Assembly: GCA_036499145.1 (NCBI GenBank)
Contig: DASYEG010000116.1
Coordinates: 798-64,797 of the forward strand
Length of the DNA stretch: 64,000 nt
Direction: 5' to 3'
DNA from: Micropepsaceae bacterium
GTDB lineage: Bacteria > Pseudomonadota > Alphaproteobacteria > Micropepsales > Micropepsaceae
The notes beneath the pieces are model-generated. The model was not told the DNA's origin. It did not search any database and worked only from the letters and a program-made list of their open reading frames with translations. Positions 1-64,000 of this stretch are shown here, one piece after another. Positions within the stretch are counted from its first letter, which is position 1. Each line of letters starts with the position of its first letter. Both the position numbers and the translations under genes were made by a program.

Positions 1-1749
1 AATCGCCTGCTCGAAGAATTTCCAGTCGCGCATGCCGACACCTTCGAGCGGGGGTTCGTAAAGGAAATCGGCCTGTGCGCGAACGCTGCGCCGCTGCAGA
101 TCGCTGCCCACCGTGCCTGCACGCATCAGGATGGAGATGATCGAGGGCGAACCGCGCATACGCTGACCGATGAGCGAAAAAATCGACCGTTCGCCATAGC
201 GTGCGTCCTCGGCATGCAGATCGATCTCACCCGCGACATCGACCGCGATGATCGGGCCGCGCGCTTCGGCGGCCATGACATCCACCGGCAGATTGTTCAT
301 GACGCCGCCATCGACCAGCAGATGGCCGCCTTCGGTGACCGGCGGCAGGATGCCCGGCAAGGCTACGCTGGCACGCAATGCCCGCCACAATAGCCCGCTG
401 CGATGCACATAATCACGTCCCGAGGTCAGATCGGACGAGACACAGAAATAGGGTTTGGCGAGATCCTCGATCCGGATGTCGCCAAAGTGCTTTTGCAGCA
501 GCGCGCTGACCTTGGCTCCGCGGAACAGCGCGATCAGCGGAACGGTGAAATCCGAAAGCGGCTTGTTCACGACGAAAGCGTCGCGCACGCGTTCGGACAA
601 TTCATCGATGTCCCATTCCATGGCGATTCCGGCAGCGACGATACCGCCCATGCTGGTGCCGCCCACATAATCGAATGGAACACCCGCTTCCTTCAGCGCC
701 TTCAGCACGCCGATATGGGCGAAGCCGCGTGCCCCTCCGCCGGCCAGCACCACGCTGACCGCCGAACCGGCGATGAAGCGCGCAAGCCGCTTCATATCGG
801 ACATATTGCCGGCGCGCAGATGATGGTGCGTCCCGAAAAGATCGCTCCGCAACTCGATATGCTCCGGAACCCCGCGTCTTGAGGCGTCGCTGGCATGGAC
901 CAGCAGCAGTTCGGGAGGATTCGATGTCTCCCGCTTGAAATAACGCCGCTCGAAGGGATGGAGCGGCAGGTTTCTGTCGGCGCGCGCAATCAGAAGCACG
1001 CGATCGGCTTGGCGCAGGCAGAATTGCGACCACGTGCTTTCCGGCTGATCGCCCTGGTAGAACACGACATCGTGCTCGGCTTCAAAGCGGTTGAACCAAT
1101 CGGTGGGCTGCTCGCTCATGGATTTGTCCAGCACCGCGGCCTTGGCGCCCATCTCTTCCAGGATGGCCGCAATGCTGCGCGCAATCGGATCGTCGGCCAG
1201 GCCATGCTGGAGCGGCACAATCGCGAACGTCTTGGGCCGCGTGCGCTGGTGGCCGCCACGCGTCGTTTCGCGCAGGCGCCGGACGACGACCTTCAGCAGG
1301 TTCAGCATCACGCGCGGATAGCGCGTCAGCAGCATCTCGAACGCCTTGGGCCCGAGCCGCAACAATTCGGTGTCCCGCAGGGCGATCAGGGTCGCGGAAT
1401 GCGATTCTCCGGTGAGCAGCGACATCTCCCCCACCGTCTCACCGGCGGGGATCGTTGCGACGAGACGTTTGGGGGCATTGTCCTCGTCGACGAAAACGCC
1501 AAGCGACCCAGTGACCACCAAGAACACGGCGCGGTCGTTTTCGCCGTCCCGGGGCAGTTGAGTGCCACCGGGAAGACCGAACCAATCGGCTTCGGCAAGC
1601 AACCGCCTGAGCGCGTGATCCCCCACATCGGCCAGGATGCTGAAGCTCCTCAGCCGCTGAGGCAGCGAATCCGGAAATACCGGATCGCCATAGCTGCGGA
1701 AGGACGAGAACAGCGTCATATCGAGCGCTCGGGAAATGTCGAATTTCAT
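1..1749 (-). CDS. cyclic-nucleotide-binding domain + patatin-like phospholipase (NTE/RssA-like); C-terminus cut by window edge
   Basis: Absent from the ORF track because it runs off the window. Reading the reverse complement from ATG 1749 gives MKFDISRALDMTLF... It has a cNMP-binding-like segment (ATIPAGETVGEMSLLTGESHSATLIA, codon 98 onward), then the patatin motifs VLAGGGARGF and GGTSMGG (GxSxG). The start lies 1 nt from the stop of the upstream SDR gene. Confidence 0.85.
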   Translation of the reverse strand, partial: MKFDISRALDMTLFSSFRSYGDPVFPDSLPQRLRSFSILADVGDHALRRLLAEADWFGLPGGTQLPRDGENDRAVFLVVTGSLGVFVDEDNAPKRLVATIPAGETVGEMSLLTGESHSATLIALRDTELLRLGPKAFEMLLTRYPRVMLNLLKVVVRRLRETTRGGHQRTRPKTFAIVPLQHGLADDPIARSIAAILEEMGAKAAVLDKSMSEQPTDWFNRFEAEHDVVFYQGDQPESTWSQFCLRQADRVLLIARADRNLPLHPFERRYFKRETSNPPELLLVHASDASRRGVPEHIELRSDLFGTHHHLRAGNMSDMKRLARFIAGSAVSVVLAGGGARGFAHIGVLKALKEAGVPFDYVGGTSMGGIVAAGIAMEWDIDELSERVRDAFVVNKPLSDFTVPLIALFRGAKVSALLQKHFGDIRIEDLAKPYFCVSSDLTSGRDYVHRSGLLWRALRASVALPGILPPVTEGGHLLVDGGVMNNLPVDVMAAEARGPIIAVDVAGEIDLHAEDARYGERSIFSLIGQRMRGSPSIISILMRAGTVGSDLQRRSVRAQADFLYEPPLEGVGMRDWKFFEQAI

Positions 1750-1750
1750 A

Positions 1751-2542
1751 CTACCAAGCCGTCCATCCCCCGTCCGCCGCCAATAATGCCCCGGTGACGA
1801 AACTCGATGCCGGGCTTGCCAGGAACAGGACCGGACCAGCGATTTCCGATGGTTTGCCGATTCGGTTGAGCATGGTGCGCGCCGCCAGCCTCGCGGCAAA
1901 GGCGGGATCGGCCTCCAGCACGGCCTCGCGCGGGAAAGGCCCAGGCGCGACCGCATTGACCCGGATACCCGAGGGACCGAGTTCCGCCGCAAGATGACGG
2001 GTCAGTTGGACCAGCCCCGCTTTGGCCGCACCATAGTGGGGCGGGCTCATCTGCCCGGGTGCGCTGTAGAGCTTGGGGTCAGGGCTGACCGACGCATACA
2101 TGGTCGCGATGTTGACGATGCTGGCGTCCCCCCGTTCGGCAGCCGCACGGGTGAGCGCCGGACACGCCGCGCGCGAAGCCTCGAAGGCGGCCGTCACGGC
2201 GCTCCGATAGGCCGTGTCGAAGTCCTCGGGCGTTACCTGGGCGAGAGCTTTCGGGCTCATGGTGACGGCATTGTTGATCAAGATATCCAAACATCGCTGC
2301 GCGGCGAAAAAGCTTCGCACGGTCTCGAAATCCATCATGTCAAACGCCGCACACTCGGTGGCGATCCCGTCGTTCTCAAGTTCGCACGCAAACGCGGCCA
2401 GCCGCTCCGCGTTCCGGCCGTTGATGATGAGCTTCGCGCCGGCTTGGCCCAGCGCGAGGGCCATGGCCCGGCCCAGATGCCCGGCGGCGCCCGAAAGGAA
2501 CGCCACCCGGCCATCGAGCCGAAAGAGAGCTTGCGGATTCAT
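1751..2542 (-). CDS. SDR family oxidoreductase
   Basis: Inner part of ORF 1751..2941. Start set at ATG 2542 (MNPQALFRLDGRVAFLSGAAGHLG), which overlaps the upstream stop as ATGA. Has a glycine-rich cofactor motif and YGAAK (YxxxK). Confidence 0.9.
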   Translation of the reverse strand: MNPQALFRLDGRVAFLSGAAGHLGRAMALALGQAGAKLIINGRNAERLAAFACELENDGIATECAAFDMMDFETVRSFFAAQRCLDILINNAVTMSPKALAQVTPEDFDTAYRSAVTAAFEASRAACPALTRAAAERGDASIVNIATMYASVSPDPKLYSAPGQMSPPHYGAAKAGLVQLTRHLAAELGPSGIRVNAVAPGPFPREAVLEADPAFAARLAARTMLNRIGKPSEIAGPVLFLASPASSFVTGALLAADGGWTAW

Positions 2543-3471
2543 TGCGGCGTCCATTGGGCGGGATCGAGGAGGCTTTCCGGCACGCGCGGGGCGCGCGCTG
2601 CGATGCGGGCGCAATCTTCGGGCGCGAGGACGGGGCGGTCGCAGAGCCTCAGATTGCCGTCGAGTTGAGCCTCGGTCTCCTGGCCGATGACCACGCCGTC
2701 GATCCAATCCTGTCCCCGTGCATAGGCAAGGGCAAGATCGGCAACGCCCTCCCGGCCAAAGGCGCGCGCGGTTTCCTCCAGCCAGGCGATAAGCCGCGGG
2801 CCATCCACGCCGGGAACGCGCTGCCACAGGCGAGGGTCCCCGGCAATCAGAACACCCTGCAGGAATATGCTGCGGGCATGAACGGTCACTTCGGGGCGGG
2901 ATCGCAATGCCGCGATCACGCCCGCGTCGCGCCAGCGCCAATCGAGCAGATTGAACGGAAGCTGGATGTGCGTGACGCTCGCTTCGCGCAGGGCCTCATG
3001 CGCCTCGGCAGGAGATTGCACGGAGACGCCGAGCGCAGCGATCACGCCGCTCGCGAGATGGTCCTTCACCCTGGCCCAGACCACGCCCCGATAGGCGGTG
3101 ATGTGACGGGCGCGATGAAGCAGCAGACAATCGAGAGAGGTGCGGCGCAGCGCGGCCAGGGATTGCCCGATGCTTGCGTCCACGGCCGCCATGACGGCTT
3201 CGCGCGAAGCATCGGCCGCGAGATCGCCGAGCGCGGAGAGCTTCGTGATGGTCCGCACGCTCCGCCGGCCATCCAGCGCCTCGCCAAGCCGTTCTTCGGC
3301 ATCGCCATAGGCGCGCGCGGTATCGAAGGTGACGACGCCGCGATCGGCCGCACGCCGGACGAGCCGGAGGGCGGCTTCGCGCGCCGGCTTGCCGGTGCGG
3401 TTCGCAGCACCATAATCGAGGCCAATCTGCGCCGAACCCATCACGAGTTCGGCCCGGCGGGCAATGCCCAT
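2539..3471 (-). CDS. aldo/keto reductase
   Basis: Inner part of ORF 2539..4152. ATG 3471 is preceded by GAGGAG. The N-terminus MGSAQIGLDYG...VVTFDTARAYGDAEERLG is typical of AKRs. The longer upstream extension is Arg/Gly-rich and looks non-coding. Confidence 0.85.
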   Translation of the reverse strand: MGIARRAELVMGSAQIGLDYGAANRTGKPAREAALRLVRRAADRGVVTFDTARAYGDAEERLGEALDGRRSVRTITKLSALGDLAADASREAVMAAVDASIGQSLAALRRTSLDCLLLHRARHITAYRGVVWARVKDHLASGVIAALGVSVQSPAEAHEALREASVTHIQLPFNLLDWRWRDAGVIAALRSRPEVTVHARSIFLQGVLIAGDPRLWQRVPGVDGPRLIAWLEETARAFGREGVADLALAYARGQDWIDGVVIGQETEAQLDGNLRLCDRPVLAPEDCARIAARAPRVPESLLDPAQWTPQ

Positions 3472-3582
3472 GCTCTCCTCGCCACCACAATCGGAAAAAG
3501 GCAAGAATCCTCTATCGTGGTAAAGGACGCGTGAACGGCGGCGGTGACAGGGACCCCAACCCGCTCTAAGCTGGAAAACACC

Positions 3583-4116
3583 ATGAAGCGCCTTATTATT
3601 CTGATTCTGGCGCTTGCGATCGGCGCCTGCGCGACGCGGCCTCCGGGTCCAGAGTTGCCCTCGTCCGAGGCTCAGATGAGCGCGCTCAAGGAGCGCCTCT
3701 TTGTGCTTGTGGAAGCCGAACGCCATCGGCTGAACAGCGAGGCCAGGCCGCTGATCCTGGACCCGGAATTGATGCGTGCCGCCCAAACCCATTCCGACGA
3801 TATGGCGTCGAAACACTCCTTCGACGCCGGCAATCCGAACGGCAATCTTGCAATCGCGACCTTGCTCGCAGACCCGAAATTCCGCGGCTTCGTTGGAGAA
3901 AATTCGGCCGCCCAGTATTTCACCCCCGGCGCGCGCATCGATCCGGACGCCTATGCGCGAGGGTTTCTCGACATCTGGCTCAAGAGTACCGACCACAAGA
4001 TGAACCTGATTTATCCCGCTTTCGACAAGACCGGCATCGGGATCGCGGTGAGCGGCGACATGATCTATGCGGCCGAACTGTTCGCCACCGATCTCGGCCT
4101 GCCGGAGCCCCAGTGA
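3583..4116 (+). CDS. CAP/SCP-domain lipoprotein (YkwD-like)
   Basis: ORF 3544..4116 with start moved to ATG 3583. This gives MKRLIILILALAIGAC, a signal peptide with a lipobox-like LAIGAC. The body is CAP-like (HSDDMASKHSF..., NSAAQY, DHKMNLIYPAFDKTGIGIA). Confidence 0.7.
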   Translation: MKRLIILILALAIGACATRPPGPELPSSEAQMSALKERLFVLVEAERHRLNSEARPLILDPELMRAAQTHSDDMASKHSFDAGNPNGNLAIATLLADPKFRGFVGENSAAQYFTPGARIDPDAYARGFLDIWLKSTDHKMNLIYPAFDKTGIGIAVSGDMIYAAELFATDLGLPEPQ

Positions 4117-4136
4117 TTGGGTCCAGTGATTCGACC

Positions 4137-4484
4137 ATGACGAACACAGCACGCATCAAGACTTATGGCGAATTCTGGCCGTTTTATCTGCGTGAGCACG
4201 CAAAACCCGAAACGCGTCTCTGGCACATCGTGGGCACCGGAACCGCGAGCGTGCTCGTCGCAGCCGCCGTTTTCAGCGTCAGTTACGAGCTTCTTCTCGC
4301 CGCCATGGTCACGGGCTATGGCCCAGCCTGGTTCGCACATTTCTTGATCGAGAAGAACCGTCCCGCCACGCTGCGCTATCCCATCTGGTCGCTGGTCTCC
4401 GATTTCCGCATGGCTGGGGCATGGCTGACGGGCGATCTCGCACGGGAACTTCGGGACGCAGGGGTCGAGGGACCCGTCGATTGA
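4137..4484 (+). CDS. DUF962 / Mpo1-like small membrane protein
   Basis: ORF 4113..4484. Likely start MTNTARIKTYGEFWPFYLREHAKPETRLWHIVGT, followed by hydrophobic helices. This matches my memory of DUF962 N-termini. Confidence 0.65.
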   Translation: MTNTARIKTYGEFWPFYLREHAKPETRLWHIVGTGTASVLVAAAVFSVSYELLLAAMVTGYGPAWFAHFLIEKNRPATLRYPIWSLVSDFRMAGAWLTGDLARELRDAGVEGPVD

Positions 4485-4595
4485 CTGGATCGGGATAGCG
4501 ATTCCTGGGAATAAAGGCGGTTCGCGCGCTAAGCTTGCTTTACACAACATCTCGCGCCAGTTACTTTTTGTTGTGTGGGAGGCGCCGTCAGCCAC

Positions 4596-6764
4596 ATGAA
4601 GCACACACTTCCTTGGAATGTGACAGGTATCCCGCCGGAAGTCCGGGAGATCGCGCGCGCAGCGGCCCTGCGCGAAGGCATCAGTGTCGGCGAATGGCTG
4701 ACCCGGCGGATCACGACGGACGCAGGCAAACTGACCGGCGGAGAGCCCCAAGCTCCAATGGCGTCCCCCGTCCGCTCGCCGCGCGAAGACCTGCATCCGG
4801 ACACGTCCGATCCTGTGTTCCGCCGGATCGACGAAGCATTCCGCAATCTCGCGCACCGGCTCGAAAACACCGAGCGCGCGCAAACCGATGCGCATCGCGC
4901 GATGCGTGCGGCCGCACACGAGATCAACGCCGCGACACGCGACCAAGCGGAAGCTTTCCAGTCCATCACCACGCGCATCGATCGCGTCGAGCGGCAGACC
5001 GATACCGGAGCGCTGCGTGACGCCGTGCGGGGATTGCATCAGGGCCTGTCGCGCCTTGCCGAGCAAATCGCCAAGACCACGAACGAATCTTCCAATGGAA
5101 TTACCGCGCTTGCCGGCAATGTGGAAATGCTGGCTGGCAGGATGGCGAATGCGGGCGAAGAATCGCAACAGAACGCCCGTGCACTCGAAGAACGCTTTGC
5201 GGTACTGGACGAACGTATAAGGGATAGCGAAGGCCGTCTGAAGCAGACGGAGGAACGTCTTGCTGCCGCTTTGCGGAGTGATGGGACCGTCGCGATGTTC
5301 CAATCGCGCTTGGCGTCTACCGAACAGCGCATGCGGGAATCGCTCGACAATTCCCTGTCGGGCTTCGAACGCAGCCTGAAACAGATGGGCGAGCGTCTGC
5401 AAAAGACCGAAATGCACGACGGGTCCGACAATCGAATCGATGAGGCTCTCCAAACCCTCGCCGTCCGCGTCGGGGCCATGGAGAGTAGGCAAAGCTTCCC
5501 GGTCCTCGAATCCGCTGCCGGCGACACGCTTTCCCTCATCCAAGCCGCCGTGGACGGCGCCCTGCCTTCAGGTGCCCCGGACTTGGCCGAATTCCGTCTG
5601 ACGCCGGACGCCAGCCTTGCGCCCGCATCCACACCGGCAGCCGGGATGCCGCCTTTGGCACATGAGATCGATGCCCCCGATTGTGTTGGCACAATCGGAG
5701 ACGCGAAGTTCCACCGGGCGGACGAAGTGCAGCCGGCCCGCGCATCGGCCGAAAATTTTCTTGCCCAGGCGCGACGCGCTGCCATGCGTGCCACGGAACG
5801 CAGCGCCTCGCACGGCACGCGTCACCGCATCGGCGTTCCCGCCGGCAGCGGACCCGGACTGCGCCAACGCATTTCGCAGCACGCCTCCATGACGTTCCTG
5901 TTTCTTGTGCTGATGGGGGCCGGGTTCCTGCTGACCCGCGCTGTCCAGAATCGCGCGGAGGTCCTGGCATTCGATCCTTCACACCTGATTGCGCTCGCCG
6001 CGCCTGCAAGCGCCGGACCGATGACTGCGCCCGAGAAGACATCGGCTCCTGCGATTCCGGCAGCCGTTCCCCGGCAAGCGGTCGAATCGGTTGCGCCTGC
6101 CCTTGCCGCACCCGCCGACAGCGTGGCCTCCGCATCGGTGCTCCCATTTGGGGCGGCCGGCGAAACGCCGCTAGCGCAGCTCCTGGCGAAAGCCAATAGC
6201 GGCGATCCCAAAGCCGCCATGTCGCTGGGATTGGAATATGCCGATGGCGACGGTGTCGCGGCCAACGACACGGAAGCCTTTTATTGGCTGCAGAAGGCCG
6301 CGGAAGCCGGCGAGGCCGTGGCGCAATATCGTCTCGGCACCCTGTATGAGCGCGGCCGTGGGGTGCCCGCCGACACGCGGCAGGCTCTGCACTGGTATGG
6401 CGAGGCCGCCAAGCGCGGCAACCGCAGGGCGATGCACAATCTCGCCATCGTGTATGCCGACGGGGCAGCCGCGGACAGGAACTTCCCGGAAGCGCTTCGT
6501 TGGTTCAAGGACGCCGCCGAACTCGGCCTGACCGATTCGCAATTCAACTTGGCGGTGCTCTATGAGCGCGGCCTCGGGGTGAAACCATCGCTCAGCGAAG
6601 CATACAAATGGTACGAAATCGCGGCAGCATCCGGGGACAACCAATCCAAAGCGCGCGTTGCGGCCCTTATGAACCAGATCACCCCCGAAGATCGCGATAC
6701 CGCCGACAAGGCGGCTAGGGCCTATAGACCGCGGCCGATCGATTTGGCCGCCAATGACGGCTGA
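4596..6764 (+). CDS. PodJ-like polar localisation factor with C-terminal Sel1 repeats
   Basis: ORF 4575..6764, start set to ATG 4596 (MKHTLPWNVTGIPPEVREIARAAALREGISVGEWL, a PodJ-type N-terminus). It has a long E/R/Q-rich coiled-coil-like region and one TM segment (MTFLFLVLMGAGFLL). Sel1-type repeats follow (AMSLGLEYADGDGV, AQYRLGTLYERGRGV, AMHNLAIVYADG, SQFNLAVLYERGLGV). Confidence 0.7.
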   Translation: MKHTLPWNVTGIPPEVREIARAAALREGISVGEWLTRRITTDAGKLTGGEPQAPMASPVRSPREDLHPDTSDPVFRRIDEAFRNLAHRLENTERAQTDAHRAMRAAAHEINAATRDQAEAFQSITTRIDRVERQTDTGALRDAVRGLHQGLSRLAEQIAKTTNESSNGITALAGNVEMLAGRMANAGEESQQNARALEERFAVLDERIRDSEGRLKQTEERLAAALRSDGTVAMFQSRLASTEQRMRESLDNSLSGFERSLKQMGERLQKTEMHDGSDNRIDEALQTLAVRVGAMESRQSFPVLESAAGDTLSLIQAAVDGALPSGAPDLAEFRLTPDASLAPASTPAAGMPPLAHEIDAPDCVGTIGDAKFHRADEVQPARASAENFLAQARRAAMRATERSASHGTRHRIGVPAGSGPGLRQRISQHASMTFLFLVLMGAGFLLTRAVQNRAEVLAFDPSHLIALAAPASAGPMTAPEKTSAPAIPAAVPRQAVESVAPALAAPADSVASASVLPFGAAGETPLAQLLAKANSGDPKAAMSLGLEYADGDGVAANDTEAFYWLQKAAEAGEAVAQYRLGTLYERGRGVPADTRQALHWYGEAAKRGNRRAMHNLAIVYADGAAADRNFPEALRWFKDAAELGLTDSQFNLAVLYERGLGVKPSLSEAYKWYEIAAASGDNQSKARVAALMNQITPEDRDTADKAARAYRPRPIDLAANDG

Positions 6765-6860
6765 CGGGACCCACACAAATCAGATATCAGACGCCGGAAA
6801 GCGATAAATCGGCGTATCCTGATTTTCGTTTCCTTCGCTTTTGCGATTTTCGGTCTGAGC

Positions 6861-7781
6861 ATGGAAGTCTATCTCCCGGTCGCCGAGTTGTCGGTCAATT
6901 GGGCCATGATCCTGGGTATGGGGGCTGCGGTCGGCTTTCTGTCGGGCATGTTCGGCGTGGGGGGCGGCTTCCTGATGACGCCGCTTCTGGTTTTCTACGG
7001 AATCCCGCCGGGCATCGCGGTGGCAACGCAGGCAAGCCACATCACGGCCTCCTCTCTCTCCGGCGCCCTCGCCCAATGGCGCCGTCAGGGCGTGGACGCG
7101 AAGATGGGACTGATGCTGCTCGCCGGCGGCTTGCTGGGCTCCGCCGGTGGGGTCTACGTGTTCAGCATCCTGCAGAAGCTCGGCCAGATCGAGCTGGTGG
7201 TGACGGGAAGTTATGTGATCCTGCTCGGCTCCATCGGCGGCCTCATGCTCAATGAGAGCATCCGCACCATACGCGCGGCGCGGAGTGGCAAGGCGCAGCC
7301 ATTCGCGAAACCCAGCCAGCACAGCTGGATTCATGGGCTGCCGTTCAAGATGCGCTTCCGGCGTTCCAAGCTTTACATCAGCGTCATTCCCCCCCTGGTC
7401 CTGGGCGTGCTGATCGGCGTGCTCACTGCGATCATGGGGGTGGGTGGCGGCTTCATCATGGTGCCTGCCATGATCTATCTTTTACGCATGCCGACCAATG
7501 TCGTGATCGGCACGTCGCAGTTCCAGATTCTTTTCGTCACGGCCGCAACGACCATCCTGCACGCCACCAGCGATCAGACCGTGGACATCGTGCTGGCGTT
7601 TCTTCTGGTCGTGGGCGGTGTCGTCGGCGTGCAACTGGGCATACGCGTAGGTTCGCAATTACGCGGCGAACAATTGCGCGCGCTTCTGGCGATTCTCGTG
7701 GTTGCGGTGGCGCTCAGGCTTCTCGTCGGGCTGATTACGAGGCCGGGCGACATTTATTCGATCATCGCGGGGACGCCATGA
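6861..7781 (+). CDS. TauE/SafE family (DUF81) anion exporter
   Basis: Polytopic membrane protein with the repeated motif GxxGxGGG(F)(L/I)MxP (FLSGMFGVGGGFLMTPLL and LTAIMGVGGGFIMVPAM). Confidence 0.85.
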   Translation: MEVYLPVAELSVNWAMILGMGAAVGFLSGMFGVGGGFLMTPLLVFYGIPPGIAVATQASHITASSLSGALAQWRRQGVDAKMGLMLLAGGLLGSAGGVYVFSILQKLGQIELVVTGSYVILLGSIGGLMLNESIRTIRAARSGKAQPFAKPSQHSWIHGLPFKMRFRRSKLYISVIPPLVLGVLIGVLTAIMGVGGGFIMVPAMIYLLRMPTNVVIGTSQFQILFVTAATTILHATSDQTVDIVLAFLLVVGGVVGVQLGIRVGSQLRGEQLRALLAILVVAVALRLLVGLITRPGDIYSIIAGTP

Positions 7782-8584
7782 TCCCCAGGCGCGCCCCGGA
7801 CCGCCACCGGCGCGCGTGCCCCCGCGGGTGGGGATTTGCCATGGTTTTCCTCGCGGCGTTCTTTCCCGGCGTCGGCGCTAGGGCGGACGATCTCGTCTCG
7901 GGTCTTTCCACCGACCTCATCCAGATCACATCCAATTTCACCGGCACGGATATCGTGCTCTTCGGCGCCATCGAGCCAACTGAGGAAGCGGGGCCCGCCA
8001 AGGATCAGGATCTCGTCGTCGTCATCCGAGGGCCGCAGGTCGATATGACCGTACGCCGCAAGGCACGCGTCTTCGGAATCTGGGTGAATCGCGAACAAAC
8101 CGTGTTCACGGGTCTTCCGGGTTATTACTTTCTCGCGAGCACCCGGCCGCTCGACGATATCGCCTCGCTTGCGACGCAGCAGCGCTTCCGACTCGGGACC
8201 GCCAATCTCGACTCACCGGTGCTGGGCGGTATGAAACCCGATGAGGCAGCGGCCTTCCGCGCCGCCGCCATTCGCGACCGCAAGCGCGAGCGCCTCTATT
8301 GGGAAAGCCCGACGGGAATCGAGTTCTTGAGCCGGACGCTGTTCCGCGCCCGTATCGCGGTTCCGGCCTCGGTTCCGCCGGGAGAGTATCGGGCGGAAGT
8401 GTATCTTTTCCAGAATGGAACCGTGGTGAGCGCACAATCCTCGCCCTTGTACATCGACAAGAGCGGCTTCGAGCGGCGGGTCTACAATTACGCCTATCAG
8501 GCATCTTTCGCTTATGGATTTGCCGCGGTGCTCATGGCCTTCGCCTTCGGCTGGGCGGGGTTCCTGGTGTTCCGTGAGCGATAG
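7778..8584 (+). CDS. TIGR02186 / Alph_Pro_TM-like membrane protein
   Basis: ATG 7778 overlaps the TauE-like stop (ATGA). Alternative start ATG 7841 (MVFLAAFF). Has a C-terminal TM segment (FAAVLMAFAFGWAGFLVF). The family assignment comes from memory of the usual TauE-adjacent alphaproteobacterial gene. Confidence 0.6.
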   Translation: MIPRRAPDRHRRACPRGWGFAMVFLAAFFPGVGARADDLVSGLSTDLIQITSNFTGTDIVLFGAIEPTEEAGPAKDQDLVVVIRGPQVDMTVRRKARVFGIWVNREQTVFTGLPGYYFLASTRPLDDIASLATQQRFRLGTANLDSPVLGGMKPDEAAAFRAAAIRDRKRERLYWESPTGIEFLSRTLFRARIAVPASVPPGEYRAEVYLFQNGTVVSAQSSPLYIDKSGFERRVYNYAYQASFAYGFAAVLMAFAFGWAGFLVFRER

Positions 8585-8658
8585 GACGGCGCGTTATAAT
8601 CTGTAGACGGATGATAACGGCATCGCCATTTTTTATCGAGAGCGCAACCTGAGTTTAT

Positions 8659-9831
8659 TTAATTGAACGCCTGGATGCCCGTCTGGGCACGGCCGAGAAC
8701 GAGTGCATGAATGTCGTGCGTGCCCTCATAGGTATTGACGGCCTCCAGATTCAGCACGTGTCGGATGACATTGTATTCGTCGGCCACGCCATTGCCGCCA
8801 TGCATGTCGCGCGCGATCCGCGCGATGTCGAGCGCCTTGCCGCAATTGTTGCGCTTCAAGAGCGAGATCATTTCAGGCGTCGCCTTGTCCTGATCCATCA
8901 GCCGCGCGAGACGCAGGGCGCCACCCAACCCCAATGCGATTTCTGTCTGCATGTCGGCAAGCTTTTTCTGGACAAGCTGATTGGCGGCGAGCGGCCTGCC
9001 GAACTGCTTACGGTCGAGCGTGTATTGCCGCGCTGCGTGCCAGCAGGATTCGGCCGCGCCCATCGCGCCCCACACAATGCCGAAGCGCGCCTTATTGAGG
9101 CATCCAAATGGGCCTGCGAGACCTTTCACCTCAGGGAACATGTTTTCCTCAGGCACGAAACAGTCTTCGAGCACAATCTCGCCCGTGGGCGAACAACGCA
9201 GCGAGAACTTGCCCTCGATCTTGGGCGTCGAAAATCCTTTCGTGCCGCGCTCAACGATAAAACCGCGGATGCGATCGTCTTCGGACTTCGCCCAGACGAC
9301 GGCGATATCGGCGTACGGTGAATTGGTGATCCAGGTCTTGGCGCCGTTCAGTCGGAACCCGCCGGGTGCCTTGACGGCGCGCGTCGACATGGAACCGGGA
9401 TCGGAGCCGTGATCGGGTTCGGTCAACCCGAAACATCCCAGCAGTTCGCCCTTGGCGAGCTTGGGAAGATATTTCTTCTTCTGGGCTGGCGTTCCATAGG
9501 CATGAATCGGATGCATGACCAGCGCGCTCTGGACGCTTATGAGCGAGCGATAACCGGAATCGACGCGCTCGACTTCGCGCGCGATCAGACCATAGGCAAC
9601 GTTGTTGAGGCCGGCACCTCCTTCTTCTTCCGGCAGCGTGGCGCCGAGGAAGCCCATGGCTCCCATCGCCTCCATCAGCTTGCGGTCGAAGCGTTCGTGC
9701 CGGAAGTCCTCGCGCACGCGAGGGGCAAGCTCGCCCTCGCAGAAGCGACGGGCGGAATCGCGCACCATGCGTTCCTCGCCCGAAAGTTCCTGTTCGATGA
9801 GAAGCGGGTCGGCCCAATCGAAATCCGCCAT
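8659..9831 (-). CDS. gcdH: glutaryl-CoA dehydrogenase (acyl-CoA dehydrogenase family)
   Basis: 390 aa with all three ACAD domains recognisable ([47 protein letters not shown]). The N-terminus ([26 protein letters not shown]) is typical of GcdH. Confidence 0.8.
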
Positions 9832-9852
9832 GATAATCTTTCCGTTCCGTCG

Positions 9853-10608
9853 CTAGTTGGCAAGAAAGGCCACAACCGCATCCTTGAAACTGCGATCGCC
9901 GACCGTCGAATGATGATTGCGCTTAGGAACGATCAGGGTCGCGGCATCGCGGAACGCATCGGACAGTGGCCCGGGCGATCCCGCCGTGTCGTCCTGTTCG
10001 CCGCAGACGACAAGCACCTTCTGCGCCAGCGCGCGCAGTTCCTCGGGCGGAAAGATGCGTCGCGGACGGCGGATGCAAGCGGCCATCGCGACAAGATCGT
10101 CGCCGGCTTTTTCGCAGAAGCTACGGTATTCGCGCGCCACGGGATCGGTGACCTCAGTGGCGTCCTTCGCCAAAAGCCCCGCGGCAATGGATTCAACCGC
10201 GTCCTTCGAGGGACGGAAATAATTCTCGCCGATGCCGGCCAGGATCGTGCGCCGCACCCGGCCCGGCGCATCATGCATCAGCCGGATCGCGATCTGCGCG
10301 CCCATGGAATAACCCATGACGTCGACTTCCGGGATTTCAAGCGCGGCCAGCACAGCGATGACATCCATCGCCATACGCTCCTCATCGTAATCGGCCGGCT
10401 CATGCGGCTTCTCGCTTTCGCCATGGCCGCGGCAGTCGATGGCGATCAGTTTGTGCCGGGCGCGCTGAACCGTCTGATACCAATTGGTGTTGGACCAGGT
10501 GATATTGCGATTGGCGCCGAACCCATGGATCAGCACGAGAGGCAGACCATCGCCCATACAATCATAGGCGATGTCCGTTCCGTCCGAGACAGTAACGTAA
10601 TAAGTCAT
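9853..10608 (-). CDS. alpha/beta hydrolase
   Basis: 251 aa. Has LVLIHGFGAN (oxyanion region) and the nucleophile elbow GYSMG. Lies 21 nt upstream of gcdH on the same strand. Confidence 0.85.
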   Translation of the reverse strand: MTYYVTVSDGTDIAYDCMGDGLPLVLIHGFGANRNITWSNTNWYQTVQRARHKLIAIDCRGHGESEKPHEPADYDEERMAMDVIAVLAALEIPEVDVMGYSMGAQIAIRLMHDAPGRVRRTILAGIGENYFRPSKDAVESIAAGLLAKDATEVTDPVAREYRSFCEKAGDDLVAMAACIRRPRRIFPPEELRALAQKVLVVCGEQDDTAGSPGPLSDAFRDAATLIVPKRNHHSTVGDRSFKDAVVAFLAN

Positions 10609-10685
10609 GGGTGGGGTAACTCGCGCGTTTGGACGCGCTTTGCAAGCCGGTTGCGCTCCTGTACGCGAAGGCCCAGCATGGCTCC

Positions 10686-11051
10686 ATGAATGGATGGCTT
10701 TTGGTGGGCGCCGTGAACGGGTTCCTTGCGGTGGCGGCGGGCGCTTTTGCCGCGCATGGGCTGGAGGGCCGCGTCAGCCTGCGCGCGCTGGAGATATTCC
10801 AGACGGGGGCAGGATACCACTTGACCCATGCGCTCGCGATCGTGGCCACGAGTTTCGTCGGGGGTGCTAGGGGGGCACGCGCCGGTGTCGCGGCCTGGCT
10901 GTTCACCTTGGGCATCGTGCTCTTCTCGGGATCGCTATACTTCATGGTTCTGGCGGACTCGACCGCGCTCGTGCTGGCAACGCCGTTGGGCGGCGTGTGC
11001 CTGCTGGCCGGGTGGGCAGCACTCGGATTCGCCGCCCTCAAACACGACTAA
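10686..11051 (+). CDS. DUF423 (YgdD/TMEM256-like) membrane protein
   Basis: ORF 10629..11051 with start set to ATG 10686 (MNGWLLVGAVNGFLAVAAGAFAAHGL). Four hydrophobic helices. Confidence 0.8.
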   Translation: MNGWLLVGAVNGFLAVAAGAFAAHGLEGRVSLRALEIFQTGAGYHLTHALAIVATSFVGGARGARAGVAAWLFTLGIVLFSGSLYFMVLADSTALVLATPLGGVCLLAGWAALGFAALKHD

Positions 11052-11092
11052 GACTTTCCGGCTGCGTCCAAAACTGCGATTCTGTGAATCTC

Positions 11093-11977
11093 ATGCCACC
11101 ATCCAACCCGACCGACAGCTTTTCCTACGCCACCGAAGACGATCCGCGGCTGAAGCGTCTGCTCATCCGCGCCATCGAGCGCATGACCGGACAGCCGCAC
11201 CTCAAGCGGCTCTACGATGAGCACCGCACCAACCCGGTACCGGGAGAAAGCTTCTGGGCAGCGGCGATCCGGAATCTGGAACTGAATGTCGTCTGCAATG
11301 ATGATGCCCTCGCGCAATTGCCGGCTACGGGCCCATTGGTCATTGTGGCGAACCATCCTTTCGGCGTTCTCGATGGGCTGATCATCTCCTATCTGACGTC
11401 CCGGGTCCGCAACGACTTCCTCGTCCTCACCAACAGCGTCCTCTATCAGGCCGATGAGATCCGCGAGCATTTGCTGCCCATCGATTTTGCCGAAACCAAG
11501 GAAGCGCTGGGCACCAATCTGAAATCGCGCGCTGCCGCCAAAGCGCATGTCGTCAAAGGGGGCTGCCTCGTGATATTTCCGGCGGGCGGGGCCTCGACCG
11601 TGCCCAAGCCCTGGAGCAAACGCGCCGTCGATCCGGAATGGAAGAATTTTTCCGCGCGCCTCATTGTTTCGGCGAAGGCGCCGGTCATACCGGTCTATTT
11701 CGCGGGCCAAAACAGCCGGCTGTTCCAGGTCGCAAGCCACATCAGCATGACGCTGAGGCTCTCGCTCTTCTTCAAAGAAGTGTACGACAAGATCGGCAGC
11801 GAGATACATGTTCGCATCGGCGGGCTTATTCCGTACAAGGAGCTGGAACATTTGGACCGCAAGGATCTGATGGAACATTTGCGCAAGGCGACCTATGCGC
11901 TGGGTGCAGATCTGCCGGATGCTGAGATTCGCGGCAAACGTCCGCGCCCTTTTCCCCCGCCCGGCAAACGCTCATGA
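11093..11977 (+). CDS. lysophospholipid (PlsC-like) acyltransferase family protein
   Basis: ORF 10997..11977 with start set to ATG 11093 (MPPSNPTDSF). Has the HX4D acyltransferase motif in VANHPFGVLDG and the FPAGG block (VIFPAGGAS). Confidence 0.75.
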   Translation: MPPSNPTDSFSYATEDDPRLKRLLIRAIERMTGQPHLKRLYDEHRTNPVPGESFWAAAIRNLELNVVCNDDALAQLPATGPLVIVANHPFGVLDGLIISYLTSRVRNDFLVLTNSVLYQADEIREHLLPIDFAETKEALGTNLKSRAAAKAHVVKGGCLVIFPAGGASTVPKPWSKRAVDPEWKNFSARLIVSAKAPVIPVYFAGQNSRLFQVASHISMTLRLSLFFKEVYDKIGSEIHVRIGGLIPYKELEHLDRKDLMEHLRKATYALGADLPDAEIRGKRPRPFPPPGKRS

Positions 11978-12750
11978 ACGCGCCAAACAATAAGGGCGCG
12001 AATCCGCACGTCGGCCTTCTGGTGACATGCCTTGCCGACATGTTCCGCCCGGAGGTCGGCTTTGCCGCAGTGAAGCTACTCGAACAGGCGGGCTGCGATG
12101 TCGAGGTTCCGGCGCAAAGCTGCTGCGGCCAGCCAGCCTATAATGCGGGCGATGCGAAGGACGCGGCTGCACTGGCGAAGCAGGTGATCGCCAATTTCGA
12201 AGCGTTTGATTTCGTGGTTGTGCCATCCGGTTCCTGCGGCGGCATGGCGAAGGTCCATTATCCGCATCTATTAAAGGACGATCCAGCCTGGGCCCTGCGC
12301 GCGAACGCGCTGGCCGCGAAGACCCATGAGCTGTTCTCGTTTCTGGTGAATGTGCGCGGAATGAAAAATGTCGCGGCGGCATGCAACGGCCGGGCGGCCT
12401 ATCATGATTCCTGCTCGTCACTGCGCGAGATGAATGTGTCGGGCGAACCGCGTCTACTGCTGCAATCCGTTGACGGCCTGAGCGTCCGCGATCTCGCGGA
12501 AAAGGAAACCTGCTGCGGCTTCGGCGGATTCTTCTCGGTCAAATATCCCGAAGTCTCCGCCCGCATGGCCGACGACAAAATCGCCGATGCCAAAGCCACG
12601 GGCGCGCAGATGATCCTGGCAGGTGATCTTGGCTGCCTGCTGCATCTGGCGGGACGCCTTTCGCGCAAAGGCGAGGCCTTGCACGTGCGCCATGCGGCGG
12701 AGGTGCTGGCCGGCATGACCGATGGTCCGGCAATCGGTGAAGCCGAGTGA
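11974..12750 (+). CDS. lutA: lactate utilisation protein A, (Fe-S)-binding CCG-domain protein
   Basis: Start overlaps the upstream stop (ATGA). Has VGLLVTCLADMFRPEVG and two CCG motifs (SCCGQPAYNAG, TCCGFGG). Confidence 0.85.
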   Translation: MNAPNNKGANPHVGLLVTCLADMFRPEVGFAAVKLLEQAGCDVEVPAQSCCGQPAYNAGDAKDAAALAKQVIANFEAFDFVVVPSGSCGGMAKVHYPHLLKDDPAWALRANALAAKTHELFSFLVNVRGMKNVAAACNGRAAYHDSCSSLREMNVSGEPRLLLQSVDGLSVRDLAEKETCCGFGGFFSVKYPEVSARMADDKIADAKATGAQMILAGDLGCLLHLAGRLSRKGEALHVRHAAEVLAGMTDGPAIGEAE

Positions 12751-14180
12751 GCACGGATGCAAGCCAATTTCCGCGTGAGGCGCGCGCCGCACTGCATGAC
12801 GTGCGGCTGCAGGGTGCGCTTGCGCATCTCAAAGAGGGATTCCAGCACAAACGCGCGGCCGCCTTTGCCGGTTTCCCTATCCCGTTCGAAGCATTGCGCG
12901 AGCAAGGACGCGCCATCCGCGATTCGGCACTCTCGCAACTGGACGGCCTGCTTCTGCAATTCGAAACACAAGTCGAGGCCGCGGGCGGCCACGTTCACTG
13001 GGCGCGCGATGCGGCCGAGGCGCGCGATGTTGTCACCGGCATCCTGAAGCAAGCGGGGGCAAAAACCGTCACCAAGGGCAAATCGATGGTGACTGAAGAG
13101 ATAGAGCTGAATGCCCATCTCGTGGCGCAGGGAATCACACCTGTGGAAACCGATCTCGGCGAATACATCATCCAGCTTCGCGACGAGAAGCCGAGCCACA
13201 TTGTGGCGCCCGCGTTCCATCTGCAGCGCAGCGATGTGGAGGAGAGCTTTCGCACGGCGCACCAGAGCCTGCCCGAGGCGCGCAGTCTGGATGACCGTCC
13301 CGCTCTCGTCGGGGAAGCCCGCGCGGTGCTGCGCCGGCATTTCGAAGCCGCAGATGCCGGGATTACCGGCGCCAATTTCCTGATTGCGGAAACCGGCACC
13401 GCGATCATCGTCACCAATGAAGGCAATGGCGATCTGACGCGGCTTTTGCCGCGCACCCATATCGTGGTGACAGGGATCGAGAAGATCGTCCCGCGTCTTG
13501 CCGATGCCGCCATTCTGCTGCGCCTGCTCACCCGCTCCGCGACGGGTCAGGAGATCACGTCCTATGTGAGCTTCATGAGCGGACCCAAGCGCAAAGAGGA
13601 TGCAGACGGTCCGGAAAATTTCCACGTCGTGCTGCTGGACAACGGGCGTAGCGCCTTGCTTTCCAGCCCGGCTCGGGAGGTGCTGCAATGCATACGCTGC
13701 GGCGCCTGCATGAATCATTGTCCCGTCTATGGCGCGGTCGGCGGCCACGCCTATGGCGCGACCTATCCCGGACCGCTCGGCGCAGCCCTCGATCCCGGAC
13801 TCGATGGGCTGACCAAGACCTATCATCTGCCCAATGCGTCGAGCTTTTGCGGGCGCTGCGAAACCGTGTGCCCGGTGAAGATCCCGCTCACGCGCATCAT
13901 GCGCCATTGGCGCAATGAGGCGTTCGCGCGCGGTATTCCGTCATGGTCTTTCGATGCCGGCCTCAAAATGTGGAGCTGGATTGCACGGCACCCCCCTCTC
14001 TACGCGATGGGAACCGCGATTGCCGCACGGATCATGCGCGCCATCGCGGGTAAGCATCCGCGGCTGCGTTCGCTCCCTATCCTATCGGGCTGGTTCGCCG
14101 CGCGCGATCTCGCCAAGCCCGCCGCCGTGAGTTTCCAGGCACGATGGCACAGCCGCCGTCCTGGGAAACGCCATCCATGA
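12747..14180 (+). CDS. lutB: lactate utilisation iron-sulfur protein LutB/LldF
   Basis: GTG start overlapping the lutA stop (GTGA). Has a LUD-type domain plus two 4Fe-4S motifs (CIRCGACMNHCP and CGRCETVCP). Confidence 0.9.
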   Translation: MSTDASQFPREARAALHDVRLQGALAHLKEGFQHKRAAAFAGFPIPFEALREQGRAIRDSALSQLDGLLLQFETQVEAAGGHVHWARDAAEARDVVTGILKQAGAKTVTKGKSMVTEEIELNAHLVAQGITPVETDLGEYIIQLRDEKPSHIVAPAFHLQRSDVEESFRTAHQSLPEARSLDDRPALVGEARAVLRRHFEAADAGITGANFLIAETGTAIIVTNEGNGDLTRLLPRTHIVVTGIEKIVPRLADAAILLRLLTRSATGQEITSYVSFMSGPKRKEDADGPENFHVVLLDNGRSALLSSPAREVLQCIRCGACMNHCPVYGAVGGHAYGATYPGPLGAALDPGLDGLTKTYHLPNASSFCGRCETVCPVKIPLTRIMRHWRNEAFARGIPSWSFDAGLKMWSWIARHPPLYAMGTAIAARIMRAIAGKHPRLRSLPILSGWFAARDLAKPAAVSFQARWHSRRPGKRHP

Positions 14181-14785
14181 GCGCGGCGCGTGAGACTATT
14201 CTGCAGGCCATCGCCAAAGGGCGCGGCGTGGCGAAGCCTGTACCGGATTACATACTCCCTTCATGGCCCGGAGAGACCGGCGCTCATTTCATCACCAAAG
14301 CCAAGGCAAGCATCGCCGCCGTACATGAAATCGTGTCGCCCGAGGATGCCCCCGAAACAATTCTGTCGATCCTGATCGCCGACGGCCTTACGTCACGCCT
14401 GCATCTTCCGGCAGCATCCCCGCTGAACGCGCTCCCCTGGCATCGCGCACCGGGCCTCACGCTCCTCCCTGAGCCGCCCGACGGCAATGACAGCGCGTTT
14501 TCGATGGCCGATTACGGCATTGCCGAAACCGGAACGCTGGTCTTCTTTTCGGGACCGCGAAGTGCTTCATCCTGGCATTTTCGCCCCGGGTGCGAGTTCG
14601 TGCTTCTGTCCCGCAATGCCATTCTGCCGCGCGTCGAGGATATCATCGCGCTTATCGCCCCCTGGAAATCGATGCCGGCGACGCTCAATCTCGTCACCGG
14701 ACCCTCGCGCACCGCCGACATTGAGCAGACCATAGAATTGGGCGCGCATGGACCACGGGCGCTGCACATTCTGATTGCCGGCTAA
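14177..14785 (+). CDS. lutC: lactate utilisation protein C (LUD domain)
   Basis: ORF 14144..14785. ATG 14177 overlaps the lutB stop (ATGA) and gives MSAARETILQAIAKGRG. It completes the lutABC order. Confidence 0.8.
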   Translation: MSAARETILQAIAKGRGVAKPVPDYILPSWPGETGAHFITKAKASIAAVHEIVSPEDAPETILSILIADGLTSRLHLPAASPLNALPWHRAPGLTLLPEPPDGNDSAFSMADYGIAETGTLVFFSGPRSASSWHFRPGCEFVLLSRNAILPRVEDIIALIAPWKSMPATLNLVTGPSRTADIEQTIELGAHGPRALHILIAG

Positions 14786-14919
14786 ACGGTTGCAGACCGG
14801 CAAGCGCCTCTATCCTAACAGGATTTATGCTTCGCAAACCGGCGAAACCAAGCATTAATTCCCCTGCTCTACTATTGCGATCCGCATCGCGAAATTCGCG
14901 TGCACAGACCGGGGGACAT

Positions 14920-16053
14920 ATGCGCGCCCAACAATCCTTATGGACCGCACATCAGGGCTGGACCGGACATTCCGGCGGCCCGGCCGACCTCTTGCTTGCT
15001 TTTGGCGGCACGCGGGCCGTTACCGACCGCGACCTCTGGAACGAACTCGCATCGCGTCACCCCGGCGCGATCCTGCTCGGCTGCAGCACGGGCGGCGAGA
15101 TCCATGGCTCGGATGTTCTTGACGAAAGTCTTTCGGTGACATCTCTGTCTTTCGCGCGCACCCCTTTGCGGTCCGCCGAAGCCATTGTCGGCAGCGCAGC
15201 CGATTCCTTCAAGGCAGGCCAGGAAATCGGCAAGAGCCTGTATGCGCTGGACCTCAAGACAATCTTCGTCCTTTCCGATGGCACGCGGGTGAACGGCAGT
15301 GAACTCGTGCGCGGCATCCGGACCTGCACGGGAAACAAAGTTATCATCACCGGGGGCCTTGCTGGGGATGGACCGCGCTTCGGCACCACCTATGTCGGCC
15401 TCAACGGCACGCCCATACCGGGCCGGGTCGCAGCTGTGGGATTCTACGGCGAAGCCATCGCGGTCGGTCATGGCAGCGCCGGAGGCTGGGACGTATTCGG
15501 GCCAGAGCGGAACATAACGCGCTCCAAAGGCAATGTGCTTTACGAGCTTGACGGAAAACCTGCACTGGATCTCTACAAGCATTATCTTGGCGAGGACGCC
15601 GAAAGACTGCCGGGAAGCGCACTGCTGTTTCCGCTGAAGGTCTACCCGCGCGATTGTGCCGGTGAGGCCTTGACCCGTACGATTGTTGCGGTGAGCGAAA
15701 CCGATCGCACCATGACCTTTGCCGGCGACATGCCAGAGGGCTTCAGCGCCCAATTGATGCGCGGCAATTTCGACCGGCTGGTCGAAGGCGCAGCCGATGC
15801 GGCCCAGCAAGCCGCACTTTCGCAACTCGGAGATCAGGTTGCGATTCTCGTGAGTTGCATTGGGCGCAAATTGCTTCTGGGTCAGCGCATTTGCGAAGAG
15901 GTCGAAGCGGTCCAAGATGTCTTCGGACAAAAAACGGCGCTGACGGGTTTCTATTCCTACGGCGAGGTTTCTCCGCATGCCACGACGCATTGCGCGGAAC
16001 TGCACAACCAAACCATGACCATTACCGTCTTCGGTGAGAGCACTGGTGCATAA
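14920..16053 (+). CDS. FIST-domain signal-transduction protein
   Basis: ORF 14827..16053. ATG 14920 is preceded by GGGGGA. Layout is FIST_N/FIST_C-like (LLLAFGG..., ILLGCSTGGEI, VLSDGTRVNGSELVRG, GFYSYGEV). Confidence 0.8.
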   Translation: MRAQQSLWTAHQGWTGHSGGPADLLLAFGGTRAVTDRDLWNELASRHPGAILLGCSTGGEIHGSDVLDESLSVTSLSFARTPLRSAEAIVGSAADSFKAGQEIGKSLYALDLKTIFVLSDGTRVNGSELVRGIRTCTGNKVIITGGLAGDGPRFGTTYVGLNGTPIPGRVAAVGFYGEAIAVGHGSAGGWDVFGPERNITRSKGNVLYELDGKPALDLYKHYLGEDAERLPGSALLFPLKVYPRDCAGEALTRTIVAVSETDRTMTFAGDMPEGFSAQLMRGNFDRLVEGAADAAQQAALSQLGDQVAILVSCIGRKLLLGQRICEEVEAVQDVFGQKTALTGFYSYGEVSPHATTHCAELHNQTMTITVFGESTGA

Positions 16054-18079
16054 GCTTCTCGCCCGGCAATTGCGTGCGGCCACTAAGGAGGGAGCCGGCA
16101 TCGATCTCGACGCATTGATCGCGATCGTGGATCAAACCTATGCCGAATTCGACCGCGAACGCCGGCTGAACGATCGTGCCGCCACCCTCATGGAGGATGA
16201 GCTGAAGGCCGCGAATGCCGAGGCCAAGCGCGAACACGACATCGTACTGGCGGCGATTCTCGACAATGCGTCGGACGGAATGCTGGTCCTGCGGGGGAAC
16301 GGGGAAATCGTCATCGCCAATGCCGCGGCGGAGAAACAGTTCGCCGCATCTGTGGGAGCGCTCACCGGCATGCGGATCGCCATGCTTCTGGGCGAGGACG
16401 CCCATGCGATCGCGCGCGGAGAATATGGGCAGGGCGCAATGCCGGAACTCTCGGGCATGACGCTGGACGGACGCGCCTTTCCCATCGAGTATTCCTGCGC
16501 CGATCTGGACGTGTCCGGCGACAGGCGTCAGCTCTGGATGATTCGCGACATTTCGGAGCGCGTGCGCGCTCAGCGCGAAATCATGGAAAGCCGCATGCGC
16601 TTCCAGGATTTCGCGGAAGCCTCCTCCGACTGTTTCTGGGAGATGGATGCGAACCTGAAACAAGTCGAGGTCAGCTCCGCCTTACAGTCCGAACCCGTCG
16701 CGAATTTGTCCTCGCTCCTGGTGCCCGGTCCGGACGGGCTCACGCCCAAGGGGGTTGTGGAAGAGGGCTGGCGCGCATTCCGGCAGAATCTTTCGGCGCG
16801 CCAGCGTTTTCGCCTACGGCTCGATATCACCGGAAGCGACGGCGAAATATTATATGTGGCCGTCGGAGGCAAACCGGTTTTCGATCTCGATGGCGGCTTC
16901 CGCGGCTATCGCGGGACGGCGCGCGATGTGACGCGCGAAGTCGCGGCGCGCGAAGCGGCGCGGCGGGCTGAGCGCCGCCTGATCGAAGCGATGGATGCCG
17001 CGCCGTGCGCCGTAGCGCTGCTGGATTCGCGTCTGAGACTCGTGAGCGGCAATTCCGCACTGAGGACCATGGCATCGGCAAAAGGCGGCCGTCTGCCGTT
17101 CGGCGGATCGTTCCAGGACTTTCTCGGCGGCCTGAAAGCCGACGATATTGCCCCACAAAGTTTGCGCGGCCTCGTCCAAACCGGCGAGATGCGGGAAATG
17201 GCGATCGGTGGTTCGTGGTATCTGGCCGCGGCGGGCAGCTTGTCGGATGGCGGGATGGTTCTCACCTTTTCAGACGTCACCGCGCTCAAGGAACGCGAGC
17301 GCGAGCTTGCCGAGTCGAAGCTATCGGCCGAGTCCGCCAGCCGCCTCAAATCCCAGTTCCTTGCCACGATGAGCCATGAGCTGCGGACGCCCCTCAACGC
17401 GATTCTCGGTTTCTCCGAAGTCATCCGTGACGGCGTATTCGGGCGCAGCCAGAACGCCTGGGGAAAATACGCGGAATATGCCTCCTCGATCCATGCCAGC
17501 GGACGCCACTTGTTGTCGCTGATCTCGGAGATACTCGACCTCTCCAAGATCGAGGCGGGAAGTTATGTCCTCGATCTGCGCACGATCGATTTGCATGAGG
17601 TGGTGGAGGACGCCCTCACCATCGTGTCTCCGGCGGCGATGAAAGCCGGTGTCCAGCTCTGTCCGATCCTGCCGGCCGGCGAGATCTGGCTCACCGCGGA
17701 CGAGCGCGCCGTGCGCCAGATCGCTCTCAATCTTCTTTCCAACGCCGTCAAGTTCACTCCCGGTGGCGGCAGCGTCACAATCGAGGTGAGCACGGCTGGC
17801 GAAGAAGCAAAATTCACCGTCACCGACACCGGCATCGGTATCGACAAGGCACACGTATCGACGGTGTTCGAACTCTTCCGCCAGGTGGATTCCAGTCTCC
17901 AAAGGCGCCATGAGGGCACAGGGCTGGGTTTGGCCATCACGAAAAGGCTGATCGAACTGCATGGCGGCACGATTTCACTCGAAAGCGAACTCGCGGTCGG
18001 CACCAAGGTGAGCGTGACGTTTCCGGACGCGCTTGCCAGAACCAGCTCCGCGCCTATTCTCAAGGGCGCCGCGGCGTAG
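16034..18079 (+). CDS. PAS-domain sensor histidine kinase (no receiver domain)
   Basis: GTG start overlapping the FIST gene end. Has PAS-like segments, the H-box SQFLATMSHELRTPLNAILGFSE, and N/G1/G2 boxes (LLSNAVKFTPGGG, DTGIGI, GTGLGLAI). Confidence 0.85.
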   Translation: MRALVHKLLARQLRAATKEGAGIDLDALIAIVDQTYAEFDRERRLNDRAATLMEDELKAANAEAKREHDIVLAAILDNASDGMLVLRGNGEIVIANAAAEKQFAASVGALTGMRIAMLLGEDAHAIARGEYGQGAMPELSGMTLDGRAFPIEYSCADLDVSGDRRQLWMIRDISERVRAQREIMESRMRFQDFAEASSDCFWEMDANLKQVEVSSALQSEPVANLSSLLVPGPDGLTPKGVVEEGWRAFRQNLSARQRFRLRLDITGSDGEILYVAVGGKPVFDLDGGFRGYRGTARDVTREVAAREAARRAERRLIEAMDAAPCAVALLDSRLRLVSGNSALRTMASAKGGRLPFGGSFQDFLGGLKADDIAPQSLRGLVQTGEMREMAIGGSWYLAAAGSLSDGGMVLTFSDVTALKERERELAESKLSAESASRLKSQFLATMSHELRTPLNAILGFSEVIRDGVFGRSQNAWGKYAEYASSIHASGRHLLSLISEILDLSKIEAGSYVLDLRTIDLHEVVEDALTIVSPAAMKAGVQLCPILPAGEIWLTADERAVRQIALNLLSNAVKFTPGGGSVTIEVSTAGEEAKFTVTDTGIGIDKAHVSTVFELFRQVDSSLQRRHEGTGLGLAITKRLIELHGGTISLESELAVGTKVSVTFPDALARTSSAPILKGAAA

Positions 18080-18168
18080 CGCGAATTCGCGCCTTCGCGG
18101 TCTTGCGTGCGTCAAGCCCGGCGGTCTACTAGCATCCGTGCCGGGTCCCTTGAGATGCCGCTTCCTCC

Positions 18169-19443
18169 ATGTCCGAGTCACCGCCAGACGTGCCGAGCCT
18201 GCCGCCTTGGCTGATGCGACTGCCGCGCGTGTTCCGGCACCGCAATTACCGGCTGTTCTATGCCGGCCAGGGCGTGGCCCTGATGGGCGCGTGGGTCCAA
18301 ACCGTGGCGCTCTCCTGGCTCGTCTACCGCCTTAGTCATTCGGTGTTTCTTTTGGGGCTTGTCTCCTTCGTCGCGCAGGCGCCGATCTTCTTCATCACGC
18401 CCTTTGCCGGCATGATCGCCGACCGGCACGACCGGCGCTTCGTCTTCATGATCACGCGTGCTCTTTGCATGATTCAGGCTGCGATCCTCACCGTCCTCAC
18501 ACTCACCGACAATGCCGGCATCGGAACCATCATCGCACTGGCGCTGGTCCTGGGGATCATCACGGCGGTGGAAACGCCGGTGAGACAGTCCTTCACGGTG
18601 GAAATGGTCGGGCGCGAGGATCTGCGCCAGGCGATTGCCTTCAACGCCATGATGTTCAATCTCGCGCGCACCTTGGGACCGGCGATCGGCGGGGTGATCG
18701 TAGCGGTTCTTGGCGAAGGGCTGTGCTTCCTGTTGAACACGCTGTCCTATGGTGCGGTTCTGACAAGTCTGTTCCTGATGCGCACAAAATCGCGCACTGG
18801 CCGGCCAACCACCCACCCCTGGGACGATCTGAAACAGGGATTCCAATATGTCACGCGTCACCCGCATCTGCGCATGGTGCTGTTTCTTTCCGCCACATGC
18901 TCCTGTTTCGGAACCTCCTATCTCGCGCTGATGCCGGCCTTCACGCAGGACATCCTGCATCAAGGCGCTGAGGCGCTCGGTTATCTCATCAGCGCCTTCG
19001 GCGTGGGCGCGATTTCGGGGGCTATCCTGGTGTCGCGGCTGCACGAGCGGCACCTGGCATTGACGCCTACCATCATGGCGGTGCTTCTGGGCGCGAGTCT
19101 GATAATTTTCGCCAACACCCAATCGATGCTGCTGGCGCTCTTGTTCGTTGTGCCCACTGGCTTGGGCTATCTCGGCATCGCGGTCTCCAGCAACACGCAA
19201 GTACAGACGCTGTCCGACGATGGGATGCTGGGCCGCATGATGGCTTTCTACGCGATGGGAGCACTGGGAACTCCCCCGTTCGGAGCGCTGCTGCTCGGCT
19301 ATATTTCCGACCTCGTGGGCGTGCGCAGTGCGTTCATGTTGAGCGGCGCCATCTGTCTCATTGCCGCAGGGCTCTCGCTGATGAGTCTCAGACGCCGCGG
19401 TCTCGTGGATTTCGCCGTCCTTCGCGAGGCGCAGGAACCATGA
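18169..19443 (+). CDS. MFS transporter (MFS_3 / EntS-like exporter type)
   Basis: 424 aa with about 12 hydrophobic helices. The N-terminus FRHRNYRLFYAGQGVALMGAWVQTVALSWLVYRL is typical of the enterobactin-exporter-like MFS subfamily. Its stop overlaps the next start (ATGA 19440-19443). Confidence 0.85.
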   Translation: MSESPPDVPSLPPWLMRLPRVFRHRNYRLFYAGQGVALMGAWVQTVALSWLVYRLSHSVFLLGLVSFVAQAPIFFITPFAGMIADRHDRRFVFMITRALCMIQAAILTVLTLTDNAGIGTIIALALVLGIITAVETPVRQSFTVEMVGREDLRQAIAFNAMMFNLARTLGPAIGGVIVAVLGEGLCFLLNTLSYGAVLTSLFLMRTKSRTGRPTTHPWDDLKQGFQYVTRHPHLRMVLFLSATCSCFGTSYLALMPAFTQDILHQGAEALGYLISAFGVGAISGAILVSRLHERHLALTPTIMAVLLGASLIIFANTQSMLLALLFVVPTGLGYLGIAVSSNTQVQTLSDDGMLGRMMAFYAMGALGTPPFGALLLGYISDLVGVRSAFMLSGAICLIAAGLSLMSLRRRGLVDFAVLREAQEP

Positions 19444-21755
19444 GCGTCAATGCGGACTTCGACGGCCTGAAGCGGATACGCGAAGCGATCGCGCTGCACC
19501 AGCAAGGCCGGCTTGCGGAAGCCGAGCGGCTCTACCGCGATATTCTCGCACATACGCCCGATCAACCCGATGCGCTTCACTTCCTGGGCATATTAGAAGG
19601 TCAGCGGGGCCGGCATCAGCCGGCTCTGCAATTGTTGGATCGCGCACTGGCGGTCAATCCGCGTCATCCCGCAATTGCCTATAATCGGGCAAATCTTCTG
19701 CGTGACATGGGCCGGCTCGAAGACGCGCTGACCGGCTACGATACAGCCCTCGCCATCAAACCGGACAATGTCCTCGCGCTCGGCAATCGCGGCGCGGTGC
19801 TGCATGGCTTAGGACGCTATGACGACGCAATGGCGAGCTATGAACGCGCGCTGGCGCTCAAGCCCGGCGATTGCGACACGCATTCCAATCGCGCAAACGC
19901 CCTGGCCGCCCTTGGACGGCATGAAGATGCGCTCGCCGGCTACGACAAGGCACTGGCGGGGAAGCCCGGCCACGTCGCCGCCCTTTACGGCCGGGGCAAT
20001 GCGTTGGCGAAACTGGGAAGGCCCGAGGAGGCGCTTGCTTCCTATGATCGGGCTGTCCAGTGCGATCCTGGCAATGCAGAGCTTCTCGCCAATCGCGCCA
20101 TCGTTCTGAGCGATCTCAACCGCTACGAGGAAGCGCTTGCGGAATTCGCGTCATCGATTGCACGCGCACCGGAGAATGCCGAATCGTTCAACAGTCGCGG
20201 CCTCGTATTCATGCAGCTTCGGCGCCATCGGGATGCTCTCGCGGATTTCACGCGAGCCTGCGAACTAAATCCGGCTTTCGCTAATGCTCTTTATGGGCGC
20301 GCTTCGGCCCTTGTCGAATTGAACCGTCACGACGAGGCCATTCCGGCCTTCGAACAATTGTTGCGGCAAGCGCCGGACTATCCCTATGGGCTTGGCATGC
20401 TGGTCTATGCCCAGAGGACAGCTTGCGATTGGCGCGACCTATCCGCGAGCGCTGCATTGGCCGATGCCATCGCGGCAGGAAAGCGCGTCGCTACACCGCT
20501 TGTGCTTCTCGCGATCTCCGATTCGCCTTCCCTGAAGCTGCGTTGCGCGGAAGTTCTGATCGCGGACAAATTCCGGCCCGTGGAGGAGCCTCTGTGGCGT
20601 GGCGATCGATCTCGTCATGAGCGGATTCGCGTCGCCTATCTTTCCGCGGATTTCCGACCCCACCCCGTGGCCATCCTGATGGCCGGCGTATTCGAGCATC
20701 ACGACCGCGAGCGTTTCGAGACCATCGCGATTTCCTATGGTACGGATGATAAAAGCATGATGCGCGCGCGACTGATGCAAAGTTTCGAGCGCTTCATCGA
20801 TGTGCGCGGCAAGAGCGACAGGCAGGTAGCCGCCCTGATCCACGATATGGAGGCCGATATCCTCGTCGATCTCACCGGCCTCACCGCCAGCGCACGCCCC
20901 GGAATCCTCGCGTTTCGCCCCGCGCCCGTGCAGGTGAACTATCTCGGCTTCGCTGGCTCTCTCGGCGCCCCTTACACGGACTATATCCTTGCCGACACGA
21001 TCGTCATCCCGGAAGATCAGCAGGTGTTTTACGCAGAGAAAATGGCTTATCTGCCGGCCTCCTACCTGCCCCATGATTCCAAGCGCCGCATCGCCGAACG
21101 CGCGCCCGCCCGCGGCGAACTCGGTCTGCCGGATTCGGGCTTCGTCTTTGCGTCTTTCAACAACAGCTACAAATTCACCCCCGAAATATTCGACGTCTGG
21201 ATGCGGCTGTTGCGCAAAATCGAGGGTAGCGTGCTGTGGTTGTCCGCATCGAACGCGGCCGCCCAGCGCAATCTGAAGCGCGAAGCCGAAGCGCGCGGCG
21301 TCGCTGGACATCGAATCGTGTTTGCCGGATTCGTGCCCCAAGGTGAAGATCATCTCGCGCGGCTGGCCGCCGCGGATCTTTTTCTGGACACGTTTCCCTA
21401 TAATGCCCACACGACCGCGAGCGATGCATTGTGGGCGGGGCTTCCGCTCTTGACCTGCAAAGGCCAGAGTTTCGCCAGCGCGGTGGCGGCCAGCCTGCTG
21501 CAGGCCTGCGGCTTGCCGGAGTTGATCACCGATTCACTGGCAGCCTACGAAAACCGTGCCCTCGATCTCGCCCGCAACGCTGCCGCGCTGGCCGATATAA
21601 GAGCGAAACTCAGCAGCAATCGCGATGTTTGCGCCCTCTTCGACACGGCCCGTTTCACACGAAATCTCGAACGCGCTTACACGACGATGTGGAAACGTTC
21701 GCAATCCGGCACCGAACCCACCAGCTTTCACGTCGAACCGGTGGCAGACCCATGA
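19440..21755 (+). CDS. TPR repeat protein with C-terminal GT41 (OGT/SPINDLY-like) glycosyltransferase domain, paralog 1 (771 aa)
   Basis: N-terminal 34-aa TPR periodicity (…A.YNRANLL…G..E.A…YD.ALA..P…). The C-terminal module has OGT-type motifs: RIRVAYLSADFRPHPVA, RPAPVQVNYLGFAGSLGAPYTDYILAD, FNNSYKFTPE, YNAHTTASDALWAGLP. Confidence 0.9.
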   Translation: MSVNADFDGLKRIREAIALHQQGRLAEAERLYRDILAHTPDQPDALHFLGILEGQRGRHQPALQLLDRALAVNPRHPAIAYNRANLLRDMGRLEDALTGYDTALAIKPDNVLALGNRGAVLHGLGRYDDAMASYERALALKPGDCDTHSNRANALAALGRHEDALAGYDKALAGKPGHVAALYGRGNALAKLGRPEEALASYDRAVQCDPGNAELLANRAIVLSDLNRYEEALAEFASSIARAPENAESFNSRGLVFMQLRRHRDALADFTRACELNPAFANALYGRASALVELNRHDEAIPAFEQLLRQAPDYPYGLGMLVYAQRTACDWRDLSASAALADAIAAGKRVATPLVLLAISDSPSLKLRCAEVLIADKFRPVEEPLWRGDRSRHERIRVAYLSADFRPHPVAILMAGVFEHHDRERFETIAISYGTDDKSMMRARLMQSFERFIDVRGKSDRQVAALIHDMEADILVDLTGLTASARPGILAFRPAPVQVNYLGFAGSLGAPYTDYILADTIVIPEDQQVFYAEKMAYLPASYLPHDSKRRIAERAPARGELGLPDSGFVFASFNNSYKFTPEIFDVWMRLLRKIEGSVLWLSASNAAAQRNLKREAEARGVAGHRIVFAGFVPQGEDHLARLAAADLFLDTFPYNAHTTASDALWAGLPLLTCKGQSFASAVAASLLQACGLPELITDSLAAYENRALDLARNAAALADIRAKLSSNRDVCALFDTARFTRNLERAYTTMWKRSQSGTEPTSFHVEPVADP

Positions 21756-23947
21756 GCGAGGCGGCGCTCAAACAGGCGTGGAGCTTGCAGCAAGCGGGGC
21801 AACATGGCGAAGCCGCACGGCTCTACGCCGATGTTCTGCGCACAAACCCGCGCAATTTCGATGCGCTTTTCCAATTGGGTAACATCTATCTCGTCACCGG
21901 ACATCCCGCCGACTCTGAACGGCTTTATGCCCGCGCTGCACAGATCAATTCGCAATCACCCGAGCTGTTCTATAATCGCGGGTGCGCGGCCATGAGCCTT
22001 TCCCGCCACGAAGATGCGCTTGCCGCTTTTGCGCATGCTCTTGCGCTCCGTCCCGATTTCACCGAGGCACGCAACAATCGTGGCGTCACCCTCCTTTCGC
22101 TCAAGCGGCATAAGGAGGCACTAGCGTGTTTCGACCGCGTACTGGCGGACAGGCCCGGCCTTGCCACTGTTCAGAACAATCGCGCCACCGCTCTTCTGGG
22201 TTTGCTTCGCCAGGAAGAAGCCCTTGCCGCTGCCGAACTCGCCTTGTGCGAGAATCCACAGGATGCGCATGCGCTTTACAATCGTGGCGCGGCGCTGATG
22301 ATGATCGGGCGGCTTCCGGAATCCCTGTCGCAGTTCGACAAGGCGCTCTCCGTCAATCGCGATTATGCGGACGCCCTCATCTATCGGGGTATCGTGCTTG
22401 CCGTGCTGAACCGTCATGAGGAAGCGCTGGCCAGCTATAACATGGCACTCGTAATCCGGCCAGGCGACATCGAGATTCTTTATAATCGCGCGACCTCGCT
22501 TTGGGCGCTGAAACGCTTCGAGGAAGCAATTCCCGATTGCGAAGAGGTCTTAAAGCGCAATCCGCATTTCAAATATGCGCGCGGCAATTTGGTGCAGAGC
22601 AGGCTGCAGTGCTGCGACTGGCAGAATTTGACGGAGGATAAGGTAAAAATCGTGACGGATTTGCACAATGGCGTGCTGACCCTCAATCCGCTGCAGAGCA
22701 TCGTGCTGTTCGATTCGCCGGACATGCTGCTGCAAGCCGCGCGGCTCTGGATCGCCAACGAATGCGCGCCCGCGATGACGCCGTTGTGGCAGGGCGAAAT
22801 CCATAAGCACGACCGCATCCGTATCGCCTACATGTCGGCTGATTTTCGTATGCATGCCGTGGCGCTGCTGGTGGCGGGCGTTTTCGAGCATCACGATCGA
22901 ACGCGTTTCGAGACCACCGCGATTTCGATAGGTCCCAACGATTCAAGCCCCATGCGCGCGCGACTGGAAACGGCCTTCGACCGCTTCATCGACGTGCAGG
23001 ACCGCACCGATGCCGAGGTCGCCGAACTGATCCGTGAGATGGAGATCGATATTCTCATCGACCTCACCGGGTTTACGCAACACGGCCGCACCGGCATTCT
23101 GGCGCGGCGTCCGGCGGGGATTCAGGTGAACTTTCTTGGCTTCCCGGGCACCATGGGCGCGCCTTATATCGACTACATCCTTGTCGATGAAACTGTCATT
23201 GTAGAAGCCGATCAGCGCTATTTCGAAGAGAAAGTGGCGTATCTGCCCGAAACCTATCTCCCGAACGATTTCACACGCGCCATCGCAGAACACTCGCCGA
23301 GCCGCGCAGAATCGGGACTGCCTGAGAATGGTTTCGTGTTCTGCACCTTCAACAATCTTTCCAAGATCACGCCTGAGACGTTTGATGTCTGGATGCGCCT
23401 GCTCGAAAATGTCCCGGACAGCGTGTTGTGGCTCTCCCAGGCCAATCCTTCGGCCATCCGCAATCTGAGGCGCGAGGCGCAAGCGCGCGGCATCGCGGGC
23501 AACCGGATTCTGTTTGCGCCGTTCGTCCAAGCACCCGAAGAACATCTGGCGCGGCTGCGTCTTGCCGATTTGTTCCTCGACACGCGGCCCTATAACGCCC
23601 ACGCAACGGCATGCGACGCGCTATGGGCGGGTGTCCCCATGGTGACGCAGATAGGGTCCAGCTTCGCCGGACGCGTGGGCGCCAGTCTTTTGACCGCGAT
23701 CGGCCTTCCCGAATTGATCGCGCATTCCGAAGAGGAATATGAGGCTCTCGCCCTGCGGCTTGCCCGCGATCCCACGGCACTCGCGCTCCTGAAGGAGAAG
23801 CTTGCGAACAATCGCATGACGCATCCGCTGTTCGATACCGCCCGCTTCACGCGCGATCTCGAAAGCGCCTATCTTGCCATGTGGGAACGTCATCGGCGGG
23901 GCGAATCGCCCCGTGGCTTCAGGTCCAGCGAAACCATTGCACAATGA
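21752..23947 (+). CDS. TPR + GT41 glycosyltransferase, paralog 2 (731 aa)
   Basis: Inner part of ORF 21431..23947. ATG 21752 overlaps the paralog 1 stop (ATGA). Starts MSEAALKQAWSLQQAGQHGEAARLY. Same C-terminal motif set (YMSADFRMHAVA, RPAGIQVNFLGFPGTMGAPYIDYILVD, FNNLSKITPE). Confidence 0.9.
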   Translation: MSEAALKQAWSLQQAGQHGEAARLYADVLRTNPRNFDALFQLGNIYLVTGHPADSERLYARAAQINSQSPELFYNRGCAAMSLSRHEDALAAFAHALALRPDFTEARNNRGVTLLSLKRHKEALACFDRVLADRPGLATVQNNRATALLGLLRQEEALAAAELALCENPQDAHALYNRGAALMMIGRLPESLSQFDKALSVNRDYADALIYRGIVLAVLNRHEEALASYNMALVIRPGDIEILYNRATSLWALKRFEEAIPDCEEVLKRNPHFKYARGNLVQSRLQCCDWQNLTEDKVKIVTDLHNGVLTLNPLQSIVLFDSPDMLLQAARLWIANECAPAMTPLWQGEIHKHDRIRIAYMSADFRMHAVALLVAGVFEHHDRTRFETTAISIGPNDSSPMRARLETAFDRFIDVQDRTDAEVAELIREMEIDILIDLTGFTQHGRTGILARRPAGIQVNFLGFPGTMGAPYIDYILVDETVIVEADQRYFEEKVAYLPETYLPNDFTRAIAEHSPSRAESGLPENGFVFCTFNNLSKITPETFDVWMRLLENVPDSVLWLSQANPSAIRNLRREAQARGIAGNRILFAPFVQAPEEHLARLRLADLFLDTRPYNAHATACDALWAGVPMVTQIGSSFAGRVGASLLTAIGLPELIAHSEEEYEALALRLARDPTALALLKEKLANNRMTHPLFDTARFTRDLESAYLAMWERHRRGESPRGFRSSETIAQ

Positions 23948-26043
23948 GCGGTGGCACGATCCAAAAAGCGTTCGGTCTGCATCGTGCGGGCAAACTCGAC
24001 GAAGCCGCGAAGGTTTACAGCGAAATCCTGCGCAGCGAACCCCGTCAAGTGGATGCACTCTATCTGCTTGGATCGGTTCATTTTCAACGTGGTGAATTTA
24101 GCGATGCGCTGGCCCGTTTCGATGAAGCGCTTGCCATTAAGCCGCGCTTCATCGAAGCCATGGCCGGACGCGGCGCGGCGCTCTCGAATTTCGGCCGGCA
24201 GGAAGAAGCGTTGACGGCCTATGAGACTGTGCTGGCGGCCAGTCCCGATCACGCGCAGAGTTGGAACAATCGCGGCAATACGCTGCTTGTTCTGGGTCGC
24301 GAGCAAGACGCGCTCGCCAGCTACGACCGGGCGCTCAGCCTGGTGCCGAATTACGTCGATGCGTGGCGCAATCGCGCAACCGCCTTGCTGCGGACAGGAC
24401 GGATCGAGGAGGCGCTGGCGAACTTCGAGAGGGCGCTTGAACTCAAGCCCGATTTCGCCGTTGCGTGGGAGGACTACGCCACCGTGCTGGCAAGACTTGG
24501 CCGGCGCGAAGATGCCATCGTGGCCTATGATCGCGCGCTCGCCCTCACGCCGGACAATCCGGACCTGCTGTATAATCGCGGCAACCTCCACGCCATCCTG
24601 AGACGTTACGACGAGGCCATCCATGACTGCGAGGCCACGTTGGCGCGCGCGCCCGATTATCCCTACGCCCGCGGCGTGCTGATTCATTCAAAGCTGCAAA
24701 GCTGCAACTGGCGGGGATTGGATGCGGAGATTTGGAATATCTCGATGGCGCTGGCCGCGGGCAAGCGGGTGGTATCGCCGTTCAATCTCAAGGCGCTGTC
24801 CGATTCGCCGCCGGAACATTTGCGCGTGGCACAGATCTGGACCGCCAACGAAGCACCTGCGCCGCCGTTTCTGGCGTCCAAACCTCTCGGGCAAAGCCCG
24901 CGCGACACGCATGACCGCATCCGCCTGGCCTATGTCTCAGGCGATTTCAACAGCAGCGCCGTGGCGACCCTGATGGCGGGCGTGTTTGAACATCACGACC
25001 GCAGAATGTTCGAGACGATTGCGGTCTCCTTCGGGCCCGCCGCCAGCACGCCCACGCGCGTGCGATTGGAATCCGCGTTCGAACGCTTCGTCGATATGCG
25101 GGGCAGGAGTGACGGCGAAATCGCCAATCTGTTACGCGACATGGAAGCCGATATCGCCGTCGATCTGATGGGATATACCGGCGAATGTCGCACCGCCATC
25201 TTCGCCCAACGCCCCGCTCCCGTGCAGGTGAACTATCTCGGCTTTCCCGGCACCATGGGCGCATCCTATATGGACTATATCATCGCCGATTCCACCGTCG
25301 TGCCCGAAGATCAGCAGCGTCACTACGCCGAGGCCGTCGCCTATCTGCCCCATTGTTATTTGCCGGCCGACCGCGCGCGTGGGGTGGCAGAGACCATTCC
25401 CAGCCGCGCCGAGGCGGGATTGCCGCAAGACGGCTTCGTCTTCGTCTCGTTCAACAACAGCTACAAATTCAACCCCGTGATGTTCGGCGTCTGGATGCGG
25501 CTGTTGCGTGCGGTGGAGGGGAGCGTGCTGTGGCTGCCGGAAACCAATCTGGCAGCGCGGCGCAATCTCGTGCGTGAAGCCGAAGCGCGCGCCGTGGCGC
25601 CCGCGAGGATCGTGTTCGCCCCCCTTGTGCCCGATGCCGGCGAACATCTGGCGCGACTCTCGCTTGGCGATCTGTTTCTCGATACGCTGCCCTACAATGC
25701 GCACACCACTGCAAGCGATGCGCTCTGGGCGGGTGTTCCGGTTCTGACGCAGATCGGCAACAGCTTCGCGGGGCGCGTGGCCGCGAGCGCCCTGAAAGCC
25801 GTCGGCCTCGCCGAATTGATCGCCCGCACACCGGACGAATACGAGGCCATAGCGCTGGCACTTGCGCGCGATCCCGTGAGGCTTGGCGAAATTCGGGCAA
25901 AGCTCGGCCGCAACCGCCTGACCACACCCTTATTCGATACGGCGGGGTTCACTCGCGATCTCGAGACCGTGTTCACCACCATGTGGGCGCGGCACCGGCG
26001 CGGCGAGATGCCCGCAAGCTTTGCTGTCGCAGCCACGGATTAA
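23944..26043 (+). CDS. TPR + GT41 glycosyltransferase, paralog 3 (699 aa)
   Basis: Inner part of ORF 23881..26043. ATG 23944 overlaps the paralog 2 stop (ATGA). Starts MSGGTIQKAFGLHRAGKLDEAAKVY. C-terminal motifs are conserved, except DFNSSAVA where the other copies have DFxxH. Confidence 0.9.
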   Translation: MSGGTIQKAFGLHRAGKLDEAAKVYSEILRSEPRQVDALYLLGSVHFQRGEFSDALARFDEALAIKPRFIEAMAGRGAALSNFGRQEEALTAYETVLAASPDHAQSWNNRGNTLLVLGREQDALASYDRALSLVPNYVDAWRNRATALLRTGRIEEALANFERALELKPDFAVAWEDYATVLARLGRREDAIVAYDRALALTPDNPDLLYNRGNLHAILRRYDEAIHDCEATLARAPDYPYARGVLIHSKLQSCNWRGLDAEIWNISMALAAGKRVVSPFNLKALSDSPPEHLRVAQIWTANEAPAPPFLASKPLGQSPRDTHDRIRLAYVSGDFNSSAVATLMAGVFEHHDRRMFETIAVSFGPAASTPTRVRLESAFERFVDMRGRSDGEIANLLRDMEADIAVDLMGYTGECRTAIFAQRPAPVQVNYLGFPGTMGASYMDYIIADSTVVPEDQQRHYAEAVAYLPHCYLPADRARGVAETIPSRAEAGLPQDGFVFVSFNNSYKFNPVMFGVWMRLLRAVEGSVLWLPETNLAARRNLVREAEARAVAPARIVFAPLVPDAGEHLARLSLGDLFLDTLPYNAHTTASDALWAGVPVLTQIGNSFAGRVAASALKAVGLAELIARTPDEYEAIALALARDPVRLGEIRAKLGRNRLTTPLFDTAGFTRDLETVFTTMWARHRRGEMPASFAVAATD

Positions 26044-26065
26044 TTATGCTTCGATCCCGCCCGTC

Positions 26066-28765
26066 ATGAACGATCACATTCTGCAGAACGCGTGGCGGCT
26101 GCATCAGGCAGGACAATTCGCCGAGGCCGCACGGCTCTACAATCAGGTGCTGAGCGCCAATCCGCGCCATCTGGGCGCGCTGCAGATGCTCGGCTATCTC
26201 CATTTCCAGCGCGGTGAGCTGAACGATGCCGATCGCATCATGGCGCGTGCGCTGAAGCTCGATCCGACATCGGTGGATGCGCTCTACAATCGCGGCTGCG
26301 TTCTGCAGGCGCTCGGCAAGGAACGCGATGCGCTGGCCAGTTTCGACCGGGCGCTCGCGCTGAAGCCCGATTACGCGCCTGCGATGGCCAATCGCGGCAA
26401 TGTGCTGGCGCGGTTGGGGCGCTTTGCCGATGCGCTCGCGAGCTACAATCTGGCGCTGGCCTTGATGCCAGCATCCGCAGAATTGCTGCTCAATCGCGGC
26501 AATGCGCTATTCGAACTCGGCCGCCACGCCGAAGCGCTGACGAGCTACGATCAGGCGTTGGCGAAGGAACCGCAAGTTCCGATCGTCTGGCACAATCGTG
26601 GCAATGCGCAGGCCGAACTCGGGCGTCATGTGGAGGCGTTGGCGAGCTTTGACCGCGCCATTCAATTGGATGCCCGCTATGGCGACGCCTATTTCGGGCG
26701 CGGCGCCGCACTCGTAAAGCTCGAACGCGACAGCGAGGCGCTCGCAGATTTCGAAAAGACATTGGCGCTCGATCCGGCCCATCTCGCAGCGCTCCACAAT
26801 CGGGGACGTATATTGCGAAAGACCCTGCGGATCGCCGAGGCGCTCGCCGCGTTCGAGGCCATCCTCGCGTTCGAGCCTACCTATACCGAAGCCATGATCG
26901 ACAAGGGCATCACGCTGATCGCCCTGAAACGCCACGCCGAAGCGCTCGCCGCGTTCGATAGCGCCCTAACGCTCGCGCCCGGCAATGTGGAAGCCCTGAC
27001 GAATCGCGCGAGCGCGTTGATCCGCCTGAAGCGTTACGAAGAAGCCCGCGCGGATTCCGTCCGCGCGACAGCCGCGGAACCTGCGAACGCTGCCGCCTGG
27101 CACAATCTCGGCGGCGCACTCTCCGGGCTGAAGCGGCCTAAGGACGCGCTCGTCTGTTTGGACAAGGCGCTCGCTCTCGCGCCGGACAATGGGGCAAGCT
27201 GGAACAATCGCGGCGCCGCGATGGTGGTGCTGAAACAGGAGGAGGCGGCCCTCCCTTATTTCGACAAGGCGCTCCAACTCGATCCGTCCGATGTCGACAG
27301 CTGGGCAAACCGCGCGCGCGCCCATTCTAATCTGCGGCATTTCACGGAAGCCATCGCCGACAGCGACCGGGCGCTCGCCATCGACCCCGATCTCGCGGCG
27401 GCAAAACGCATCGGCATCCACGCGCGCCTTCACGCCTGCGCTTGGGAGCGGCGTGACGACGACAAACGGCGGATCACGGCAGGCCTCACAGCGGGAGAAC
27501 GGATCATCACCGCGCTCGACCATCGCGGTCTATGCGATTCCGAAAGCGAGAACCTCATCGTCGCGCGGTTATGGGCCATGGAAGAATATCCCCCCGCTCC
27601 CAATCCGCTCTGGCGCGGCGAACGCTATTCCCACGACAAAATTCGCATCGCCTATGTTTCGACCGATTTCCGGGCCCACGCGGTTGCCTTCCTCATCGTG
27701 GGCTCATTCGAACATCACGACAAGCAGCGTTTCGAAACCACCGCCATCTCGATTCATCCAGGCGACGGCAGCGAGACGCGAAACCGCATCGAAACCGCGT
27801 TCGACCGCTTCATCGATGCGACCGCGATGAGCGATGCCGAAGTCGCAGCGCGGCTCAAGGAGATGGAAATCGATATCGCCATCGATTTGAACGGCTATAC
27901 GGGCGACGCGCGCACCGGCATTTTCGCGCATCGTGCCGCGCCCGTGCAGGTGAATTATCTTGGCTATCCCGGCACCATGGCCGCACCCTATATGGACTAT
28001 ATCATTGCCGATCCGATCACGATCCCGGCCGAGCACCGGACGTATTACAGCGAGAAAGTCGTGTATCTGCCGAACGCCTATCAGGCCAACGACCGCAAGC
28101 GGCGCATCGCGGAGCGCACGCCCACACGCGCCGAATGCGGATTGCCGCAAGAGGGGTTCGTGTTTGCCTGCTTCAACAACACGCACAAGATCGGACCTGA
28201 GATATTCGGCATCTGGATGCGCCTATTGCGCGATTATGCCGGCAGCGTGTTGTGGCTGTTCGAGGACAATGCCGTCGCTGCCCAAAATCTCCGACGTGAG
28301 GCGGCCGCACGCGGCGTGGCCCCGGAGCGGCTGGTGTTCGCGCCCCGCATGATGCCGCCCGAGCATCTGGCCCGCACGCGGCTCGCCGATCTTTTCCTCG
28401 ACACTCTTCCCTACAATGCCCACACCACGGCGAGCGACGCGCTGTGGATGGGGTTGCCGGTCGTCACTTGCCCCGGGACCACCTTCCCCTCCCGCGTGGC
28501 GGCAAGTCTGCTCCATGCCATCGGGATGCCGGAATTGGTGACATCCTCGCTCGCGGAATATGAGGAACTGGTGCGCGTTCTGGCGAAGAACCCTGAACGG
28601 CTTGCGGAAATCCGGGCGAAGCTCGCGCGAAACCGCGACATCGAGCCCATGTTCGATACGGCGGGGTTCACTCGCGATCTTGAAGCGGCTTACACCGGCA
28701 TGTGGGAACGGCAGCAGGCGGGGCGCGCAGCGGAGAGCTTCGCCGTGCCTGCCGAAGCGCCGTAG
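26066..28765 (+). CDS. TPR + GT41 glycosyltransferase, paralog 4 (899 aa, longest TPR arm)
   Basis: Inner part of ORF 26021..28765. Start ATG 26066 (MNDHILQNAWRLHQAGQFAEAARLY) was chosen by analogy with the other paralogs. An upstream TTG at 26021 is possible. About 520 aa of TPR repeats precede the GT41 module. Confidence 0.88.
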   Translation: MNDHILQNAWRLHQAGQFAEAARLYNQVLSANPRHLGALQMLGYLHFQRGELNDADRIMARALKLDPTSVDALYNRGCVLQALGKERDALASFDRALALKPDYAPAMANRGNVLARLGRFADALASYNLALALMPASAELLLNRGNALFELGRHAEALTSYDQALAKEPQVPIVWHNRGNAQAELGRHVEALASFDRAIQLDARYGDAYFGRGAALVKLERDSEALADFEKTLALDPAHLAALHNRGRILRKTLRIAEALAAFEAILAFEPTYTEAMIDKGITLIALKRHAEALAAFDSALTLAPGNVEALTNRASALIRLKRYEEARADSVRATAAEPANAAAWHNLGGALSGLKRPKDALVCLDKALALAPDNGASWNNRGAAMVVLKQEEAALPYFDKALQLDPSDVDSWANRARAHSNLRHFTEAIADSDRALAIDPDLAAAKRIGIHARLHACAWERRDDDKRRITAGLTAGERIITALDHRGLCDSESENLIVARLWAMEEYPPAPNPLWRGERYSHDKIRIAYVSTDFRAHAVAFLIVGSFEHHDKQRFETTAISIHPGDGSETRNRIETAFDRFIDATAMSDAEVAARLKEMEIDIAIDLNGYTGDARTGIFAHRAAPVQVNYLGYPGTMAAPYMDYIIADPITIPAEHRTYYSEKVVYLPNAYQANDRKRRIAERTPTRAECGLPQEGFVFACFNNTHKIGPEIFGIWMRLLRDYAGSVLWLFEDNAVAAQNLRREAAARGVAPERLVFAPRMMPPEHLARTRLADLFLDTLPYNAHTTASDALWMGLPVVTCPGTTFPSRVAASLLHAIGMPELVTSSLAEYEELVRVLAKNPERLAEIRAKLARNRDIEPMFDTAGFTRDLEAAYTGMWERQQAGRAAESFAVPAEAP

Positions 28766-30448
28766 ATGGGCGACGGCCCGCCCCCGCCCGAACATTTGGC
28801 GAAGCTGCATTTCCAGGAGGGCCGCTTCGAATTGGCCTTGCGGCATCTCGATCTGGCGATTGCCGCCGCACCCGGGACCGCCCAATTGTGGAACAGCCGG
28901 GGTGCGGTGCTCGCGACGATGACGCGATTCGAAGACGCTCATCAAAGCTTCAGCCGCGCGTTGATGCTCGCGCCGGACTTCGCCAGCGCGAGCATCAATC
29001 GTGCCCATGTGCTGATGGCGTTGCACCGTTACGAAGCGGCAATCGCCGATTACGAGCATGTCCTGCGCATCAATGACCGAATTCCGTTCGCGCGCGGCAA
29101 TCTGATCCGCGCCAAACTGCAATGCTGCGATTGGCGCGGTCTTGCGGAAGAATGGGAACGTGCGCTGGACGAAATGCGCGCCGGCCGGCCCATCATTTCC
29201 CCGATGGTCGCAACCACTCTTTGCGATGCACCGCAGGATCAGCTTCGTGTCTCGCGGATTTTGGCGGAAACCCGATATCCGCCCGCGCGCACACCACTCT
29301 GGAACGGCGAAATCTATCGCCACCCGCGAATCCGGATCGCCTATCTGTCGTCGGACTTCCACGCCCATGCGACCGCGACGCTGATGGCTGGATTGTTCGA
29401 GGCGCATGACAAAACCCGGTTCGAAACCTTCGCCGTGTCTTTCGGACCCGAGGACGCCAGTCCCATGCGCCAGCGCCTGGTGCATGCGTTCGAGCATTTC
29501 CTGACTGTCGGGGACAAAAACGACACGGAAATCGCGAAGCTGCTGCGCGAGCACGAGATCGACATCGCCATCGATCTGAAAGGTTTCACCGATCAATCGC
29601 GCCCCGGCATCCTCACTGCGCGGCCTGCGCCGCTGCAGGTGAACTATCTCGGCTTTCCCGCAACCATGGGCGCACCCTATATGGATTACATCGTCGCGGA
29701 CCGCGTGGTGGTCCCGCCCGCCAATGCCATCCACTACACCGAGAAGATCGTTTATCTGCCGCATTCCTATCAACCCAATGACAGGACGCGCGCGGCCGGG
29801 ACACCGCCCACCCGCGCCAGCGAAAATCTGCCGGAAATCGGTTTCGTCTTCTGCTGCTTCAATGCGAGCTACAAAATCCAGCCTGTGATATTCGACATCT
29901 GGATGCGGCTCATCCGTGACGTGCCATCCAGCGTGCTGTGGCTTCTCGACGACAATCCGCAAGCCCAGCGCAATTTGAAACGCGAAGCGGCTGCGCGCGG
30001 CGTAGACGCGGACCGTCTCGTCTTCGCGCCGCGAAAACCGGTCGCCGAACATCTGGCGCGGCACAGCCTCGCCGATATCTTCCTCGACACGCTGCCCTAC
30101 AACGCGCACACCACCGCCAGCGACGCGCTGTGGATGGGGCTACCGCTGGTCACATGCCCCGGCACGACATTTCCCGCGCGCGTGAGCGCGAGCCTGCTTT
30201 CGGCGATGGGGCTGCCCGAACTGATGACATCCTCTTTGGCGGAATATGAAGAATTGGCGAGGGCGCTGGCGCGCGATCCGCAGCGGCTTGCGGCCATCAG
30301 GGCGAAGCTCGCGCGGTCCTGCGAAACTTCGCCTCTGTTCGATGCCGCGCAATACGCGCGTAATCTTGAATCCGCCTATATGACGATGTGGGAACGCCAG
30401 CAGCGCGGCGATGCGCCCGCAACCTTCACGGTGGACACTGCCGGCTGA
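28766..30448 (+). CDS. TPR + GT41 glycosyltransferase, paralog 5 (560 aa, shortest TPR arm)
   Basis: ATG directly abuts the paralog 4 TAG (28763-28768). Only about 185 aa lie before the conserved [13 protein letters not shown] motif. It has the full C-terminal motif set. Confidence 0.9.
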   Translation: [560 protein letters not shown]

Positions 30449-30457
30449 TCCCCACGA

Positions 30458-33199
30458 TTATTGCGGGGGTGGGCCCTGGGTGATGCGGACCAGATCGTCC
30501 GGGCGCATCCATTTCTTGAACGCGGCCTGGATTTCGGCGGGCCCCAGCGCGATATAGCGCCGTGCGGCCTCTGTCGGCTCGTCGAGCGGCAGGTCCAAAT
30601 CCCAGCGGCCGGCCAACCCGCGCGCGATGCCGCCGATGCTGGATTCGCCCAACGGTATCTGCCGGAGCATCAGCGCCTTCACACGCTTGAGTTCGTCGGT
30701 GCTCACCGGCTCGTCCTGCATCTTCTTCAGTTCCTGCACGATGATCTGATGAGCCTTGGAGACGTTTTGCGGGTCCGACGCGTATTGCACGAAATAATTG
30801 CCGCGCGTGCGCCCGGCGTTCAAATCCGAGCCCACGGAATAGACCAGCCCTGCGTTCTTTCTGAGATCGATCGAAAGCCGCGTCGAATAGAAGCTGCCGC
30901 CCAGCACGGCGCTGCCCAGTTCCAGCGCGTAATAGTCGGGATGCGAGCGCGTGATCGCCATGGTCTGCGCCAGGATGACGCTGTTCTGCACCCGGCTTTC
31001 ATCCGGCACGGCGACGAGTTTTGCCTTATTGGGCGGCGCCACCGGCAGATCGATTGCGGGCTTGGGGCCCTCCGCAGTCCAGGCGCCGAAATATTTCTGA
31101 ACCGCTGCGCGCGCAGCTTCCGGCGTGATGCGCCCGACCACGACGATGGTGGTGAGATCGGGCCGCACGGACTTCTTGTAATAGGCCTTGATGTCGTCGA
31201 GCGTGAGCGCGCCGACAGTTTCCGGCGTCGCATCGCGCAAGGACGGATCGTTCGCCGGGAATAGCGCTTCGCGCAGCGAGCGCTGCATCAGATAACCGGG
31301 ACTCTTTTGCTGTGCTGCGACCACGCGTGCGACCTGCCTCTTGATCACATCCATGGCGGCTTGCGGCAAGGCCGGGTGCAGCTCGTTGTCGGCGAGCAAT
31401 GCGACGCCGCGGTCGAGATCGCGTGTCAGGACCTGCACGGTGAAATCGGTGCCCGCGCTTTCCTGCGCGCCGATCTCGTCCAGCGCCTCCTGGAAGGCAA
31501 TGCGGTCGAGCGATTGGCTGCCATAATCGAACAGCTCGCCGAGCACTTGGGACAGGCCTTCCTTGCCTTGCGGCACCTCAACCTCGGGCCGCGTCTTGAT
31601 GTGGCCGTATACGGTGACCGTGTCGCTGACGTCTTCGGGCTGTACGATCAGAGTGAGCCCGTTGGGAAGCGTGCTGACGGTGGGATGCACACCCGATGCG
31701 GGCACCGACAAACGGTTGAGCGCCGCTTCGGCCCAGTCCGGCAATGACGTTGCCTGCGCTTCCCCGAGCGCGATGCTCTCCTGGCCGCCAAAACCACCAG
31801 ACGCCACCGGACGCCCGCTGCCGCGCGGCACCATGACTGCGGTGATCGCATGGTTGAGGTCGAGATATTTGCGCGCCACGCGGTTCACATCGGCGACAGT
31901 GACTTTCTTGATGCGCTCCAGATCTTCGTCCGGAGAGCGCAAGCCGTAGACCGCTACGGCTTCGGCCCAAATCGAGGCAAGCCCGTCGATGGAATTCTTT
32001 TGGAATTCCGCCTGACGTTCTTCCTGAATCTTCGCTGCATCCACCAATTCCGCCGGCACCCCATCGCGCAGGATTTTCTGCAGCGTCGTACGCAGTTCGT
32101 TTTGCGCGGCCTTCGCGTCGGCATCCGCGGGGTATGAGATGGAGGCGTAGGCCATGCCGACTTTGGGCAGCGGATCGAGCGAGAAGCCCGCCGCCAGCGC
32201 CTTACCGGCGGGAACCAGCGCGAAGAGATCGCCGCGCTCGCTGTTCAGCACATCTGAGAGCACCTCCAGGGCCGGAAAATCGGCGCTGTCGAGACCCGGC
32301 ATGCGCATCGCGAGAACGGCGGCGCCATTGGCATTGTCGGTCGGGATGGAGATCGGGTCGACCGCGACAAGCGCCTTGGGATTGATCGCCGGATGGCTCC
32401 CCAGCGTCTTCTTCGGGATGGACTCGAACAGGGTGCGGATCTTCGCCAGCGTCGCTTGGGGGTCGAGATTCCCGACCACCACTAGGATCGCATTGTTCGG
32501 CGCGTACCATTTTGCGTAGAAGGCCTTCAGATCGGCCGCCGTCGTTTTCTCGAAGGACGGCCGCGTGCCGAGCGCGTCATGTTCATAAGGCGTTCCCGCA
32601 AACATGATCTCGCGCAGTTTCTGGAACATCAGATAATTCGGGCTGGAGACGTCCTGCGCGACTTCCTGCTCGATTGCGCCGCGCTCCTGGTTCCAATCCT
32701 TCTGGTCGGCATCGAGCCCCCGCATGCGCGTCGCTTCGATGCGCAGCGCAACGTCGATGTCTTCCGACGGCACCGTGAAAAGATACTGGGTGAGATTCTC
32801 CCGGGTATTGGCGTTGAAATTGCCGCCCATGATGCTTCCGATATTGGCGAGCTGGTCGGCGGTCAGTCCCGGGCTGCCGCGGAACATCACATGCTCGAGC
32901 GCATGGGCCGTGCCGGGAAAACCGTCGGGGGCGTCATTGGAGCCGACGAGATAATTCACCGACGTGGCGACCACGGGCGCCAGCGTGTTGCGCACCAGGA
33001 TAATTCGAAGCCCGTTGGCGAGGGTCGCGCGCAGGACGCCCGGCTCATCGGCGGTTGCGGCCGCGCGCGCTTGTGCAGCGGGCGCGGGTGGGATCGAGAC
33101 GAAATTGGCAATTCCGATGACGGCAAGCGCGAGGCCACCCAGAGCCGCGCCCGCGAAACCGAATTTGCGCGCATTCCGCACGCCTGAATTGCCCATCAT
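30458..33199 (-). CDS. M16 (pitrilysin/insulinase) family zinc peptidase, double-length, secreted
   Basis: 913 aa with a signal-like N-terminus. Has the inverted zinc motif HALEH in GTAHALEHVMFRG. The second half is a repeated M16 fold without HxxEH. Confidence 0.9.
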   Translation of the reverse strand: MMGNSGVRNARKFGFAGAALGGLALAVIGIANFVSIPPAPAAQARAAATADEPGVLRATLANGLRIILVRNTLAPVVATSVNYLVGSNDAPDGFPGTAHALEHVMFRGSPGLTADQLANIGSIMGGNFNANTRENLTQYLFTVPSEDIDVALRIEATRMRGLDADQKDWNQERGAIEQEVAQDVSSPNYLMFQKLREIMFAGTPYEHDALGTRPSFEKTTAADLKAFYAKWYAPNNAILVVVGNLDPQATLAKIRTLFESIPKKTLGSHPAINPKALVAVDPISIPTDNANGAAVLAMRMPGLDSADFPALEVLSDVLNSERGDLFALVPAGKALAAGFSLDPLPKVGMAYASISYPADADAKAAQNELRTTLQKILRDGVPAELVDAAKIQEERQAEFQKNSIDGLASIWAEAVAVYGLRSPDEDLERIKKVTVADVNRVARKYLDLNHAITAVMVPRGSGRPVASGGFGGQESIALGEAQATSLPDWAEAALNRLSVPASGVHPTVSTLPNGLTLIVQPEDVSDTVTVYGHIKTRPEVEVPQGKEGLSQVLGELFDYGSQSLDRIAFQEALDEIGAQESAGTDFTVQVLTRDLDRGVALLADNELHPALPQAAMDVIKRQVARVVAAQQKSPGYLMQRSLREALFPANDPSLRDATPETVGALTLDDIKAYYKKSVRPDLTTIVVVGRITPEAARAAVQKYFGAWTAEGPKPAIDLPVAPPNKAKLVAVPDESRVQNSVILAQTMAITRSHPDYYALELGSAVLGGSFYSTRLSIDLRKNAGLVYSVGSDLNAGRTRGNYFVQYASDPQNVSKAHQIIVQELKKMQDEPVSTDELKRVKALMLRQIPLGESSIGGIARGLAGRWDLDLPLDEPTEAARRYIALGPAEIQAAFKKWMRPDDLVRITQGPPPQ

Positions 33200-33301
33200 G
33201 AACTCCCGAAAGGGGTGGTTTGGCGTTCGTTACGCCCCGCCAGCGCCAAGCAAATTATCTTAGCGCGGCTTTGAACCCAGCGTTACAATTCTTTATATTA
33301 T

Positions 33302-34084
33302 TCACTTCCCCGTCAGCACCCTGAAGCCCGCGCGCTCCAGAACAGGGCGAGCTTTGCCGCTCTTCAGATAGGCCAGGAATGTCGCGGCGTCGGGCTTGGC
33401 GTCCTTGGTCAGCGCCACCGGATAGACAATCGGCTCATGCGTGTTTTCGGGAAACGTGCCGGCCACGCGCACCTTCGGTTCGACGCGGGCATCCGTTGCA
33501 TAGACGATACCGAGCGGCGCCTCGCCTCGCGCGACATAGGCCAGAGTGGCGCGCACGTCCTCACCTTGAGCGAGATGGTCCTTGACGCTGTCCCAGACGC
33601 CAAGGGTGGTCAGCGCGGCCTTGCCGTAGCGTCCGGCGGGGACCGAGGCTATGTCAGCCAGCGCAAGCCGCCCACCCATCAGCGCATCAGCCAGCTTGAA
33701 GCCGGGCGCGATGCGCAGCGTGGTTTTCGATCCCGCAGGTGCGATTAGAACAAGGCTGTTGGCCAGAAGATTGGTCCGGGTCGTCCGCGCGATAAGGTTC
33801 TTCCGGTCCAGATAATCCATCGACTCGCTGTCGGCGGAGATGAACATGTCGGCGCCCGCGCTCGCTTCGATCTGCTTGGCGAGCGTCATGGAGCCAGCGA
33901 ACGAGAATTCGGCCCACTTGCCGGTTGCGGCTTGATAATCCTTGCCGATCTGCTGCATGACATCCGTGAGCGAGGCCGCCGCCAGCACGGTAATCCGGTC
34001 GCGTGTCTGAGCCTCCGCCGCAAAAGACAGCAGCAGAAGCAGAATCGCGGAAGCGGCCGTCTTCAGCCATCGAACCGGAAACAT
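33302..34084 (-). CDS. modA: molybdate ABC transporter substrate-binding protein
   Basis: 260 aa with a signal peptide. Has ITVLAAASLTDVM...FSFAGSMTLAKQIEASAGADMFISAD and VPAGRYGKAAL, typical of ModA. No modB or modC gene is adjacent. Confidence 0.9.
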   Translation of the reverse strand: MFPVRWLKTAASAILLLLLSFAAEAQTRDRITVLAAASLTDVMQQIGKDYQAATGKWAEFSFAGSMTLAKQIEASAGADMFISADSESMDYLDRKNLIARTTRTNLLANSLVLIAPAGSKTTLRIAPGFKLADALMGGRLALADIASVPAGRYGKAALTTLGVWDSVKDHLAQGEDVRATLAYVARGEAPLGIVYATDARVEPKVRVAGTFPENTHEPIVYPVALTKDAKPDAATFLAYLKSGKARPVLERAGFRVLTGK

Positions 34085-34100
34085 TTGTGTACCGTTCCGT

Positions 34101-34122
34101 GTGATATTTCGTTAAATATCAC
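34101..34122. promoter_or_regulatory. candidate Mo-box / ModE-type operator (perfect 9+9 inverted repeat)
   Basis: GTGATATTT-cgtt-AAATATCAC lies in the 98-nt divergent gap between modA (start 34084, minus strand) and the modE-N-like gene (start 34183, plus strand). It is an AT-rich dyad in a GC-rich context. Confidence 0.5.
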
Positions 34123-34182
34123 GTCGAGGTGGATAGCGGCAAGCTCTGGACGAAAGCCCGCGCGCCTTGCAACATCACATCC

Positions 34183-34566
34183 ATGACTCGGCTTTCCATC
34201 CGCATCGATTTCGAAGGCGCTGAAGCATTCGGCCCCGGCAAAGTGCGTCTTCTGGAATTGATCGACGAGCAGGGCTCCATCCGGGGCGCGGCTGCGGCGA
34301 TGAGCATGAGCTATCGCCACGCCTGGCTGCTGCTGCAGGCCGTCGAGGATACGTTCGGCGCGCCGGTGATCAGTACAGCCACCGGCGGGGCAAAGGGCGG
34401 CGGCGCCAAATTGACGGAACTCGGCAAGACCGTGGTCGCGCGCTACCGTGCGATCGAAGCGCAGGCAGCACAGGCCGCGGCCAGCGAGCTGACGGAACTT
34501 TCCAAAGCCGCCGCTGGCGCCGTCCCCGAAGAACGCAACAAACGCCGCGAGCGTAGCCCCCGGTAA
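34183..34566 (+). CDS. ModE N-terminal-domain-like winged-helix regulator (no Mop/TOBE domains)
   Basis: ORF 34129..34566 with start set to ATG 34183. MTRLSIRIDFEG..FGPGKVRLLELIDEQGSIRGAAAAMSMSYRHAWLLL resembles the ModE HTH half. The protein ends after about 127 aa. Confidence 0.75.
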   Translation: MTRLSIRIDFEGAEAFGPGKVRLLELIDEQGSIRGAAAAMSMSYRHAWLLLQAVEDTFGAPVISTATGGAKGGGAKLTELGKTVVARYRAIEAQAAQAAASELTELSKAAAGAVPEERNKRRERSPR

Positions 34567-34567
34567 G

Positions 34568-34774
34568 TTATTTCCCGACCATCACGTCGGATGCCTTGAT
34601 GATCGCGGTGACCTTGTCTCCGGCGGCGAGACCCAATTCGTCCACCGCCTCGTTGGTGATGGAGGACGTGATATGCGCGCCGTTGCCCAGATCGATCCGG
34701 ACATGGGCGGTGGTCTGGCCCTTATGAACCTCGATGATGGTGCCCTTGAGCTGATTGCGTGCGCTGATCTTCAT
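34568..34774 (-). CDS. mop: molbindin (single Mop/TOBE domain molybdate-binding protein)
   Basis: 68 aa. MKISARNQLKGTIIEVHKGQTTAHVRIDLG...TAIIKASDVMVGK is the classic Mop sequence. An AGGAG RBS is present. It converges on the modE-N-like gene with 1 nt between the stops. Confidence 0.85.
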   Translation of the reverse strand: MKISARNQLKGTIIEVHKGQTTAHVRIDLGNGAHITSSITNEAVDELGLAAGDKVTAIIKASDVMVGK

Positions 34775-34885
34775 CTTTGGCTCCTGACGGATGTTGCGGA
34801 TCGGGAACGCCCGGGCAGAAAACCCGTTTCCCTTCGCCTACGCTCCTCGCCACGATAGCATTCTTCGGCCCACAGGGAATCGTCC

Positions 34886-37099
34886 ATGGCGTTCGGCAAA
34901 TATGGTGGCGCAGCGCGCTTTTTCTGCCGCTTTGCTGCCGCGGGCCTACGCAGCAGTCGCAGATATTCGCTGCGAGAGCGCCTCGCGATGCTGCCGGTTT
35001 CGGGCGCGCCCGTTTCGCATCCGGTTTCGATCCGGTGGGATGAGCACCAGATTCCGTTCATCGAAGCCCAAACAGATGCGGATCTCGCCACCGCGCTCGG
35101 AATCGTGCATGCGCATTTGCGCTTGGGTCAGATGGAACTGATGCGCTTCATCGCCAGGGGGCGCGTGGCCGAAGTCACCGGCCATATCGGCCTTCCCATC
35201 GACCGGCTATTGCGCACTTTCGACATCGGGCGTGCCGTGCCCGACATCCTTGTGGGCCTGCCCCACGAAACGCGAAACTGGCTCGAAGCCTTTGTGCGCG
35301 GCATCAATCATTGTGCCGCGCACGCGCCCGCGCTTCCGCGTGAATTCGCCCTTCTCGGTCTGAAACGAGAGTTGTGGGACCTCCGCGATATCGTGCTGCT
35401 GGGACGCCTGGTCGCCGCCGACGTGAATTGGATCGTATGGTTGAGGCTGTTCAAATTCCGCAACCTTCCAGGATGGCCGGAGGTTTGGCGGCATTTGCTT
35501 CGCCACGACACGCTCTCCTTCGAGAGCGGGAGCGATGCGGGCGATCTTGGACGCAGCTTCGCGGGCGCGGCGATCCGCTCCGGGAGCAATTCCTACGCTG
35601 TCGCGGCCGCGCGGAGCGAAAGCGGCGGAGCGTTGATCGCCAACGATCCGCATCTTTCGTTCATGCTGCCCAATGCATTCCTGCTCGCCGGATTCCAGTC
35701 ACCGTCCTACCATGCGGTGGGCATGATGGTGCCGGGTATTCCCTTCATCGGCATCGGCCGCAATCCGGCAATCGCCTGGGGCGGAGCGAGCCTGCATGCG
35801 GCCAGCAGCGATCTTGTCGCGGTGCCAAAGGGCGCGTCCTTGCGGAGCCGCGAGGAGCGCATCGCGGTTCGCGGCGAAAAAGATACGATCCTCCACATTC
35901 GCGAATCGGCGTGGGGACCGGTGATCAGCGATTTGCCCGCGCTGCGTAGCCAGGAAACGCTGGCGCTGCGCTGGATGGGCCATCGGTCCAGCGACGAGTT
36001 TACCGCCATGCTGCGGGTGAACCGCGCACGCAATTGGGAGGAGTTCCATACCGCATTCGACGGTTACGCCCTACCCGGCCTCGAGATGAACTGTACGGAG
36101 GTATCGGGCGATATCGGCCAGTTGATGGCGGCGAAACTGCCACGACGGAGAAACGCCGAATCCGACGACATGGTGAGCCAGCCGGACAATGGCTGGGACA
36201 CGCCCATGACAAGCTGCGATTTGCCCTGTCGCTATCAACCTGTGGAAGGGTTTCTCGCATCGGCCAATGCGCGCCCCGACAATTGCGGCGCCATTGTCGG
36301 CTTTCATTTCTCGCCGCCAAATCGCGTACGGCGATTACGGGAGCTGCTTGGCGGACACAGGATATTGTCCTTATCCGCGCTGATGACGATTCAGTGTGAT
36401 TGCCATCTGTCCGAAAGCCTCACCCAGCGCGATCAAATTCTGTCCTGGCTTCAGGGCGCAGGACACGGCGCACGGGAGAAGCAGTTCCGCCGGGCGCTGC
36501 GGAATTGGAACGGCGATTACGACGCATGCTCGCATGGCGCTGCCGCTTTTGAGCTTCTGTTCGTCCATCTCGCACGTGCCATGGTGTCCGTCACCCGCCG
36601 AGCGGCCTATGATGCCGCCTGGGGAACGCGCGCGCTCATCTGGGCCGACATCATGGCAGCGCCGGCCGAGACGCGCGCCGATGCGCTTGGGCGTGCCGTC
36701 GTCCACGCCGCGCGCGATTTTTCTAAAGCCTCCGAATGGGGCGCGCGCCATCGCCTGCGGCTCGCTCACCCGTTCGGAATGATTCCGCTCCTCGGACGCC
36801 GCTATCGGCTGGCCGATATTCCCGCATCGGGCACATCGGAGACGCTGATGACGACCGCGCACGGCTTGACCAACAAGCGCCATCACGCGCGTTACGGTTC
36901 GGTTGCGCGGCACATCTCGGACCTGTCCGACCCGGACGCCAATCATTTCGCGCTGTTGGGCGGCCAGGACGGTTGGTTCGGAAGCATCAATTTCTCCGAT
37001 CAAATGACGCTGTGGCGCCGCGGTAAATATGTGCGCTTGCCGCTGACCCCGGCAGCCGTGCGCGAACGCTTCACCCATCTCACGGTGCTCGCGTCATGA
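34886..37099 (+). CDS. penicillin acylase family (Ntn hydrolase) protein
   Basis: Has VSIRWDEHQIPFIEAQTDADLATALGIVHAHLRLGQMELMR (alpha-subunit signature) and the G|SNSYAVAA...IANDPHL autoprocessing/nucleophile signature. The start is uncertain (34886 or ATG 34988). Neither gives a convincing signal peptide. Confidence 0.8.
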   Translation: MAFGKYGGAARFFCRFAAAGLRSSRRYSLRERLAMLPVSGAPVSHPVSIRWDEHQIPFIEAQTDADLATALGIVHAHLRLGQMELMRFIARGRVAEVTGHIGLPIDRLLRTFDIGRAVPDILVGLPHETRNWLEAFVRGINHCAAHAPALPREFALLGLKRELWDLRDIVLLGRLVAADVNWIVWLRLFKFRNLPGWPEVWRHLLRHDTLSFESGSDAGDLGRSFAGAAIRSGSNSYAVAAARSESGGALIANDPHLSFMLPNAFLLAGFQSPSYHAVGMMVPGIPFIGIGRNPAIAWGGASLHAASSDLVAVPKGASLRSREERIAVRGEKDTILHIRESAWGPVISDLPALRSQETLALRWMGHRSSDEFTAMLRVNRARNWEEFHTAFDGYALPGLEMNCTEVSGDIGQLMAAKLPRRRNAESDDMVSQPDNGWDTPMTSCDLPCRYQPVEGFLASANARPDNCGAIVGFHFSPPNRVRRLRELLGGHRILSLSALMTIQCDCHLSESLTQRDQILSWLQGAGHGAREKQFRRALRNWNGDYDACSHGAAAFELLFVHLARAMVSVTRRAAYDAAWGTRALIWADIMAAPAETRADALGRAVVHAARDFSKASEWGARHRLRLAHPFGMIPLLGRRYRLADIPASGTSETLMTTAHGLTNKRHHARYGSVARHISDLSDPDANHFALLGGQDGWFGSINFSDQMTLWRRGKYVRLPLTPAAVRERFTHLTVLAS

Positions 37100-38628
37100 T
37101 CGACGCAACCCCCCTGCTCAGGCTTTATGCGCGCGCGCGCGCCAGCGAACTCGATCATCAGGACGCCGAGGACGCGCAGCGTGGACAACTCTTGAGACTT
37201 CTTCGTCATGCCGCGAACACGCGCTTCGGCATCGACCATGGATTTTCTGCGATCAACGGCATTACCGATTTTCAGGCAAGCGTGAAACTTCGCCGCTACG
37301 AAGACATGTGGCGCGACTATTGGCAAAAGCCGTTTCCCCGCCTTGTCGATTGCAGTTGGCCTAAAACCATCCCTTATTTCGCGCTCAGTTCCGGCACCAC
37401 CAGCGGTACAACGAAATATATTCCGTATACGGAAGACATGCATCGCGCCAACAGCCGCGGCGCCAAGGACATGCTGGTGCATCATCTGCGCAACCGGCCC
37501 GCGAGCCATTTGCTCGGCGGCAAGAATTTCATGCTCGGCGGCAGCACCGATCTCACGAAGCTCGCGCCCGGCATCGAAGCGGGAGATCTTTCGGGGATCG
37601 TGGCGGCCAGGTTTTCACGCTGGACACGCGGCTATATCTATCCGCCGCGTGCGCTGGCACTGATCGCCGATTGGGATACGAAGATCGACGCGCTGAGCCG
37701 CGGTATATTGGACGAGGACATCCGCTCCATTTCAGGCACGCCGAGCTGGCTGCTGATCTTCTTCGAGCGGCTGTTCGCGCTCAGACCCGAGCGGGAGCCG
37801 AAATTCCACGCATTTTTCCCCAATCTCGAATTGATCGTCCATGGCGGCGTGAATTTCGCGCCCTATCGCGCCCAGTTCGACACGCTTCTGCAAGGCACCC
37901 ATGCGGAAACCCGCGAAGTCTATGCCGCCAGCGAAGGCTTCATCGCGTCCGCCGACCGCGGTCCTGGAGAAGGCATGCGGTTGGTCACCGACAATGGATT
38001 GTTCTTCGAATTCGTGCCCGTGGAGGAATTGGCGTCCGAAAATCCGGCACGGCATTGGGTGGCGAATTTCGAACTTGGCGTGGATTACGCCATCGTTGTT
38101 ACAAGCTGTGCCGGGCTGTTCGCCTATGTGGTCGGCGACATCGTGAAATTCGTCGATCGTTCACCGCCGCGCCTCCTGGTGACGGGGCGCACGTCCTACA
38201 CGCTTTCGGCTTTCGGCGAACATCTGACGGGCGATGAAATCGAGGACGCGGCCGGAATAGCGGCGAACGCAATCGGCGCCGCCATCGCGGATTTTTCGGT
38301 GGGCGCCGTTTTTCCGGACGCGCATCATAGCCGCGGCGTCCATCTTTACATCGTCGAGTTCAGCGGCCTCTCGCCCAACATCGACGCCGCGCGGCACTTC
38401 ATCGATACAATCGACAGCGTCCTAAGCCGGCGCAACGACGATTATCGCGTCCACCGTTCGGGCGGATTCGGGCTCGACCCGCCGCGCTTGCTCAGCGTCA
38501 GGCGTGGCACATTCGCGGCATGGATGAAATCCCGCGGTCAGCTCGGCGGGCAGCACAAGGTGCCGCGCATTATCGCCAACCCGGAACTATTCCAATCGCT
38601 ACGGGATTTTGTTGAAAACGCTTTGTGA
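37096..38628 (+). CDS. GH3 (acyl-acid amido synthetase / JAR1-like) family protein
   Basis: ATG 37096 overlaps the acylase stop (ATGA). Has FALSSGTTSGTTKYIPYT (adenylate-forming P-loop of the GH3 family), YAASEGF and the C-terminal GQHKVPRI block. Confidence 0.85.
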   Translation: MIDATPLLRLYARARASELDHQDAEDAQRGQLLRLLRHAANTRFGIDHGFSAINGITDFQASVKLRRYEDMWRDYWQKPFPRLVDCSWPKTIPYFALSSGTTSGTTKYIPYTEDMHRANSRGAKDMLVHHLRNRPASHLLGGKNFMLGGSTDLTKLAPGIEAGDLSGIVAARFSRWTRGYIYPPRALALIADWDTKIDALSRGILDEDIRSISGTPSWLLIFFERLFALRPEREPKFHAFFPNLELIVHGGVNFAPYRAQFDTLLQGTHAETREVYAASEGFIASADRGPGEGMRLVTDNGLFFEFVPVEELASENPARHWVANFELGVDYAIVVTSCAGLFAYVVGDIVKFVDRSPPRLLVTGRTSYTLSAFGEHLTGDEIEDAAGIAANAIGAAIADFSVGAVFPDAHHSRGVHLYIVEFSGLSPNIDAARHFIDTIDSVLSRRNDDYRVHRSGGFGLDPPRLLSVRRGTFAAWMKSRGQLGGQHKVPRIIANPELFQSLRDFVENAL

Positions 38629-38634
38629 AAAAGC

Positions 38635-40248
38635 CTATGCCGCGCGAACCGGTTTGGTGGATTTTGCGCGCCGCGTCGGCGTGTTTTCACCCGAGAGCAA
38701 ATAGCGGCGATAATCGTCGAGATCGCCGTCAAAGGGTTCGACCCGGCCATCGGCGACCAAAAGGAAGCTGTCCGCGGTGGCCTCCAGTAAGCGCCGGTCA
38801 TGGCTGACCAGGATTACCGCGCCGTCGAAATGATTCAGCGCGTTCAGCAATTCGGAACGCGCATCGATATCGAGATGATTGGTGGGTTCGTCCAGAATCA
38901 GCATATTGGGCTTGTCCAGCGTGGCGAGCGCGAGCATCAGCCGCGCGCGTTCGCCGCCCGATAGATTCGCGACCTTGGTCGTCGCCTTGTCGGCGGAAAA
39001 TCCGAAGCCGCCCAATTGCGCGCGCACCTGCTCCATCCGCAGATTGCGGCGCAGATGCGCCAGCGTTTCGATAGGAGTGAGGGCGCCATCCAATTCTTCC
39101 AATTGGTGCTGGGCGAAATAGCCAGGCACCCATTTGCGCGCCCGCACCAGCTCGCCATCCATCAGGGGAAGCTTGTCGGCCAGCAATTTGGCCAATGTCG
39201 ATTTTCCGTTGCCGTTCTTGCCCAGAAGCGCGATGCGATCATCGGGATCGAATCGCATGGACATATGCGTGAGGATCGGCTTGCCGGCTTCATAGCCCAC
39301 CGATGCGTTATGCATGGTAATGAGCGGCGGACTTGCCTCGACCGGTTTGGGGATGCGGATGGGCGCGACATGTTCATCGACGGGAAGCTCGATGGTCTGC
39401 ATCTTGGCAAGCATCTTCATGCGGCTTTGCGCCTGGCGCGCCTTGGACGCCTTGGCTTTGAAGCGATCGACAAAGGCCTGCATGTGTTCGCGCGCCGCTT
39501 CCTGCTTCTTGGCAAAGGCCGCATCGAGTGCGCGCTTGGCGGTGCGCGTGGCGACAAACACATCGTAGCCGCCGGTATAAAGCGTGAGCTTACCGCGTTC
39601 GAGGTGCAAGATGAATTCGGCGGCGGTGTTCAGGAGGTCTCGGTCATGGCTGACGATCAGAACCGTTCCGCGATAACGGCGCAGGAAATCCTCCAGCCAC
39701 AAAACGCCCTCGAGGTCGAGATAGTTGGTGGGCTCGTCCAGCAACAGCAGATCGGGGCTCGCGAACAGAATTGCGGCGAGCGCCACGCGCATCCGCCAAC
39801 CACCGGAAAATTCGGAGCAGGGACGCAATTGTTCTTCGGCGGAGAAACCGAGACCGGCAAGAATGGAGGCCGCACGCGCCGGCGCGGAATATGCGTCGAT
39901 ATCGTCGAGGCGCGTGTAGATATAGCCGAGCGCATGCGGCTCGGTTTCCGTCTCCGCCGCGAGCAACAGCGCGCTGCGCTCCGCATCGGCCGCCAGAACG
40001 GTGTCCAGGAGGCTGTCGGCACCGCCCGGAGCTTCCTGCGCCACAGCGCCGACCTTCCATTCGCGAGGCCACGCAATCTCGCCGCCATCGGGCGCAAGCT
40101 GGCCCAGGATCACCTTCAGCAGCGTGGATTTGCCCGCACCGTTACGGCCGACAAGACCGACGCGCCGTCCGGGCGGCAGATTGGCGGTCGCTCCCGCGAT
40201 GATCTCGCGGCCGGCGATGCGGACGGTAACATTATCGATGCTCAACAT
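38635..40248 (-). CDS. ABC-F family ATPase (two ABC domains, no TMD)
   Basis: Two Walker A motifs (GRNGAGKST, GKNGNGKST), two signature motifs (LSGGWRMR, LSGGERAR) and a charged linker between them. Confidence 0.9.
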   Translation of the reverse strand: MLSIDNVTVRIAGREIIAGATANLPPGRRVGLVGRNGAGKSTLLKVILGQLAPDGGEIAWPREWKVGAVAQEAPGGADSLLDTVLAADAERSALLLAAETETEPHALGYIYTRLDDIDAYSAPARAASILAGLGFSAEEQLRPCSEFSGGWRMRVALAAILFASPDLLLLDEPTNYLDLEGVLWLEDFLRRYRGTVLIVSHDRDLLNTAAEFILHLERGKLTLYTGGYDVFVATRTAKRALDAAFAKKQEAAREHMQAFVDRFKAKASKARQAQSRMKMLAKMQTIELPVDEHVAPIRIPKPVEASPPLITMHNASVGYEAGKPILTHMSMRFDPDDRIALLGKNGNGKSTLAKLLADKLPLMDGELVRARKWVPGYFAQHQLEELDGALTPIETLAHLRRNLRMEQVRAQLGGFGFSADKATTKVANLSGGERARLMLALATLDKPNMLILDEPTNHLDIDARSELLNALNHFDGAVILVSHDRRLLEATADSFLLVADGRVEPFDGDLDDYRRYLLSGENTPTRRAKSTKPVRAA

Positions 40249-40381
40249 GGCGGCAATGGTCCAAACAAGAGTACGGCATCGCGGGGTGTACGCTTCGCGA
40301 TTTCGACGTGCGTCGATGTCAGAAAGAAAGGTGACCTAACGGCTTTTGCCCGCCAATACCACCCTATTGTGCGACAAATCG

Positions 40382-41557
40382 TTAATCGAGCGGCATCCGG
40401 AAGGTGAACCGCGTTTCCCCGGGCGATGAGTGGGCCGTCAGAGTGCCGCCATGCGCGCGGGCGATTTCCGAAGCGATGTACAGGCCAAGTCCCAGGCCTT
40501 TCTGATTCGGCCGGACGTGACCGCGGGAAAACGGTTCGAACAGTCGTTCCATCGCGGCGGGCGGAATCGGCTCGCCGGCGTTCGACACCGAAAGCTCGAA
40601 CATGCCGCCGCCGGTGGTGCCGCGCACCACCACCGGAGAGCCGGGCGTTCCATAGCTGAGAGCATTACCGACGAGGTTGGAGAGCAATTGCGCCACACGC
40701 GTGCGGTCGCATGTGACGGGCCGGTTCAGATCGAATGCGGTTTCGACGACCCGGTCCGGCCATACCGCGCGCAATTCGCCCACTACCTGCGCAAGGACCG
40801 GTTCCAATGGCTCCGAGGAATCGCGTTTCAGCGCGAAGCCTCCACCCAGCCGCGCCCGCGCCAGATCCAGCACGTTGTCGATCAGGCCCGACATGCGAGA
40901 CACGCTGTTCTGCACCAGACGAACAATGTTGACAGCTTTCTCGTCCAATGGAATGCGCAGCAGCATCTTCGCCCCGGCATCGATCGCCGCCAGAGGATTG
41001 CGCAGATCATGGCCGAGAACGGCGATGAATTGTTCGCGCAGTTCAGCCTGCCTGCGTTCACCGCGCAAATTGGCATCGCTAGAAGCCAGTGTTTCGATCG
41101 CATCGAGATGAAAGCCGATGAGTTCGGCGAAGAGCTTGAAAGTCCCCACGATTTCCGGCGTCTTCAATAGGCGCGGTCGCGGATCGATCGCGCACAACGT
41201 CCCGAAAAATCGTCCATCGCGCAGCATGATCGGCATCGAGATGTAGCTTAGAAAGCCATATTTGGCCGGCGTGTGATGCGTGCAATAAACATCGTCCGTG
41301 GCGACATTGTCGATAACGATCGGCTCCTTGTGCTGCCGGATCTCGTTGCAGAGCGTGGTTTCTATCTGCAATTCGTCGCCGGGCTTGAGGCCGAACTGGA
41401 TATCGTCCTTCACGCTGCAGGCGATCCAGCGGTCTTCGGTGACCCGCGCCACCGCCGCGAAACCCATGCCGGTGAGACGGCACGCGACATTGAGAATGCT
41501 GGGCACGGCCGCTATCTGATTGATGGCGGCGATATCGGCTTGAAAATCAGACGTCAT
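40382..41557 (-). CDS. GAF-domain sensor histidine kinase (cytoplasmic)
   Basis: N-terminal GAF-like domain (…GMGFAAVARVTEDRWIACSV…SYISMPIMLRDGRFFGTLCAID). Has the H-box FIAVLGHDLRNPLAAI and an HATPase region (LSNLVGNALSYG, GLGLGLYIA). Confidence 0.85.
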   Translation of the reverse strand: MTSDFQADIAAINQIAAVPSILNVACRLTGMGFAAVARVTEDRWIACSVKDDIQFGLKPGDELQIETTLCNEIRQHKEPIVIDNVATDDVYCTHHTPAKYGFLSYISMPIMLRDGRFFGTLCAIDPRPRLLKTPEIVGTFKLFAELIGFHLDAIETLASSDANLRGERRQAELREQFIAVLGHDLRNPLAAIDAGAKMLLRIPLDEKAVNIVRLVQNSVSRMSGLIDNVLDLARARLGGGFALKRDSSEPLEPVLAQVVGELRAVWPDRVVETAFDLNRPVTCDRTRVAQLLSNLVGNALSYGTPGSPVVVRGTTGGGMFELSVSNAGEPIPPAAMERLFEPFSRGHVRPNQKGLGLGLYIASEIARAHGGTLTAHSSPGETRFTFRMPLD

Positions 41558-41795
41558 TGTCGAACCATCGTGCGTGCAGAGAAATCCTTATCGGAAGCGC
41601 AAGCCACCATGACTTCCGGCCCAAGGCCACTCGGGAAGATCCACCATTTTATATACACATAGGGCGTCGAAGTCTCCCGGCGTACCGAGTCGGTGTGCCC
41701 CCCGGATCGACTTCGTGCGTATCTTGAAGGTGGAGCGTGTCGCTCAATGCGGCCCGCGCTTCATGTACAATTTCACCGCGCCAAGGTCCGCCGAT

Positions 41796-42398
41796 TCAAT
41801 CGCCAATATCGATTGGCCGGTGAAAATTCTTCTCGATCGTGGTGAAACCGGACACCAGCTTGCCGCTGTCGTTGCGATTGGCGTTTGCCATCACGAACTG
41901 ACCCGGCTTCACCTCCGCCATGCTTTCGGTCTCGTTGCGGTAGTGCACGATGTTGTTTGAAAGCTCGACCTGCATTTTGCCGCCGTTTTTCTGCAAATCG
42001 ACGGTGACCTTAACGCCATTTGCGGTTGGCTCGGCCGCGGTCACCACGCCGAGATAGCGCGTTGCATTGGGGTTGGTTACCATCTTGCGTTGCTCAGGCG
42101 CATTGGCGCCATGCGCGAATGCCTGGGTGTGCGCCTGAATTGGCTTGCCCATCTCTTCGTCGATCGCAATCACGTCCCCTGCTTTGATGGTTCTCACGTC
42201 AAGAGGTTCATTGGAGACGATGCGCCCCTGCGGCGCGAGGTCGAACGAGATCGTATGACCGTCGCGGTTCGTCACCGTAAGCGACCGCCCCTCGACGCTT
42301 ACGATCGGCCCGTAAATGCGAACCGGCACGTTCTGGGTCATTGCCGGCACAGCACAGCACAGTGCCAGCGCTGCAAACGCACAAACTCTGCTCCACAT
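41796..42398 (-). CDS. secreted hypothetical protein with two similar beta-rich halves (DUF5666-like?)
   Basis: Signal peptide MWSRVCAFAALALCCAVPAMTQN. Has two repeats of the pattern G.V..V......VTV.......V.L........I(K/V)(A/P)G. Last gene of the TBDR-P1 string on the minus strand. Confidence 0.55.
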   Translation of the reverse strand: MWSRVCAFAALALCCAVPAMTQNVPVRIYGPIVSVEGRSLTVTNRDGHTISFDLAPQGRIVSNEPLDVRTIKAGDVIAIDEEMGKPIQAHTQAFAHGANAPEQRKMVTNPNATRYLGVVTAAEPTANGVKVTVDLQKNGGKMQVELSNNIVHYRNETESMAEVKPGQFVMANANRNDSGKLVSGFTTIEKNFHRPIDIGD

Positions 42399-42664
42399 GA
42401 GCGCTTCCTCTATTTATCAAATTCCGATGGAGATTAGATTTTCACATCGGCGGCTTCAATCCCACGCAGCCGGCCCATGCAGCCGTAATGTCTTGGAGCC
42501 ACAACAGCCGATCAGCAACGCTCGCCGGCGTGCATCTTAATCTGTGTGCGGGGTGCGGTATATTGCCGGCAATGGTCATTCACGCCGGTGTGCCGTTCGA
42601 CCCCCGGTGAATGCGAGCTTTCCTGCCAGCACTTCGCCGCTGGCGAGGCGGCTTGCGGAATATG

Positions 42665-43552
42665 TCAGAAATCCGGCTTGTCGGCGGTTGGAACGTGATA
42701 GTCGGTCGATGCGAGATTATTTCTCGCTCCCACAAAATTGCCTTCCTGGCAGATGTCCTCGGCCATGCCCACATGCCCCTCTTCAACCTCACCGCGGTCC
42801 TCATGGTAGGGGTCGTAGCGCCTGATGCCTTGCCAAGGTTTTTCGAAGGTGCCCGGATCCTCCGCCGTCACGTGGATTTCCAGCTTCTTGCCGCCTTCGA
42901 TCAGACGAATCCGTTCGATGACATGCAGTTTCTCGGTGTGCGGGGTGCGGAAATTGTCGGCAAAAGTCTTGTCGTTCATGCCGGTCGTGTCGACGACGAG
43001 GGTGTCGCCTTCGTAATGGCCAACCGATTCGCCGTAGTAAGTGGGTTTCAGATTGGTGCTATGGGGCACGTTCAAATAAACATGCCGCGCGAACTGTTCG
43101 CCTTGATTGGCGATCAGCACCTCCTTCGGCGACTGAATGATGAAGAACGGGCCGCCCGAGTTCCAGATCGCCGGAACGCCGTAGGGCCGGCAGGATGAAC
43201 CCGGTGTGTAGGCGATCTTTCCGGCAAGCACCTCCTCATTGTCCTTTTTCATAATGTCCTTGGCCCACTGTTTGATATTGGGATTGGTGAGGTCCGAGAT
43301 GCGGAAGGTCGGCTGCGTGCCGAGGCGCTGGGCGTCCACGTTGTGAATATAGGGGTGCGTCGTATCGTTTCCGGTGGGTTGGGGCGCACCGGGAACTGGA
43401 ATGAAAATCTCGCCACCGCGAGTTCTCCAGCTCCTGCCGTCCGCGGCAAAATTGGGGATTGCACTGGGCGTTTGCGCCGCCGCGCCGGCAACGAGACTGA
43501 CGGCAAGAACGGCCGTGCCGACACCAAACAACATCGAAGCGAATTTGGACAT
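42665..43552 (-). CDS. secreted protein, uncharacterised paralog family, copy P1 (295 aa)
   Basis: GAAGGAG RBS and signal peptide MSKFASMLFGVGTAVLAVSLVAGAAAQ. Family core YYGESVGHYEGDTLVVDTTGMNDKTF...TPHTEKLHVIERIRL. C-terminus VPTADKPDF. Confidence 0.8.
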   Translation of the reverse strand: MSKFASMLFGVGTAVLAVSLVAGAAAQTPSAIPNFAADGRSWRTRGGEIFIPVPGAPQPTGNDTTHPYIHNVDAQRLGTQPTFRISDLTNPNIKQWAKDIMKKDNEEVLAGKIAYTPGSSCRPYGVPAIWNSGGPFFIIQSPKEVLIANQGEQFARHVYLNVPHSTNLKPTYYGESVGHYEGDTLVVDTTGMNDKTFADNFRTPHTEKLHVIERIRLIEGGKKLEIHVTAEDPGTFEKPWQGIRRYDPYHEDRGEVEEGHVGMAEDICQEGNFVGARNNLASTDYHVPTADKPDF

Positions 43553-43731
43553 GGTTTGCTCCTTCTGCCTCTCACGCGCAAACGTGCGGATACGAAATAC
43601 ACGGCAGGGCGCCGTTCAACCGGCCCGATACCGCACTTTGGTTCACTCCAAAACCATCCATAGGCGCCCGAATCTCGAACGGCCCCCTGCGCACTCCAAA
43701 TCAAATATTTTCGTTCCGTTTGAGCCTCGCA

Positions 43732-46700
43732 TTACCAGGCCTTGGTCAGGATGAGTCCGAACGTGCGCCCCAGATCGCTTTTCGTAACGTCGAAGGCCGC
43801 GGGCGCGGAGCCCGCCGCGATTTGGTATTCGAAAGAGGGCAGCTTGTTCATGAGATTCTGGACTACGAACTGGATGCCGATATTCTTGAGATAGTCATTT
43901 TGCGGCAAATCGCCTGTCGTGTATCCGATCGAGAAATCGAATGTGTAGTAGGACGGCTCCAGGCCCGTGTAATTGCTGATGGCGCACGGAAGTGCCCCGC
44001 CGCCGACCGTGCCGCCGGCCGTGAGGCACTGCAAATTGACATTGGGCGGCGCGTTTTGGGTGTTGTAGTAGTGTCCGGTGTAATTGACAAATCCCGTGGC
44101 TGACCAGGGGCCGTTGCTCCAGCCCACCCGGCCCCGGTATCGCATCCTGGGGCTTGTTGTAACGCCCGCCTGCGCAACACCGCCGACGGTACCCGCGTCC
44201 GTGTGGAAATCATCAACGATCGCCGGATTTGGAAGTTCCGGCGTCGGATTATTCACCTCGTACTCGTGCAGGTAATATGTGCCGGTTATGCCCGCGTTCC
44301 ACGCGCCGAGATCACCCGCGTCGTAGTCATAGCTGGCGCTGAAATCGATGCCCTCCAGCTTGATCCAACCGAAATTTCCGATCGCGCCATCATTGATCCA
44401 AAGTATGGAGGTGAGCGAACCCGGCGGCACTGCGTTCTGGGGATCGTTGAGCACGGCGCTAACCATCCTTTCGAACTCGGGACAGGCAGCCGGCTTGTTG
44501 TTGTTGCTGCATCCGGCCACGTCGATACCCGCCTTGGCGATATCCGTAGGCACAATGTAAGAGAAACCGAGTGCCGGATTGTTGACCGTGGAATTGCTCG
44601 GATTGCCGAACTGCGTCAGCGCGTTGCTGATCTTCACCTGATACCAGGTCACCTGGAGATCGAGCCCCTTGAGAAAGTTCGTCGGGGCGAATTCTCCCGT
44701 GAGCGTGTAGTTCGTCGCGGTCTCGGGCCGAAGCGCGGACTGAGCGGTATTCACATAGGCGCGGAAGCCATCCTTGAGCGCGACGCCGCCGGTGGAGTAC
44801 GTGCCTAAGCCGCTGGGATTGGCCCGAGCGCCACAAATCGTACCCGCTGTGCCGGCGTTTCCGACGACACCAGCCCAACCGACGTAACCCGCTCCGGGAT
44901 TCAACAACCTGTCGGTTAGAGAACCCGGTCCCGCGCTGCAGTCGAGGCTGACGGTGCGGTTTGACACGAAATTCGGAATATTGATGCCGGAGATGATGTT
45001 GCCCACGATAGCGGATTGTTCGGCGAAACTTGGCGCGCGGAAGGACGTGCCCCAATCGCCCCGGACGAACAGTCCCATATCCCGCGAAATCGTCCAATTG
45101 AAGCCGATTTTGGGATTACTGGTGCCGCCGACGTCGCTGTACTGGTCGTGACGCCAGGAGGCTTCGATTTCCAGTGCATTGATGAGCGGAATCGAATTGG
45201 CCTCACCGACGATCGGGATATTGAGCTGTGCGAATATGGCCCAGAATTGCGTGCCCTTGGATTCCTGCAGGAGAGGCGTCAACAGGGACGCCACCTTGGT
45301 GTTGTCAAGCTGCGAGTATACCCATCTTTCGGAGGTATAGGTGGCGCCGATGGCGGCTTTGACATCGCCGCCGGGCAGCGAAAACAGCGGGCCGTCAAAA
45401 TTGACACCCTTTTCATTGAACCAGAAACTCGTCGTAGAAAGTCTTCGACCCGTGACGTAATCGAGCGTTGACTGCGCGTTGCAGTCGAGCGAGCGCGGAT
45501 CGCAGAACAGGTTCAGATAGGGAAGCGTCGCGGGCTTGGTCCAGGTGCCGATCGCCGGGGCCGTTCCCGCTGCAAATCCGGCAGGTATCGTCCAACCGAG
45601 CGCGGCCGATACGGCATTCGGATTGACCGCGTGGGTATCGGTACGCGTACCGTTGAAGGTCTCGGAATAATAAATGCGTCCTTGCCAGTCGCCGGGCAAA
45701 TCAAAATTCAGTCCGAGCAAGTAGCGATCGGCGAGTTCACTGGCCGTCGTGAGGGGCGGGACTTCCAGTCCGATATTGTAGTTGACCACCAGATTGTTGG
45801 GCGCACCGCCGGTCGGATAATAAGGATTGCGGGTCGGAACTTGGACCTGCAGATCCTGAGTCGAGGCCGGCGACTGATTGGCGAGATTGAGAAATTCCGC
45901 CCGTCGATTGCTGTAATACCCTTCGCCATAGAAGGATATATCTTTGGTGAGGCGCTGATCGACCGTCAACACAGCAGCGTTGTGCTGCTGGGCCGCGTCG
46001 TACCAGCCGATCGAGTAGGGATTGATTTCGTTTGCCGTGCCGGCCGCGGTATTGGTCGCTCCGCCATTGGCCGAAGTGCCGACGTTCGCCCAGTTGATAA
46101 GGCCGGGGCCGCTGCTGGGCGCAAGTGGTCCCAGCCCCCCGTTCAGGGAGGAATTGAAATTGGCGCCAGCCCCGGCCGGAAGGGCAAAGCAATTGGTACA
46201 GCCCGTTCCCAACCCTCTGAGGCTGCTCGGCGCCGGAACGCCAACCGAGATCGTCGCGGGGATCGAAGAGGCTATCGGCGTTCGGTTGTCGAGGCCCCAC
46301 GGACTGAAATCGGGCGTGAAATTCGAACGGTCCTTGCCCTTGAGCGGCGAAGAATCCGACCACTCGTAGGTCAGCGTTACATCGCCGCCGTCCCAGGTCC
46401 GGCCCCAGAGCTGGGACGCCTGGTATTGCGTTTTGCCGTCCGCGACGGTGGCGCGAAGCTGTGTGATCGCACCGTCATACCCCCGCTTAAGGAGGATGTT
46501 CATCACGCCGCTGACGGCATCGGAACCGTAGGTGGCCGACGCACCGTTCGCTAGAATGTCGACGCGATCGATCGCGAGCGAAGGAATGATGGATGGATCG
46601 CGCTGGCCGGAGTGCTCGCCTTGTGGCGGAACGCGATAACCGTCCACCATCATCAGAGAGCGGACGGGGTATCCCCCAACCGAATCAAGACCGCGGAGAT

Positions 46701-47031
46701 TTACCGAATTCTCCCTGGCGATATTACCACCGTTGTTCGTGCCAACGGCCCCCGGCGTGACGACAAACGCGGGAATAGTCTTGAAAAGGTCCGCGGTCGT
46801 CAGCGCGCCGCTCACAACAAAATCCTGCGGCCCAACATTGGTAACAGGGACACCGACTGAAGCAGCGCCGCGAATTAACGAGCCGGTGACGAGAACCTGT
46901 TCCGGGGCATCTGCCGGCCCGGCCTGAGACGTTTGCGTCTGCGCCTGAGCATAGGCTGCGCCCGAGCTTGCTATGGCCAGCAATGATGCCGAGCCCAGAA
47001 GAGATGCGATTTTCGATACTCTCGGATCCAT
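43732..47031 (-). CDS. TonB-dependent receptor, unusually large (1099 aa)
   Basis: Signal peptide ...LLAIASSGAAYAQAQ. Plug region EQVLVTGSLIRG...VNLRGLD...IDRVDILANGASATYGSDAVSGVMNILLKRG. Long Gly/Asn/Thr/Tyr-rich barrel ending in an aromatic residue (...FGLILTKAW). RBS GGGGAGACGGAG. Confidence 0.9.
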   Translation of the reverse strand: MDPRVSKIASLLGSASLLAIASSGAAYAQAQTQTSQAGPADAPEQVLVTGSLIRGAASVGVPVTNVGPQDFVVSGALTTADLFKTIPAFVVTPGAVGTNNGGNIARENSVNLRGLDSVGGYPVRSLMMVDGYRVPPQGEHSGQRDPSIIPSLAIDRVDILANGASATYGSDAVSGVMNILLKRGYDGAITQLRATVADGKTQYQASQLWGRTWDGGDVTLTYEWSDSSPLKGKDRSNFTPDFSPWGLDNRTPIASSIPATISVGVPAPSSLRGLGTGCTNCFALPAGAGANFNSSLNGGLGPLAPSSGPGLINWANVGTSANGGATNTAAGTANEINPYSIGWYDAAQQHNAAVLTVDQRLTKDISFYGEGYYSNRRAEFLNLANQSPASTQDLQVQVPTRNPYYPTGGAPNNLVVNYNIGLEVPPLTTASELADRYLLGLNFDLPGDWQGRIYYSETFNGTRTDTHAVNPNAVSAALGWTIPAGFAAGTAPAIGTWTKPATLPYLNLFCDPRSLDCNAQSTLDYVTGRRLSTTSFWFNEKGVNFDGPLFSLPGGDVKAAIGATYTSERWVYSQLDNTKVASLLTPLLQESKGTQFWAIFAQLNIPIVGEANSIPLINALEIEASWRHDQYSDVGGTSNPKIGFNWTISRDMGLFVRGDWGTSFRAPSFAEQSAIVGNIISGINIPNFVSNRTVSLDCSAGPGSLTDRLLNPGAGYVGWAGVVGNAGTAGTICGARANPSGLGTYSTGGVALKDGFRAYVNTAQSALRPETATNYTLTGEFAPTNFLKGLDLQVTWYQVKISNALTQFGNPSNSTVNNPALGFSYIVPTDIAKAGIDVAGCSNNNKPAACPEFERMVSAVLNDPQNAVPPGSLTSILWINDGAIGNFGWIKLEGIDFSASYDYDAGDLGAWNAGITGTYYLHEYEVNNPTPELPNPAIVDDFHTDAGTVGGVAQAGVTTSPRMRYRGRVGWSNGPWSATGFVNYTGHYYNTQNAPPNVNLQCLTAGGTVGGGALPCAISNYTGLEPSYYTFDFSIGYTTGDLPQNDYLKNIGIQFVVQNLMNKLPSFEYQIAAGSAPAAFDVTKSDLGRTFGLILTKAW

Positions 47032-47182
47032 GCTCCGTCTCCCCCGCCTTTTCGTTGAAAGGCAAAAACATCACGAAACCCGGCGCCCTCGGGGCAGCTG
47101 GTGCGCGGCAACGATATTTTGGTTAGTCCCCACCTCGGGATCACCTGCCCCCCCGGGCAGATAGACTACCGCCGACGATGAA

Positions 47183-47267
47183 ACTGTCTTGCAACAGGCT
47201 GAGGAGGTCAATCGATTTAGGAGCCCATATTAAATCCTTTTAGGAGCCATATTAAAAATACACTCAT
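47183..47267 (-). promoter_or_regulatory. conserved AT-rich intergenic element, copy A: direct repeats + promoter-like core upstream of the TBDR gene
   Basis: Plus-strand sequence is ACTGTCTtGCAA-n6-GAGGAGgTCAATCgATTTAGGAGcccATATtAAAtccTTTTAGGAGccATAT...CTCAT. It matches copy B at 52227-52312 in blocks. Read on the minus strand it gives two TTAGGAG-complement repeats 23 nt apart, then TTGACC-n17-GACAGT. Confidence 0.55.
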
Positions 47268-47384
47268 CAGAAACCCGTATTCCGGTTGATACTGGACAAT
47301 CACGCCGGCCGCCATCAAACCGGATTTCTGAAGCGGAAAAAAATCAGCCGGATTAGAGCACTGCGGAAGCGAGGGAGAGATTTG

Positions 47385-48266
47385 ATGAAACGGCAGGCAC
47401 TGTTCTTCAGCATCGTTACGGCAGCAACGCTTGCTTTGCCCGCATTTGCCGCCGATGAGGGTATTACCGGCGTCCAGTGGGGCAGAAATTCCAAAGATTT
47501 CGACGGCATGCCATCCGGACCGAAACCGCTGAGAAATTTGAACCGCGATGCAAACGGCGTGGCCGACGACCATGCACTGGTAGGCGATTATCGCAATCCG
47601 ATTTTGACGCCGTACGCCGCCGCGATTGTGAAGCAAAAAGGCGAGGAAGCACTTGCGGCGGGCTTTACCACGCCGAAGGAACAGTGCCGTCCGTTAGCGC
47701 CGCCCTTCAGCGCGGCCATACAGTTCGATTTCCAGATCCTGCGTAAGAAAAGTGGCGACCTGACGATTGTTTATCACGCAGACAACCAGGTTCGGCACAT
47801 TCGCATGAACGGCACGCACCCAGCGAAGGTGGCGCCTACGCCGATGGGCGATTCGATCGGTCATTGGGAAGGCGATGCGCTGGTCGTCGATACCGTTGGG
47901 GTCAAGTCCGATAAGTTCACAATGGTGGACCGTTTTGGCATACCGCTGACGGAGGCGATGCATGTCGTGGAGCGTTATCGGCCGATCGACGGGGCGCGCG
48001 CCAAGGCGGATCTGACCAAATATGAGGAGAGCGAGGGCGTCGTGGGTGGCAGAACCAATGGCTACAATCCCGACACCAAGCTGACAGGGCTGCGGCTCGA
48101 AATCACGATGGAAGACCCGAAGGTGTTTACTCAGCCTTTGACCGGCGTCGTCACCTACCGGCGCCTGACGTTCGGTTGGCGGGAGGACGTCTGCGCCGAC
48201 AATCCGGTCGAACATTACAAAGACGAGTGGATCGGTCTGCCCACCGCGGGCCACCCGGATTTCTGA
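47385..48266 (+). CDS. secreted protein, uncharacterised paralog family, copy P2 (293 aa)
   Basis: ORF 47286..48266 with start set to ATG 47385 after GGGAGAG. Signal peptide MKRQALFFSIVTAATLALPAFAA. Core MGDSIGHWEGDALVVDTVGVKSDKF. C-terminus LPTAGHPDF. About 70% identical by eye to P4. Confidence 0.85.
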   Translation: MKRQALFFSIVTAATLALPAFAADEGITGVQWGRNSKDFDGMPSGPKPLRNLNRDANGVADDHALVGDYRNPILTPYAAAIVKQKGEEALAAGFTTPKEQCRPLAPPFSAAIQFDFQILRKKSGDLTIVYHADNQVRHIRMNGTHPAKVAPTPMGDSIGHWEGDALVVDTVGVKSDKFTMVDRFGIPLTEAMHVVERYRPIDGARAKADLTKYEESEGVVGGRTNGYNPDTKLTGLRLEITMEDPKVFTQPLTGVVTYRRLTFGWREDVCADNPVEHYKDEWIGLPTAGHPDF

Positions 48267-48468
48267 GCTGAAAACCTGTCATCGTTCACACCGCGCAATC
48301 GTGCTTCCTTGCTGGATCCACTGCTCCATTGTCGCAGCGTGCTGCCGGTGAGGATTGATGCCGATCAAATTGCCGGACGTAGCGATGTGGCAAACGGCGA
48401 CGTGTACCGATGACGAACTCGCGGCTATAAAACACCATCGTCATTCATAATTTAGGAGTCTTCTTGCA

Positions 48469-49266
48469 ATGAGTGCCAAAGTTGTTCACGTCGCGATTGC
48501 GTCGGATCATTACGCGATCAACGCGCGCTTCTACGAATCCCTCTTCGGCATGAAGCCGTCGAGCAAACCGAGGCCGTCACGCTCCGTTGTCGTCGGAGAT
48601 GGCTATGTCGGGCTGAATTGCATTCCGCGGCGTGAAGGGCGCTGTTCGGGGATCGATCATTTCGGGATCGAGGTGGACGATCTGGAAGATACGATCGCGC
48701 GCATCCACAAGTTCGATCCCACACTGGAGGCGGTGAAGCGGCCCCCGATCCGCCCGTTCGCGGCTTACAGTGCGCATGATCCAGACTGCAACGTGTTCGA
48801 TCTGTCGCAGCGGAATATTGGCGTCCAGAAAGACGTCTATGCCGAAAACGACGGCGAGACGCGGCCGCGCCGCATCAGCCATATTGCGATTCGTACGCGG
48901 CAGGCAGAAAAATGCGCGCAGTTCTATGCAGACGTGTTCGGGTTAGCGCCGCAGAACCGTCAGGACGAGAATTTCTACCTCAGCGACGGGCGCGTCACGC
49001 TGATGATCATTCCGTGGAAGATCGGCGATTATTATGGGCAGGACCCCGCGCGCACAGGGCTGGACCATATCGGATTCAAAGTGGAATCGGTCGAGCAGGT
49101 GAAGAAGGATATGGAATTCCTGATAGGCGAGAATCCGCTCATGCATGGGCGGCCCCTGGGCTATGGCCCGGAAGGCGAGTCCCGGCTGAAGCTGTTCCAA
49201 AAATGCCCGCTCGGTTGCTTCCATCTGACCGATATTGAAGGCGCGCTCATCGACGTGGGGGAGTGA
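48469..49266 (+). CDS. two-domain VOC family protein (glyoxalase / extradiol-dioxygenase fold)
   Basis: AGGAG RBS. Two tandem VOC modules (VVHVAIASDHYAINARFYESLFGM...IDHFGIEVDD and ISHIAIRTRQAEKCAQFYADVFGL...LDHIGFKVES). No signal peptide. Confidence 0.8.
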   Translation: MSAKVVHVAIASDHYAINARFYESLFGMKPSSKPRPSRSVVVGDGYVGLNCIPRREGRCSGIDHFGIEVDDLEDTIARIHKFDPTLEAVKRPPIRPFAAYSAHDPDCNVFDLSQRNIGVQKDVYAENDGETRPRRISHIAIRTRQAEKCAQFYADVFGLAPQNRQDENFYLSDGRVTLMIIPWKIGDYYGQDPARTGLDHIGFKVESVEQVKKDMEFLIGENPLMHGRPLGYGPEGESRLKLFQKCPLGCFHLTDIEGALIDVGE

Positions 49267-49449
49267 GCGAATTTTGCGTTAAAATGTTCGGCCCGGTGTA
49301 CCGCTGGGCCGGTTTGCGCCGGCGCGCAGACCTCGCTTTGAACGCGGGAGGCCGCGCGCGATCACTGTAGTCGCTTCAGATTTCTCCCTGGCGGCCGGCG
49401 CGGTTCATTCCATTCCAACAGAACGTCCAAGAATGTACGGCTCTGCGCG

Positions 49450-50319
49450 TTATTTTCTGGTCAGCTCTTCATAGGTTGTTTCGGTGAACGTCTGGAACCG
49501 ATTGGCTGACTTTAGCGGCTCTCCGAAAGCCTGCTTGATATCATCGAGCGATTTGCCTTGTTTCACGAGATCGGCGATCCGTGCGCGTTTCGCTTCCGCA
49601 TTCGCAAGACTCTGGCGCACCTGCTCTCTCGTTCCAGCGCCCGCGTGGCCGCGAACATACGTATCGGCATCGAGATCCACGAGCGCGGAGACGAATTTGA
49701 TCCAGCCTTCTGAGCTGCCGTTCTTGAAAAGGTGAATGGTCGGATCGCCGTCGCCGATGAGATCGCCGCTGGCGACGAGCTTATAATCGGGAAAATAGAC
49801 AGCAAGATCGCCGCTCGTGTGGGCGGGCGCGATATGGATCAGCGTCATTTTAACACCCTCGACGGTGATGGATTCGCGCATTTGCGTGATGATTTTGTTG
49901 GGCAGGTATTCCTTGGGAGGCGATTGAAGCCCACCCGCAGCCAAATCCTTTTCGATTTCCTTTTTATCGTTCTCGTGAGCGATGACGGTCAAATTTAAAC
50001 CCTTGGGAAAGCCCCCTAGGCCGCGCACATGGTCTGGATCGCTGTGGGTGAGGATAACCGTCGTAATGGGTTTATTCGTCAGCTTTCCAACTTCATCGAC
50101 GAGTTGCTTGCCATCCGGCGGCCTGTTTTTTGCGTCAACGACGATAACGCCATTCTGGCCGATGATGATGGTGGACGCGCCGCCGCCGCCCTCGGCCATG
50201 TAAATGTTGTCTTTGAGCTTCGTTACGGTCAGTCCCGGATCGGGCACCTGAGCAAATGCCGGCATACCGAAAAAAGCCAATACCGTAACGGTGAATAGAC
50301 CGGCCGTTCGAGTTCGCAT
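49450..50319 (-). CDS. secreted MBL-fold metallo-hydrolase
   Basis: ORF 49450..50370 with start set to ATG 50319 after GGAG. Signal peptide MRTRTAGLFTVTVLAFFGMPAFAQ. The metal motif ILTHSDPDHVRG is a variant of HxHxDH with the second His replaced by Asp. Confidence 0.8.
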   Translation of the reverse strand: MRTRTAGLFTVTVLAFFGMPAFAQVPDPGLTVTKLKDNIYMAEGGGGASTIIIGQNGVIVVDAKNRPPDGKQLVDEVGKLTNKPITTVILTHSDPDHVRGLGGFPKGLNLTVIAHENDKKEIEKDLAAGGLQSPPKEYLPNKIITQMRESITVEGVKMTLIHIAPAHTSGDLAVYFPDYKLVASGDLIGDGDPTIHLFKNGSSEGWIKFVSALVDLDADTYVRGHAGAGTREQVRQSLANAEAKRARIADLVKQGKSLDDIKQAFGEPLKSANRFQTFTETTYEELTRK

Positions 50320-50376
50320 GATGGACTCCATTTTGAGTTGCTTCAGCTGGCGCATTTCGTCCGGCAACATTGTCCT

Positions 50377-51213
50377 TCAAAAATCAGGCTTTGATGCTGT
50401 CGGTAAGCGAAAGAACTTTCCCGTAACGGGATTGTTCGCCGCTTCGGCGCAGGCTGCTTCCGCAAGCGGGTCGGAAGCTCGTCTGTATTTTGTAATGGCG
50501 GACCATGTGGCCGTGAATGCTTTCGGATCGTCATAGGTCAATGTTCCCTCGAGGGTCTTGCCATCCGAAAGAACTTTATATCGCTCGATCAGATGGAGAT
50601 CGGAGCTGTGCGGCGTTCCGTAGCGGTCGATGAGGGATCGGTCGTTGAAGCCAATCGTGTCGATAACGAGCGTATCGCCTTCATAGCGGCCAACCGATTC
50701 GCCATACCAAGATGGTGCCGGATTTTTCGTGTGCGATCGATTCAGATAGACGCGCCGGACCTCGTGGTCGCGCGCATATACGATATAGACAGTCCGCTGT
50801 GTCTGAATGAAATAGTGTTGGTCGGCCCACAACACCGCCGCAGGCCCGCCAGGCCAGCAATTGCTCTGAGCCCAAAACGGATCTTCACCTCGGATAGCGG
50901 TTTCCGCTTCGCTTTTTAGGATGCCCGCGGCCCATGGCGTAAGAATGGGACTTCGGTAATCGCCGATCCAAGGCCTCGAGGTGTTCCTGCGATGCGCTGC
51001 GTCGACGCCAAATCCAAAATGCGAATACCCCGCCAGATCGCCTATCGGCCCCGGGCCAGCCTCCGGGTCCAGCAGGCCAGTCGCATTTGTGCTTTCCCAG
51101 CTTCCGGAAAAATCGGGATAATCGGGGGAGGGGCTTTGCGCTGCCGCCGCACTCACAGCCAAGAGCACGACCAGGCCCAAAAGAAATACCCGTTTTGATG
51201 TCTTAGGTTTCAT
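50377..51213 (-). CDS. secreted protein, uncharacterised paralog family, copy P3 (278 aa)
   Basis: ORF 50377..51252 with start set to ATG 51213 (MKPKTSKRVFLLGLVVLLAVSAAAAQ). Core WYGESVGRYEGDTLVIDTIGFNDRSLIDRYGTPHSSDLHLIERYKV. C-terminus LPTASKPDF. Confidence 0.8.
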   Translation of the reverse strand: MKPKTSKRVFLLGLVVLLAVSAAAAQSPSPDYPDFSGSWESTNATGLLDPEAGPGPIGDLAGYSHFGFGVDAAHRRNTSRPWIGDYRSPILTPWAAGILKSEAETAIRGEDPFWAQSNCWPGGPAAVLWADQHYFIQTQRTVYIVYARDHEVRRVYLNRSHTKNPAPSWYGESVGRYEGDTLVIDTIGFNDRSLIDRYGTPHSSDLHLIERYKVLSDGKTLEGTLTYDDPKAFTATWSAITKYRRASDPLAEAACAEAANNPVTGKFFRLPTASKPDF

Positions 51214-51281
51214 GGCCGCCCCCGGTGCCAATAGCATTGGTGTCGCGCGCAACGGAGCGTCCGCGTCGCATATTCATTCGG

Positions 51282-52166
51282 TTAGAAATCCGGATGGTTC
51301 GCCATGGGCAGGCCGATCCACTCATCTTTGTAATGCTCGATTGGATTGTCGGCGCAGACGTATTCCCGCCAACCGAAGGTCAGGGGCAGGTAGGTGACGA
51401 CGGCGGTCAAAGGCTGGGTAAACACCTTCGGGTCCTCCATCGTGACTTCCAGCCGCAATCCCTTCCGATTGGGATCGGGGGTGTAGCCATTGGTTCTGCC
51501 ACCGATGACGCCCTCGGTTTTTTCATACGCGGCGATATCCGCCTTGGCACGGGCGCCCTCGATCAACCGATAGCGCTCCACGACATGCATCAATTCGCTC
51601 TGCGGTGTGCCAAAAAGATCCGACGATATGAACGCGTCGGTCTTTATCCCAACGGTATCGATGACCAGCATGTCGCCTTCCCAATGACCGATCGAATCGC
51701 CCATTGCCGAAGGCGCCAGTTTCGCGGGGTGCGTGCCGTTCATCCGGATGTGACGAACCTGGTTGTCTACGTGATACACAATGGTCAGGTCGCCATCCTT
51801 CTTCGGCAGGATATGAAAATCGAATTGAACGGCGGCGGTCAGTGGCGGCGCTATCGTGCGGCACTGATCCTCAGAAGTGGAAAAGCCTCCCTCAGCAATC
51901 GCTTGTTCGCCCTTTTTCTTCAAAGCCGCGGCTGCTTCCGGCGTCAAAATCGGATTGCGATAATCGCCCACCATTTGGCTGCTGTTGGCCACGCCATCGA
52001 GATGGCGGCTCAAATTTTTCACGGGTTGCGGTCCGGATGGCATGCCCCCGAAATTGTAGGAATTCCTGCCCCATTGGACGCCTGTGATACCGTCACCGGC
52101 GGCAAATGCGGGCACAGCAAACATTGCCGCTGTGAGGATGTTGAAGAACAGCGCCTGCCGTTTCAT
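51282..52166 (-). CDS. secreted protein, uncharacterised paralog family, copy P4 (294 aa)
   Basis: ORF 51282..52238 with start set to ATG 52166 (MKRQALFFNILTAAMFAVPAFAA). Core MGDSIGHWEGDMLVIDTVGIKTDAF. C-terminus LPMANHPDF. Closest relative of P2, in inverted orientation. Confidence 0.85.
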   Translation of the reverse strand: MKRQALFFNILTAAMFAVPAFAAGDGITGVQWGRNSYNFGGMPSGPQPVKNLSRHLDGVANSSQMVGDYRNPILTPEAAAALKKKGEQAIAEGGFSTSEDQCRTIAPPLTAAVQFDFHILPKKDGDLTIVYHVDNQVRHIRMNGTHPAKLAPSAMGDSIGHWEGDMLVIDTVGIKTDAFISSDLFGTPQSELMHVVERYRLIEGARAKADIAAYEKTEGVIGGRTNGYTPDPNRKGLRLEVTMEDPKVFTQPLTAVVTYLPLTFGWREYVCADNPIEHYKDEWIGLPMANHPDF

Positions 52167-52226
52167 CGCACCCCCCTCTTGGGATCGCCCTTCCCGTGCA
52201 GCAGATTGTCTGCCGCTGCCAATCAG

Positions 52227-52312
52227 ACTGTCTGGCAATAATTAGAGGAGATCAATCAATTTAGGAGATATATCAAAATTTTTTAGGAGATATGTTAAAG
52301 CCATTCGCTCAT
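52227..52312 (-). promoter_or_regulatory. conserved AT-rich intergenic element, copy B, upstream of P4
   Basis: Plus-strand sequence is ACTGTCTgGCAA-n6-GAGGAGaTCAATCaATTTAGGAGataTATCAAAattTTTTAGGAGatATGT...CTCAT. Same plus-strand orientation as copy A. On the minus strand it gives TTGATC-n17-GACAGT about 55-60 nt upstream of the P4 ATG (52166). Confidence 0.55.
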
Positions 52313-52410
52313 AAGCGGGTGGCTCGCCGTTCATGCGGCAATAAAATCTGTCGCAGCGAACACTCCGGACAAAAATAACGCTGCAACCGCCTTTCCGGAA
52401 AAATCCCGAT

Positions 52411-53298
52411 TTAAAAATCTGGCGTGCCGGCAGTTGGAACCGCGACGTCTTTCTCAGTGCCGTATTTGCGCGGGTTCTCAGCGCAAACGTCCTCTCCCCA
52501 GATCTGCGGATTCACGCGCTCATATGTAATCGTCGCGGACCAGGGTGTGGTGAACACAACGGGATCCTCGACCGTAAACCGCAGCTGCAGATACTGGCTG
52601 GTTTCATTGAATTTGCCGTCAAAATCGGGGATGACATTTTCCTTTGCGCTGCGTTCCAATCCCTCTTTCGCGGCCGCGTAATCCAGCAGCCTATATCGCT
52701 CGATGACATGCAGCGCCGGGCTGTGCGGCGTGCCGTACCAGTCTACCATGGCATAAGGGCCAACCTTCACGCCGACCGTATCGATGACCAGCGTGTCGCC
52801 TTCGTAGTGACCGACGGAATCGCCATACCAGGATGGCGTCACGCGCGCCGGATGAGACTGATTCATGCGGACGTGGCGAATCTGGTGATCGCCGTTATAG
52901 AGAATCAGGATCTCGGTCGGTGTCTGAAGCATCTGAATTTCATTGTTGGTGAATTCGAAGGGCACGCCTCCGGGCCAACATTGGTTGCGTGGCGTCGGAT
53001 AGCCGTAATGGTCCAGCGACATTTCGCCGAACGTCTTCACGAGCGCCGCCGTCTCCGGCCTCAGAATAGGATTGCGGTAATCGCCGACGAGTTGCCTGTT
53101 GTTGCTGACATTCCGTTCGCGTCGGTGCAGGTTGACCAGCGACGTGGAACCCGAGGCCAATGGTTCGAAACCGGGGATTCCCTGGTGGTTATATGTACCG
53201 GAGAAATCCGGAATAGGCGCGGTTTCCCCAACGCCAGACGCCGCGCCGAACGTTCCGAGGATCACGAGCAGAAGGAAATTCCACGGCTGCGCATTCAT
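52411..53298 (-). CDS. secreted protein, uncharacterised paralog family, copy P5 (295 aa)
   Basis: Signal-like N-terminus MNAQPWNFLLLVILGTFGAASG. Core WYGDSVGHYEGDTLVIDTVGVKVGPYAMVDWYGTPHSPALHVIERYRL. C-terminus VPTAGTPDF. Starts 33 nt after the ThDP-enzyme stop. Confidence 0.8.
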   Translation of the reverse strand: MNAQPWNFLLLVILGTFGAASGVGETAPIPDFSGTYNHQGIPGFEPLASGSTSLVNLHRRERNVSNNRQLVGDYRNPILRPETAALVKTFGEMSLDHYGYPTPRNQCWPGGVPFEFTNNEIQMLQTPTEILILYNGDHQIRHVRMNQSHPARVTPSWYGDSVGHYEGDTLVIDTVGVKVGPYAMVDWYGTPHSPALHVIERYRLLDYAAAKEGLERSAKENVIPDFDGKFNETSQYLQLRFTVEDPVVFTTPWSATITYERVNPQIWGEDVCAENPRKYGTEKDVAVPTAGTPDF

Positions 53299-53331
53299 GG
53301 TTCGTTCCAGCTTTTATGCGTGATGCGTGTA

Positions 53332-55050
53332 TTAGCCCGTGCCACAGATGACGTTGAGCAGCGCCTGTTGGCCGCCCGCCACTGCATCAAGCGCGCGATC
53401 GAGCGCTTTAGGAAGCGCGGCTGCATTTTCCACACGTTCGCCATAACCGCCGACCGTCTCGATGGTCTTCTCATAGCGCGTGCCGGGCTCGAAATAGGTC
53501 AGCGGTTCATGATTGCTCTTGGCCGCATAGCCGTCCGGGTAGACATCGCGCGTGTTACGGCGGACCGCATTCCACATCTCGTTGTTATAGATCACGGTCA
53601 GGGTCGGAAGCTTTTCGGCCTTGCCGACATAATGGGCGGCAATCGGATTGCCGAACATATAGGAGCCGTCACCGACCGCGCAGATCACGAGTCTGTCCGG
53701 CATCGCCGCTTTCATCCCGAGAGCGGTACCGAGGCCCCAACCGAGCGCACCACCCTGCCCCAGCGAATAAAAAGTACCCGGCTTGTTGAAATGCAGATGC
53801 TCCGAAGGAGTCAGGGCTTCCTTGACAACAATGCCATCCTCGCCTTTCACCCGATCGATGCAATGATTGATCCAGCCGGGGTGGATGGTGGAGGCGTTTT
53901 TCGCCTTTTCCAGGTTGGCTGCAATGCGCGTATGCAACGTGTCGCGCGCTTCCGCCACCTTGCACCGGCGTGCCTCGATCCGCGATGAGGCCGCCTTTTC
54001 GCGCGTTGCCAATGCGTCCGTCAGTGCGGGAAGGCTTGCGCCAAGCACGCCGGTGATCGCCAGATCGCAGGGGAAGCCGCGCAATGGATAATTCTCGAAG
54101 AGTGGATCGGCGCCGATATGGATGATCTTGCAATCAGGGCGCGGCGCCTTGCGCTTGGGTACCCAAGGCACATCGGCTTCCAGCACCACGATAACGTCGG
54201 CGGCGTCGAAATAGCTTTCCGGATTCGACCCGAGATGCATCGGGCTGTTCCATGGCATGGACATGTAATGATGCTTGCGCTCGAACACGGGAATAGCGAA
54301 GCGCTCCGCAACGGCTGCCAATTTCGCCACATCGGTTTCCACGCGGCCTGCGGCGCGCGTGATGATGAGTGGAAATTCCGCCGCCGCCAGCATATCGGCT
54401 GCGCGGTCGATGGCGTTCTTGTCGGGAAATGCCGGCGAGGGCGTCGCGTGACGCGACGGCGAAGCGTAACGGAAATTCTTAATCGGCGCGGCAAGCGTCT
54501 CGCGCGGCAGCGTCAAATAAACCGGTCCCATCGGCTCGCTCATGGCGATGTTCAGCGCGCGGTCGACCGCTGCTTCCATCGTCTCGCCATTGGGCAGCTC
54601 GTAGTCCCATTTGACGAATTCGCGCACCATGGCGCGCTGATCGCGCATTTCCTGCGGCCAATGGATTTCGCCGCCGCGCATGCCCATCAACCCGCCTTCT
54701 TCGGAATAGGGCGTGCGGCCGGCGGTGAACAGCACAGGAATATTGCCGCGCCACCCGTTGATGATGCCGCAGAGCGCATTGGCCGTGCCGACGTTCACAT
54801 GCACCATGACGGCCTGCGGGCGGCCGGTCTTGAGGTAATAGCCCTGCGCCATGGCGATGGCGACGTTTTCATGCGGCACGGTGATGGGCTTGGGCACTTT
54901 CGTGCCCTCCACTTGTGCTTTGGCATAAGCCTCGATGATCGGCGCGAAATCCGTGCCGGCATTGGCGAATAGACAATCGATGCCGCGGTCCGCCAGCAGC
55001 GCAAGATAAGCGTCGGCGACCGTTCCCGACTCGATGATCTTTATGGACAC
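53332..55050 (-). CDS. thiamine-diphosphate-dependent enzyme (acetolactate-synthase-like fold, substrate unknown)
   Basis: 572 aa. N-terminal Pyr domain (…VPHENVAIAMAQGYYLKTGRPQAVMVHVNVGTANA…). C-terminal ThDP motif GDGSYMFGNPIAAHYVGKAEKLPTLTVIYNNEMWN (GDG-x-NN). Confidence 0.85.
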   Translation of the reverse strand: MSIKIIESGTVADAYLALLADRGIDCLFANAGTDFAPIIEAYAKAQVEGTKVPKPITVPHENVAIAMAQGYYLKTGRPQAVMVHVNVGTANALCGIINGWRGNIPVLFTAGRTPYSEEGGLMGMRGGEIHWPQEMRDQRAMVREFVKWDYELPNGETMEAAVDRALNIAMSEPMGPVYLTLPRETLAAPIKNFRYASPSRHATPSPAFPDKNAIDRAADMLAAAEFPLIITRAAGRVETDVAKLAAVAERFAIPVFERKHHYMSMPWNSPMHLGSNPESYFDAADVIVVLEADVPWVPKRKAPRPDCKIIHIGADPLFENYPLRGFPCDLAITGVLGASLPALTDALATREKAASSRIEARRCKVAEARDTLHTRIAANLEKAKNASTIHPGWINHCIDRVKGEDGIVVKEALTPSEHLHFNKPGTFYSLGQGGALGWGLGTALGMKAAMPDRLVICAVGDGSYMFGNPIAAHYVGKAEKLPTLTVIYNNEMWNAVRRNTRDVYPDGYAAKSNHEPLTYFEPGTRYEKTIETVGGYGERVENAAALPKALDRALDAVAGGQQALLNVICGTG

Positions 55051-55063
55051 AAAGGACTCCGCT

Positions 55064-55924
55064 TTAGTTTTTCAGGAACGGCACGGCGAGGCGGATGAAT
55101 TCATCCGCCGCATCCCACGGCACAAGATGTTTACAGCCATTGACAATGTGAACATCGAGCTGCGGGAATTTTTCCTTCAGCAGCGTGGCGCGCTCGGCTG
55201 CTTTGGCGCGGTCTTCGCGGCCGAAGATCATCAGCAGCGGCATCTTCAACTCGATGAGGCGCTGCCACAGCGGCATCTTCGGCTGCTTCGGCGGCAATAC
55301 TTCGGCGGCCTGATTGCGCGCGACAAAAGCCTGGAAATTCCTACCGATGCTGCGCGCGTGCCGAAGCGCCAATTCCTCCGGCGTGATCAGCTCGTGATGA
55401 AACAAATTCGCTTCGAGCAGCTTGCGCGTATCGTCAATCGCCGGCTCGCTCTGAGCCATGCGCCGCTCCAGCCTCTGCTGCGCAGCACCTTTATTGCCCT
55501 CGCCTTCGCCGTCAACCGGCGGCAAAAGGCTGCCCGTTCCGAGCACGACGATATGCGAATAGCGGGACGGATCGGTGAGCGCGAGCTGCACCGCGGGATT
55601 GCCGGCTTGCGAATGACCTGCGAGCGCTGCCTGCTTCAGGCCCAATGCCTCCATAAACTTCGGAATACTGTCGCGACGATAGGCGGGCGACAGGTCGGTG
55701 GGTACATCGGAAAGGCCAAAACCTGGCTGATCGAAGGCGATGGCGCGGAAGCCCGCTTGGGCCAGCGGCGCAAGATTGCGGATGAACACATCCGCCGACG
55801 AACCCAAGGATGCGCCATGCAGAAGAAGAACGGCCGGTCCTTCGCCTTCTTCGATATATCGCAGGGCGAGGCCATCGACCGTCACGAATTTATCTTGCAC
55901 GCGAGTCACGCGGTCGGTGCTCAA
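55064..55924 (-). CDS. alpha/beta hydrolase (meta-cleavage-product-hydrolase-like size and motifs)
   Basis: Inner part of ORF 55064..56296. Proposed TTG start at 55924 after GGGAG gives (M)STDRVTRVQDKFVTVDGLALRYIEEGEGPAVLLLHGAS. Nucleophile elbow GHSQAG. The upstream extension overlaps the MFS gene end and looks non-coding. Confidence 0.75.
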   Translation of the reverse strand: MSTDRVTRVQDKFVTVDGLALRYIEEGEGPAVLLLHGASLGSSADVFIRNLAPLAQAGFRAIAFDQPGFGLSDVPTDLSPAYRRDSIPKFMEALGLKQAALAGHSQAGNPAVQLALTDPSRYSHIVVLGTGSLLPPVDGEGEGNKGAAQQRLERRMAQSEPAIDDTRKLLEANLFHHELITPEELALRHARSIGRNFQAFVARNQAAEVLPPKQPKMPLWQRLIELKMPLLMIFGREDRAKAAERATLLKEKFPQLDVHIVNGCKHLVPWDAADEFIRLAVPFLKN

Positions 55925-55950
55925 TGCTCCACTCCCTTTTCGGACATCGA

Positions 55951-57360
55951 TCACGCCACGGCGCGGCGGCCTTGTGGCTCCGCCGCACCTCGCGATGTCT
56001 TGGCGCGCACATTGGCGAGGATCAGGATCCACACGCAGCCGAAGAACATCGGTATCGAGACCAGATAGTACATCGTCTGCAGCGGCCAATGCAGCGCCAG
56101 CATCGTGCCGGCGAACATGACGCTGATTATCGAGCCGACGCGGGCGACGCCATGCGCCCAACTCACGCCGGTCGAGCGAATATCGGTGGGATAGAGTGTT
56201 GCAGCCAGCGCGGCCAGTGTAATCTGGGTGCCGATGTTGAAGAAGCCCGAGGCGAAGATTGTCGCGGCGAGCGGATAGAATGCCCCGCCCGCCCATCCGA
56301 TAGTCGCGATGAACACGCCCCCTGCCGCGAAAGAACCGGCCAGCACCTTGAAAAAGCCGAAGCGGTCGGAGAGAAAGCCGAGCGTGATCACGCCCAGAAT
56401 GCCGCCGAATTGCAGCGAGGCGGCGGCGCGCAAAGCCTGCGCTTCAGGCAGACCGGTTTCGGTGGTCAACGTCGGCAGCCAATTGTTCAGATAATTCAGC
56501 GCCAGAGTGTTCATGAACAGGCACAGCCAGATCAGAACCGTGGCGCTGGTGCGCCCTTCCATGAAGAGACGCACCAGCCTCGGCTGATTGGCGCTTTGTT
56601 CGCGCAGTTCCTGGCGCAACACGAAATGCGTGCCCGGTTCGAAGGTCAGTTCCGGAGCGATCTTGCGCAAAATGGCGATCACGCCATCGCTGCGCCCCTG
56701 CACGGTCAAAAGCCGGATTGATTCCGGCAGCCAAATCCATAGCACCCCCGCCATGACGAACGTCATAGAGGCCGCGGCATAAAATTGCGCCTGCCAGCCG
56801 AAAGCCGGAACCAGATGGGACGCGAGCAAACCGCCCGAGGCCGAGCCCATCGCATAGCCGCAGCCCATCAGCGTGACCATGGCGGCGCGCCTGGCTTGGG
56901 GCGCAAATTCATTCACGATCACCACGGCAAGCGGCACCGCCGCGCCAAGGCCAAGCCCCGTGAGAAAGCGCAAGCCCATCAGCACGTTCAAATTCGATGC
57001 GTCGGGAATCGCAGGCAACAACAGGGTTGAAATCTCCGGCACTTGCGTGGCGATAAGCGAGAACAACGCGACATAAATCACAGTCAGTACCGTAACCCGT
57101 TTGCGCCCATAGCGGTCGGCTAGGGGCCCAATCACGAGTGCACCAACAGCCACACCAAGAACACCTGAGGAGAATACCGTGCGCAGCGCGCCGCGGGCCA
57201 AATCCCAGTCATGGCTGAGCGCGGGCGCGATATAAGCGATGGACTGGTTGTCAACGCCGTCAAGAAACAAAGTGAGCCCGGCCATGAAGGCTATGAGGCA
57301 CTGATAACGACTGACTTTATGAGAATCGATGACGTCCGCGACATCGACCGTCCCGGTCAT
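55951..57360 (-). CDS. MFS transporter, aromatic-acid:H+ symporter (AAHS/PcaK-like) type
   Basis: 469 aa with 12 predicted helices. The N-terminus (SRYQCLIAFMAGLTLFLDGVDNQSIAYIAPAL, PLADRYGRKRV) is typical of 4-hydroxybenzoate/benzoate-type MFS transporters. Confidence 0.8.
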   Translation of the reverse strand: MTGTVDVADVIDSHKVSRYQCLIAFMAGLTLFLDGVDNQSIAYIAPALSHDWDLARGALRTVFSSGVLGVAVGALVIGPLADRYGRKRVTVLTVIYVALFSLIATQVPEISTLLLPAIPDASNLNVLMGLRFLTGLGLGAAVPLAVVIVNEFAPQARRAAMVTLMGCGYAMGSASGGLLASHLVPAFGWQAQFYAAASMTFVMAGVLWIWLPESIRLLTVQGRSDGVIAILRKIAPELTFEPGTHFVLRQELREQSANQPRLVRLFMEGRTSATVLIWLCLFMNTLALNYLNNWLPTLTTETGLPEAQALRAAASLQFGGILGVITLGFLSDRFGFFKVLAGSFAAGGVFIATIGWAGGAFYPLAATIFASGFFNIGTQITLAALAATLYPTDIRSTGVSWAHGVARVGSIISVMFAGTMLALHWPLQTMYYLVSIPMFFGCVWILILANVRAKTSRGAAEPQGRRAVA

Positions 57361-57436
57361 GGCTCCCCCAATGCATCTTTAGCGTATTGAGCAAGCTACA
57401 CAAAAAAAAACGCTCTGTCTCAGCGATGCCGTTTCA

Positions 57437-57451
57437 GTATAACTCCTATAC
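57437..57451. promoter_or_regulatory. candidate LysR-type T-N11-A operator
   Basis: GTATAactccTATAC dyad, containing T-ATAACTCCTAT-A. It lies in the 209-nt divergent gap between the MFS operon (start 57360) and the LysR gene (start 57570). Confidence 0.4.
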
Positions 57452-57569
57452 CGAAAGGGTCTTGTGCTTGCGGCGGACCTCAAAGACGGCATCTTCTCTG
57501 GCGGCTCGTCCAATGCGACAATCGTTACATCCCGCCGGTAAAAACAATCTGTGAGACCATGAGGATCGC

Positions 57570-58613
57570 GTGGATATCCGGAAGCTGATGTATTTCGTTG
57601 CTGTGAGCGAACAGAAAAGCTTCACAAAGGCCGCAGAGATTCTGCGGATCGCGCAGCCTGCCCTCGGGCTCCAGATTCGCCAGTTGGAACAACAACTGAA
57701 GGTTCAGCTTCTCGTGCGTCATTCCCGCGGCGCGGAATTGACGGACGCAGGCGTTATTCTGCTGCAACATGCGCGTGACATCCTCGAACGAATCGAACTG
57801 GCGGGTGCTGCGATACGCGATTCGACGTCTACGCAGGGCGAGCGCATTATCATCGGCATGGCGCCGAGCATTTCGGCGATGCTGTCGTATCCTTTGATCA
57901 AATTGGGCGCGCAGAAGCTTCCCAATGTCACCATCGTTCTCGTCGAGGAACTCAGTTCCGTGCTTCTCGAATGGTTAGAGAATGGCCGGATCGATATTGC
58001 GATCGGGTACGAACTGCTGCATTCGGCCAAGGTTGCAGGCGATCCATTATTCGTCCAGGATTTCTTTCTCGTGCAGTCACCCAAAGCAAAGACTCGGCGA
58101 AGGAACCTCAATTTCGCCGAGCTTGCCGATATCGAGCTTTTAATGCCCGCGAGTCCGCATGGGCTGCGCGAACTTATGGAAGCAGGCGCAGCGCGGCTGG
58201 GGATCCATCTGAAAATCCGCTTCGAAGTACAATCCATTTCGGTGATGAAAGAGCTGGTGGAACAGGGAATTTGCGCCGCGGTCCTTTCCTATGGCGCAGT
58301 TGCACGCGAATGCGAGAAAGGCCGGCTCGTCGCAACCGAAATCGTCAATCCGACTGTCAAGCGGATCGCCTATCTTGCCTATTCCCTGCGCAGGCCGCGG
58401 TCCAAAGCAAAGGACGCAGTATTGGCATTTATCCGCGAGTTGGCGCTGAAGCAAAAGGGCGTCAATTCCGATCTTCACAGTATGGCTCCATCGTCCGGAC
58501 GGGCGACTAAAGATTTAGGCGCGCAAAAAAAACATCGGCGAAACGGCGTGACGAAGCCGCGTACAGTCCTAACGAGTTCCGGGGGGCCAGCATTTGGTGG
58601 GCGAAAGACCTAG
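57570..58613 (+). CDS. LysR family transcriptional regulator
   Basis: GTG start. MDIRKLMYFVAVSEQKSFTKAAEILRIAQPALGLQIRQLEQQL is the canonical LysR HTH. Has about 45 aa of basic, low-complexity C-terminal extension. Confidence 0.9.
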   Translation: MDIRKLMYFVAVSEQKSFTKAAEILRIAQPALGLQIRQLEQQLKVQLLVRHSRGAELTDAGVILLQHARDILERIELAGAAIRDSTSTQGERIIIGMAPSISAMLSYPLIKLGAQKLPNVTIVLVEELSSVLLEWLENGRIDIAIGYELLHSAKVAGDPLFVQDFFLVQSPKAKTRRRNLNFAELADIELLMPASPHGLRELMEAGAARLGIHLKIRFEVQSISVMKELVEQGICAAVLSYGAVARECEKGRLVATEIVNPTVKRIAYLAYSLRRPRSKAKDAVLAFIRELALKQKGVNSDLHSMAPSSGRATKDLGAQKKHRRNGVTKPRTVLTSSGGPAFGGRKT

Positions 58614-58774
58614 CATGATCGCGGTTGCCGCCCAAGTAAGCGCCCTCTTATGAGTGTATTCGATATAGCTCCCAAAATTTTTTGTGCGTTTGCCGGGTCT
58701 GTGGCAAACCCAACCATCGGGATAGTTCCTTCGACGTCTACGTGCAGCACAATAACTTTATCGGGGAGGGCTCA

Positions 58775-60250
58775 ATGCCAGCGGCGGTTTTGAGAAATGA
58801 GTGGAAGCCGGTCCATGCCAGGATGCTTATCGGCGGAGAATGGACCATCAGTACGCAGCGGATCGAGGTGTTCAGTCCCGCCCGGCCCGATGAATTGGTG
58901 GGCACAGTTCCGCGCGGCACGCCGGCGGATGTGGAGCGCGCAATTGCGGCCGCAAAGGCGGCGCAACCCGTTTGGGCTTCGAAGAGCTATAGCGAGCGGG
59001 CACGGATTATTGCCCCCCTGCTCGAACGGTTGGCCGATGATATCGATGAGCGCACCGTTCTCTATGTGCGCGAGAACGGCAAGACCACCCCGGAAGCCAG
59101 GGGCGAGCTTGCCGGCGTTCCTTCACGCCAGCGCCTCACGCTTGACCTGGCAGCGGAATTGGATCAGCGGCGTGAAGCCGATGCGCCTAATGGCAAAAGC
59201 TTTGTCGGCTATCTTCCATTTGGCGTTGTCGTATCCATCGTGCCTTGGAATGCGCCCATGGGTCTCGCGTTTCTTCAGATAATTCCCGCCTTGCTTGCCG
59301 GAAACACAGTCGTGCTGAAGCCGCCAGAGACCTGTCCGTTGTCGCTCATCCGTGCGATCGAGATGATCGCGCCGATGCTTCCTCCGGGGGTTATCAATGT
59401 GGTGACCGGGTTGCCAACCGAGATCGGCGATACGCTCACAACGCATCCAGATGTGGACAAGGTCGCGTTTACGGGCAGTGTGGCGGCTGCGCGTAAAATC
59501 ATGGCCAATGCCGCACTGACGATCAAAGGCATTACCCTGGAGCTCGGCGGCAACGACCCCGCGATTTTGTTGGAAGATGCCGATCTTGGCGATGCCGCGA
59601 TGGGGCGCATGGCGAATTCGGTGTACCGCATGACGGGTCAGGTGTGCATGGCGATCAAACGGATCTACGTTCCGGAATCCATCAAGGGCAGATTCCTCGA
59701 CGCTTTCACCCGGACTGTCGACAAGATCGTGGCCGGCGATGGCCTGGACACGACCGTGACCATGGGGCCGATGCATACCGCGCGGGCCCTGGAGCGGGCG
59801 CAGGCCATCGTTGCCGATGCGGCCAAGCGAGGCGCAAAAGTCCAGATCTTGGGCCAGGTTCCGGATAAAGCAGCATTCGGCCACGGGCATTTCATGCAGC
59901 CTACCGTCGTCAGCGACATTGCCGAAGACGCGCCCTTGGTGGTGGAGGAGCAATTCTGTCCGGCGGTACCTGTCGCGACATATCGCGATGTGGACGACGC
60001 CATCGCCCGTGCAAATGCAACAATCTATGGTTTTGGCGGGTCGATCTGGAGCCGGGATATCGCACGCGCCACCGATCTTGCGCGGCAACTGCATGCGGGA
60101 ACGGTGTTCGTCAACACGCATGGAACCGAAAGCGTCAATCGCAAGCTGCCCTATGGCGGAATCAAACACAGCGGTATCGGACGGCGCGCGGGGATCGAGG
60201 GCGTCAGAGAGTATATGCAAGTTCAGACATTGACGACGTTCGAGCAATGA
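58775..60250 (+). CDS. NAD(P)-dependent aldehyde dehydrogenase
   Basis: ORF 58682..60250 with start set to ATG 58775 after GGGGAGGG. Has catalytic Glu (LELGGNDP) and Cys (GQVCMAIKR) motifs and a cofactor motif (FTGSVAAAR). Confidence 0.9.
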   Translation: MPAAVLRNEWKPVHARMLIGGEWTISTQRIEVFSPARPDELVGTVPRGTPADVERAIAAAKAAQPVWASKSYSERARIIAPLLERLADDIDERTVLYVRENGKTTPEARGELAGVPSRQRLTLDLAAELDQRREADAPNGKSFVGYLPFGVVVSIVPWNAPMGLAFLQIIPALLAGNTVVLKPPETCPLSLIRAIEMIAPMLPPGVINVVTGLPTEIGDTLTTHPDVDKVAFTGSVAAARKIMANAALTIKGITLELGGNDPAILLEDADLGDAAMGRMANSVYRMTGQVCMAIKRIYVPESIKGRFLDAFTRTVDKIVAGDGLDTTVTMGPMHTARALERAQAIVADAAKRGAKVQILGQVPDKAAFGHGHFMQPTVVSDIAEDAPLVVEEQFCPAVPVATYRDVDDAIARANATIYGFGGSIWSRDIARATDLARQLHAGTVFVNTHGTESVNRKLPYGGIKHSGIGRRAGIEGVREYMQVQTLTTFEQ

Positions 60251-60251
60251 A

Positions 60252-62711
60252 TTGCATGCTCAGACTCCATTGGAGATCGCGATAGGCGAGGAAAGGGACA
60301 CCGCCGCGGACTCGGACACGCATGAGACCGCTCAGCTGCTGGCCGAAGCGATTCGCCTGCATCGGTCGGGGCGGATGGCCGACGCTGCGCGCCTCTGTGA
60401 GCGCGTGCGTCAGCACGCGCCGGACAATTTGACGGCATTGCTGCTATCGGGAACGATCGAGCTGCAGTCTGGCCGACATCATGCGGCCGACCAATATTTC
60501 CAGCTTGCGCAAGCGGCCGCACCGCACTCAGTCGACGCGGCCACCGCGCGGTCGAACACGCTCAGAGCGATCGGCAAACATGATCAGGCCCTTGCTGTAC
60601 TCGAGGATATTCTCCGGCACAGCCCCGATCACGCAATCGCATGGAACAATCGGGGTAATCTGCTGCTGGAAATGGGGCGAAACACTAATGCGATCGAGAG
60701 TTATGACCGCGCGATTTCGCTTCATCCCAATTACCTCGACGCATTGCACAATCGTGGCGTCGCACGAATGGCTTCAGGCGACAATTTTGCGGCGGAAGCC
60801 GACCTCACGCGGGCTCTGGAGCTGAAACCGGATTACGTCCCTGCCCTTGTGAACCGCGGAACGGCGCGCGTCCAGCAAAGTCCGGAGCGCGCACATGACG
60901 CGATCACGGACCTTCGGCAGGCCGTCCTGTTGGAGAGAACAAACCCCGATGCGTGGCATATGCTGGGCCGAAGCTATCTTGCGCTCGGACAGCATGCGGA
61001 AGCCTTGTCCAATTGGTCCACGGGGCTGGCGCGGCACGCGAACCATGCGGCGATGCGACACGACAGGGCTTTTTTATTCAACGCGCTCGGCCGCTATTCC
61101 GATGCCGCTACCGATTTCGAACGGCTGATTGCGCTGAACCTCCATGATGCGGCGGCATGGCAGGGACGCGGAATCGCGCTGGCGCGGCTGAATCATGAAA
61201 AAGAGGCGCTCGAGAGCTTTTCGCAAGCGCTGAGATTCAGGCCCGACGATGTTGTGTCTCTGTACAATCGCGCGGCGATTTTTTCCAGGTTGAAACGCTA
61301 TGAGGAAGCCGCTTCCGATCTGGAGGTTCTGGTCGCTGCGGATCCTGAATTTCCGCTCGCCCGCGGGCTGTTGCTGAGCGCGCGACTGTATCTATCCGAC
61401 TGGAAGGGACTGGAACGGCAACGCGAGGCCATCGATGCCTGCGTGCGGCGCGGTTCGAGGGTGATCCATCCATTTGCACATCTTCTGATATCGGATTGCT
61501 CAGCCGCGCAGCTCGCTTGCGCGCGGCGGCACACCTCTGGCGCGTATCCCACCGCGCGCGTGCCGCTCTATCGCGGTGAGCAATACAGCCATGAAAAAAT
61601 TCGCGTGGCATATTTTTCGGGTGATTTTTACCAGCACGCCGTCCCATCTCTGATTGCGGGCGTGCTGGAAAATCACGATTCCAGCCGGTTTGAGATTCTT
61701 GGGATTTCCTACGGCGGTAACGACAAGAGCCCGATGCGCGCGCGCTTGGAGAAAGCATGCGCCCGCTTTTTCGACGTGCGCGAACGCGATGATGCATCGA
61801 TCGCGACACTGCTCCGGAATCTGGAAGTCGATATGATCATCGACCTGAAGGGCCACACCGGCCCCGAACGTCCTGGAATACTCGCTCACCGGCCTTGTCC
61901 GGTGCAGGTGAATTATCTCGGTTATCCCGGAACCATGGGGGCCGATTATATGGATTATCTCATCGCCGACCGGATCGTAATCCCGCCGGAACAGCGGCAG
62001 TTTTATTCCGAACAGATCGTCTACCTGCCCGATACGTATCAGGCAAATGATTCCGCGCGCCCGATAGCGCCGGACGGTATTACCCGCGGCGATGCAGGCC
62101 TGCCGGAGGCGGCATTTGTATTTTGTTGCTTCAATGGCAGTCAGAAAATTCTGCCGCCAGTATTTGATTCCTGGATGCGGATTTTGTCGCACTCCGAAAA
62201 CAGTGTCCTTTGGTTGCTTGAGGACAATCAAGGCACGGCCGTGAATCTTCGTCGTGAGGCGCAGGCGCGAGGTATTGCAGCAGAGCGATTGATTTTTGCC
62301 CGCCACGAGCGGCCTGACCGCCACCTCGCCCGGCTCAAATTGGCTGATCTCGTTGTGGATACGCTGCCCTATGGAGCGCACACAACGGCCAGCGATGCGC
62401 TGTGGGCCGGAGTACCGGTGCTGACCTGCATCGGATCAAGTTTTGCCGGGCGTGTCGCCGCAAGCCTTCTCACGGCCGCCGGCCTGCCTGAACTGATCAT
62501 GCAATCGGTTGTTGAATATGAAGCAACGGCGCAAAATTTCGCCGCTACGCCGGGACTGTTGTTGAAAATCCGGGAAAAGCTGGCGCGCAACCGCGAAAGC
62601 TGCGCGTTGTTCGATACGGTTCGTATGACGCGGAACCTCGAAGCCGCTTATGTGAAAATGTGGCAGCGCCACCAGCGCGGCGAATCTCCCACGGGCTTTG
62701 CGTTACCCTGA
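60252..62711 (+). CDS. TPR + GT41 glycosyltransferase, paralog 6 (about 819 aa)
   Basis: Begins 1 nt after the ALDH stop. A TTG start at 60252 is assumed and is uncertain. About 446 aa of TPR repeats come first. Then YFSGDFYQHAVP, RPCPVQVNYLGYPGTMGADYMDYLIAD, FNGSQKILPP, YGAHTTASDALWAGVP. Confidence 0.85.
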   Translation: MHAQTPLEIAIGEERDTAADSDTHETAQLLAEAIRLHRSGRMADAARLCERVRQHAPDNLTALLLSGTIELQSGRHHAADQYFQLAQAAAPHSVDAATARSNTLRAIGKHDQALAVLEDILRHSPDHAIAWNNRGNLLLEMGRNTNAIESYDRAISLHPNYLDALHNRGVARMASGDNFAAEADLTRALELKPDYVPALVNRGTARVQQSPERAHDAITDLRQAVLLERTNPDAWHMLGRSYLALGQHAEALSNWSTGLARHANHAAMRHDRAFLFNALGRYSDAATDFERLIALNLHDAAAWQGRGIALARLNHEKEALESFSQALRFRPDDVVSLYNRAAIFSRLKRYEEAASDLEVLVAADPEFPLARGLLLSARLYLSDWKGLERQREAIDACVRRGSRVIHPFAHLLISDCSAAQLACARRHTSGAYPTARVPLYRGEQYSHEKIRVAYFSGDFYQHAVPSLIAGVLENHDSSRFEILGISYGGNDKSPMRARLEKACARFFDVRERDDASIATLLRNLEVDMIIDLKGHTGPERPGILAHRPCPVQVNYLGYPGTMGADYMDYLIADRIVIPPEQRQFYSEQIVYLPDTYQANDSARPIAPDGITRGDAGLPEAAFVFCCFNGSQKILPPVFDSWMRILSHSENSVLWLLEDNQGTAVNLRREAQARGIAAERLIFARHERPDRHLARLKLADLVVDTLPYGAHTTASDALWAGVPVLTCIGSSFAGRVAASLLTAAGLPELIMQSVVEYEATAQNFAATPGLLLKIREKLARNRESCALFDTVRMTRNLEAAYVKMWQRHQRGESPTGFALP

Positions 62712-62886
62712 CGCAATCCGGTGGCCGTCAAAAACGCCGGCAATCGCAGCAATCACGAATGACGCGATGGCGTCCGTTCGATCAGGGGAGAGCAAGCCGA
62801 AATGGCTCCTATATTCTTTTGTTTGTGGTGCGCAGAGCCCGCATCATGGAGGATCGGCTTTCGCATGTACCTTCGGGAGGGGTTCG

Positions 62887-63651
62887 ATGGAAGAATTTCG
62901 CGTTCACGCTCGCGCTGGGGTCGCCATCGCGGCTGCGTTGGCTTTTTCGGCGATAGCCGGTTCGGCCTATGGCGCGGGCGCCACGCCGGACATTTCCGGC
63001 ACCTACTGGACGCCGCGCTATTACGCCACGCTTCCGATCGTAGGCGGCGGTGCCCTGCCCCTCACCGCGATGGGCAAGGAGGCCTATGCCAAGAATCAAG
63101 CCGGACTGAAGAGCGGTGAAATCACCGACGCAGCGCGCAAATTCTGCGTGCCTGACGGGATGCCGCGCGCGATGGCAAGTCCCTATCCGTTCGAGATCAT
63201 TCAAGATCCGGCCAACCAAATCACCATGGTCCACGAACTCAATCACCAGATTCGCGTGATTATGATGGACAAGCCGCTGCAGACTTACGAGCAAGTCGTT
63301 GCCTTTCCCTATTACAATGGCCATTCGGTAGGCCATTGGGAAGGCGACACGCTGGTGGTCCAGACCAACGGCTTCAACGAGAAGACCTTTCTCGATGCGA
63401 CCGGCGCGCCGCACTCGGACATGCTGGTAACCACGGAGCGGATCCGCAAGACGGGCGCGAACCAGCTCGAGGATGTGATAACGATCCACGATCCCGACTA
63501 TTACACGCGCGATTTCCAGGCGCGCTTTACCTATGTGCTCCGCAACGACGTCCATCTCGAGGATTATGTCTGCGGCGAACCGCATCGCAACATCGACATG
63601 ATTCCCGGCATCCCCGAAGCTCGGCGGGCCAATGCCGCAGCCGGTCGATAG
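62887..63651 (+). CDS. secreted protein, uncharacterised paralog family, divergent copy P6 (254 aa)
   Basis: ORF 62698..63651 with start set to ATG 62887 after GGGAGGGG. Signal peptide MEEFRVHARAGVAIAAALAFSAIAGSAYGA. Core NGHSVGHWEGDTLVVQTNGFNEKTFLDATGAPHSDMLVTTERIRK. Lacks the PDF tail. Confidence 0.8.
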   Translation: MEEFRVHARAGVAIAAALAFSAIAGSAYGAGATPDISGTYWTPRYYATLPIVGGGALPLTAMGKEAYAKNQAGLKSGEITDAARKFCVPDGMPRAMASPYPFEIIQDPANQITMVHELNHQIRVIMMDKPLQTYEQVVAFPYYNGHSVGHWEGDTLVVQTNGFNEKTFLDATGAPHSDMLVTTERIRKTGANQLEDVITIHDPDYYTRDFQARFTYVLRNDVHLEDYVCGEPHRNIDMIPGIPEARRANAAAGR

Positions 63652-63679
63652 CGCAACAAGCCTCTGTGTCTCTTCATCA

Positions 63680-63714
63680 GCCGCCGGATCGCATCCGGCG
63701 GCTTCGTCTTTTTT
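63680..63714 (+). terminator. rho-independent terminator after P6
   Basis: GCCGCCGGAT-cgc-ATCCGGCGGC forms a 10-bp perfect stem, followed by TTCGTCTTTTTT. Confidence 0.8.
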
Positions 63715-63896
63715 AGACCCTGCCACAACCCTCCTCACTGCCCGCGTTTGTCTTTGGACAAGGGGCACGCCGTTCATGAATCTTATAGCTGCGTTCACCT
63801 TTTTATATGACCGGCGGCTGCGTCGGCGGATTAAAGTCGACTGCGATGCGGCCACGGTTTTCGGTATCCCCGCGTGCCACTAACGAGGAGATAAGG

Positions 63897-64000
63897 ATGA
63901 AATTTAAAGCACTTGGGTTGGCGGCAGCGGCGCTTGGCCTGTATGCGATCCCGGCACTCGCACATCATTCCTTCGCGATGTTCGACGCGGACAAGAAGAT
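63897..64000 (+). CDS. small secreted protein, DUF6152-like (N-terminal fragment; continues beyond window)
   Basis: AGGAGATAAGG RBS. MKFKALGLAAAALGLYAIPALA|HHSFAMFDADKK is a signal peptide followed directly by HHSF, as I remember for DUF6152 proteins. Confidence 0.5.
   Translation, partial: MKFKALGLAAAALGLYAIPALAHHSFAMFDADKK

Follow-up and report, generated by a model that had tools for sequence, protein, structure and literature searches.

The question raised by this locus, in a soil alphaproteobacterium of the family Micropepsaceae, is what purpose is served by five back-to-back OGT-like genes with a sixth nearby, and whether the transporter gene that precedes them takes part in the same function. 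In the window (the 64-kb stretch of DNA analyzed in this study), an MFS gene is followed by five same-strand genes for TPR-GT41 proteins, GT1 to GT5, with open reading frames lying exactly where the initial annotation had placed them (Table 1). The reading we favor, with somewhat better than even confidence, is that they form a conserved, probably co-transcribed array of cytoplasmic XcOGT/OGT-type (GT41) protein glycosyltransferases that have been sub-functionalized, with a sixth paralog, GT6, elsewhere in the window.

Table 1. Coordinates and properties of the array genes, the upstream genes and the sixth paralog
Feature	Position	Strand	Length (aa)	TPRs	TPR arm (aa)	Catalytic module (aa)	Basis or remark
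lutA (CCG), lutB, lutC, lactate-utilization genes	11974..14785	+					Pfam; synteny with array-less relatives
FIST-domain protein	14827-16053	+					Pfam; overlaps PAS histidine kinase
PAS histidine kinase	16034-18079	+					Pfam
MFS_3-family transporter	18169..19443	+	424				Pfam MFS_3, 3.9e-61; stop overlaps GT1 start (ATGA)
GT1, TPR-GT41 glycosyltransferase	19440..21755	+	771	~9	392	379	PF13844, 1.6e-77
GT2, TPR-GT41	21752..23947	+	731	~8	352	379	PF13844, 5.7e-85
GT3, TPR-GT41	23944..26043	+	699	~7	322	377	PF13844, 4.3e-80
GT4, TPR-GT41	26066..28765	+	899	~13	522	377	PF13844, 4.9e-84
GT5, TPR-GT41	28766..30448	+	560	~3	185	375	PF13844, 7.3e-87
GT6, TPR-GT41 paralog	60375..62711	+	778 from ATG; 819 from possible TTG at 60252				identity to GT1-5

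The junctions described earlier were each found in the DNA. ATGA overlaps join MFS to GT1 (19440-19443), GT1 to GT2 (21752-21755), and GT2 to GT3 (23944-23947), GT3 and GT4 are separated by a gap at 26044-26065 that is also present before GT4 in the related locus L003, and GT4 and GT5 abut as TAG/ATG (28763-28768), so that intergenic space within the array totals 22 nt, all of it in that one gap. These junctions fit one translationally coupled transcript, and the array genes are probably co-transcribed. The proposal of a 12.3-kb coupled unit beginning with the MFS gene stands to that extent but not in its upstream boundary, as the packed same-strand run reaches back to 10997 and comprises an acyltransferase gene, lutABC, the FIST gene and the PAS histidine kinase gene before the MFS gene, its widest gap (89 nt) lying ahead of MFS. 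No signal-peptide-like sequence was seen at the N-termini of the array proteins.

Assignment of the five genes to paralogous GT41 proteins with N-terminal TPR arms of unequal length was borne out. In Pfam profile searches, all five proteins matched Glyco_transf_41 (PF13844; 261-292 bits, cut-off 25; 1e-77 to 7e-87) as well as many TPR models, and they are 42-54% identical over their full length. Measured from the H(D/E/P)(R/K)IR(V/I/L)AY motif, the nearly constant module and the varying arms had the lengths reported before. A PDB sequence search with GT5 gave hOGT as the best match (1.5e-98), followed by XcOGT (1.3e-88) and SPY (~1e-55). The AF2 model of GT5 (pLDDT 91.7, pTM 0.91) has paired helices up to residue 170 and Rossmann lobes after it, and Foldseek TM-scores were 0.90/0.92 for XcOGT (2jlb), 0.85-0.87 for hOGT (query-normalized), and 0.74-0.80 for SPY. 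The two-lobed GT-B fold is seen in the model for GT5, and for the other paralogs it follows from the 54-62% identity of the catalytic modules to one another. A TPR superhelix, transitional helices and a catalytic domain place these proteins in the TPR-containing OGT/SPY subfamily.

XcOGT (Xanthomonas campestris XCC0866; PDB 2jlb, 2vsy, 2vsn) can be aligned with GT5 from end to end (GT5 residues 31-527 vs. 49-545) at 33% identity and has in common with it ~3 TPRs, the transitional helix, the N-Cat and C-Cat lobes, the lack of an intervening domain and a Tyr at the donor gate. However, XcOGT has been described as a lone protein, whereas the window holds five tandem paralogs and a sixth, with up to 13 TPRs and orthogroup-specific pockets. 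hOGT, which has 13.5 TPRs with an Asn ladder, resembles the window proteins in its catalytic and phosphate-binding residues and in the CDW transitional helix, and GT4 comes close to it with most of its repeats carrying Asn at position 6. It differs in ~120 additional residues of intervening domain, which GT5 residues 340-348 bridge (hOGT 738-860, chain numbering) and which are likewise missing from the alignment of all six proteins. Moreover, animal OGT is one essential gene per genome, in contrast to the multi-paralog array found here, and no GH84 (OGA) was detected among the ~40 window open reading frames that were scanned with Pfam.

Two other GT41 classes were rejected. The HMW1C/NGT enzymes and Yersinia pestis HmwC, which share the CAZy family, glycosylate proteins in the bacterial cytoplasm and have an aromatic gate (F517 in ApHMW1C) and a UDP-hexose donor (PMC9715652), but they have no TPR arm and their genes go with two-partner-secretion adhesin genes, of which this window has none, and the array proteins score 24-35 bits with the NCBIfam NGTferase model NF049992 against a cut-off of 1000. 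With the Arabidopsis protein O-fucosyltransferase SPINDLY, the TPR plus GT41 architecture and a gate Tyr (Y744) are shared (PMC9715652). In contrast to SPY, which uses GDP-fucose, the window proteins are closer to UDP-binding enzymes, and the SPY match is weaker than those to hOGT and XcOGT in both sequence and TM-score, the gate Tyr alone being shared with the SPINDLY type.

The initial annotation had further linked an EntS-like exporter with the GT41 genes in one functional system, a link that was not supported. Membership of the transporter in MFS_3 is clear (207.5 bits vs. a cut-off of 27), but its score with NF007792, the enterobactin exporter EntS, is 149.8 bits against an equivalog cut-off of 324. 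What it shares with EntS and MFS_3 efflux proteins is the Pfam family; its regular partners are lutABC and the FIST-histidine kinase pair, not GT41, and no siderophore genes are nearby. MFS orthologs at 54-57% identity occur without the array, and in a sister clade, on three contigs, the same backbone, lutABC-(FIST-HK)-MFS, continues with a Lactamase_B (metallo-beta-lactamase-fold) gene and contains no GT41. These orthologs indicate that the MFS protein does not need the array and that the link is positional. In one Micropepsaceae clade only does the array sit directly behind MFS. Judging from this gene context, the transporter is probably a chromosomal backbone gene that shares expression with the array and does not export its product, although the sister clade may be without the array through loss and not because it never had one.

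We therefore regard as unlikely an export system in which the GT41 proteins glycosylate a peptide, small molecule or secreted protein and the MFS transporter exports the product. The 4-nt overlap between MFS and the first GT41 gene, kept in this window and in five related MAG loci (L002-L006), could reflect a real functional link, particularly as it persists in L004 and L005, where a different GT41 orthogroup occupies the first position, and MFS_3 relatives include EntS, Mef/Tet efflux proteins, and a "ryptide export" transporter. Besides the GT41-free backbone and the score below the EntS cut-off, this reading is countered by a ~390-nt spacing between MFS and the array in L007, by another gene intervening in L017, by the lack of precursor-peptide, siderophore or other scaffold-biosynthesis genes in the run, and by how little intergenic space the array leaves. 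MFS transporters, with their 12 to 14 helices, are not known to export proteins in folded form. For annotation, this locus advises caution, in that adjacency of MFS and GT41 genes in an operon can be a positional accident despite a conserved 4-nt overlap.

As intracellular protein glycosyltransferases, the array proteins would work through a TPR superhelix joined via the OGT-like transitional helix (CDW motif) to the two-lobed GT-B domain. The arm would hold a client protein and thread a segment of it into the active site, where the Lys equivalent to K842 and the phosphate-binding His, Thr and Asp residues would serve to transfer a sugar from its nucleotide carrier, most probably UDP. The 4-nt overlap behind MFS, presumed to couple translation, would give the array its shared expression. 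An alphaproteobacterial protein of comparable architecture is FlmG of Caulobacter, whose N-terminal TPR domain serves to bind the flagellin substrates and whose C-terminal GT-B domain carries out sugar transfer in the cytoplasm (PMC7591256). FlmG is, however, a single gene linked to flagellin and pseudaminic-acid genes, and Pfam searches found no flagellar or nonulosonic-acid (Pse/Leg) genes in the 64-kb window, so that a flagellin glycosyltransferase of the FlmG type was discarded. Neither a client candidate nor a sugar-biosynthesis gene nor a glycoside hydrolase that might serve as "eraser" was present among the window open reading frames scanned.

In vitro, XcOGT and TtOGT, the best-studied pair of TPR-GT41 proteins from bacteria, glycosylated proteins barely or not at all (PMC9715652; PMC4683255), which makes the term protein glycosyltransferase an extrapolation here. 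This lack of clear protein substrates agrees with an alternative in which the GT41 proteins decorate glycans or envelope polymers (LPS, capsule, exopolysaccharide) and the TPR arms dock to an assembly machine. Azospirillum plasmid homologs sit among LPS or sugar-biosynthesis genes (WavE, GT2, HAD, SIS, methyltransferase, and aminotransferase), a context that makes non-protein acceptors possible, and one MAG homolog adjoins UDPGT-family genes. A context of this kind is just as characteristic of flagellin-glycosylation islands, and no sugar- or envelope-biosynthesis genes were found flanking the array. In the accounts available, moreover, the GT41 enzymes of demonstrated activity all modify proteins (OGT, SPY, HMW1C/NGT, Yersinia HmwC, and Synechococcus Ogt). 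We consider this alternative improbable and retain protein acceptors as the preferred reading.

That the paralogs have separate roles is indicated by their arms and by their relatives. Counting in a 34-aa register, contiguous and without breaks, gave 3 to 13 repeats per protein, followed by the hOGT-like CDW helix; Asn occupies TPR position 6 in many repeats (9 of 13 in GT4). The tandem array recurs in unchanged order and as 1:1 orthogroups in related Micropepsaceae MAG loci (L002-L008 and L017), with arm length constant inside each orthogroup: the GT2 arm is exactly 352 aa in 7/7 genomes and the GT4 arm 522 aa in three of four orthologs. Arms are 51-75% identical among orthologs of GT1 to GT4 and 24-45% in the GT5 group, compared with 30-43% between paralogs. 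Arms and catalytic modules alike are under purifying selection, with dN/dS of ~0.15-0.37, values that are approximate because dS is saturated (~1 or more). Taken from these comparisons of sequence, the paralogs are most likely old duplicates that have been sub-functionalized, each orthogroup keeping its own arm length and pocket signature and probably serving different clients, possibly with different donors or at different steps.

A motif-by-motif match of the catalytic modules to OGT had been claimed, and for the UDP- and phosphate-binding residues this is so. The equivalents of hOGT D554, K842, H901, R904, H920, T922 and D925 are invariant in the six proteins, K842 having a catalytic role in hOGT (PMC4683255), while the K898 equivalent is conserved in none. 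The match fails at the donor gate, hOGT C917, where all six have Tyr. A small residue at this gate leaves room for an N-acetyl sugar, whereas the Tyr found in XcOGT (Y463), TtOGT and SPINDLY has been argued to exclude GlcNAc (PMC9715652). The gate Tyr thus argues against UDP-GlcNAc as the donor and suggests a donor sugar smaller than GlcNAc. Together with the missing intervening domain, it sets the proteins apart from O-GlcNAc transferases sensu stricto, and the "Protein O-GlcNAc transferase" labels (JGI names) are probably wrong about the sugar. In the arrays of relatives, most members have Tyr at the gate; an "extra" orthogroup has His there, and a few others have Cys. As for the motif strings given earlier, they are consensus-like, but individual copies deviate, among them GT3, GT2 (FNNLSK and NAHATACD), and GT4 and GT5 (ALWMG).

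The pockets also differ by orthogroup, contrary to the idea of a single catalytic scaffold serving five arms. In GT3, Ser takes the place of H558 (Ser/Thr in 7/7 GT3 orthologs), the T921 equivalent is Ala in GT2 and all its orthologs, and the length of the loop ahead of the HLAR motif varies with the orthogroup; these two substitutions, with the unconserved K898 equivalent, are the exceptions to an otherwise complete set of catalytic Lys and nucleotide/phosphate-binding residues. A far-reaching interpretation, which we consider decidedly unlikely, is a multi-writer intracellular glycosylation system of five to six OGT-like enzymes with graded TPR lengths and distinct pockets (the gate, H558 to Ser, T921 to Ala), which would mark separate client sets with different sugars, or act sequentially on shared clients, and would be expressed in connection with the NosP-like FIST sensor and the histidine kinase encoded upstream. 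If true, such a system would be the diversified prokaryotic equivalent of eukaryotic single-enzyme O-GlcNAc/O-fucose signaling. The matches of the FIST and kinase pair to NosP and NahK-like NCBIfam models are weak and far under cut-off, and L019, a relative lacking the array, has the pair as well.

The substitutions in GT2 and GT3 fit, as well, a mixture of activities in which some paralogs, above all GT3, are impaired and join the active copies in hetero-oligomers as TPR scaffolds, adaptors or regulators, or in which the set builds a short glycan sequentially; hOGT dimerizes via its TPRs and is crippled by mutation of H558. This is the most doubtful of the alternatives, HMW1C forming both protein-sugar and sugar-sugar bonds (PMC9715652) in its favor, but GT2 and GT3 keeping K842 together with the other members of the phosphate-binding set and the GT3 catalytic module having a dN/dS as low (0.17) as in the other paralogs.

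Nor is the family confined to a battery of five, as had been supposed, for the sixth TPR-GT41 copy lies 30 kb downstream. GT6 is detached from the array, directly 3' of an aldehyde dehydrogenase gene, and its GT41 membership is based on 42-48% identity to GT1-5; in tblastn, the GT5 catalytic module matched it at 54% identity.

Bacterial TPR-GT41 proteins are plentiful and obscure in function, their structural models XcOGT and TtOGT being without a known physiological substrate. The array offers a natural experiment in which the catalytic fold is about constant while the TPR number takes the values 3, 7, 8, 9 and 13 and three pocket positions vary by orthogroup, which makes the effects of arm length and gate on client and donor specificity directly testable. 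A second testable question is whether several OGT-like modifications run in parallel in one bacterium. A database search with one catalytic module alone returned at least 7,959 clusters at E<=1e-30.

The array of five tandem genes (GT1 to GT5), each encoding an N-terminal tetratricopeptide repeat (TPR) arm and a C-terminal GT41 catalytic module, lies directly behind an MFS_3 transporter gene (MFS), and both a listing of ORFs and inspection of the DNA itself place the six same-strand genes at the coordinates proposed in the initial annotation (see table). All five array proteins match Glyco_transf_41 (Pfam E-values 1.6e-77 to 7.3e-87; gathering score 25) and numerous TPR families. Likewise, the junctions match those proposed: overlaps of the ATGA type start at 19440, 21752, and 23944, a 22-nt gap (26044-26065) separates GT3 from GT4, and the TAG of GT4 abuts the ATG of GT5 at 28763-28768. 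The quoted catalytic motif strings hold as a consensus, though not exactly in each copy. The packed junctions agree with MFS and five GT41 genes being one unit; however, the compact same-strand run begins upstream of MFS, and from the acyltransferase gene to GT5 all neighbors overlap or sit no more than 89 nt apart. Consensus scans gave promoter-like sites (7 vs. 4.3 +/- 2.2 in shuffled sequence) and terminator-like sites (15 vs. 16.2 +/- 3.8) without excess over background, and the transcript is therefore not defined by these scans. At the far end, an M16 (insulinase-type) peptidase gene converges on GT5, the two stops being separated by only 9 nt (30448-30458) with no recognizable terminator between the two; the same GT5-like/M16 convergence was found in the related locus L007. 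The GC content of the array (0.59-0.63, flanks 0.61-0.64) carries no distinctive signal of horizontal transfer.

Features of the acyltransferase-to-GT5 run and of other genes in the window (arm and module lengths with the H-x-(R/K)-I-R-x-A-Y motif as dividing point; repeats from register analysis)
Feature	Coordinates	Strand	Arm; module (aa)	TPRs (Asn at position 6)	Remarks
Acyltransferase	10997-11977	+			Compact run
lutA	11974-12750	+			Lactate utilization; compact run
lutB	12747-14180	+			Lactate utilization; compact run
lutC	14144-14785	+			Lactate utilization; compact run
FIST-domain protein	14827-16053	+			Compact run
PAS histidine kinase (HK)	16034-18079	+			Compact run, followed by MFS
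MFS	18169-19443	+			Pfam MFS_3, 3.9e-61
GT1	19440-21755	+	392; 379	~9 (4/9)	Glyco_transf_41, TPR
GT2	21752-23947	+	352; 379	~8 (5/8)	Glyco_transf_41, TPR
GT3	23944-26043	+	322; 377	~7 (3/7)	Glyco_transf_41, TPR
GT4	26066-28765	+	522; 377	~13 (9/13)	Glyco_transf_41, TPR
GT5	28766-30448	+	185; 375	~3 (1/3)	Glyco_transf_41, TPR
M16 peptidase	30458-33199	-			913 aa
Penicillin-amidase family	34886-37099	+			
GH3 family	37096-38628	+			Acyl-acid amido synthetase-like
Aldehyde dehydrogenase	58682-60250				Directly before GT6
GT6 (TPR-GT41)	60375-62711	+		~9	Alternative TTG start 60252; 778-819 aa; outside array
317-aa ORF	62698-63651				No Pfam match

The tandem arrangement is not the strain-specific accident that the initial annotation had allowed for. 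A scan of a genome collection found eight loci in related MAGs which carry MFS at 70-91% identity, and tblastn of the window proteins showed that these loci share the order lutB, lutC, FIST, HK, MFS, and GT41 genes, each window paralog having its own best match in the same position (58-74% identity). A neighbor-joining tree of the catalytic modules cleanly resolved GT1, GT2, GT3, GT4, and GT5 orthogroups. Three loci (L004, L005, and L008) have an extra GT41 gene between MFS and the GT1 ortholog; L007 is without HK and a GT1 ortholog and its array ends in a GT5-like gene; and in L013, whose MFS is 67% identical, the GT41 genes number at least five and show no 1:1 correspondence with the window set. 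L017 has four intact GT41 copies and frame-broken fragments, with catalytic-module matches split over different frames at 1824-5089, suggesting a decayed or frameshifted copy, and an unannotated 438-aa gene sits between its MFS and the intact GT41 genes. The split fragments and the intervening gene both suggest that genes in the array arise and are lost. Because order and 1:1 orthogroups are kept among related MAGs, the array is, as read from these comparisons, old and maintained, with slow turnover. One locus (L003, CAZBRO010000004.1) is labeled "uncultured Bordetella sp." yet has the full lutBC-FIST-HK-MFS-GT41x4 synteny of the Micropepsaceae type, with MFS at 83% identity; its taxonomic label is probably wrong or the contig mis-binned.

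The place of the transporter is a different matter. MFS homologs form two groups, one at 67-100% identity found with the array, and one at 54-57% identity. Three contigs from the latter, none of which has a GT41 gene, read lutA-lutB-lutC-MFS-Lactamase_B, lutB?-lutC-FIST-PAS/HK-MFS-Lactamase_B (L019), and MFS-Lactamase_B (L020), and the L019 orthologs are 69% (FIST), 52-56% (HK), and 54% (MFS) identical to those of the window. Since the orthologous backbone occurs without GT41 genes, MFS, FIST-HK, and lutABC are, judged by gene order, part of a conserved chromosomal backbone, and the GT41 array stands behind MFS in one clade only, by insertion or loss. The block upstream of the acyltransferase and lutABC genes (6861-10608), assigned by synteny with the gene order of relatives, contains TauE, Alph_Pro_TM, acyl-CoA dehydrogenase, and alpha/beta hydrolase genes, and from TauE to lutC it is syntenic in relatives with and without the array.

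The initial annotation had read the pair as an EntS-like exporter coupled to a GT41 battery. A 4-nt start/stop overlap between MFS and the first GT41 gene (ATGA or GTGA) is kept in the window and in L002-L006, and it holds in L004 and L005 although a different orthogroup comes first there; elsewhere there is a 6-nt gap (L013), about 390 nt (L007), or the intervening gene (L017). The conserved overlap supports co-expression of MFS and the array, but it is no proof that MFS exports an array product. A real MFS-export system could draw on this overlap, whereas the three array-less contigs keep the same backbone; the array is not accompanied by genes for siderophores, peptide precursors, or scaffolds, and MFS reaches 149.8 bits against the NCBIfam EntS equivalog (cut-off 324), so that the EntS-like label was not borne out. 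We regard such export as unlikely and the coupling as probably positional.

The measurements agree with the earlier description of a near-constant catalytic module behind arms of five different lengths, and the repeat counts it had called for are now available (see table). The TPRs of GT1-GT6 are contiguous, of 34 aa each, and many of those in GT1-GT5 have Asn at position 6, the site of the substrate-binding Asn ladder in human OGT (hOGT). Every arm is followed by a helix with the CDW motif found in the hOGT transitional helix, and none of the N-termini resembles a signal peptide. GT5 matches hOGT (1.5e-98) and, end to end, the bacterial homolog XcOGT (1.3e-88), with much weaker matches to TtOGT and SPINDLY (SPY), and has no counterpart of the hOGT intervening domain of ~120 residues. 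Its AlphaFold2 model from 47 homologs (pLDDT 91.7, pTM 0.91) gave TM-scores of 0.90/0.92 to XcOGT, 0.85-0.87 to hOGT, and 0.74-0.80 to SPY.

Pairwise identity among GT1-GT5 is 42-54% (arms 30-43%, catalytic modules 54-62% for paralogs within the window). Orthologs in the GT1-GT4 groups share 51-75% of the arm and 62-75% of the module, and those in the GT5 group 24-45% and 63-64%, respectively. Arm length is itself conserved: 352 aa for GT2 in 7/7 genomes, 318-322 aa for GT3 in five of the six measured, and 522 aa for GT4 in 3/4. Pairwise dN/dS values of ~0.15-0.37, approximate because dS is saturated (~0.8-1.7), were alike in arms and catalytic modules and indicate that purifying selection maintains each paralog, arm included. 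Redundancy or decay of the paralogs thus seems unlikely, and sub-functionalization, in arm and pocket together, would be the natural reading. The idea of one scaffold behind five arms stands for the length of the module but not for its pockets, which also differ between orthogroups.

A database search with the catalytic module yielded at least 7,959 relatives at E<=1e-30, typically named "protein O-GlcNAc transferase" or "SPINDLY family" by JGI and "tetratricopeptide repeat protein" by NCBI. A Xanthobacteraceae MAG has two tandem copies of GT5-group relatives (64% identical), and Azospirillum plasmids carry 3-5 copies amid sugar or LPS-type genes; on this distribution, multi-copy TPR-GT41 sets appear to be a general, uncharacterized feature of alphaproteobacteria. 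No published description of such arrays was found in the literature on COG3914, GT41 paralogs, or alphaproteobacterial OGT homologs. The Azospirillum neighborhoods, and a single-copy relative adjoining UDPGT-type genes, are what one might expect if the acceptors were glycans or the envelope instead of proteins. We hold this to be improbable; Pfam scans of the remaining window ORFs found no flagellin, pilin, or sugar-biosynthesis genes. The nearest functional precedent for TPR-guided enzymes of this kind is FlmG of Caulobacter, whose TPR domain binds flagellins and whose GT-B domain glycosylates these in the cytoplasm (PMC7591256).

With hOGT numbering anchored on K842 and H558, which also yields C917 as cited in PMC9715652, the equivalents of D554, K842, H901, R904, H920, T922, and D925 are invariant in the six window proteins, and K898 is conserved in none. 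The H558 equivalent is Ser in GT3 (Ser or Thr in 7/7 GT3 orthologs), that of T921 is Ala in GT2 and every GT2 ortholog, and the loop ahead of the HLAR motif is one residue longer in GT1-GT3 than in GT4 and GT5. That some paralogs are non-catalytic scaffolds, or that the set acts in sequence, could accommodate the GT3 and GT2 replacements, but next to the invariant positions we find it quite doubtful. At the donor gate (C917), a position which limits donor-sugar size (SPY Y744, XcOGT Y463, TtOGT Y419, ApHMW1C F517; Zhu et al., PMC9715652), all six window proteins and most relatives have Tyr. By that criterion the window proteins are OGT-like enzymes for which GlcNAc transfer is improbable; UDP-GlcNAc has been argued to be a poor donor for XcOGT (Zhu et al., PMC9715652). 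The proposed match to eukaryotic O-GlcNAc transferase stands for the invariant residues and fails at C917 and K898. The gate residue is His in the "extra" orthogroup (first GT41 of L005 and L008) and Cys in L013_11255 and L015_2819, and therefore the donor sugar may differ between family members.

The explanation we favor, with some reserve, is that of a conserved array whose genes would be co-transcribed, MFS sharing the transcript as a backbone neighbor. The TPR arms would guide cytoplasmic XcOGT-type enzymes to proteins, the paralogs being sub-functionalized through arm length and pocket residues, and the donor would probably be a UDP-sugar smaller than GlcNAc. Its main weakness is that there is no firmly established native substrate for bacterial TPR-GT41 proteins of this type; XcOGT and TtOGT are nearly inactive in vitro (PMC9715652; PMC4683255). 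The window proteins are new members of GT41, and what is new here is their organization as a conserved, ordered, and probably sub-functionalized array, not the mechanism. The array offers a useful natural system for the study of OGT-family specificity.

Other identities were considered and rejected. PADLOC gave no meaningful match to an anti-phage defense system, and named NCBIfam families gave only sub-threshold, TPR-driven matches for the GT41 genes (MamA, PrsT, and similar) and a very weak NGT match. A RiPP or glycopeptide cluster with the M16 peptidase was discarded because the peptidase gene runs toward the array from the other strand and other maturation genes are absent, and the array has no room for a RiPP precursor, its intergenic DNA totaling 22 nt.

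The battery of five stands as a tandem array, but the window holds a sixth TPR-GT41 gene, GT6, whose product is 42-48% identical to GT1-GT5 and which the 317-aa ORF overlaps by 14 nt. The FIST and HK genes overlap by 20 nt; their NCBIfam matches, to NosP (a sensor of NO) and NahK/ErcS "near_NosP" kinases, are weak and far sub-threshold, no response regulator was seen near the pair, and it may represent a NosP/NahK-like signaling module. The penicillin-amidase-family gene overlaps the GH3-family gene by 4 nt, an unusual pairing.

Follow-up and report, generated by a model that had tools for sequence, protein, structure and literature searches.

An exported protein family with a predicted calycin-like fold, present in six copies among TonB-dependent receptor and catabolic genes of a Micropepsaceae bacterium

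The DNA analysed here, a stretch of 64,000 nucleotides from a Micropepsaceae bacterium (hereafter the window), carries six homologous open reading frames, P1 to P6, which are listed together with their neighbours in the table. An earlier note, made from the DNA letters alone, had described them as six paralogs within 21 kb. Indeed, tblastn searches of the complete window with each of the copies returned precisely these six places and no seventh. Pairwise E-values range from 1e-11 (P5/P6) to 1e-169 (P2/P4, the closest pair with 73% identity), and the likeness among the six copies far exceeds chance. Orthologs of P1 share 72–93% identity, and P6 belongs to a tight orthogroup (70–87%).

Table. 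Positions of the six paralogs and of neighbouring genes in the window.
Feature	Position	Strand	Remarks
P1, type B	42665..43552	-	295 aa, DF-COOH tail; TBDR gene 179 bp upstream on same strand
TonB-dependent receptor (TBDR)	43732..47031	-	~1,100 aa; Plug domain E 1.2e-13
P2, type B	47385..48266	+	293 aa; divergent from TBDR gene, followed by VOC gene
VOC/glyoxalase-fold protein	48469..49266	+	two-domain; downstream of P2
MBL-fold hydrolase, secreted	49450..50370	-	last gene of P5-P4-P3 operon
P3, type B	50377..51213	-	278 aa; MBL gene 6 bp downstream in same operon
P4, type B	51282..52166	-	294 aa; 73% identical to P2
P5, type B	52411..53298	-	295 aa; ThDP enzyme gene 33 bp upstream; copy modelled
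PcaK-like aromatic-acid MFS transporter, BphD/HsaD-like hydrolase, ThDP enzyme (PRK08327 type)	53332..57360	-	upstream part of P5-P4-P3 operon
LysR-type regulator	57570..58613	+	divergent from operon
P6, type A	62887..63651	+	254 aa; short N-terminus, without DF tail
DUF6152 gene (start)	63897..64000	+	signal peptide, then HHSFAMFD...; cut by window end

The neighbours named in the earlier note, i.e. a TBDR, a secreted MBL-fold hydrolase, catabolic enzymes and a DUF6152 gene, could all be confirmed. In the window TBDR protein itself the N-terminal Plug domain was detected and the model of the C-terminal 22-strand TBDR barrel found no match. Three TBDRs of ~1,100 aa in locus L093, found by an iterated HMM search whose seeds included the window TBDR, carry both Plug and TonB_dep_Rec_b-barrel, and close homologs of the window protein occur in loci L060, L073, L074 and L079 (E 1e-173 to 1e-239). 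The product of 43732–47031 counts as a TonB-dependent receptor, and its subfamily flanks arrays of P1–P6 homologs in related MAGs. P5, P4 and P3 are part of a tight operon with genes for the PcaK-like transporter, a meta-cleavage-type hydrolase, the ThDP enzyme and the secreted MBL-fold hydrolase (gaps of -4, 13 and 33 bp in its upstream part), which the LysR regulator gene adjoins. P6 is followed on the same strand by the DUF6152 gene, and DUF6152 is the partner conserved with type A members of the family. A matching metagenome contig (L090) bears this gene in full length, and the product reaches 121.9 bits with PF19649 (cut-off 27; E 1.2e-35); the window fragment (63897–64000) is the beginning of this complete gene and hence belongs to PF19649.

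The homologs fall into two subtypes, type A represented by P6 and type B represented by P1 to P5, the latter being extended at the N-terminus and ending in a conserved DF-COOH tail. The tail (...KPDF) is conserved but modelled with low confidence, and probably flexible. About 25 longer homologs are all tandem two-domain proteins, mostly in the order A then B, and contain no other fused domain.

An alignment of the six copies showed that the colinear sequence blocks reported before are real, whereas several details had to be corrected. P1, which was thought to have no clear counterpart of the VGDYRNPIL block, possesses a divergent one (ISDLTNPNIKQWA); the Cys block of P4 reads QCRT rather than CRP; only P3, P5 and P6 possess the first His of H(Q/E)(V/I)R, and the His of H(V/L).ER is missing from P6. 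A broad alignment gave as universal polar core R, S, E, D, D, E-R and D in addition to two Cys, and the pattern of this core (R..GxSxGxxEGDxLV..T.G..D..ER..D) is kept at ~25% identity. The previously suggested His-based metal site is unsupported, since no His is universal: none is invariant even among the six copies. The Cys pair, on the other hand, proved to be nearly universal. Each copy contains exactly two Cys and both are found in 328 of 338 homologs, consistent with the formation of one disulfide.

Export was supported by a heuristic signal check. All six copies start with a hydrophobic h-region at the N-terminus, behind which small residues occupy the -3/-1 sites, the n-region of P5 being devoid of K/R, and neither a lipobox nor a Tat motif was detected in P1–P6. 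Export signals are seen across the family; a lipobox-like string occurs in only 8 of 344 homologs, and Tat-like signals in a minority. Since the Sec type I signals come without a lipobox, a periplasmic location is predicted.

As stated in the earlier note, the family is uncharacterised. Pfam searches with P1–P6 (E <= 1) and with 78 family members (E <= 5) were negative, and searches of NCBIfam and of PDB sequences provided no match either. Clustered at 50% identity, the family amounts to at least 16,219 clusters, all of them unnamed or called "hypothetical", and it is abundant in soil Alphaproteobacteria. The Pfam searches also gave no match to the Lipocalin family with its N-terminal G-x-W region. 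Assignment to the Venus-flytrap substrate-binding proteins (SBPs) fails as the predicted core is all-beta and no SBP model of Pfam or NCBIfam matched, and the rarity of lipoboxes described above speaks against TbpB-like or Slam-dependent surface lipoproteins.

To what fold these proteins may belong was addressed with AlphaFold models, which were confident (pLDDT 87 and 83). The AF2 model of P5 (pLDDT 87.2, pTM 0.83) has eight sequential barrel strands, and its best Foldseek matches in the PDB were all calycin carriers, namely FABP, CRBP, CRABP, P2 and avidin (probability up to 0.98, TM 0.45–0.5). An independent second model retrieved the same calycin families with probabilities of 0.99–1.00 and TM 0.54–0.60. 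Calycins are closed antiparallel up-and-down beta-barrels of 8–10 strands, and with eight sequential strands in each module the predicted structures belong to this superfamily at the level of fold. However, the Foldseek check named in the earlier note supports no more than this: the calycin matches of both models have probabilities of 0.97–1.00 at E-values of 0.007–0.1, no single-barrel match reached E <= 1e-3, and no relation to any calycin family was found at the sequence level. As judged from the models, the resemblance to calycin barrels is weak and confined to the fold, and the six proteins are a new family within a known fold class.

The FABP/CRBP/avidin group, including CRABP and myelin P2, shares with the family the small antiparallel up-and-down beta-barrel and yielded the best and most consistent matches (two independent models, probability up to 1.00, TM 0.45–0.60 on target). 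The ligands of intracellular lipid-binding proteins are hydrophobic carboxylates, among them fatty acids and retinoic acid, held by internal Arg residues, a feature paralleled by the invariant Arg residues of the family and by the aromatic-acid transporter of the operon. Nevertheless, the family does not belong to the FABP/iLBPs: there is no sequence similarity in Pfam or PDB searches, and the P5 model has eight main strands, compared with ten in FABP/iLBPs, without the helix-turn-helix lid between the first two. Moreover, the members are about twice as long, exported, probably disulfide-bonded, equipped with a conserved DF tail, and occur as two-barrel pairs. The bacterial lipocalin-like proteins Blc and YceI of the periplasm and outer membrane are exported eight-stranded envelope barrels, which bind lipids or isoprenoids, and resemble the predicted architecture of the family; but Blc is a lipoprotein while P1–P6 lack a lipobox, no Pfam Lipocalin or YceI match was obtained, and proteins of this kind were absent from the best 50 fold matches listed in either PDB search.

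A natural A-B fusion was modelled as a defined two-barrel unit (pTM 0.81). Its top Foldseek match was 5yvf (E 9.5e-4), i.e. BFA1, whose structure, like that of the DUF3598 protein 2o62, likewise comprises two interacting beta-barrels in one chain; TbpB, with two lobes each containing a barrel, matched weakly (E 5e-3). As BFA1 is an assembly chaperone, the family might consist of accessory or assembly factors which dock on large TBDRs or other envelope proteins, e.g. via the DF-COOH tail, and bind no substrate. The conserved, poorly modelled tail indeed resembles a short docking motif, and arrays of the family adjoin several TBDR genes, but superposition on BFA1 and TbpB is globally poor (TM 0.15–0.23, rmsd above 20 Å), the copies far outnumber TBDRs and many have no TBDR nearby, leaving this explanation a slim chance. 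Membership in the BFA1/DUF3598 double barrels themselves is not supported, given the lack of a Pfam DUF3598 match, a global TM of 0.16–0.23 and an rmsd of 23 Å, and BFA1 acts in an unrelated setting, as chloroplast ATP synthase assembly factor. TbpB, hemophores and SusD as capture partners of TBDRs share with the family TBDR-adjacent genes and diversified paralogs. TbpB and SusD are surface lipoproteins, the latter alpha-helical, and differ in this respect from the family with its Sec type I signals.

The conserved charged and polar residues cluster on strands 3–6 of the predicted barrel, whereas strands 1, 2, 7 and 8 are variable, and specificity-type positions are not enriched in the barrel strands. 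A polar cluster kept at such low identity is seen more often in catalytic or cofactor sites, or in fixed protein interfaces, than in diversifying ligand pockets. This makes an enzymatic role a close rival to a function as carriers: the proteins could be periplasmic enzymes on a calycin-type scaffold, in which the Arg/Glu/Asp/Ser cluster transforms imported substrates and the arrays represent a range of specificities. Calycin-type enzymes are known, e.g. allene oxide cyclase, lipocalin-type prostaglandin D synthase and some Diels-Alderases. The genes sit amid enzyme genes of a catabolic operon, and neighbours in other genomes are mostly catabolic as well (amidohydrolases, FAD oxidoreductases, OYE, MBL). 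However, no catalytic family or motif was matched, no cofactor-binding motif is present, the nearest fold matches are binders, and a dimer interface or structural salt bridges would explain the conserved cluster just as well. We regard an enzymatic role as possible, if somewhat doubtful.

To see the copy number in perspective, other genomes were considered. The "striking local expansion" of the earlier note is true for the window but typical of the family: at least three copies are present in 30 of 89 loci, and arrays of at least 11–12 exist. In related genomes arrays of at least 12 copies follow straight after three TBDR genes; in two assemblies such an array is headed by the P6 ortholog, with at least 11 type B genes behind it. 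Array paralogs are divergent (28–65% identity). Such long arrays of divergent, exported paralogs would also suit a stock of periplasmic immunity or inhibitor proteins directed against diverse antibacterial toxins or lytic enzymes, and small periplasmic beta-barrel inhibitors are known (MliC/PliC). This idea is very improbable, as a single core motif is common to all copies, the genes are co-transcribed with genes for catabolism and transport, and among the neighbour families seen more than once there are none of effectors or mobile elements.

The proposed linkage to TBDRs could be upheld in part. TBDR genes are overrepresented at loci with type A (P6-like) or DUF6152 genes and in relatives of the window organism, and TBDR, DUF6152 and type A genes co-occur. 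No enrichment was found beside type B genes in general, TBDRs accounting for 3 of 221 immediate neighbours of family genes in 82 other loci versus about 1–2 of 150 distant genes. The loci behind these statistics are interdependent and were partly picked via P6. MBL is the only neighbour family recurrently enriched beside type B genes, and some copies are solitary and lie beside housekeeping genes.

DUF6152 and family genes also form tight pairs, and sphingomonads possess DUF6152-family-TBDR operons. The mature N-terminus of DUF6152 is His-His-Ser, and together with DUF6644 membrane proteins both protein families might form a periplasmic, TBDR-linked system for metal or redox handling, with barrel carboxylates binding a metal or metallophore. 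The conserved core is rich in Asp/Glu, and the Tat-like signals of a minority of homologs can mean cofactor loading before export. Still, we give this option little credence: the His residues vary across the family, the genes around the copies in the window point to aromatic or organic-acid catabolism rather than metal homeostasis, a Sphingobium locus of the DUF6152 type lies in a sulfonate/monooxygenase cluster, most type B copies have no DUF6152 gene nearby, and a metal role of the DUF6152 N-terminus is itself conjectural.

The periplasmic role in binding or transforming substrates proposed in the earlier note fits the predicted calycin-like fold and the operon context. Our preferred but tentative interpretation, held with less than even confidence, is that the proteins are periplasmic small-molecule carriers working as A/B pairs. 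P1–P6 would be soluble periplasmic proteins whose core is a small calycin-type up-and-down beta-barrel, a fold class that also includes lipocalins and retinol-binding proteins; the C-terminal tail is probably linked by one disulfide to the stretch preceding strand 1. A and B barrels would pair to form carriers or chaperones for poorly soluble organics, e.g. aromatic acids. The substrates could enter via large TBDRs or other routes, and the carriers may pass them to inner-membrane MFS transporters or to enzymes of the periplasm, e.g. the secreted MBL hydrolase. An array of paralogs would broaden the substrate range, and DUF6152 might have an accessory part in the core module of type A and TBDR. 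Apart from the polar cluster, the weak fold likeness, the distribution of specificity-type positions, the TBDR frequency beside type B genes and the solitary copies also weigh against carriers.

In a more far-reaching version, which we consider unlikely, the family and DUF6152, joined in sphingomonads by DUF6644 membrane proteins, would constitute an unrecognised periplasmic leg of alphaproteobacterial TonB-dependent uptake. Heterodimeric A/B carriers or barrel enzymes would take hydrophobic or aromatic substrates from large TBDRs, a dozen type B proteins would serve as swappable specificity subunits around one type A protein, and the DF-COOH tail would be a docking or pseudo-ligand element. 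If true, this would be a functional analogue of SusC/SusD-type diversification, but periplasmic and based on an unrelated fold. To our knowledge, the passage of hydrophobic or aromatic nutrients through the periplasm following TonB-dependent import has not been described. For the route of a lignin-derived dimer from the TBDR DdvT to the MFS transporter DdvK, no periplasmic component is named (PMC6874591). The family may be a missing step in nutrient uptake by soil bacteria, and its more than 16,000 clusters at 50% identity outside Pfam and NCBIfam, its arrays and its ties to TBDRs, DUF6152 and DUF6644 make it a concrete and testable candidate. As homologs occur in cultured Novosphingobium, Sphingobium and Croceibacterium, genetics is possible. 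Should the proteins prove not to be carriers, a definition of the family would still annotate much metagenomic dark matter.

Bug/TctC receptors offer a further comparison. They have a Pfam model (PF03401) and an alpha/beta Venus-flytrap fold, whereas the family is all-beta in its predicted core and matches no model. Expansion of Bug proteins is known from Bordetella and Cupriavidus, and like the family they are periplasmic proteins of ~300 aa with many scattered and clustered copies beside diverse catabolic genes. TctC genes are, in fact, among the neighbours of the family.

The cluster of six homologous exported-protein genes in the window (P1 to P6) is real, and richer than first described. 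When each copy was searched by tblastn against the whole 64 kb, exactly six places were detected, and the ORFs lie where the earlier note had put them. Pairwise E-values ranged from 1e-11 (P5/P6) to 1e-169 (P2/P4, 73% identity). The colinear blocks described for the copies could be recognized in a six-copy alignment, but several of the listed histidines are missing from at least one copy; P1 carries a divergent version of the 'VGDYRNPIL' block, and P4 reads QCRT at the cysteine block. A heuristic check agreed with the proposed Sec-type export, as all six copies possess a hydrophobic N-terminal h-region followed by small residues at -3/-1, and detected no lipobox or Tat motif in any of them. 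Among 344 homologs, the plain Sec signal is replaced by a Tat-like RR in 14 and by a lipobox-like string in 8 cases.

No Pfam-A or NCBIfam model matched any of the six copies, confirming that the family is uncharacterized. Likewise, no recurrent Pfam family emerged when 78 members were scanned singly, even at E <= 5, and two family profiles found no match among all PDB sequences. Tat-signal Pfam models matched a few of the 78 members. A word-indexed search returned at least 7,470 significant family matches among the best 8,000 scored candidates, and when HMMER was run exhaustively against 1.84 billion representatives, 16,219 clusters passed E <= 1e-3 and 9,450 passed E <= 1e-10. Every name that the sources give to members is 'hypothetical protein'. 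The family is new and very large, and its predicted fold belongs to a known class.

This fold class became apparent from structure prediction. The AlphaFold2 model of P5, built from a 78-sequence alignment (pLDDT 87.2, pTM 0.83), comprises a long helix (residues 81-95) and, from residue 120 to residue 262, eight barrel strands in sequence, followed by a C-terminal tail modeled at lower confidence; it also has an inserted helix that is present only in P2, P4 and P5 among the copies. A Foldseek search of this model against the PDB gave no match at E <= 1e-3, and a viral fold library gave none either. The best PDB matches were all calycin barrels, i.e. FABP, CRBP, CRABP, myelin P2 and an avidin, and a second, independent model retrieved the same calycin families with probabilities of 0.99-1.00 and TM-scores of 0.54-0.60 on the target. 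The models thus give reasonable support to a calycin-type fold, but they do not support assigning the proteins to any particular calycin family, lipocalins and FABP included.

The family falls into two types. P6 (type A) has neither the N-terminal extension nor the C-terminal tail of P1-P5 (type B). The tail ends in (K/T/R)xDF-COOH in about 200 of 281 retrieved homologs, and this DF ending is found in nearly all P1- to P5-like genes of the loci and is absent from P6-like genes. Homologs of at least 335 aa, about 25 distinct clusters, all consist of two family domains in tandem and carry no other fused domain, and in the best-scoring ones type A precedes type B. The model of one such A-B fusion (P0002, 508 aa; pLDDT 82.6, pTM 0.81) indicates that its two barrels pack in a defined way. 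The existence of these fusions, together with the predicted packing, indirectly supports pairing between A and B proteins that are encoded by separate genes. The top Foldseek match of the whole fusion model was BFA1 (5yvf, E 9.5e-4), with TbpB and a DUF3598 structure also among the matches; however, all three superimpose poorly (TM <= 0.23). A 1,111 aa open reading frame at locus L020, initially a candidate fusion of the family to a TonB-dependent receptor (TBDR), was discarded as a probable chimera, misassembly or pseudogene: the N-terminal half of a family gene is in frame with a different protein, which from reading its sequence we take to be planctomycete-type PSCyt/DUF1549-like. The neighboring family gene also appears frameshifted.

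Tentatively, and with something less than even confidence, we propose that A and B barrels work in pairs in the periplasm, where they would carry or chaperone organic substrates of poor solubility. A close rival, somewhat more doubtful to us, is an enzyme built on the calycin scaffold, and the main reason to consider it is a cluster of polar residues conserved throughout the family. In an alignment broadened by sphingomonad homologs, Cys, Arg, Gly, Thr, Glu and Cys are invariant, while GxSxGxxEGDxLV..T.G, an Asp, a Glu-Arg and a further Asp are at least 90% conserved. The conserved polar residues lie on strands 3-6, strands 1, 2, 7 and 8 being variable, and in a specificity-determining-position analysis meant to tell a diversifying pocket from a fixed active site, positions fixed within but differing between orthogroups are not enriched in strands, which leaves room for an enzymatic or interface role. 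The histidine-based metal site suggested previously is not supported, since no histidine is invariant among the six copies and none is universal in the broad alignment. The proposed cysteine pair was corroborated: each copy has exactly two cysteines, and both are retained in 328 of 338 full-length homologs, 227 of which have exactly two. Given this conservation and the export signal, one disulfide per protein is likely.

In the window, a minus-strand run of genes spaced -4 to 244 bp apart encodes a PcaK-like aromatic-acid/H+ symporter, a BphD/HsaD-like hydrolase, a ThDP enzyme (PRK08327 type), P5, P4, P3 and a secreted metallo-beta-lactamase-fold (MBL) hydrolase, with a LysR regulator gene divergent from it. 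P1 follows a TBDR of about 1,100 aa at a distance of 179 bp; P2 is divergent from that same TBDR gene and lies upstream of a VOC protein gene. P6 is followed after 245 bp by a DUF6152 gene that is cut at the window end, and of which a complete copy is present on a matching metagenome contig. TPR-GT41 genes represent a second local paralog expansion, and TPR-GT41 or TPR genes adjoin family genes in other loci too. Glycosylation of the family by the neighboring GT41 enzymes at the 'MN..H' motif was rejected, as the N-x-S/T sequon is found in only 27/344 homologs; sequons overall are below compositional expectation.

Features in the window and in homologous loci
Feature	Contig	Coordinates	Strand	Remarks
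P1, type B	window	42665-43552	-	
P6, type A	window	62887-63651	+	
Five consecutive TPR-GT41 (O-GlcNAc-transferase-like) genes	window	19440-30448	+	560-914 aa
Sixth TPR-GT41 gene	window	60252-62711	+	directly upstream of P6
Secreted 200 aa protein	window	41796-42398	-	266 bp downstream of P1; sub-threshold DUF5666 (E 4e-4), also weak in the L091 copy; no NCBIfam match
Secreted MBL hydrolase	window	49450-50370	-	closest NCBIfam, below threshold: 'quinoprotein relay system zinc metallohydrolase' (SoxH-related); similar MBLs recur beside type B genes
Two adjacent small DUF6644 membrane proteins	L089 (Sphingobium sp. TomTYG65)	10051-11069	-	between family/DUF6152 pairs and TBDR
Discarded 1,111 aa open reading frame	L020	6056-9391	-	
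Eleven family genes	L084	1-15380		eight consecutive; interrupted by a carboxylesterase gene

Genes were called with a codon log-odds caller, which recovered all known window genes (GC3-only calling missed real ones), and TBDRs were found with an iterated HMM, a single-query phmmer search with the window TBDR having given too few. The local expansion noted previously is real, but arrays are the rule for the family, with at least three copies in 30 of 89 loci. AsmA-like, NHL-repeat, 2OG-Fe(II) oxygenase and cupin genes border the L084 array, and no TBDR occurs in 18 kb. Two independent assemblies have three TBDR genes of about 1,100 aa followed by a P6 ortholog, which heads at least 11 genes; in one of these assemblies, hmmsearch identified the downstream genes as type B with 28-65% mutual identity. 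A syntenic relative combines TBDRs, TPR-GT41, ALDH and MBL genes with five family genes. Such arrays could also be read as immunity proteins, which we consider less likely. In a Pfam census comparing 221 immediate non-family neighbors with 150 genes at least five positions away, the immediate neighbors were very mixed, mainly catabolic and transport genes, and MBL hydrolases were enriched (7 near, none among the far matches listed).

The suggested TBDR linkage does not extend to the whole family, a general association being rejected on counts of 3/221 near versus about 1-2/150 far genes, but it holds for type A/DUF6152 loci and the window's clade. TBDRs are present in 6/12 loci with DUF6152 versus 6/77 others (Fisher p 0.001) and in 6/21 loci with type A versus 6/68 others (p 0.03), and DUF6152 in 7/21 type A loci versus 5/68 others (p 0.006); the loci are non-independent and some were chosen through P6, so these counts and p values are indicative only. 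A TBDR lies within about 5 kb in each of the four sphingomonad loci. Croceibacterium shows the order DUF6152, DUF6152, family gene, TBDR, and Sphingobium the order family, DUF6152, family, DUF6152, two DUF6644 genes, TBDR; in Sphingobium these genes sit inside a sulfonate/monooxygenase cluster, and the DUF6644 proteins may form the inner-membrane part of the module. Two readings are less probable: metal or redox handling together with DUF6152, and a function as accessory factors of TBDRs or the envelope that act through the DF tail. If the proteins are carriers, their conserved core would be the A/DUF6152/TBDR module, with the type B arrays as its diversified partners. A published TBDR-to-MFS uptake model for a lignin-derived dimer includes no periplasmic component (PMC6874591). 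The boldest reading, which we consider rather unlikely, is that the family forms an undescribed periplasmic leg of TonB-dependent uptake. Literature searches on the family's context, on DUF6152 and DUF6644 and on the corresponding Pfam accessions found no mention in the papers covered.

Among genomes, MAGs assigned to Micropepsaceae, Xanthobacteraceae, Hyphomicrobiales and unclassified Alphaproteobacteria match best, each with many loci; replicons from cultured Novosphingobium, Sphingobium and Croceibacterium carry distant homologs (27-36% identity). The MAGs most syntenic with the window (GCA_964446945.1 and GCA_964494505.1) are titled 'uncultured Bordetella sp.'. Their loci (L047, L048, L060, L073, L074, L079, L082 and L093) fall together with MAGs from Micropepsaceae, Xanthobacteraceae and unclassified Alphaproteobacteria, and the organism name may be wrong. 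Pieces of the window recur as three short contigs of 5-11 kb (L081, L090 and L091) in JGI metagenome 3300036781; since their proteins are identical, the window represents the same population, or one very like it, assembled in longer pieces.
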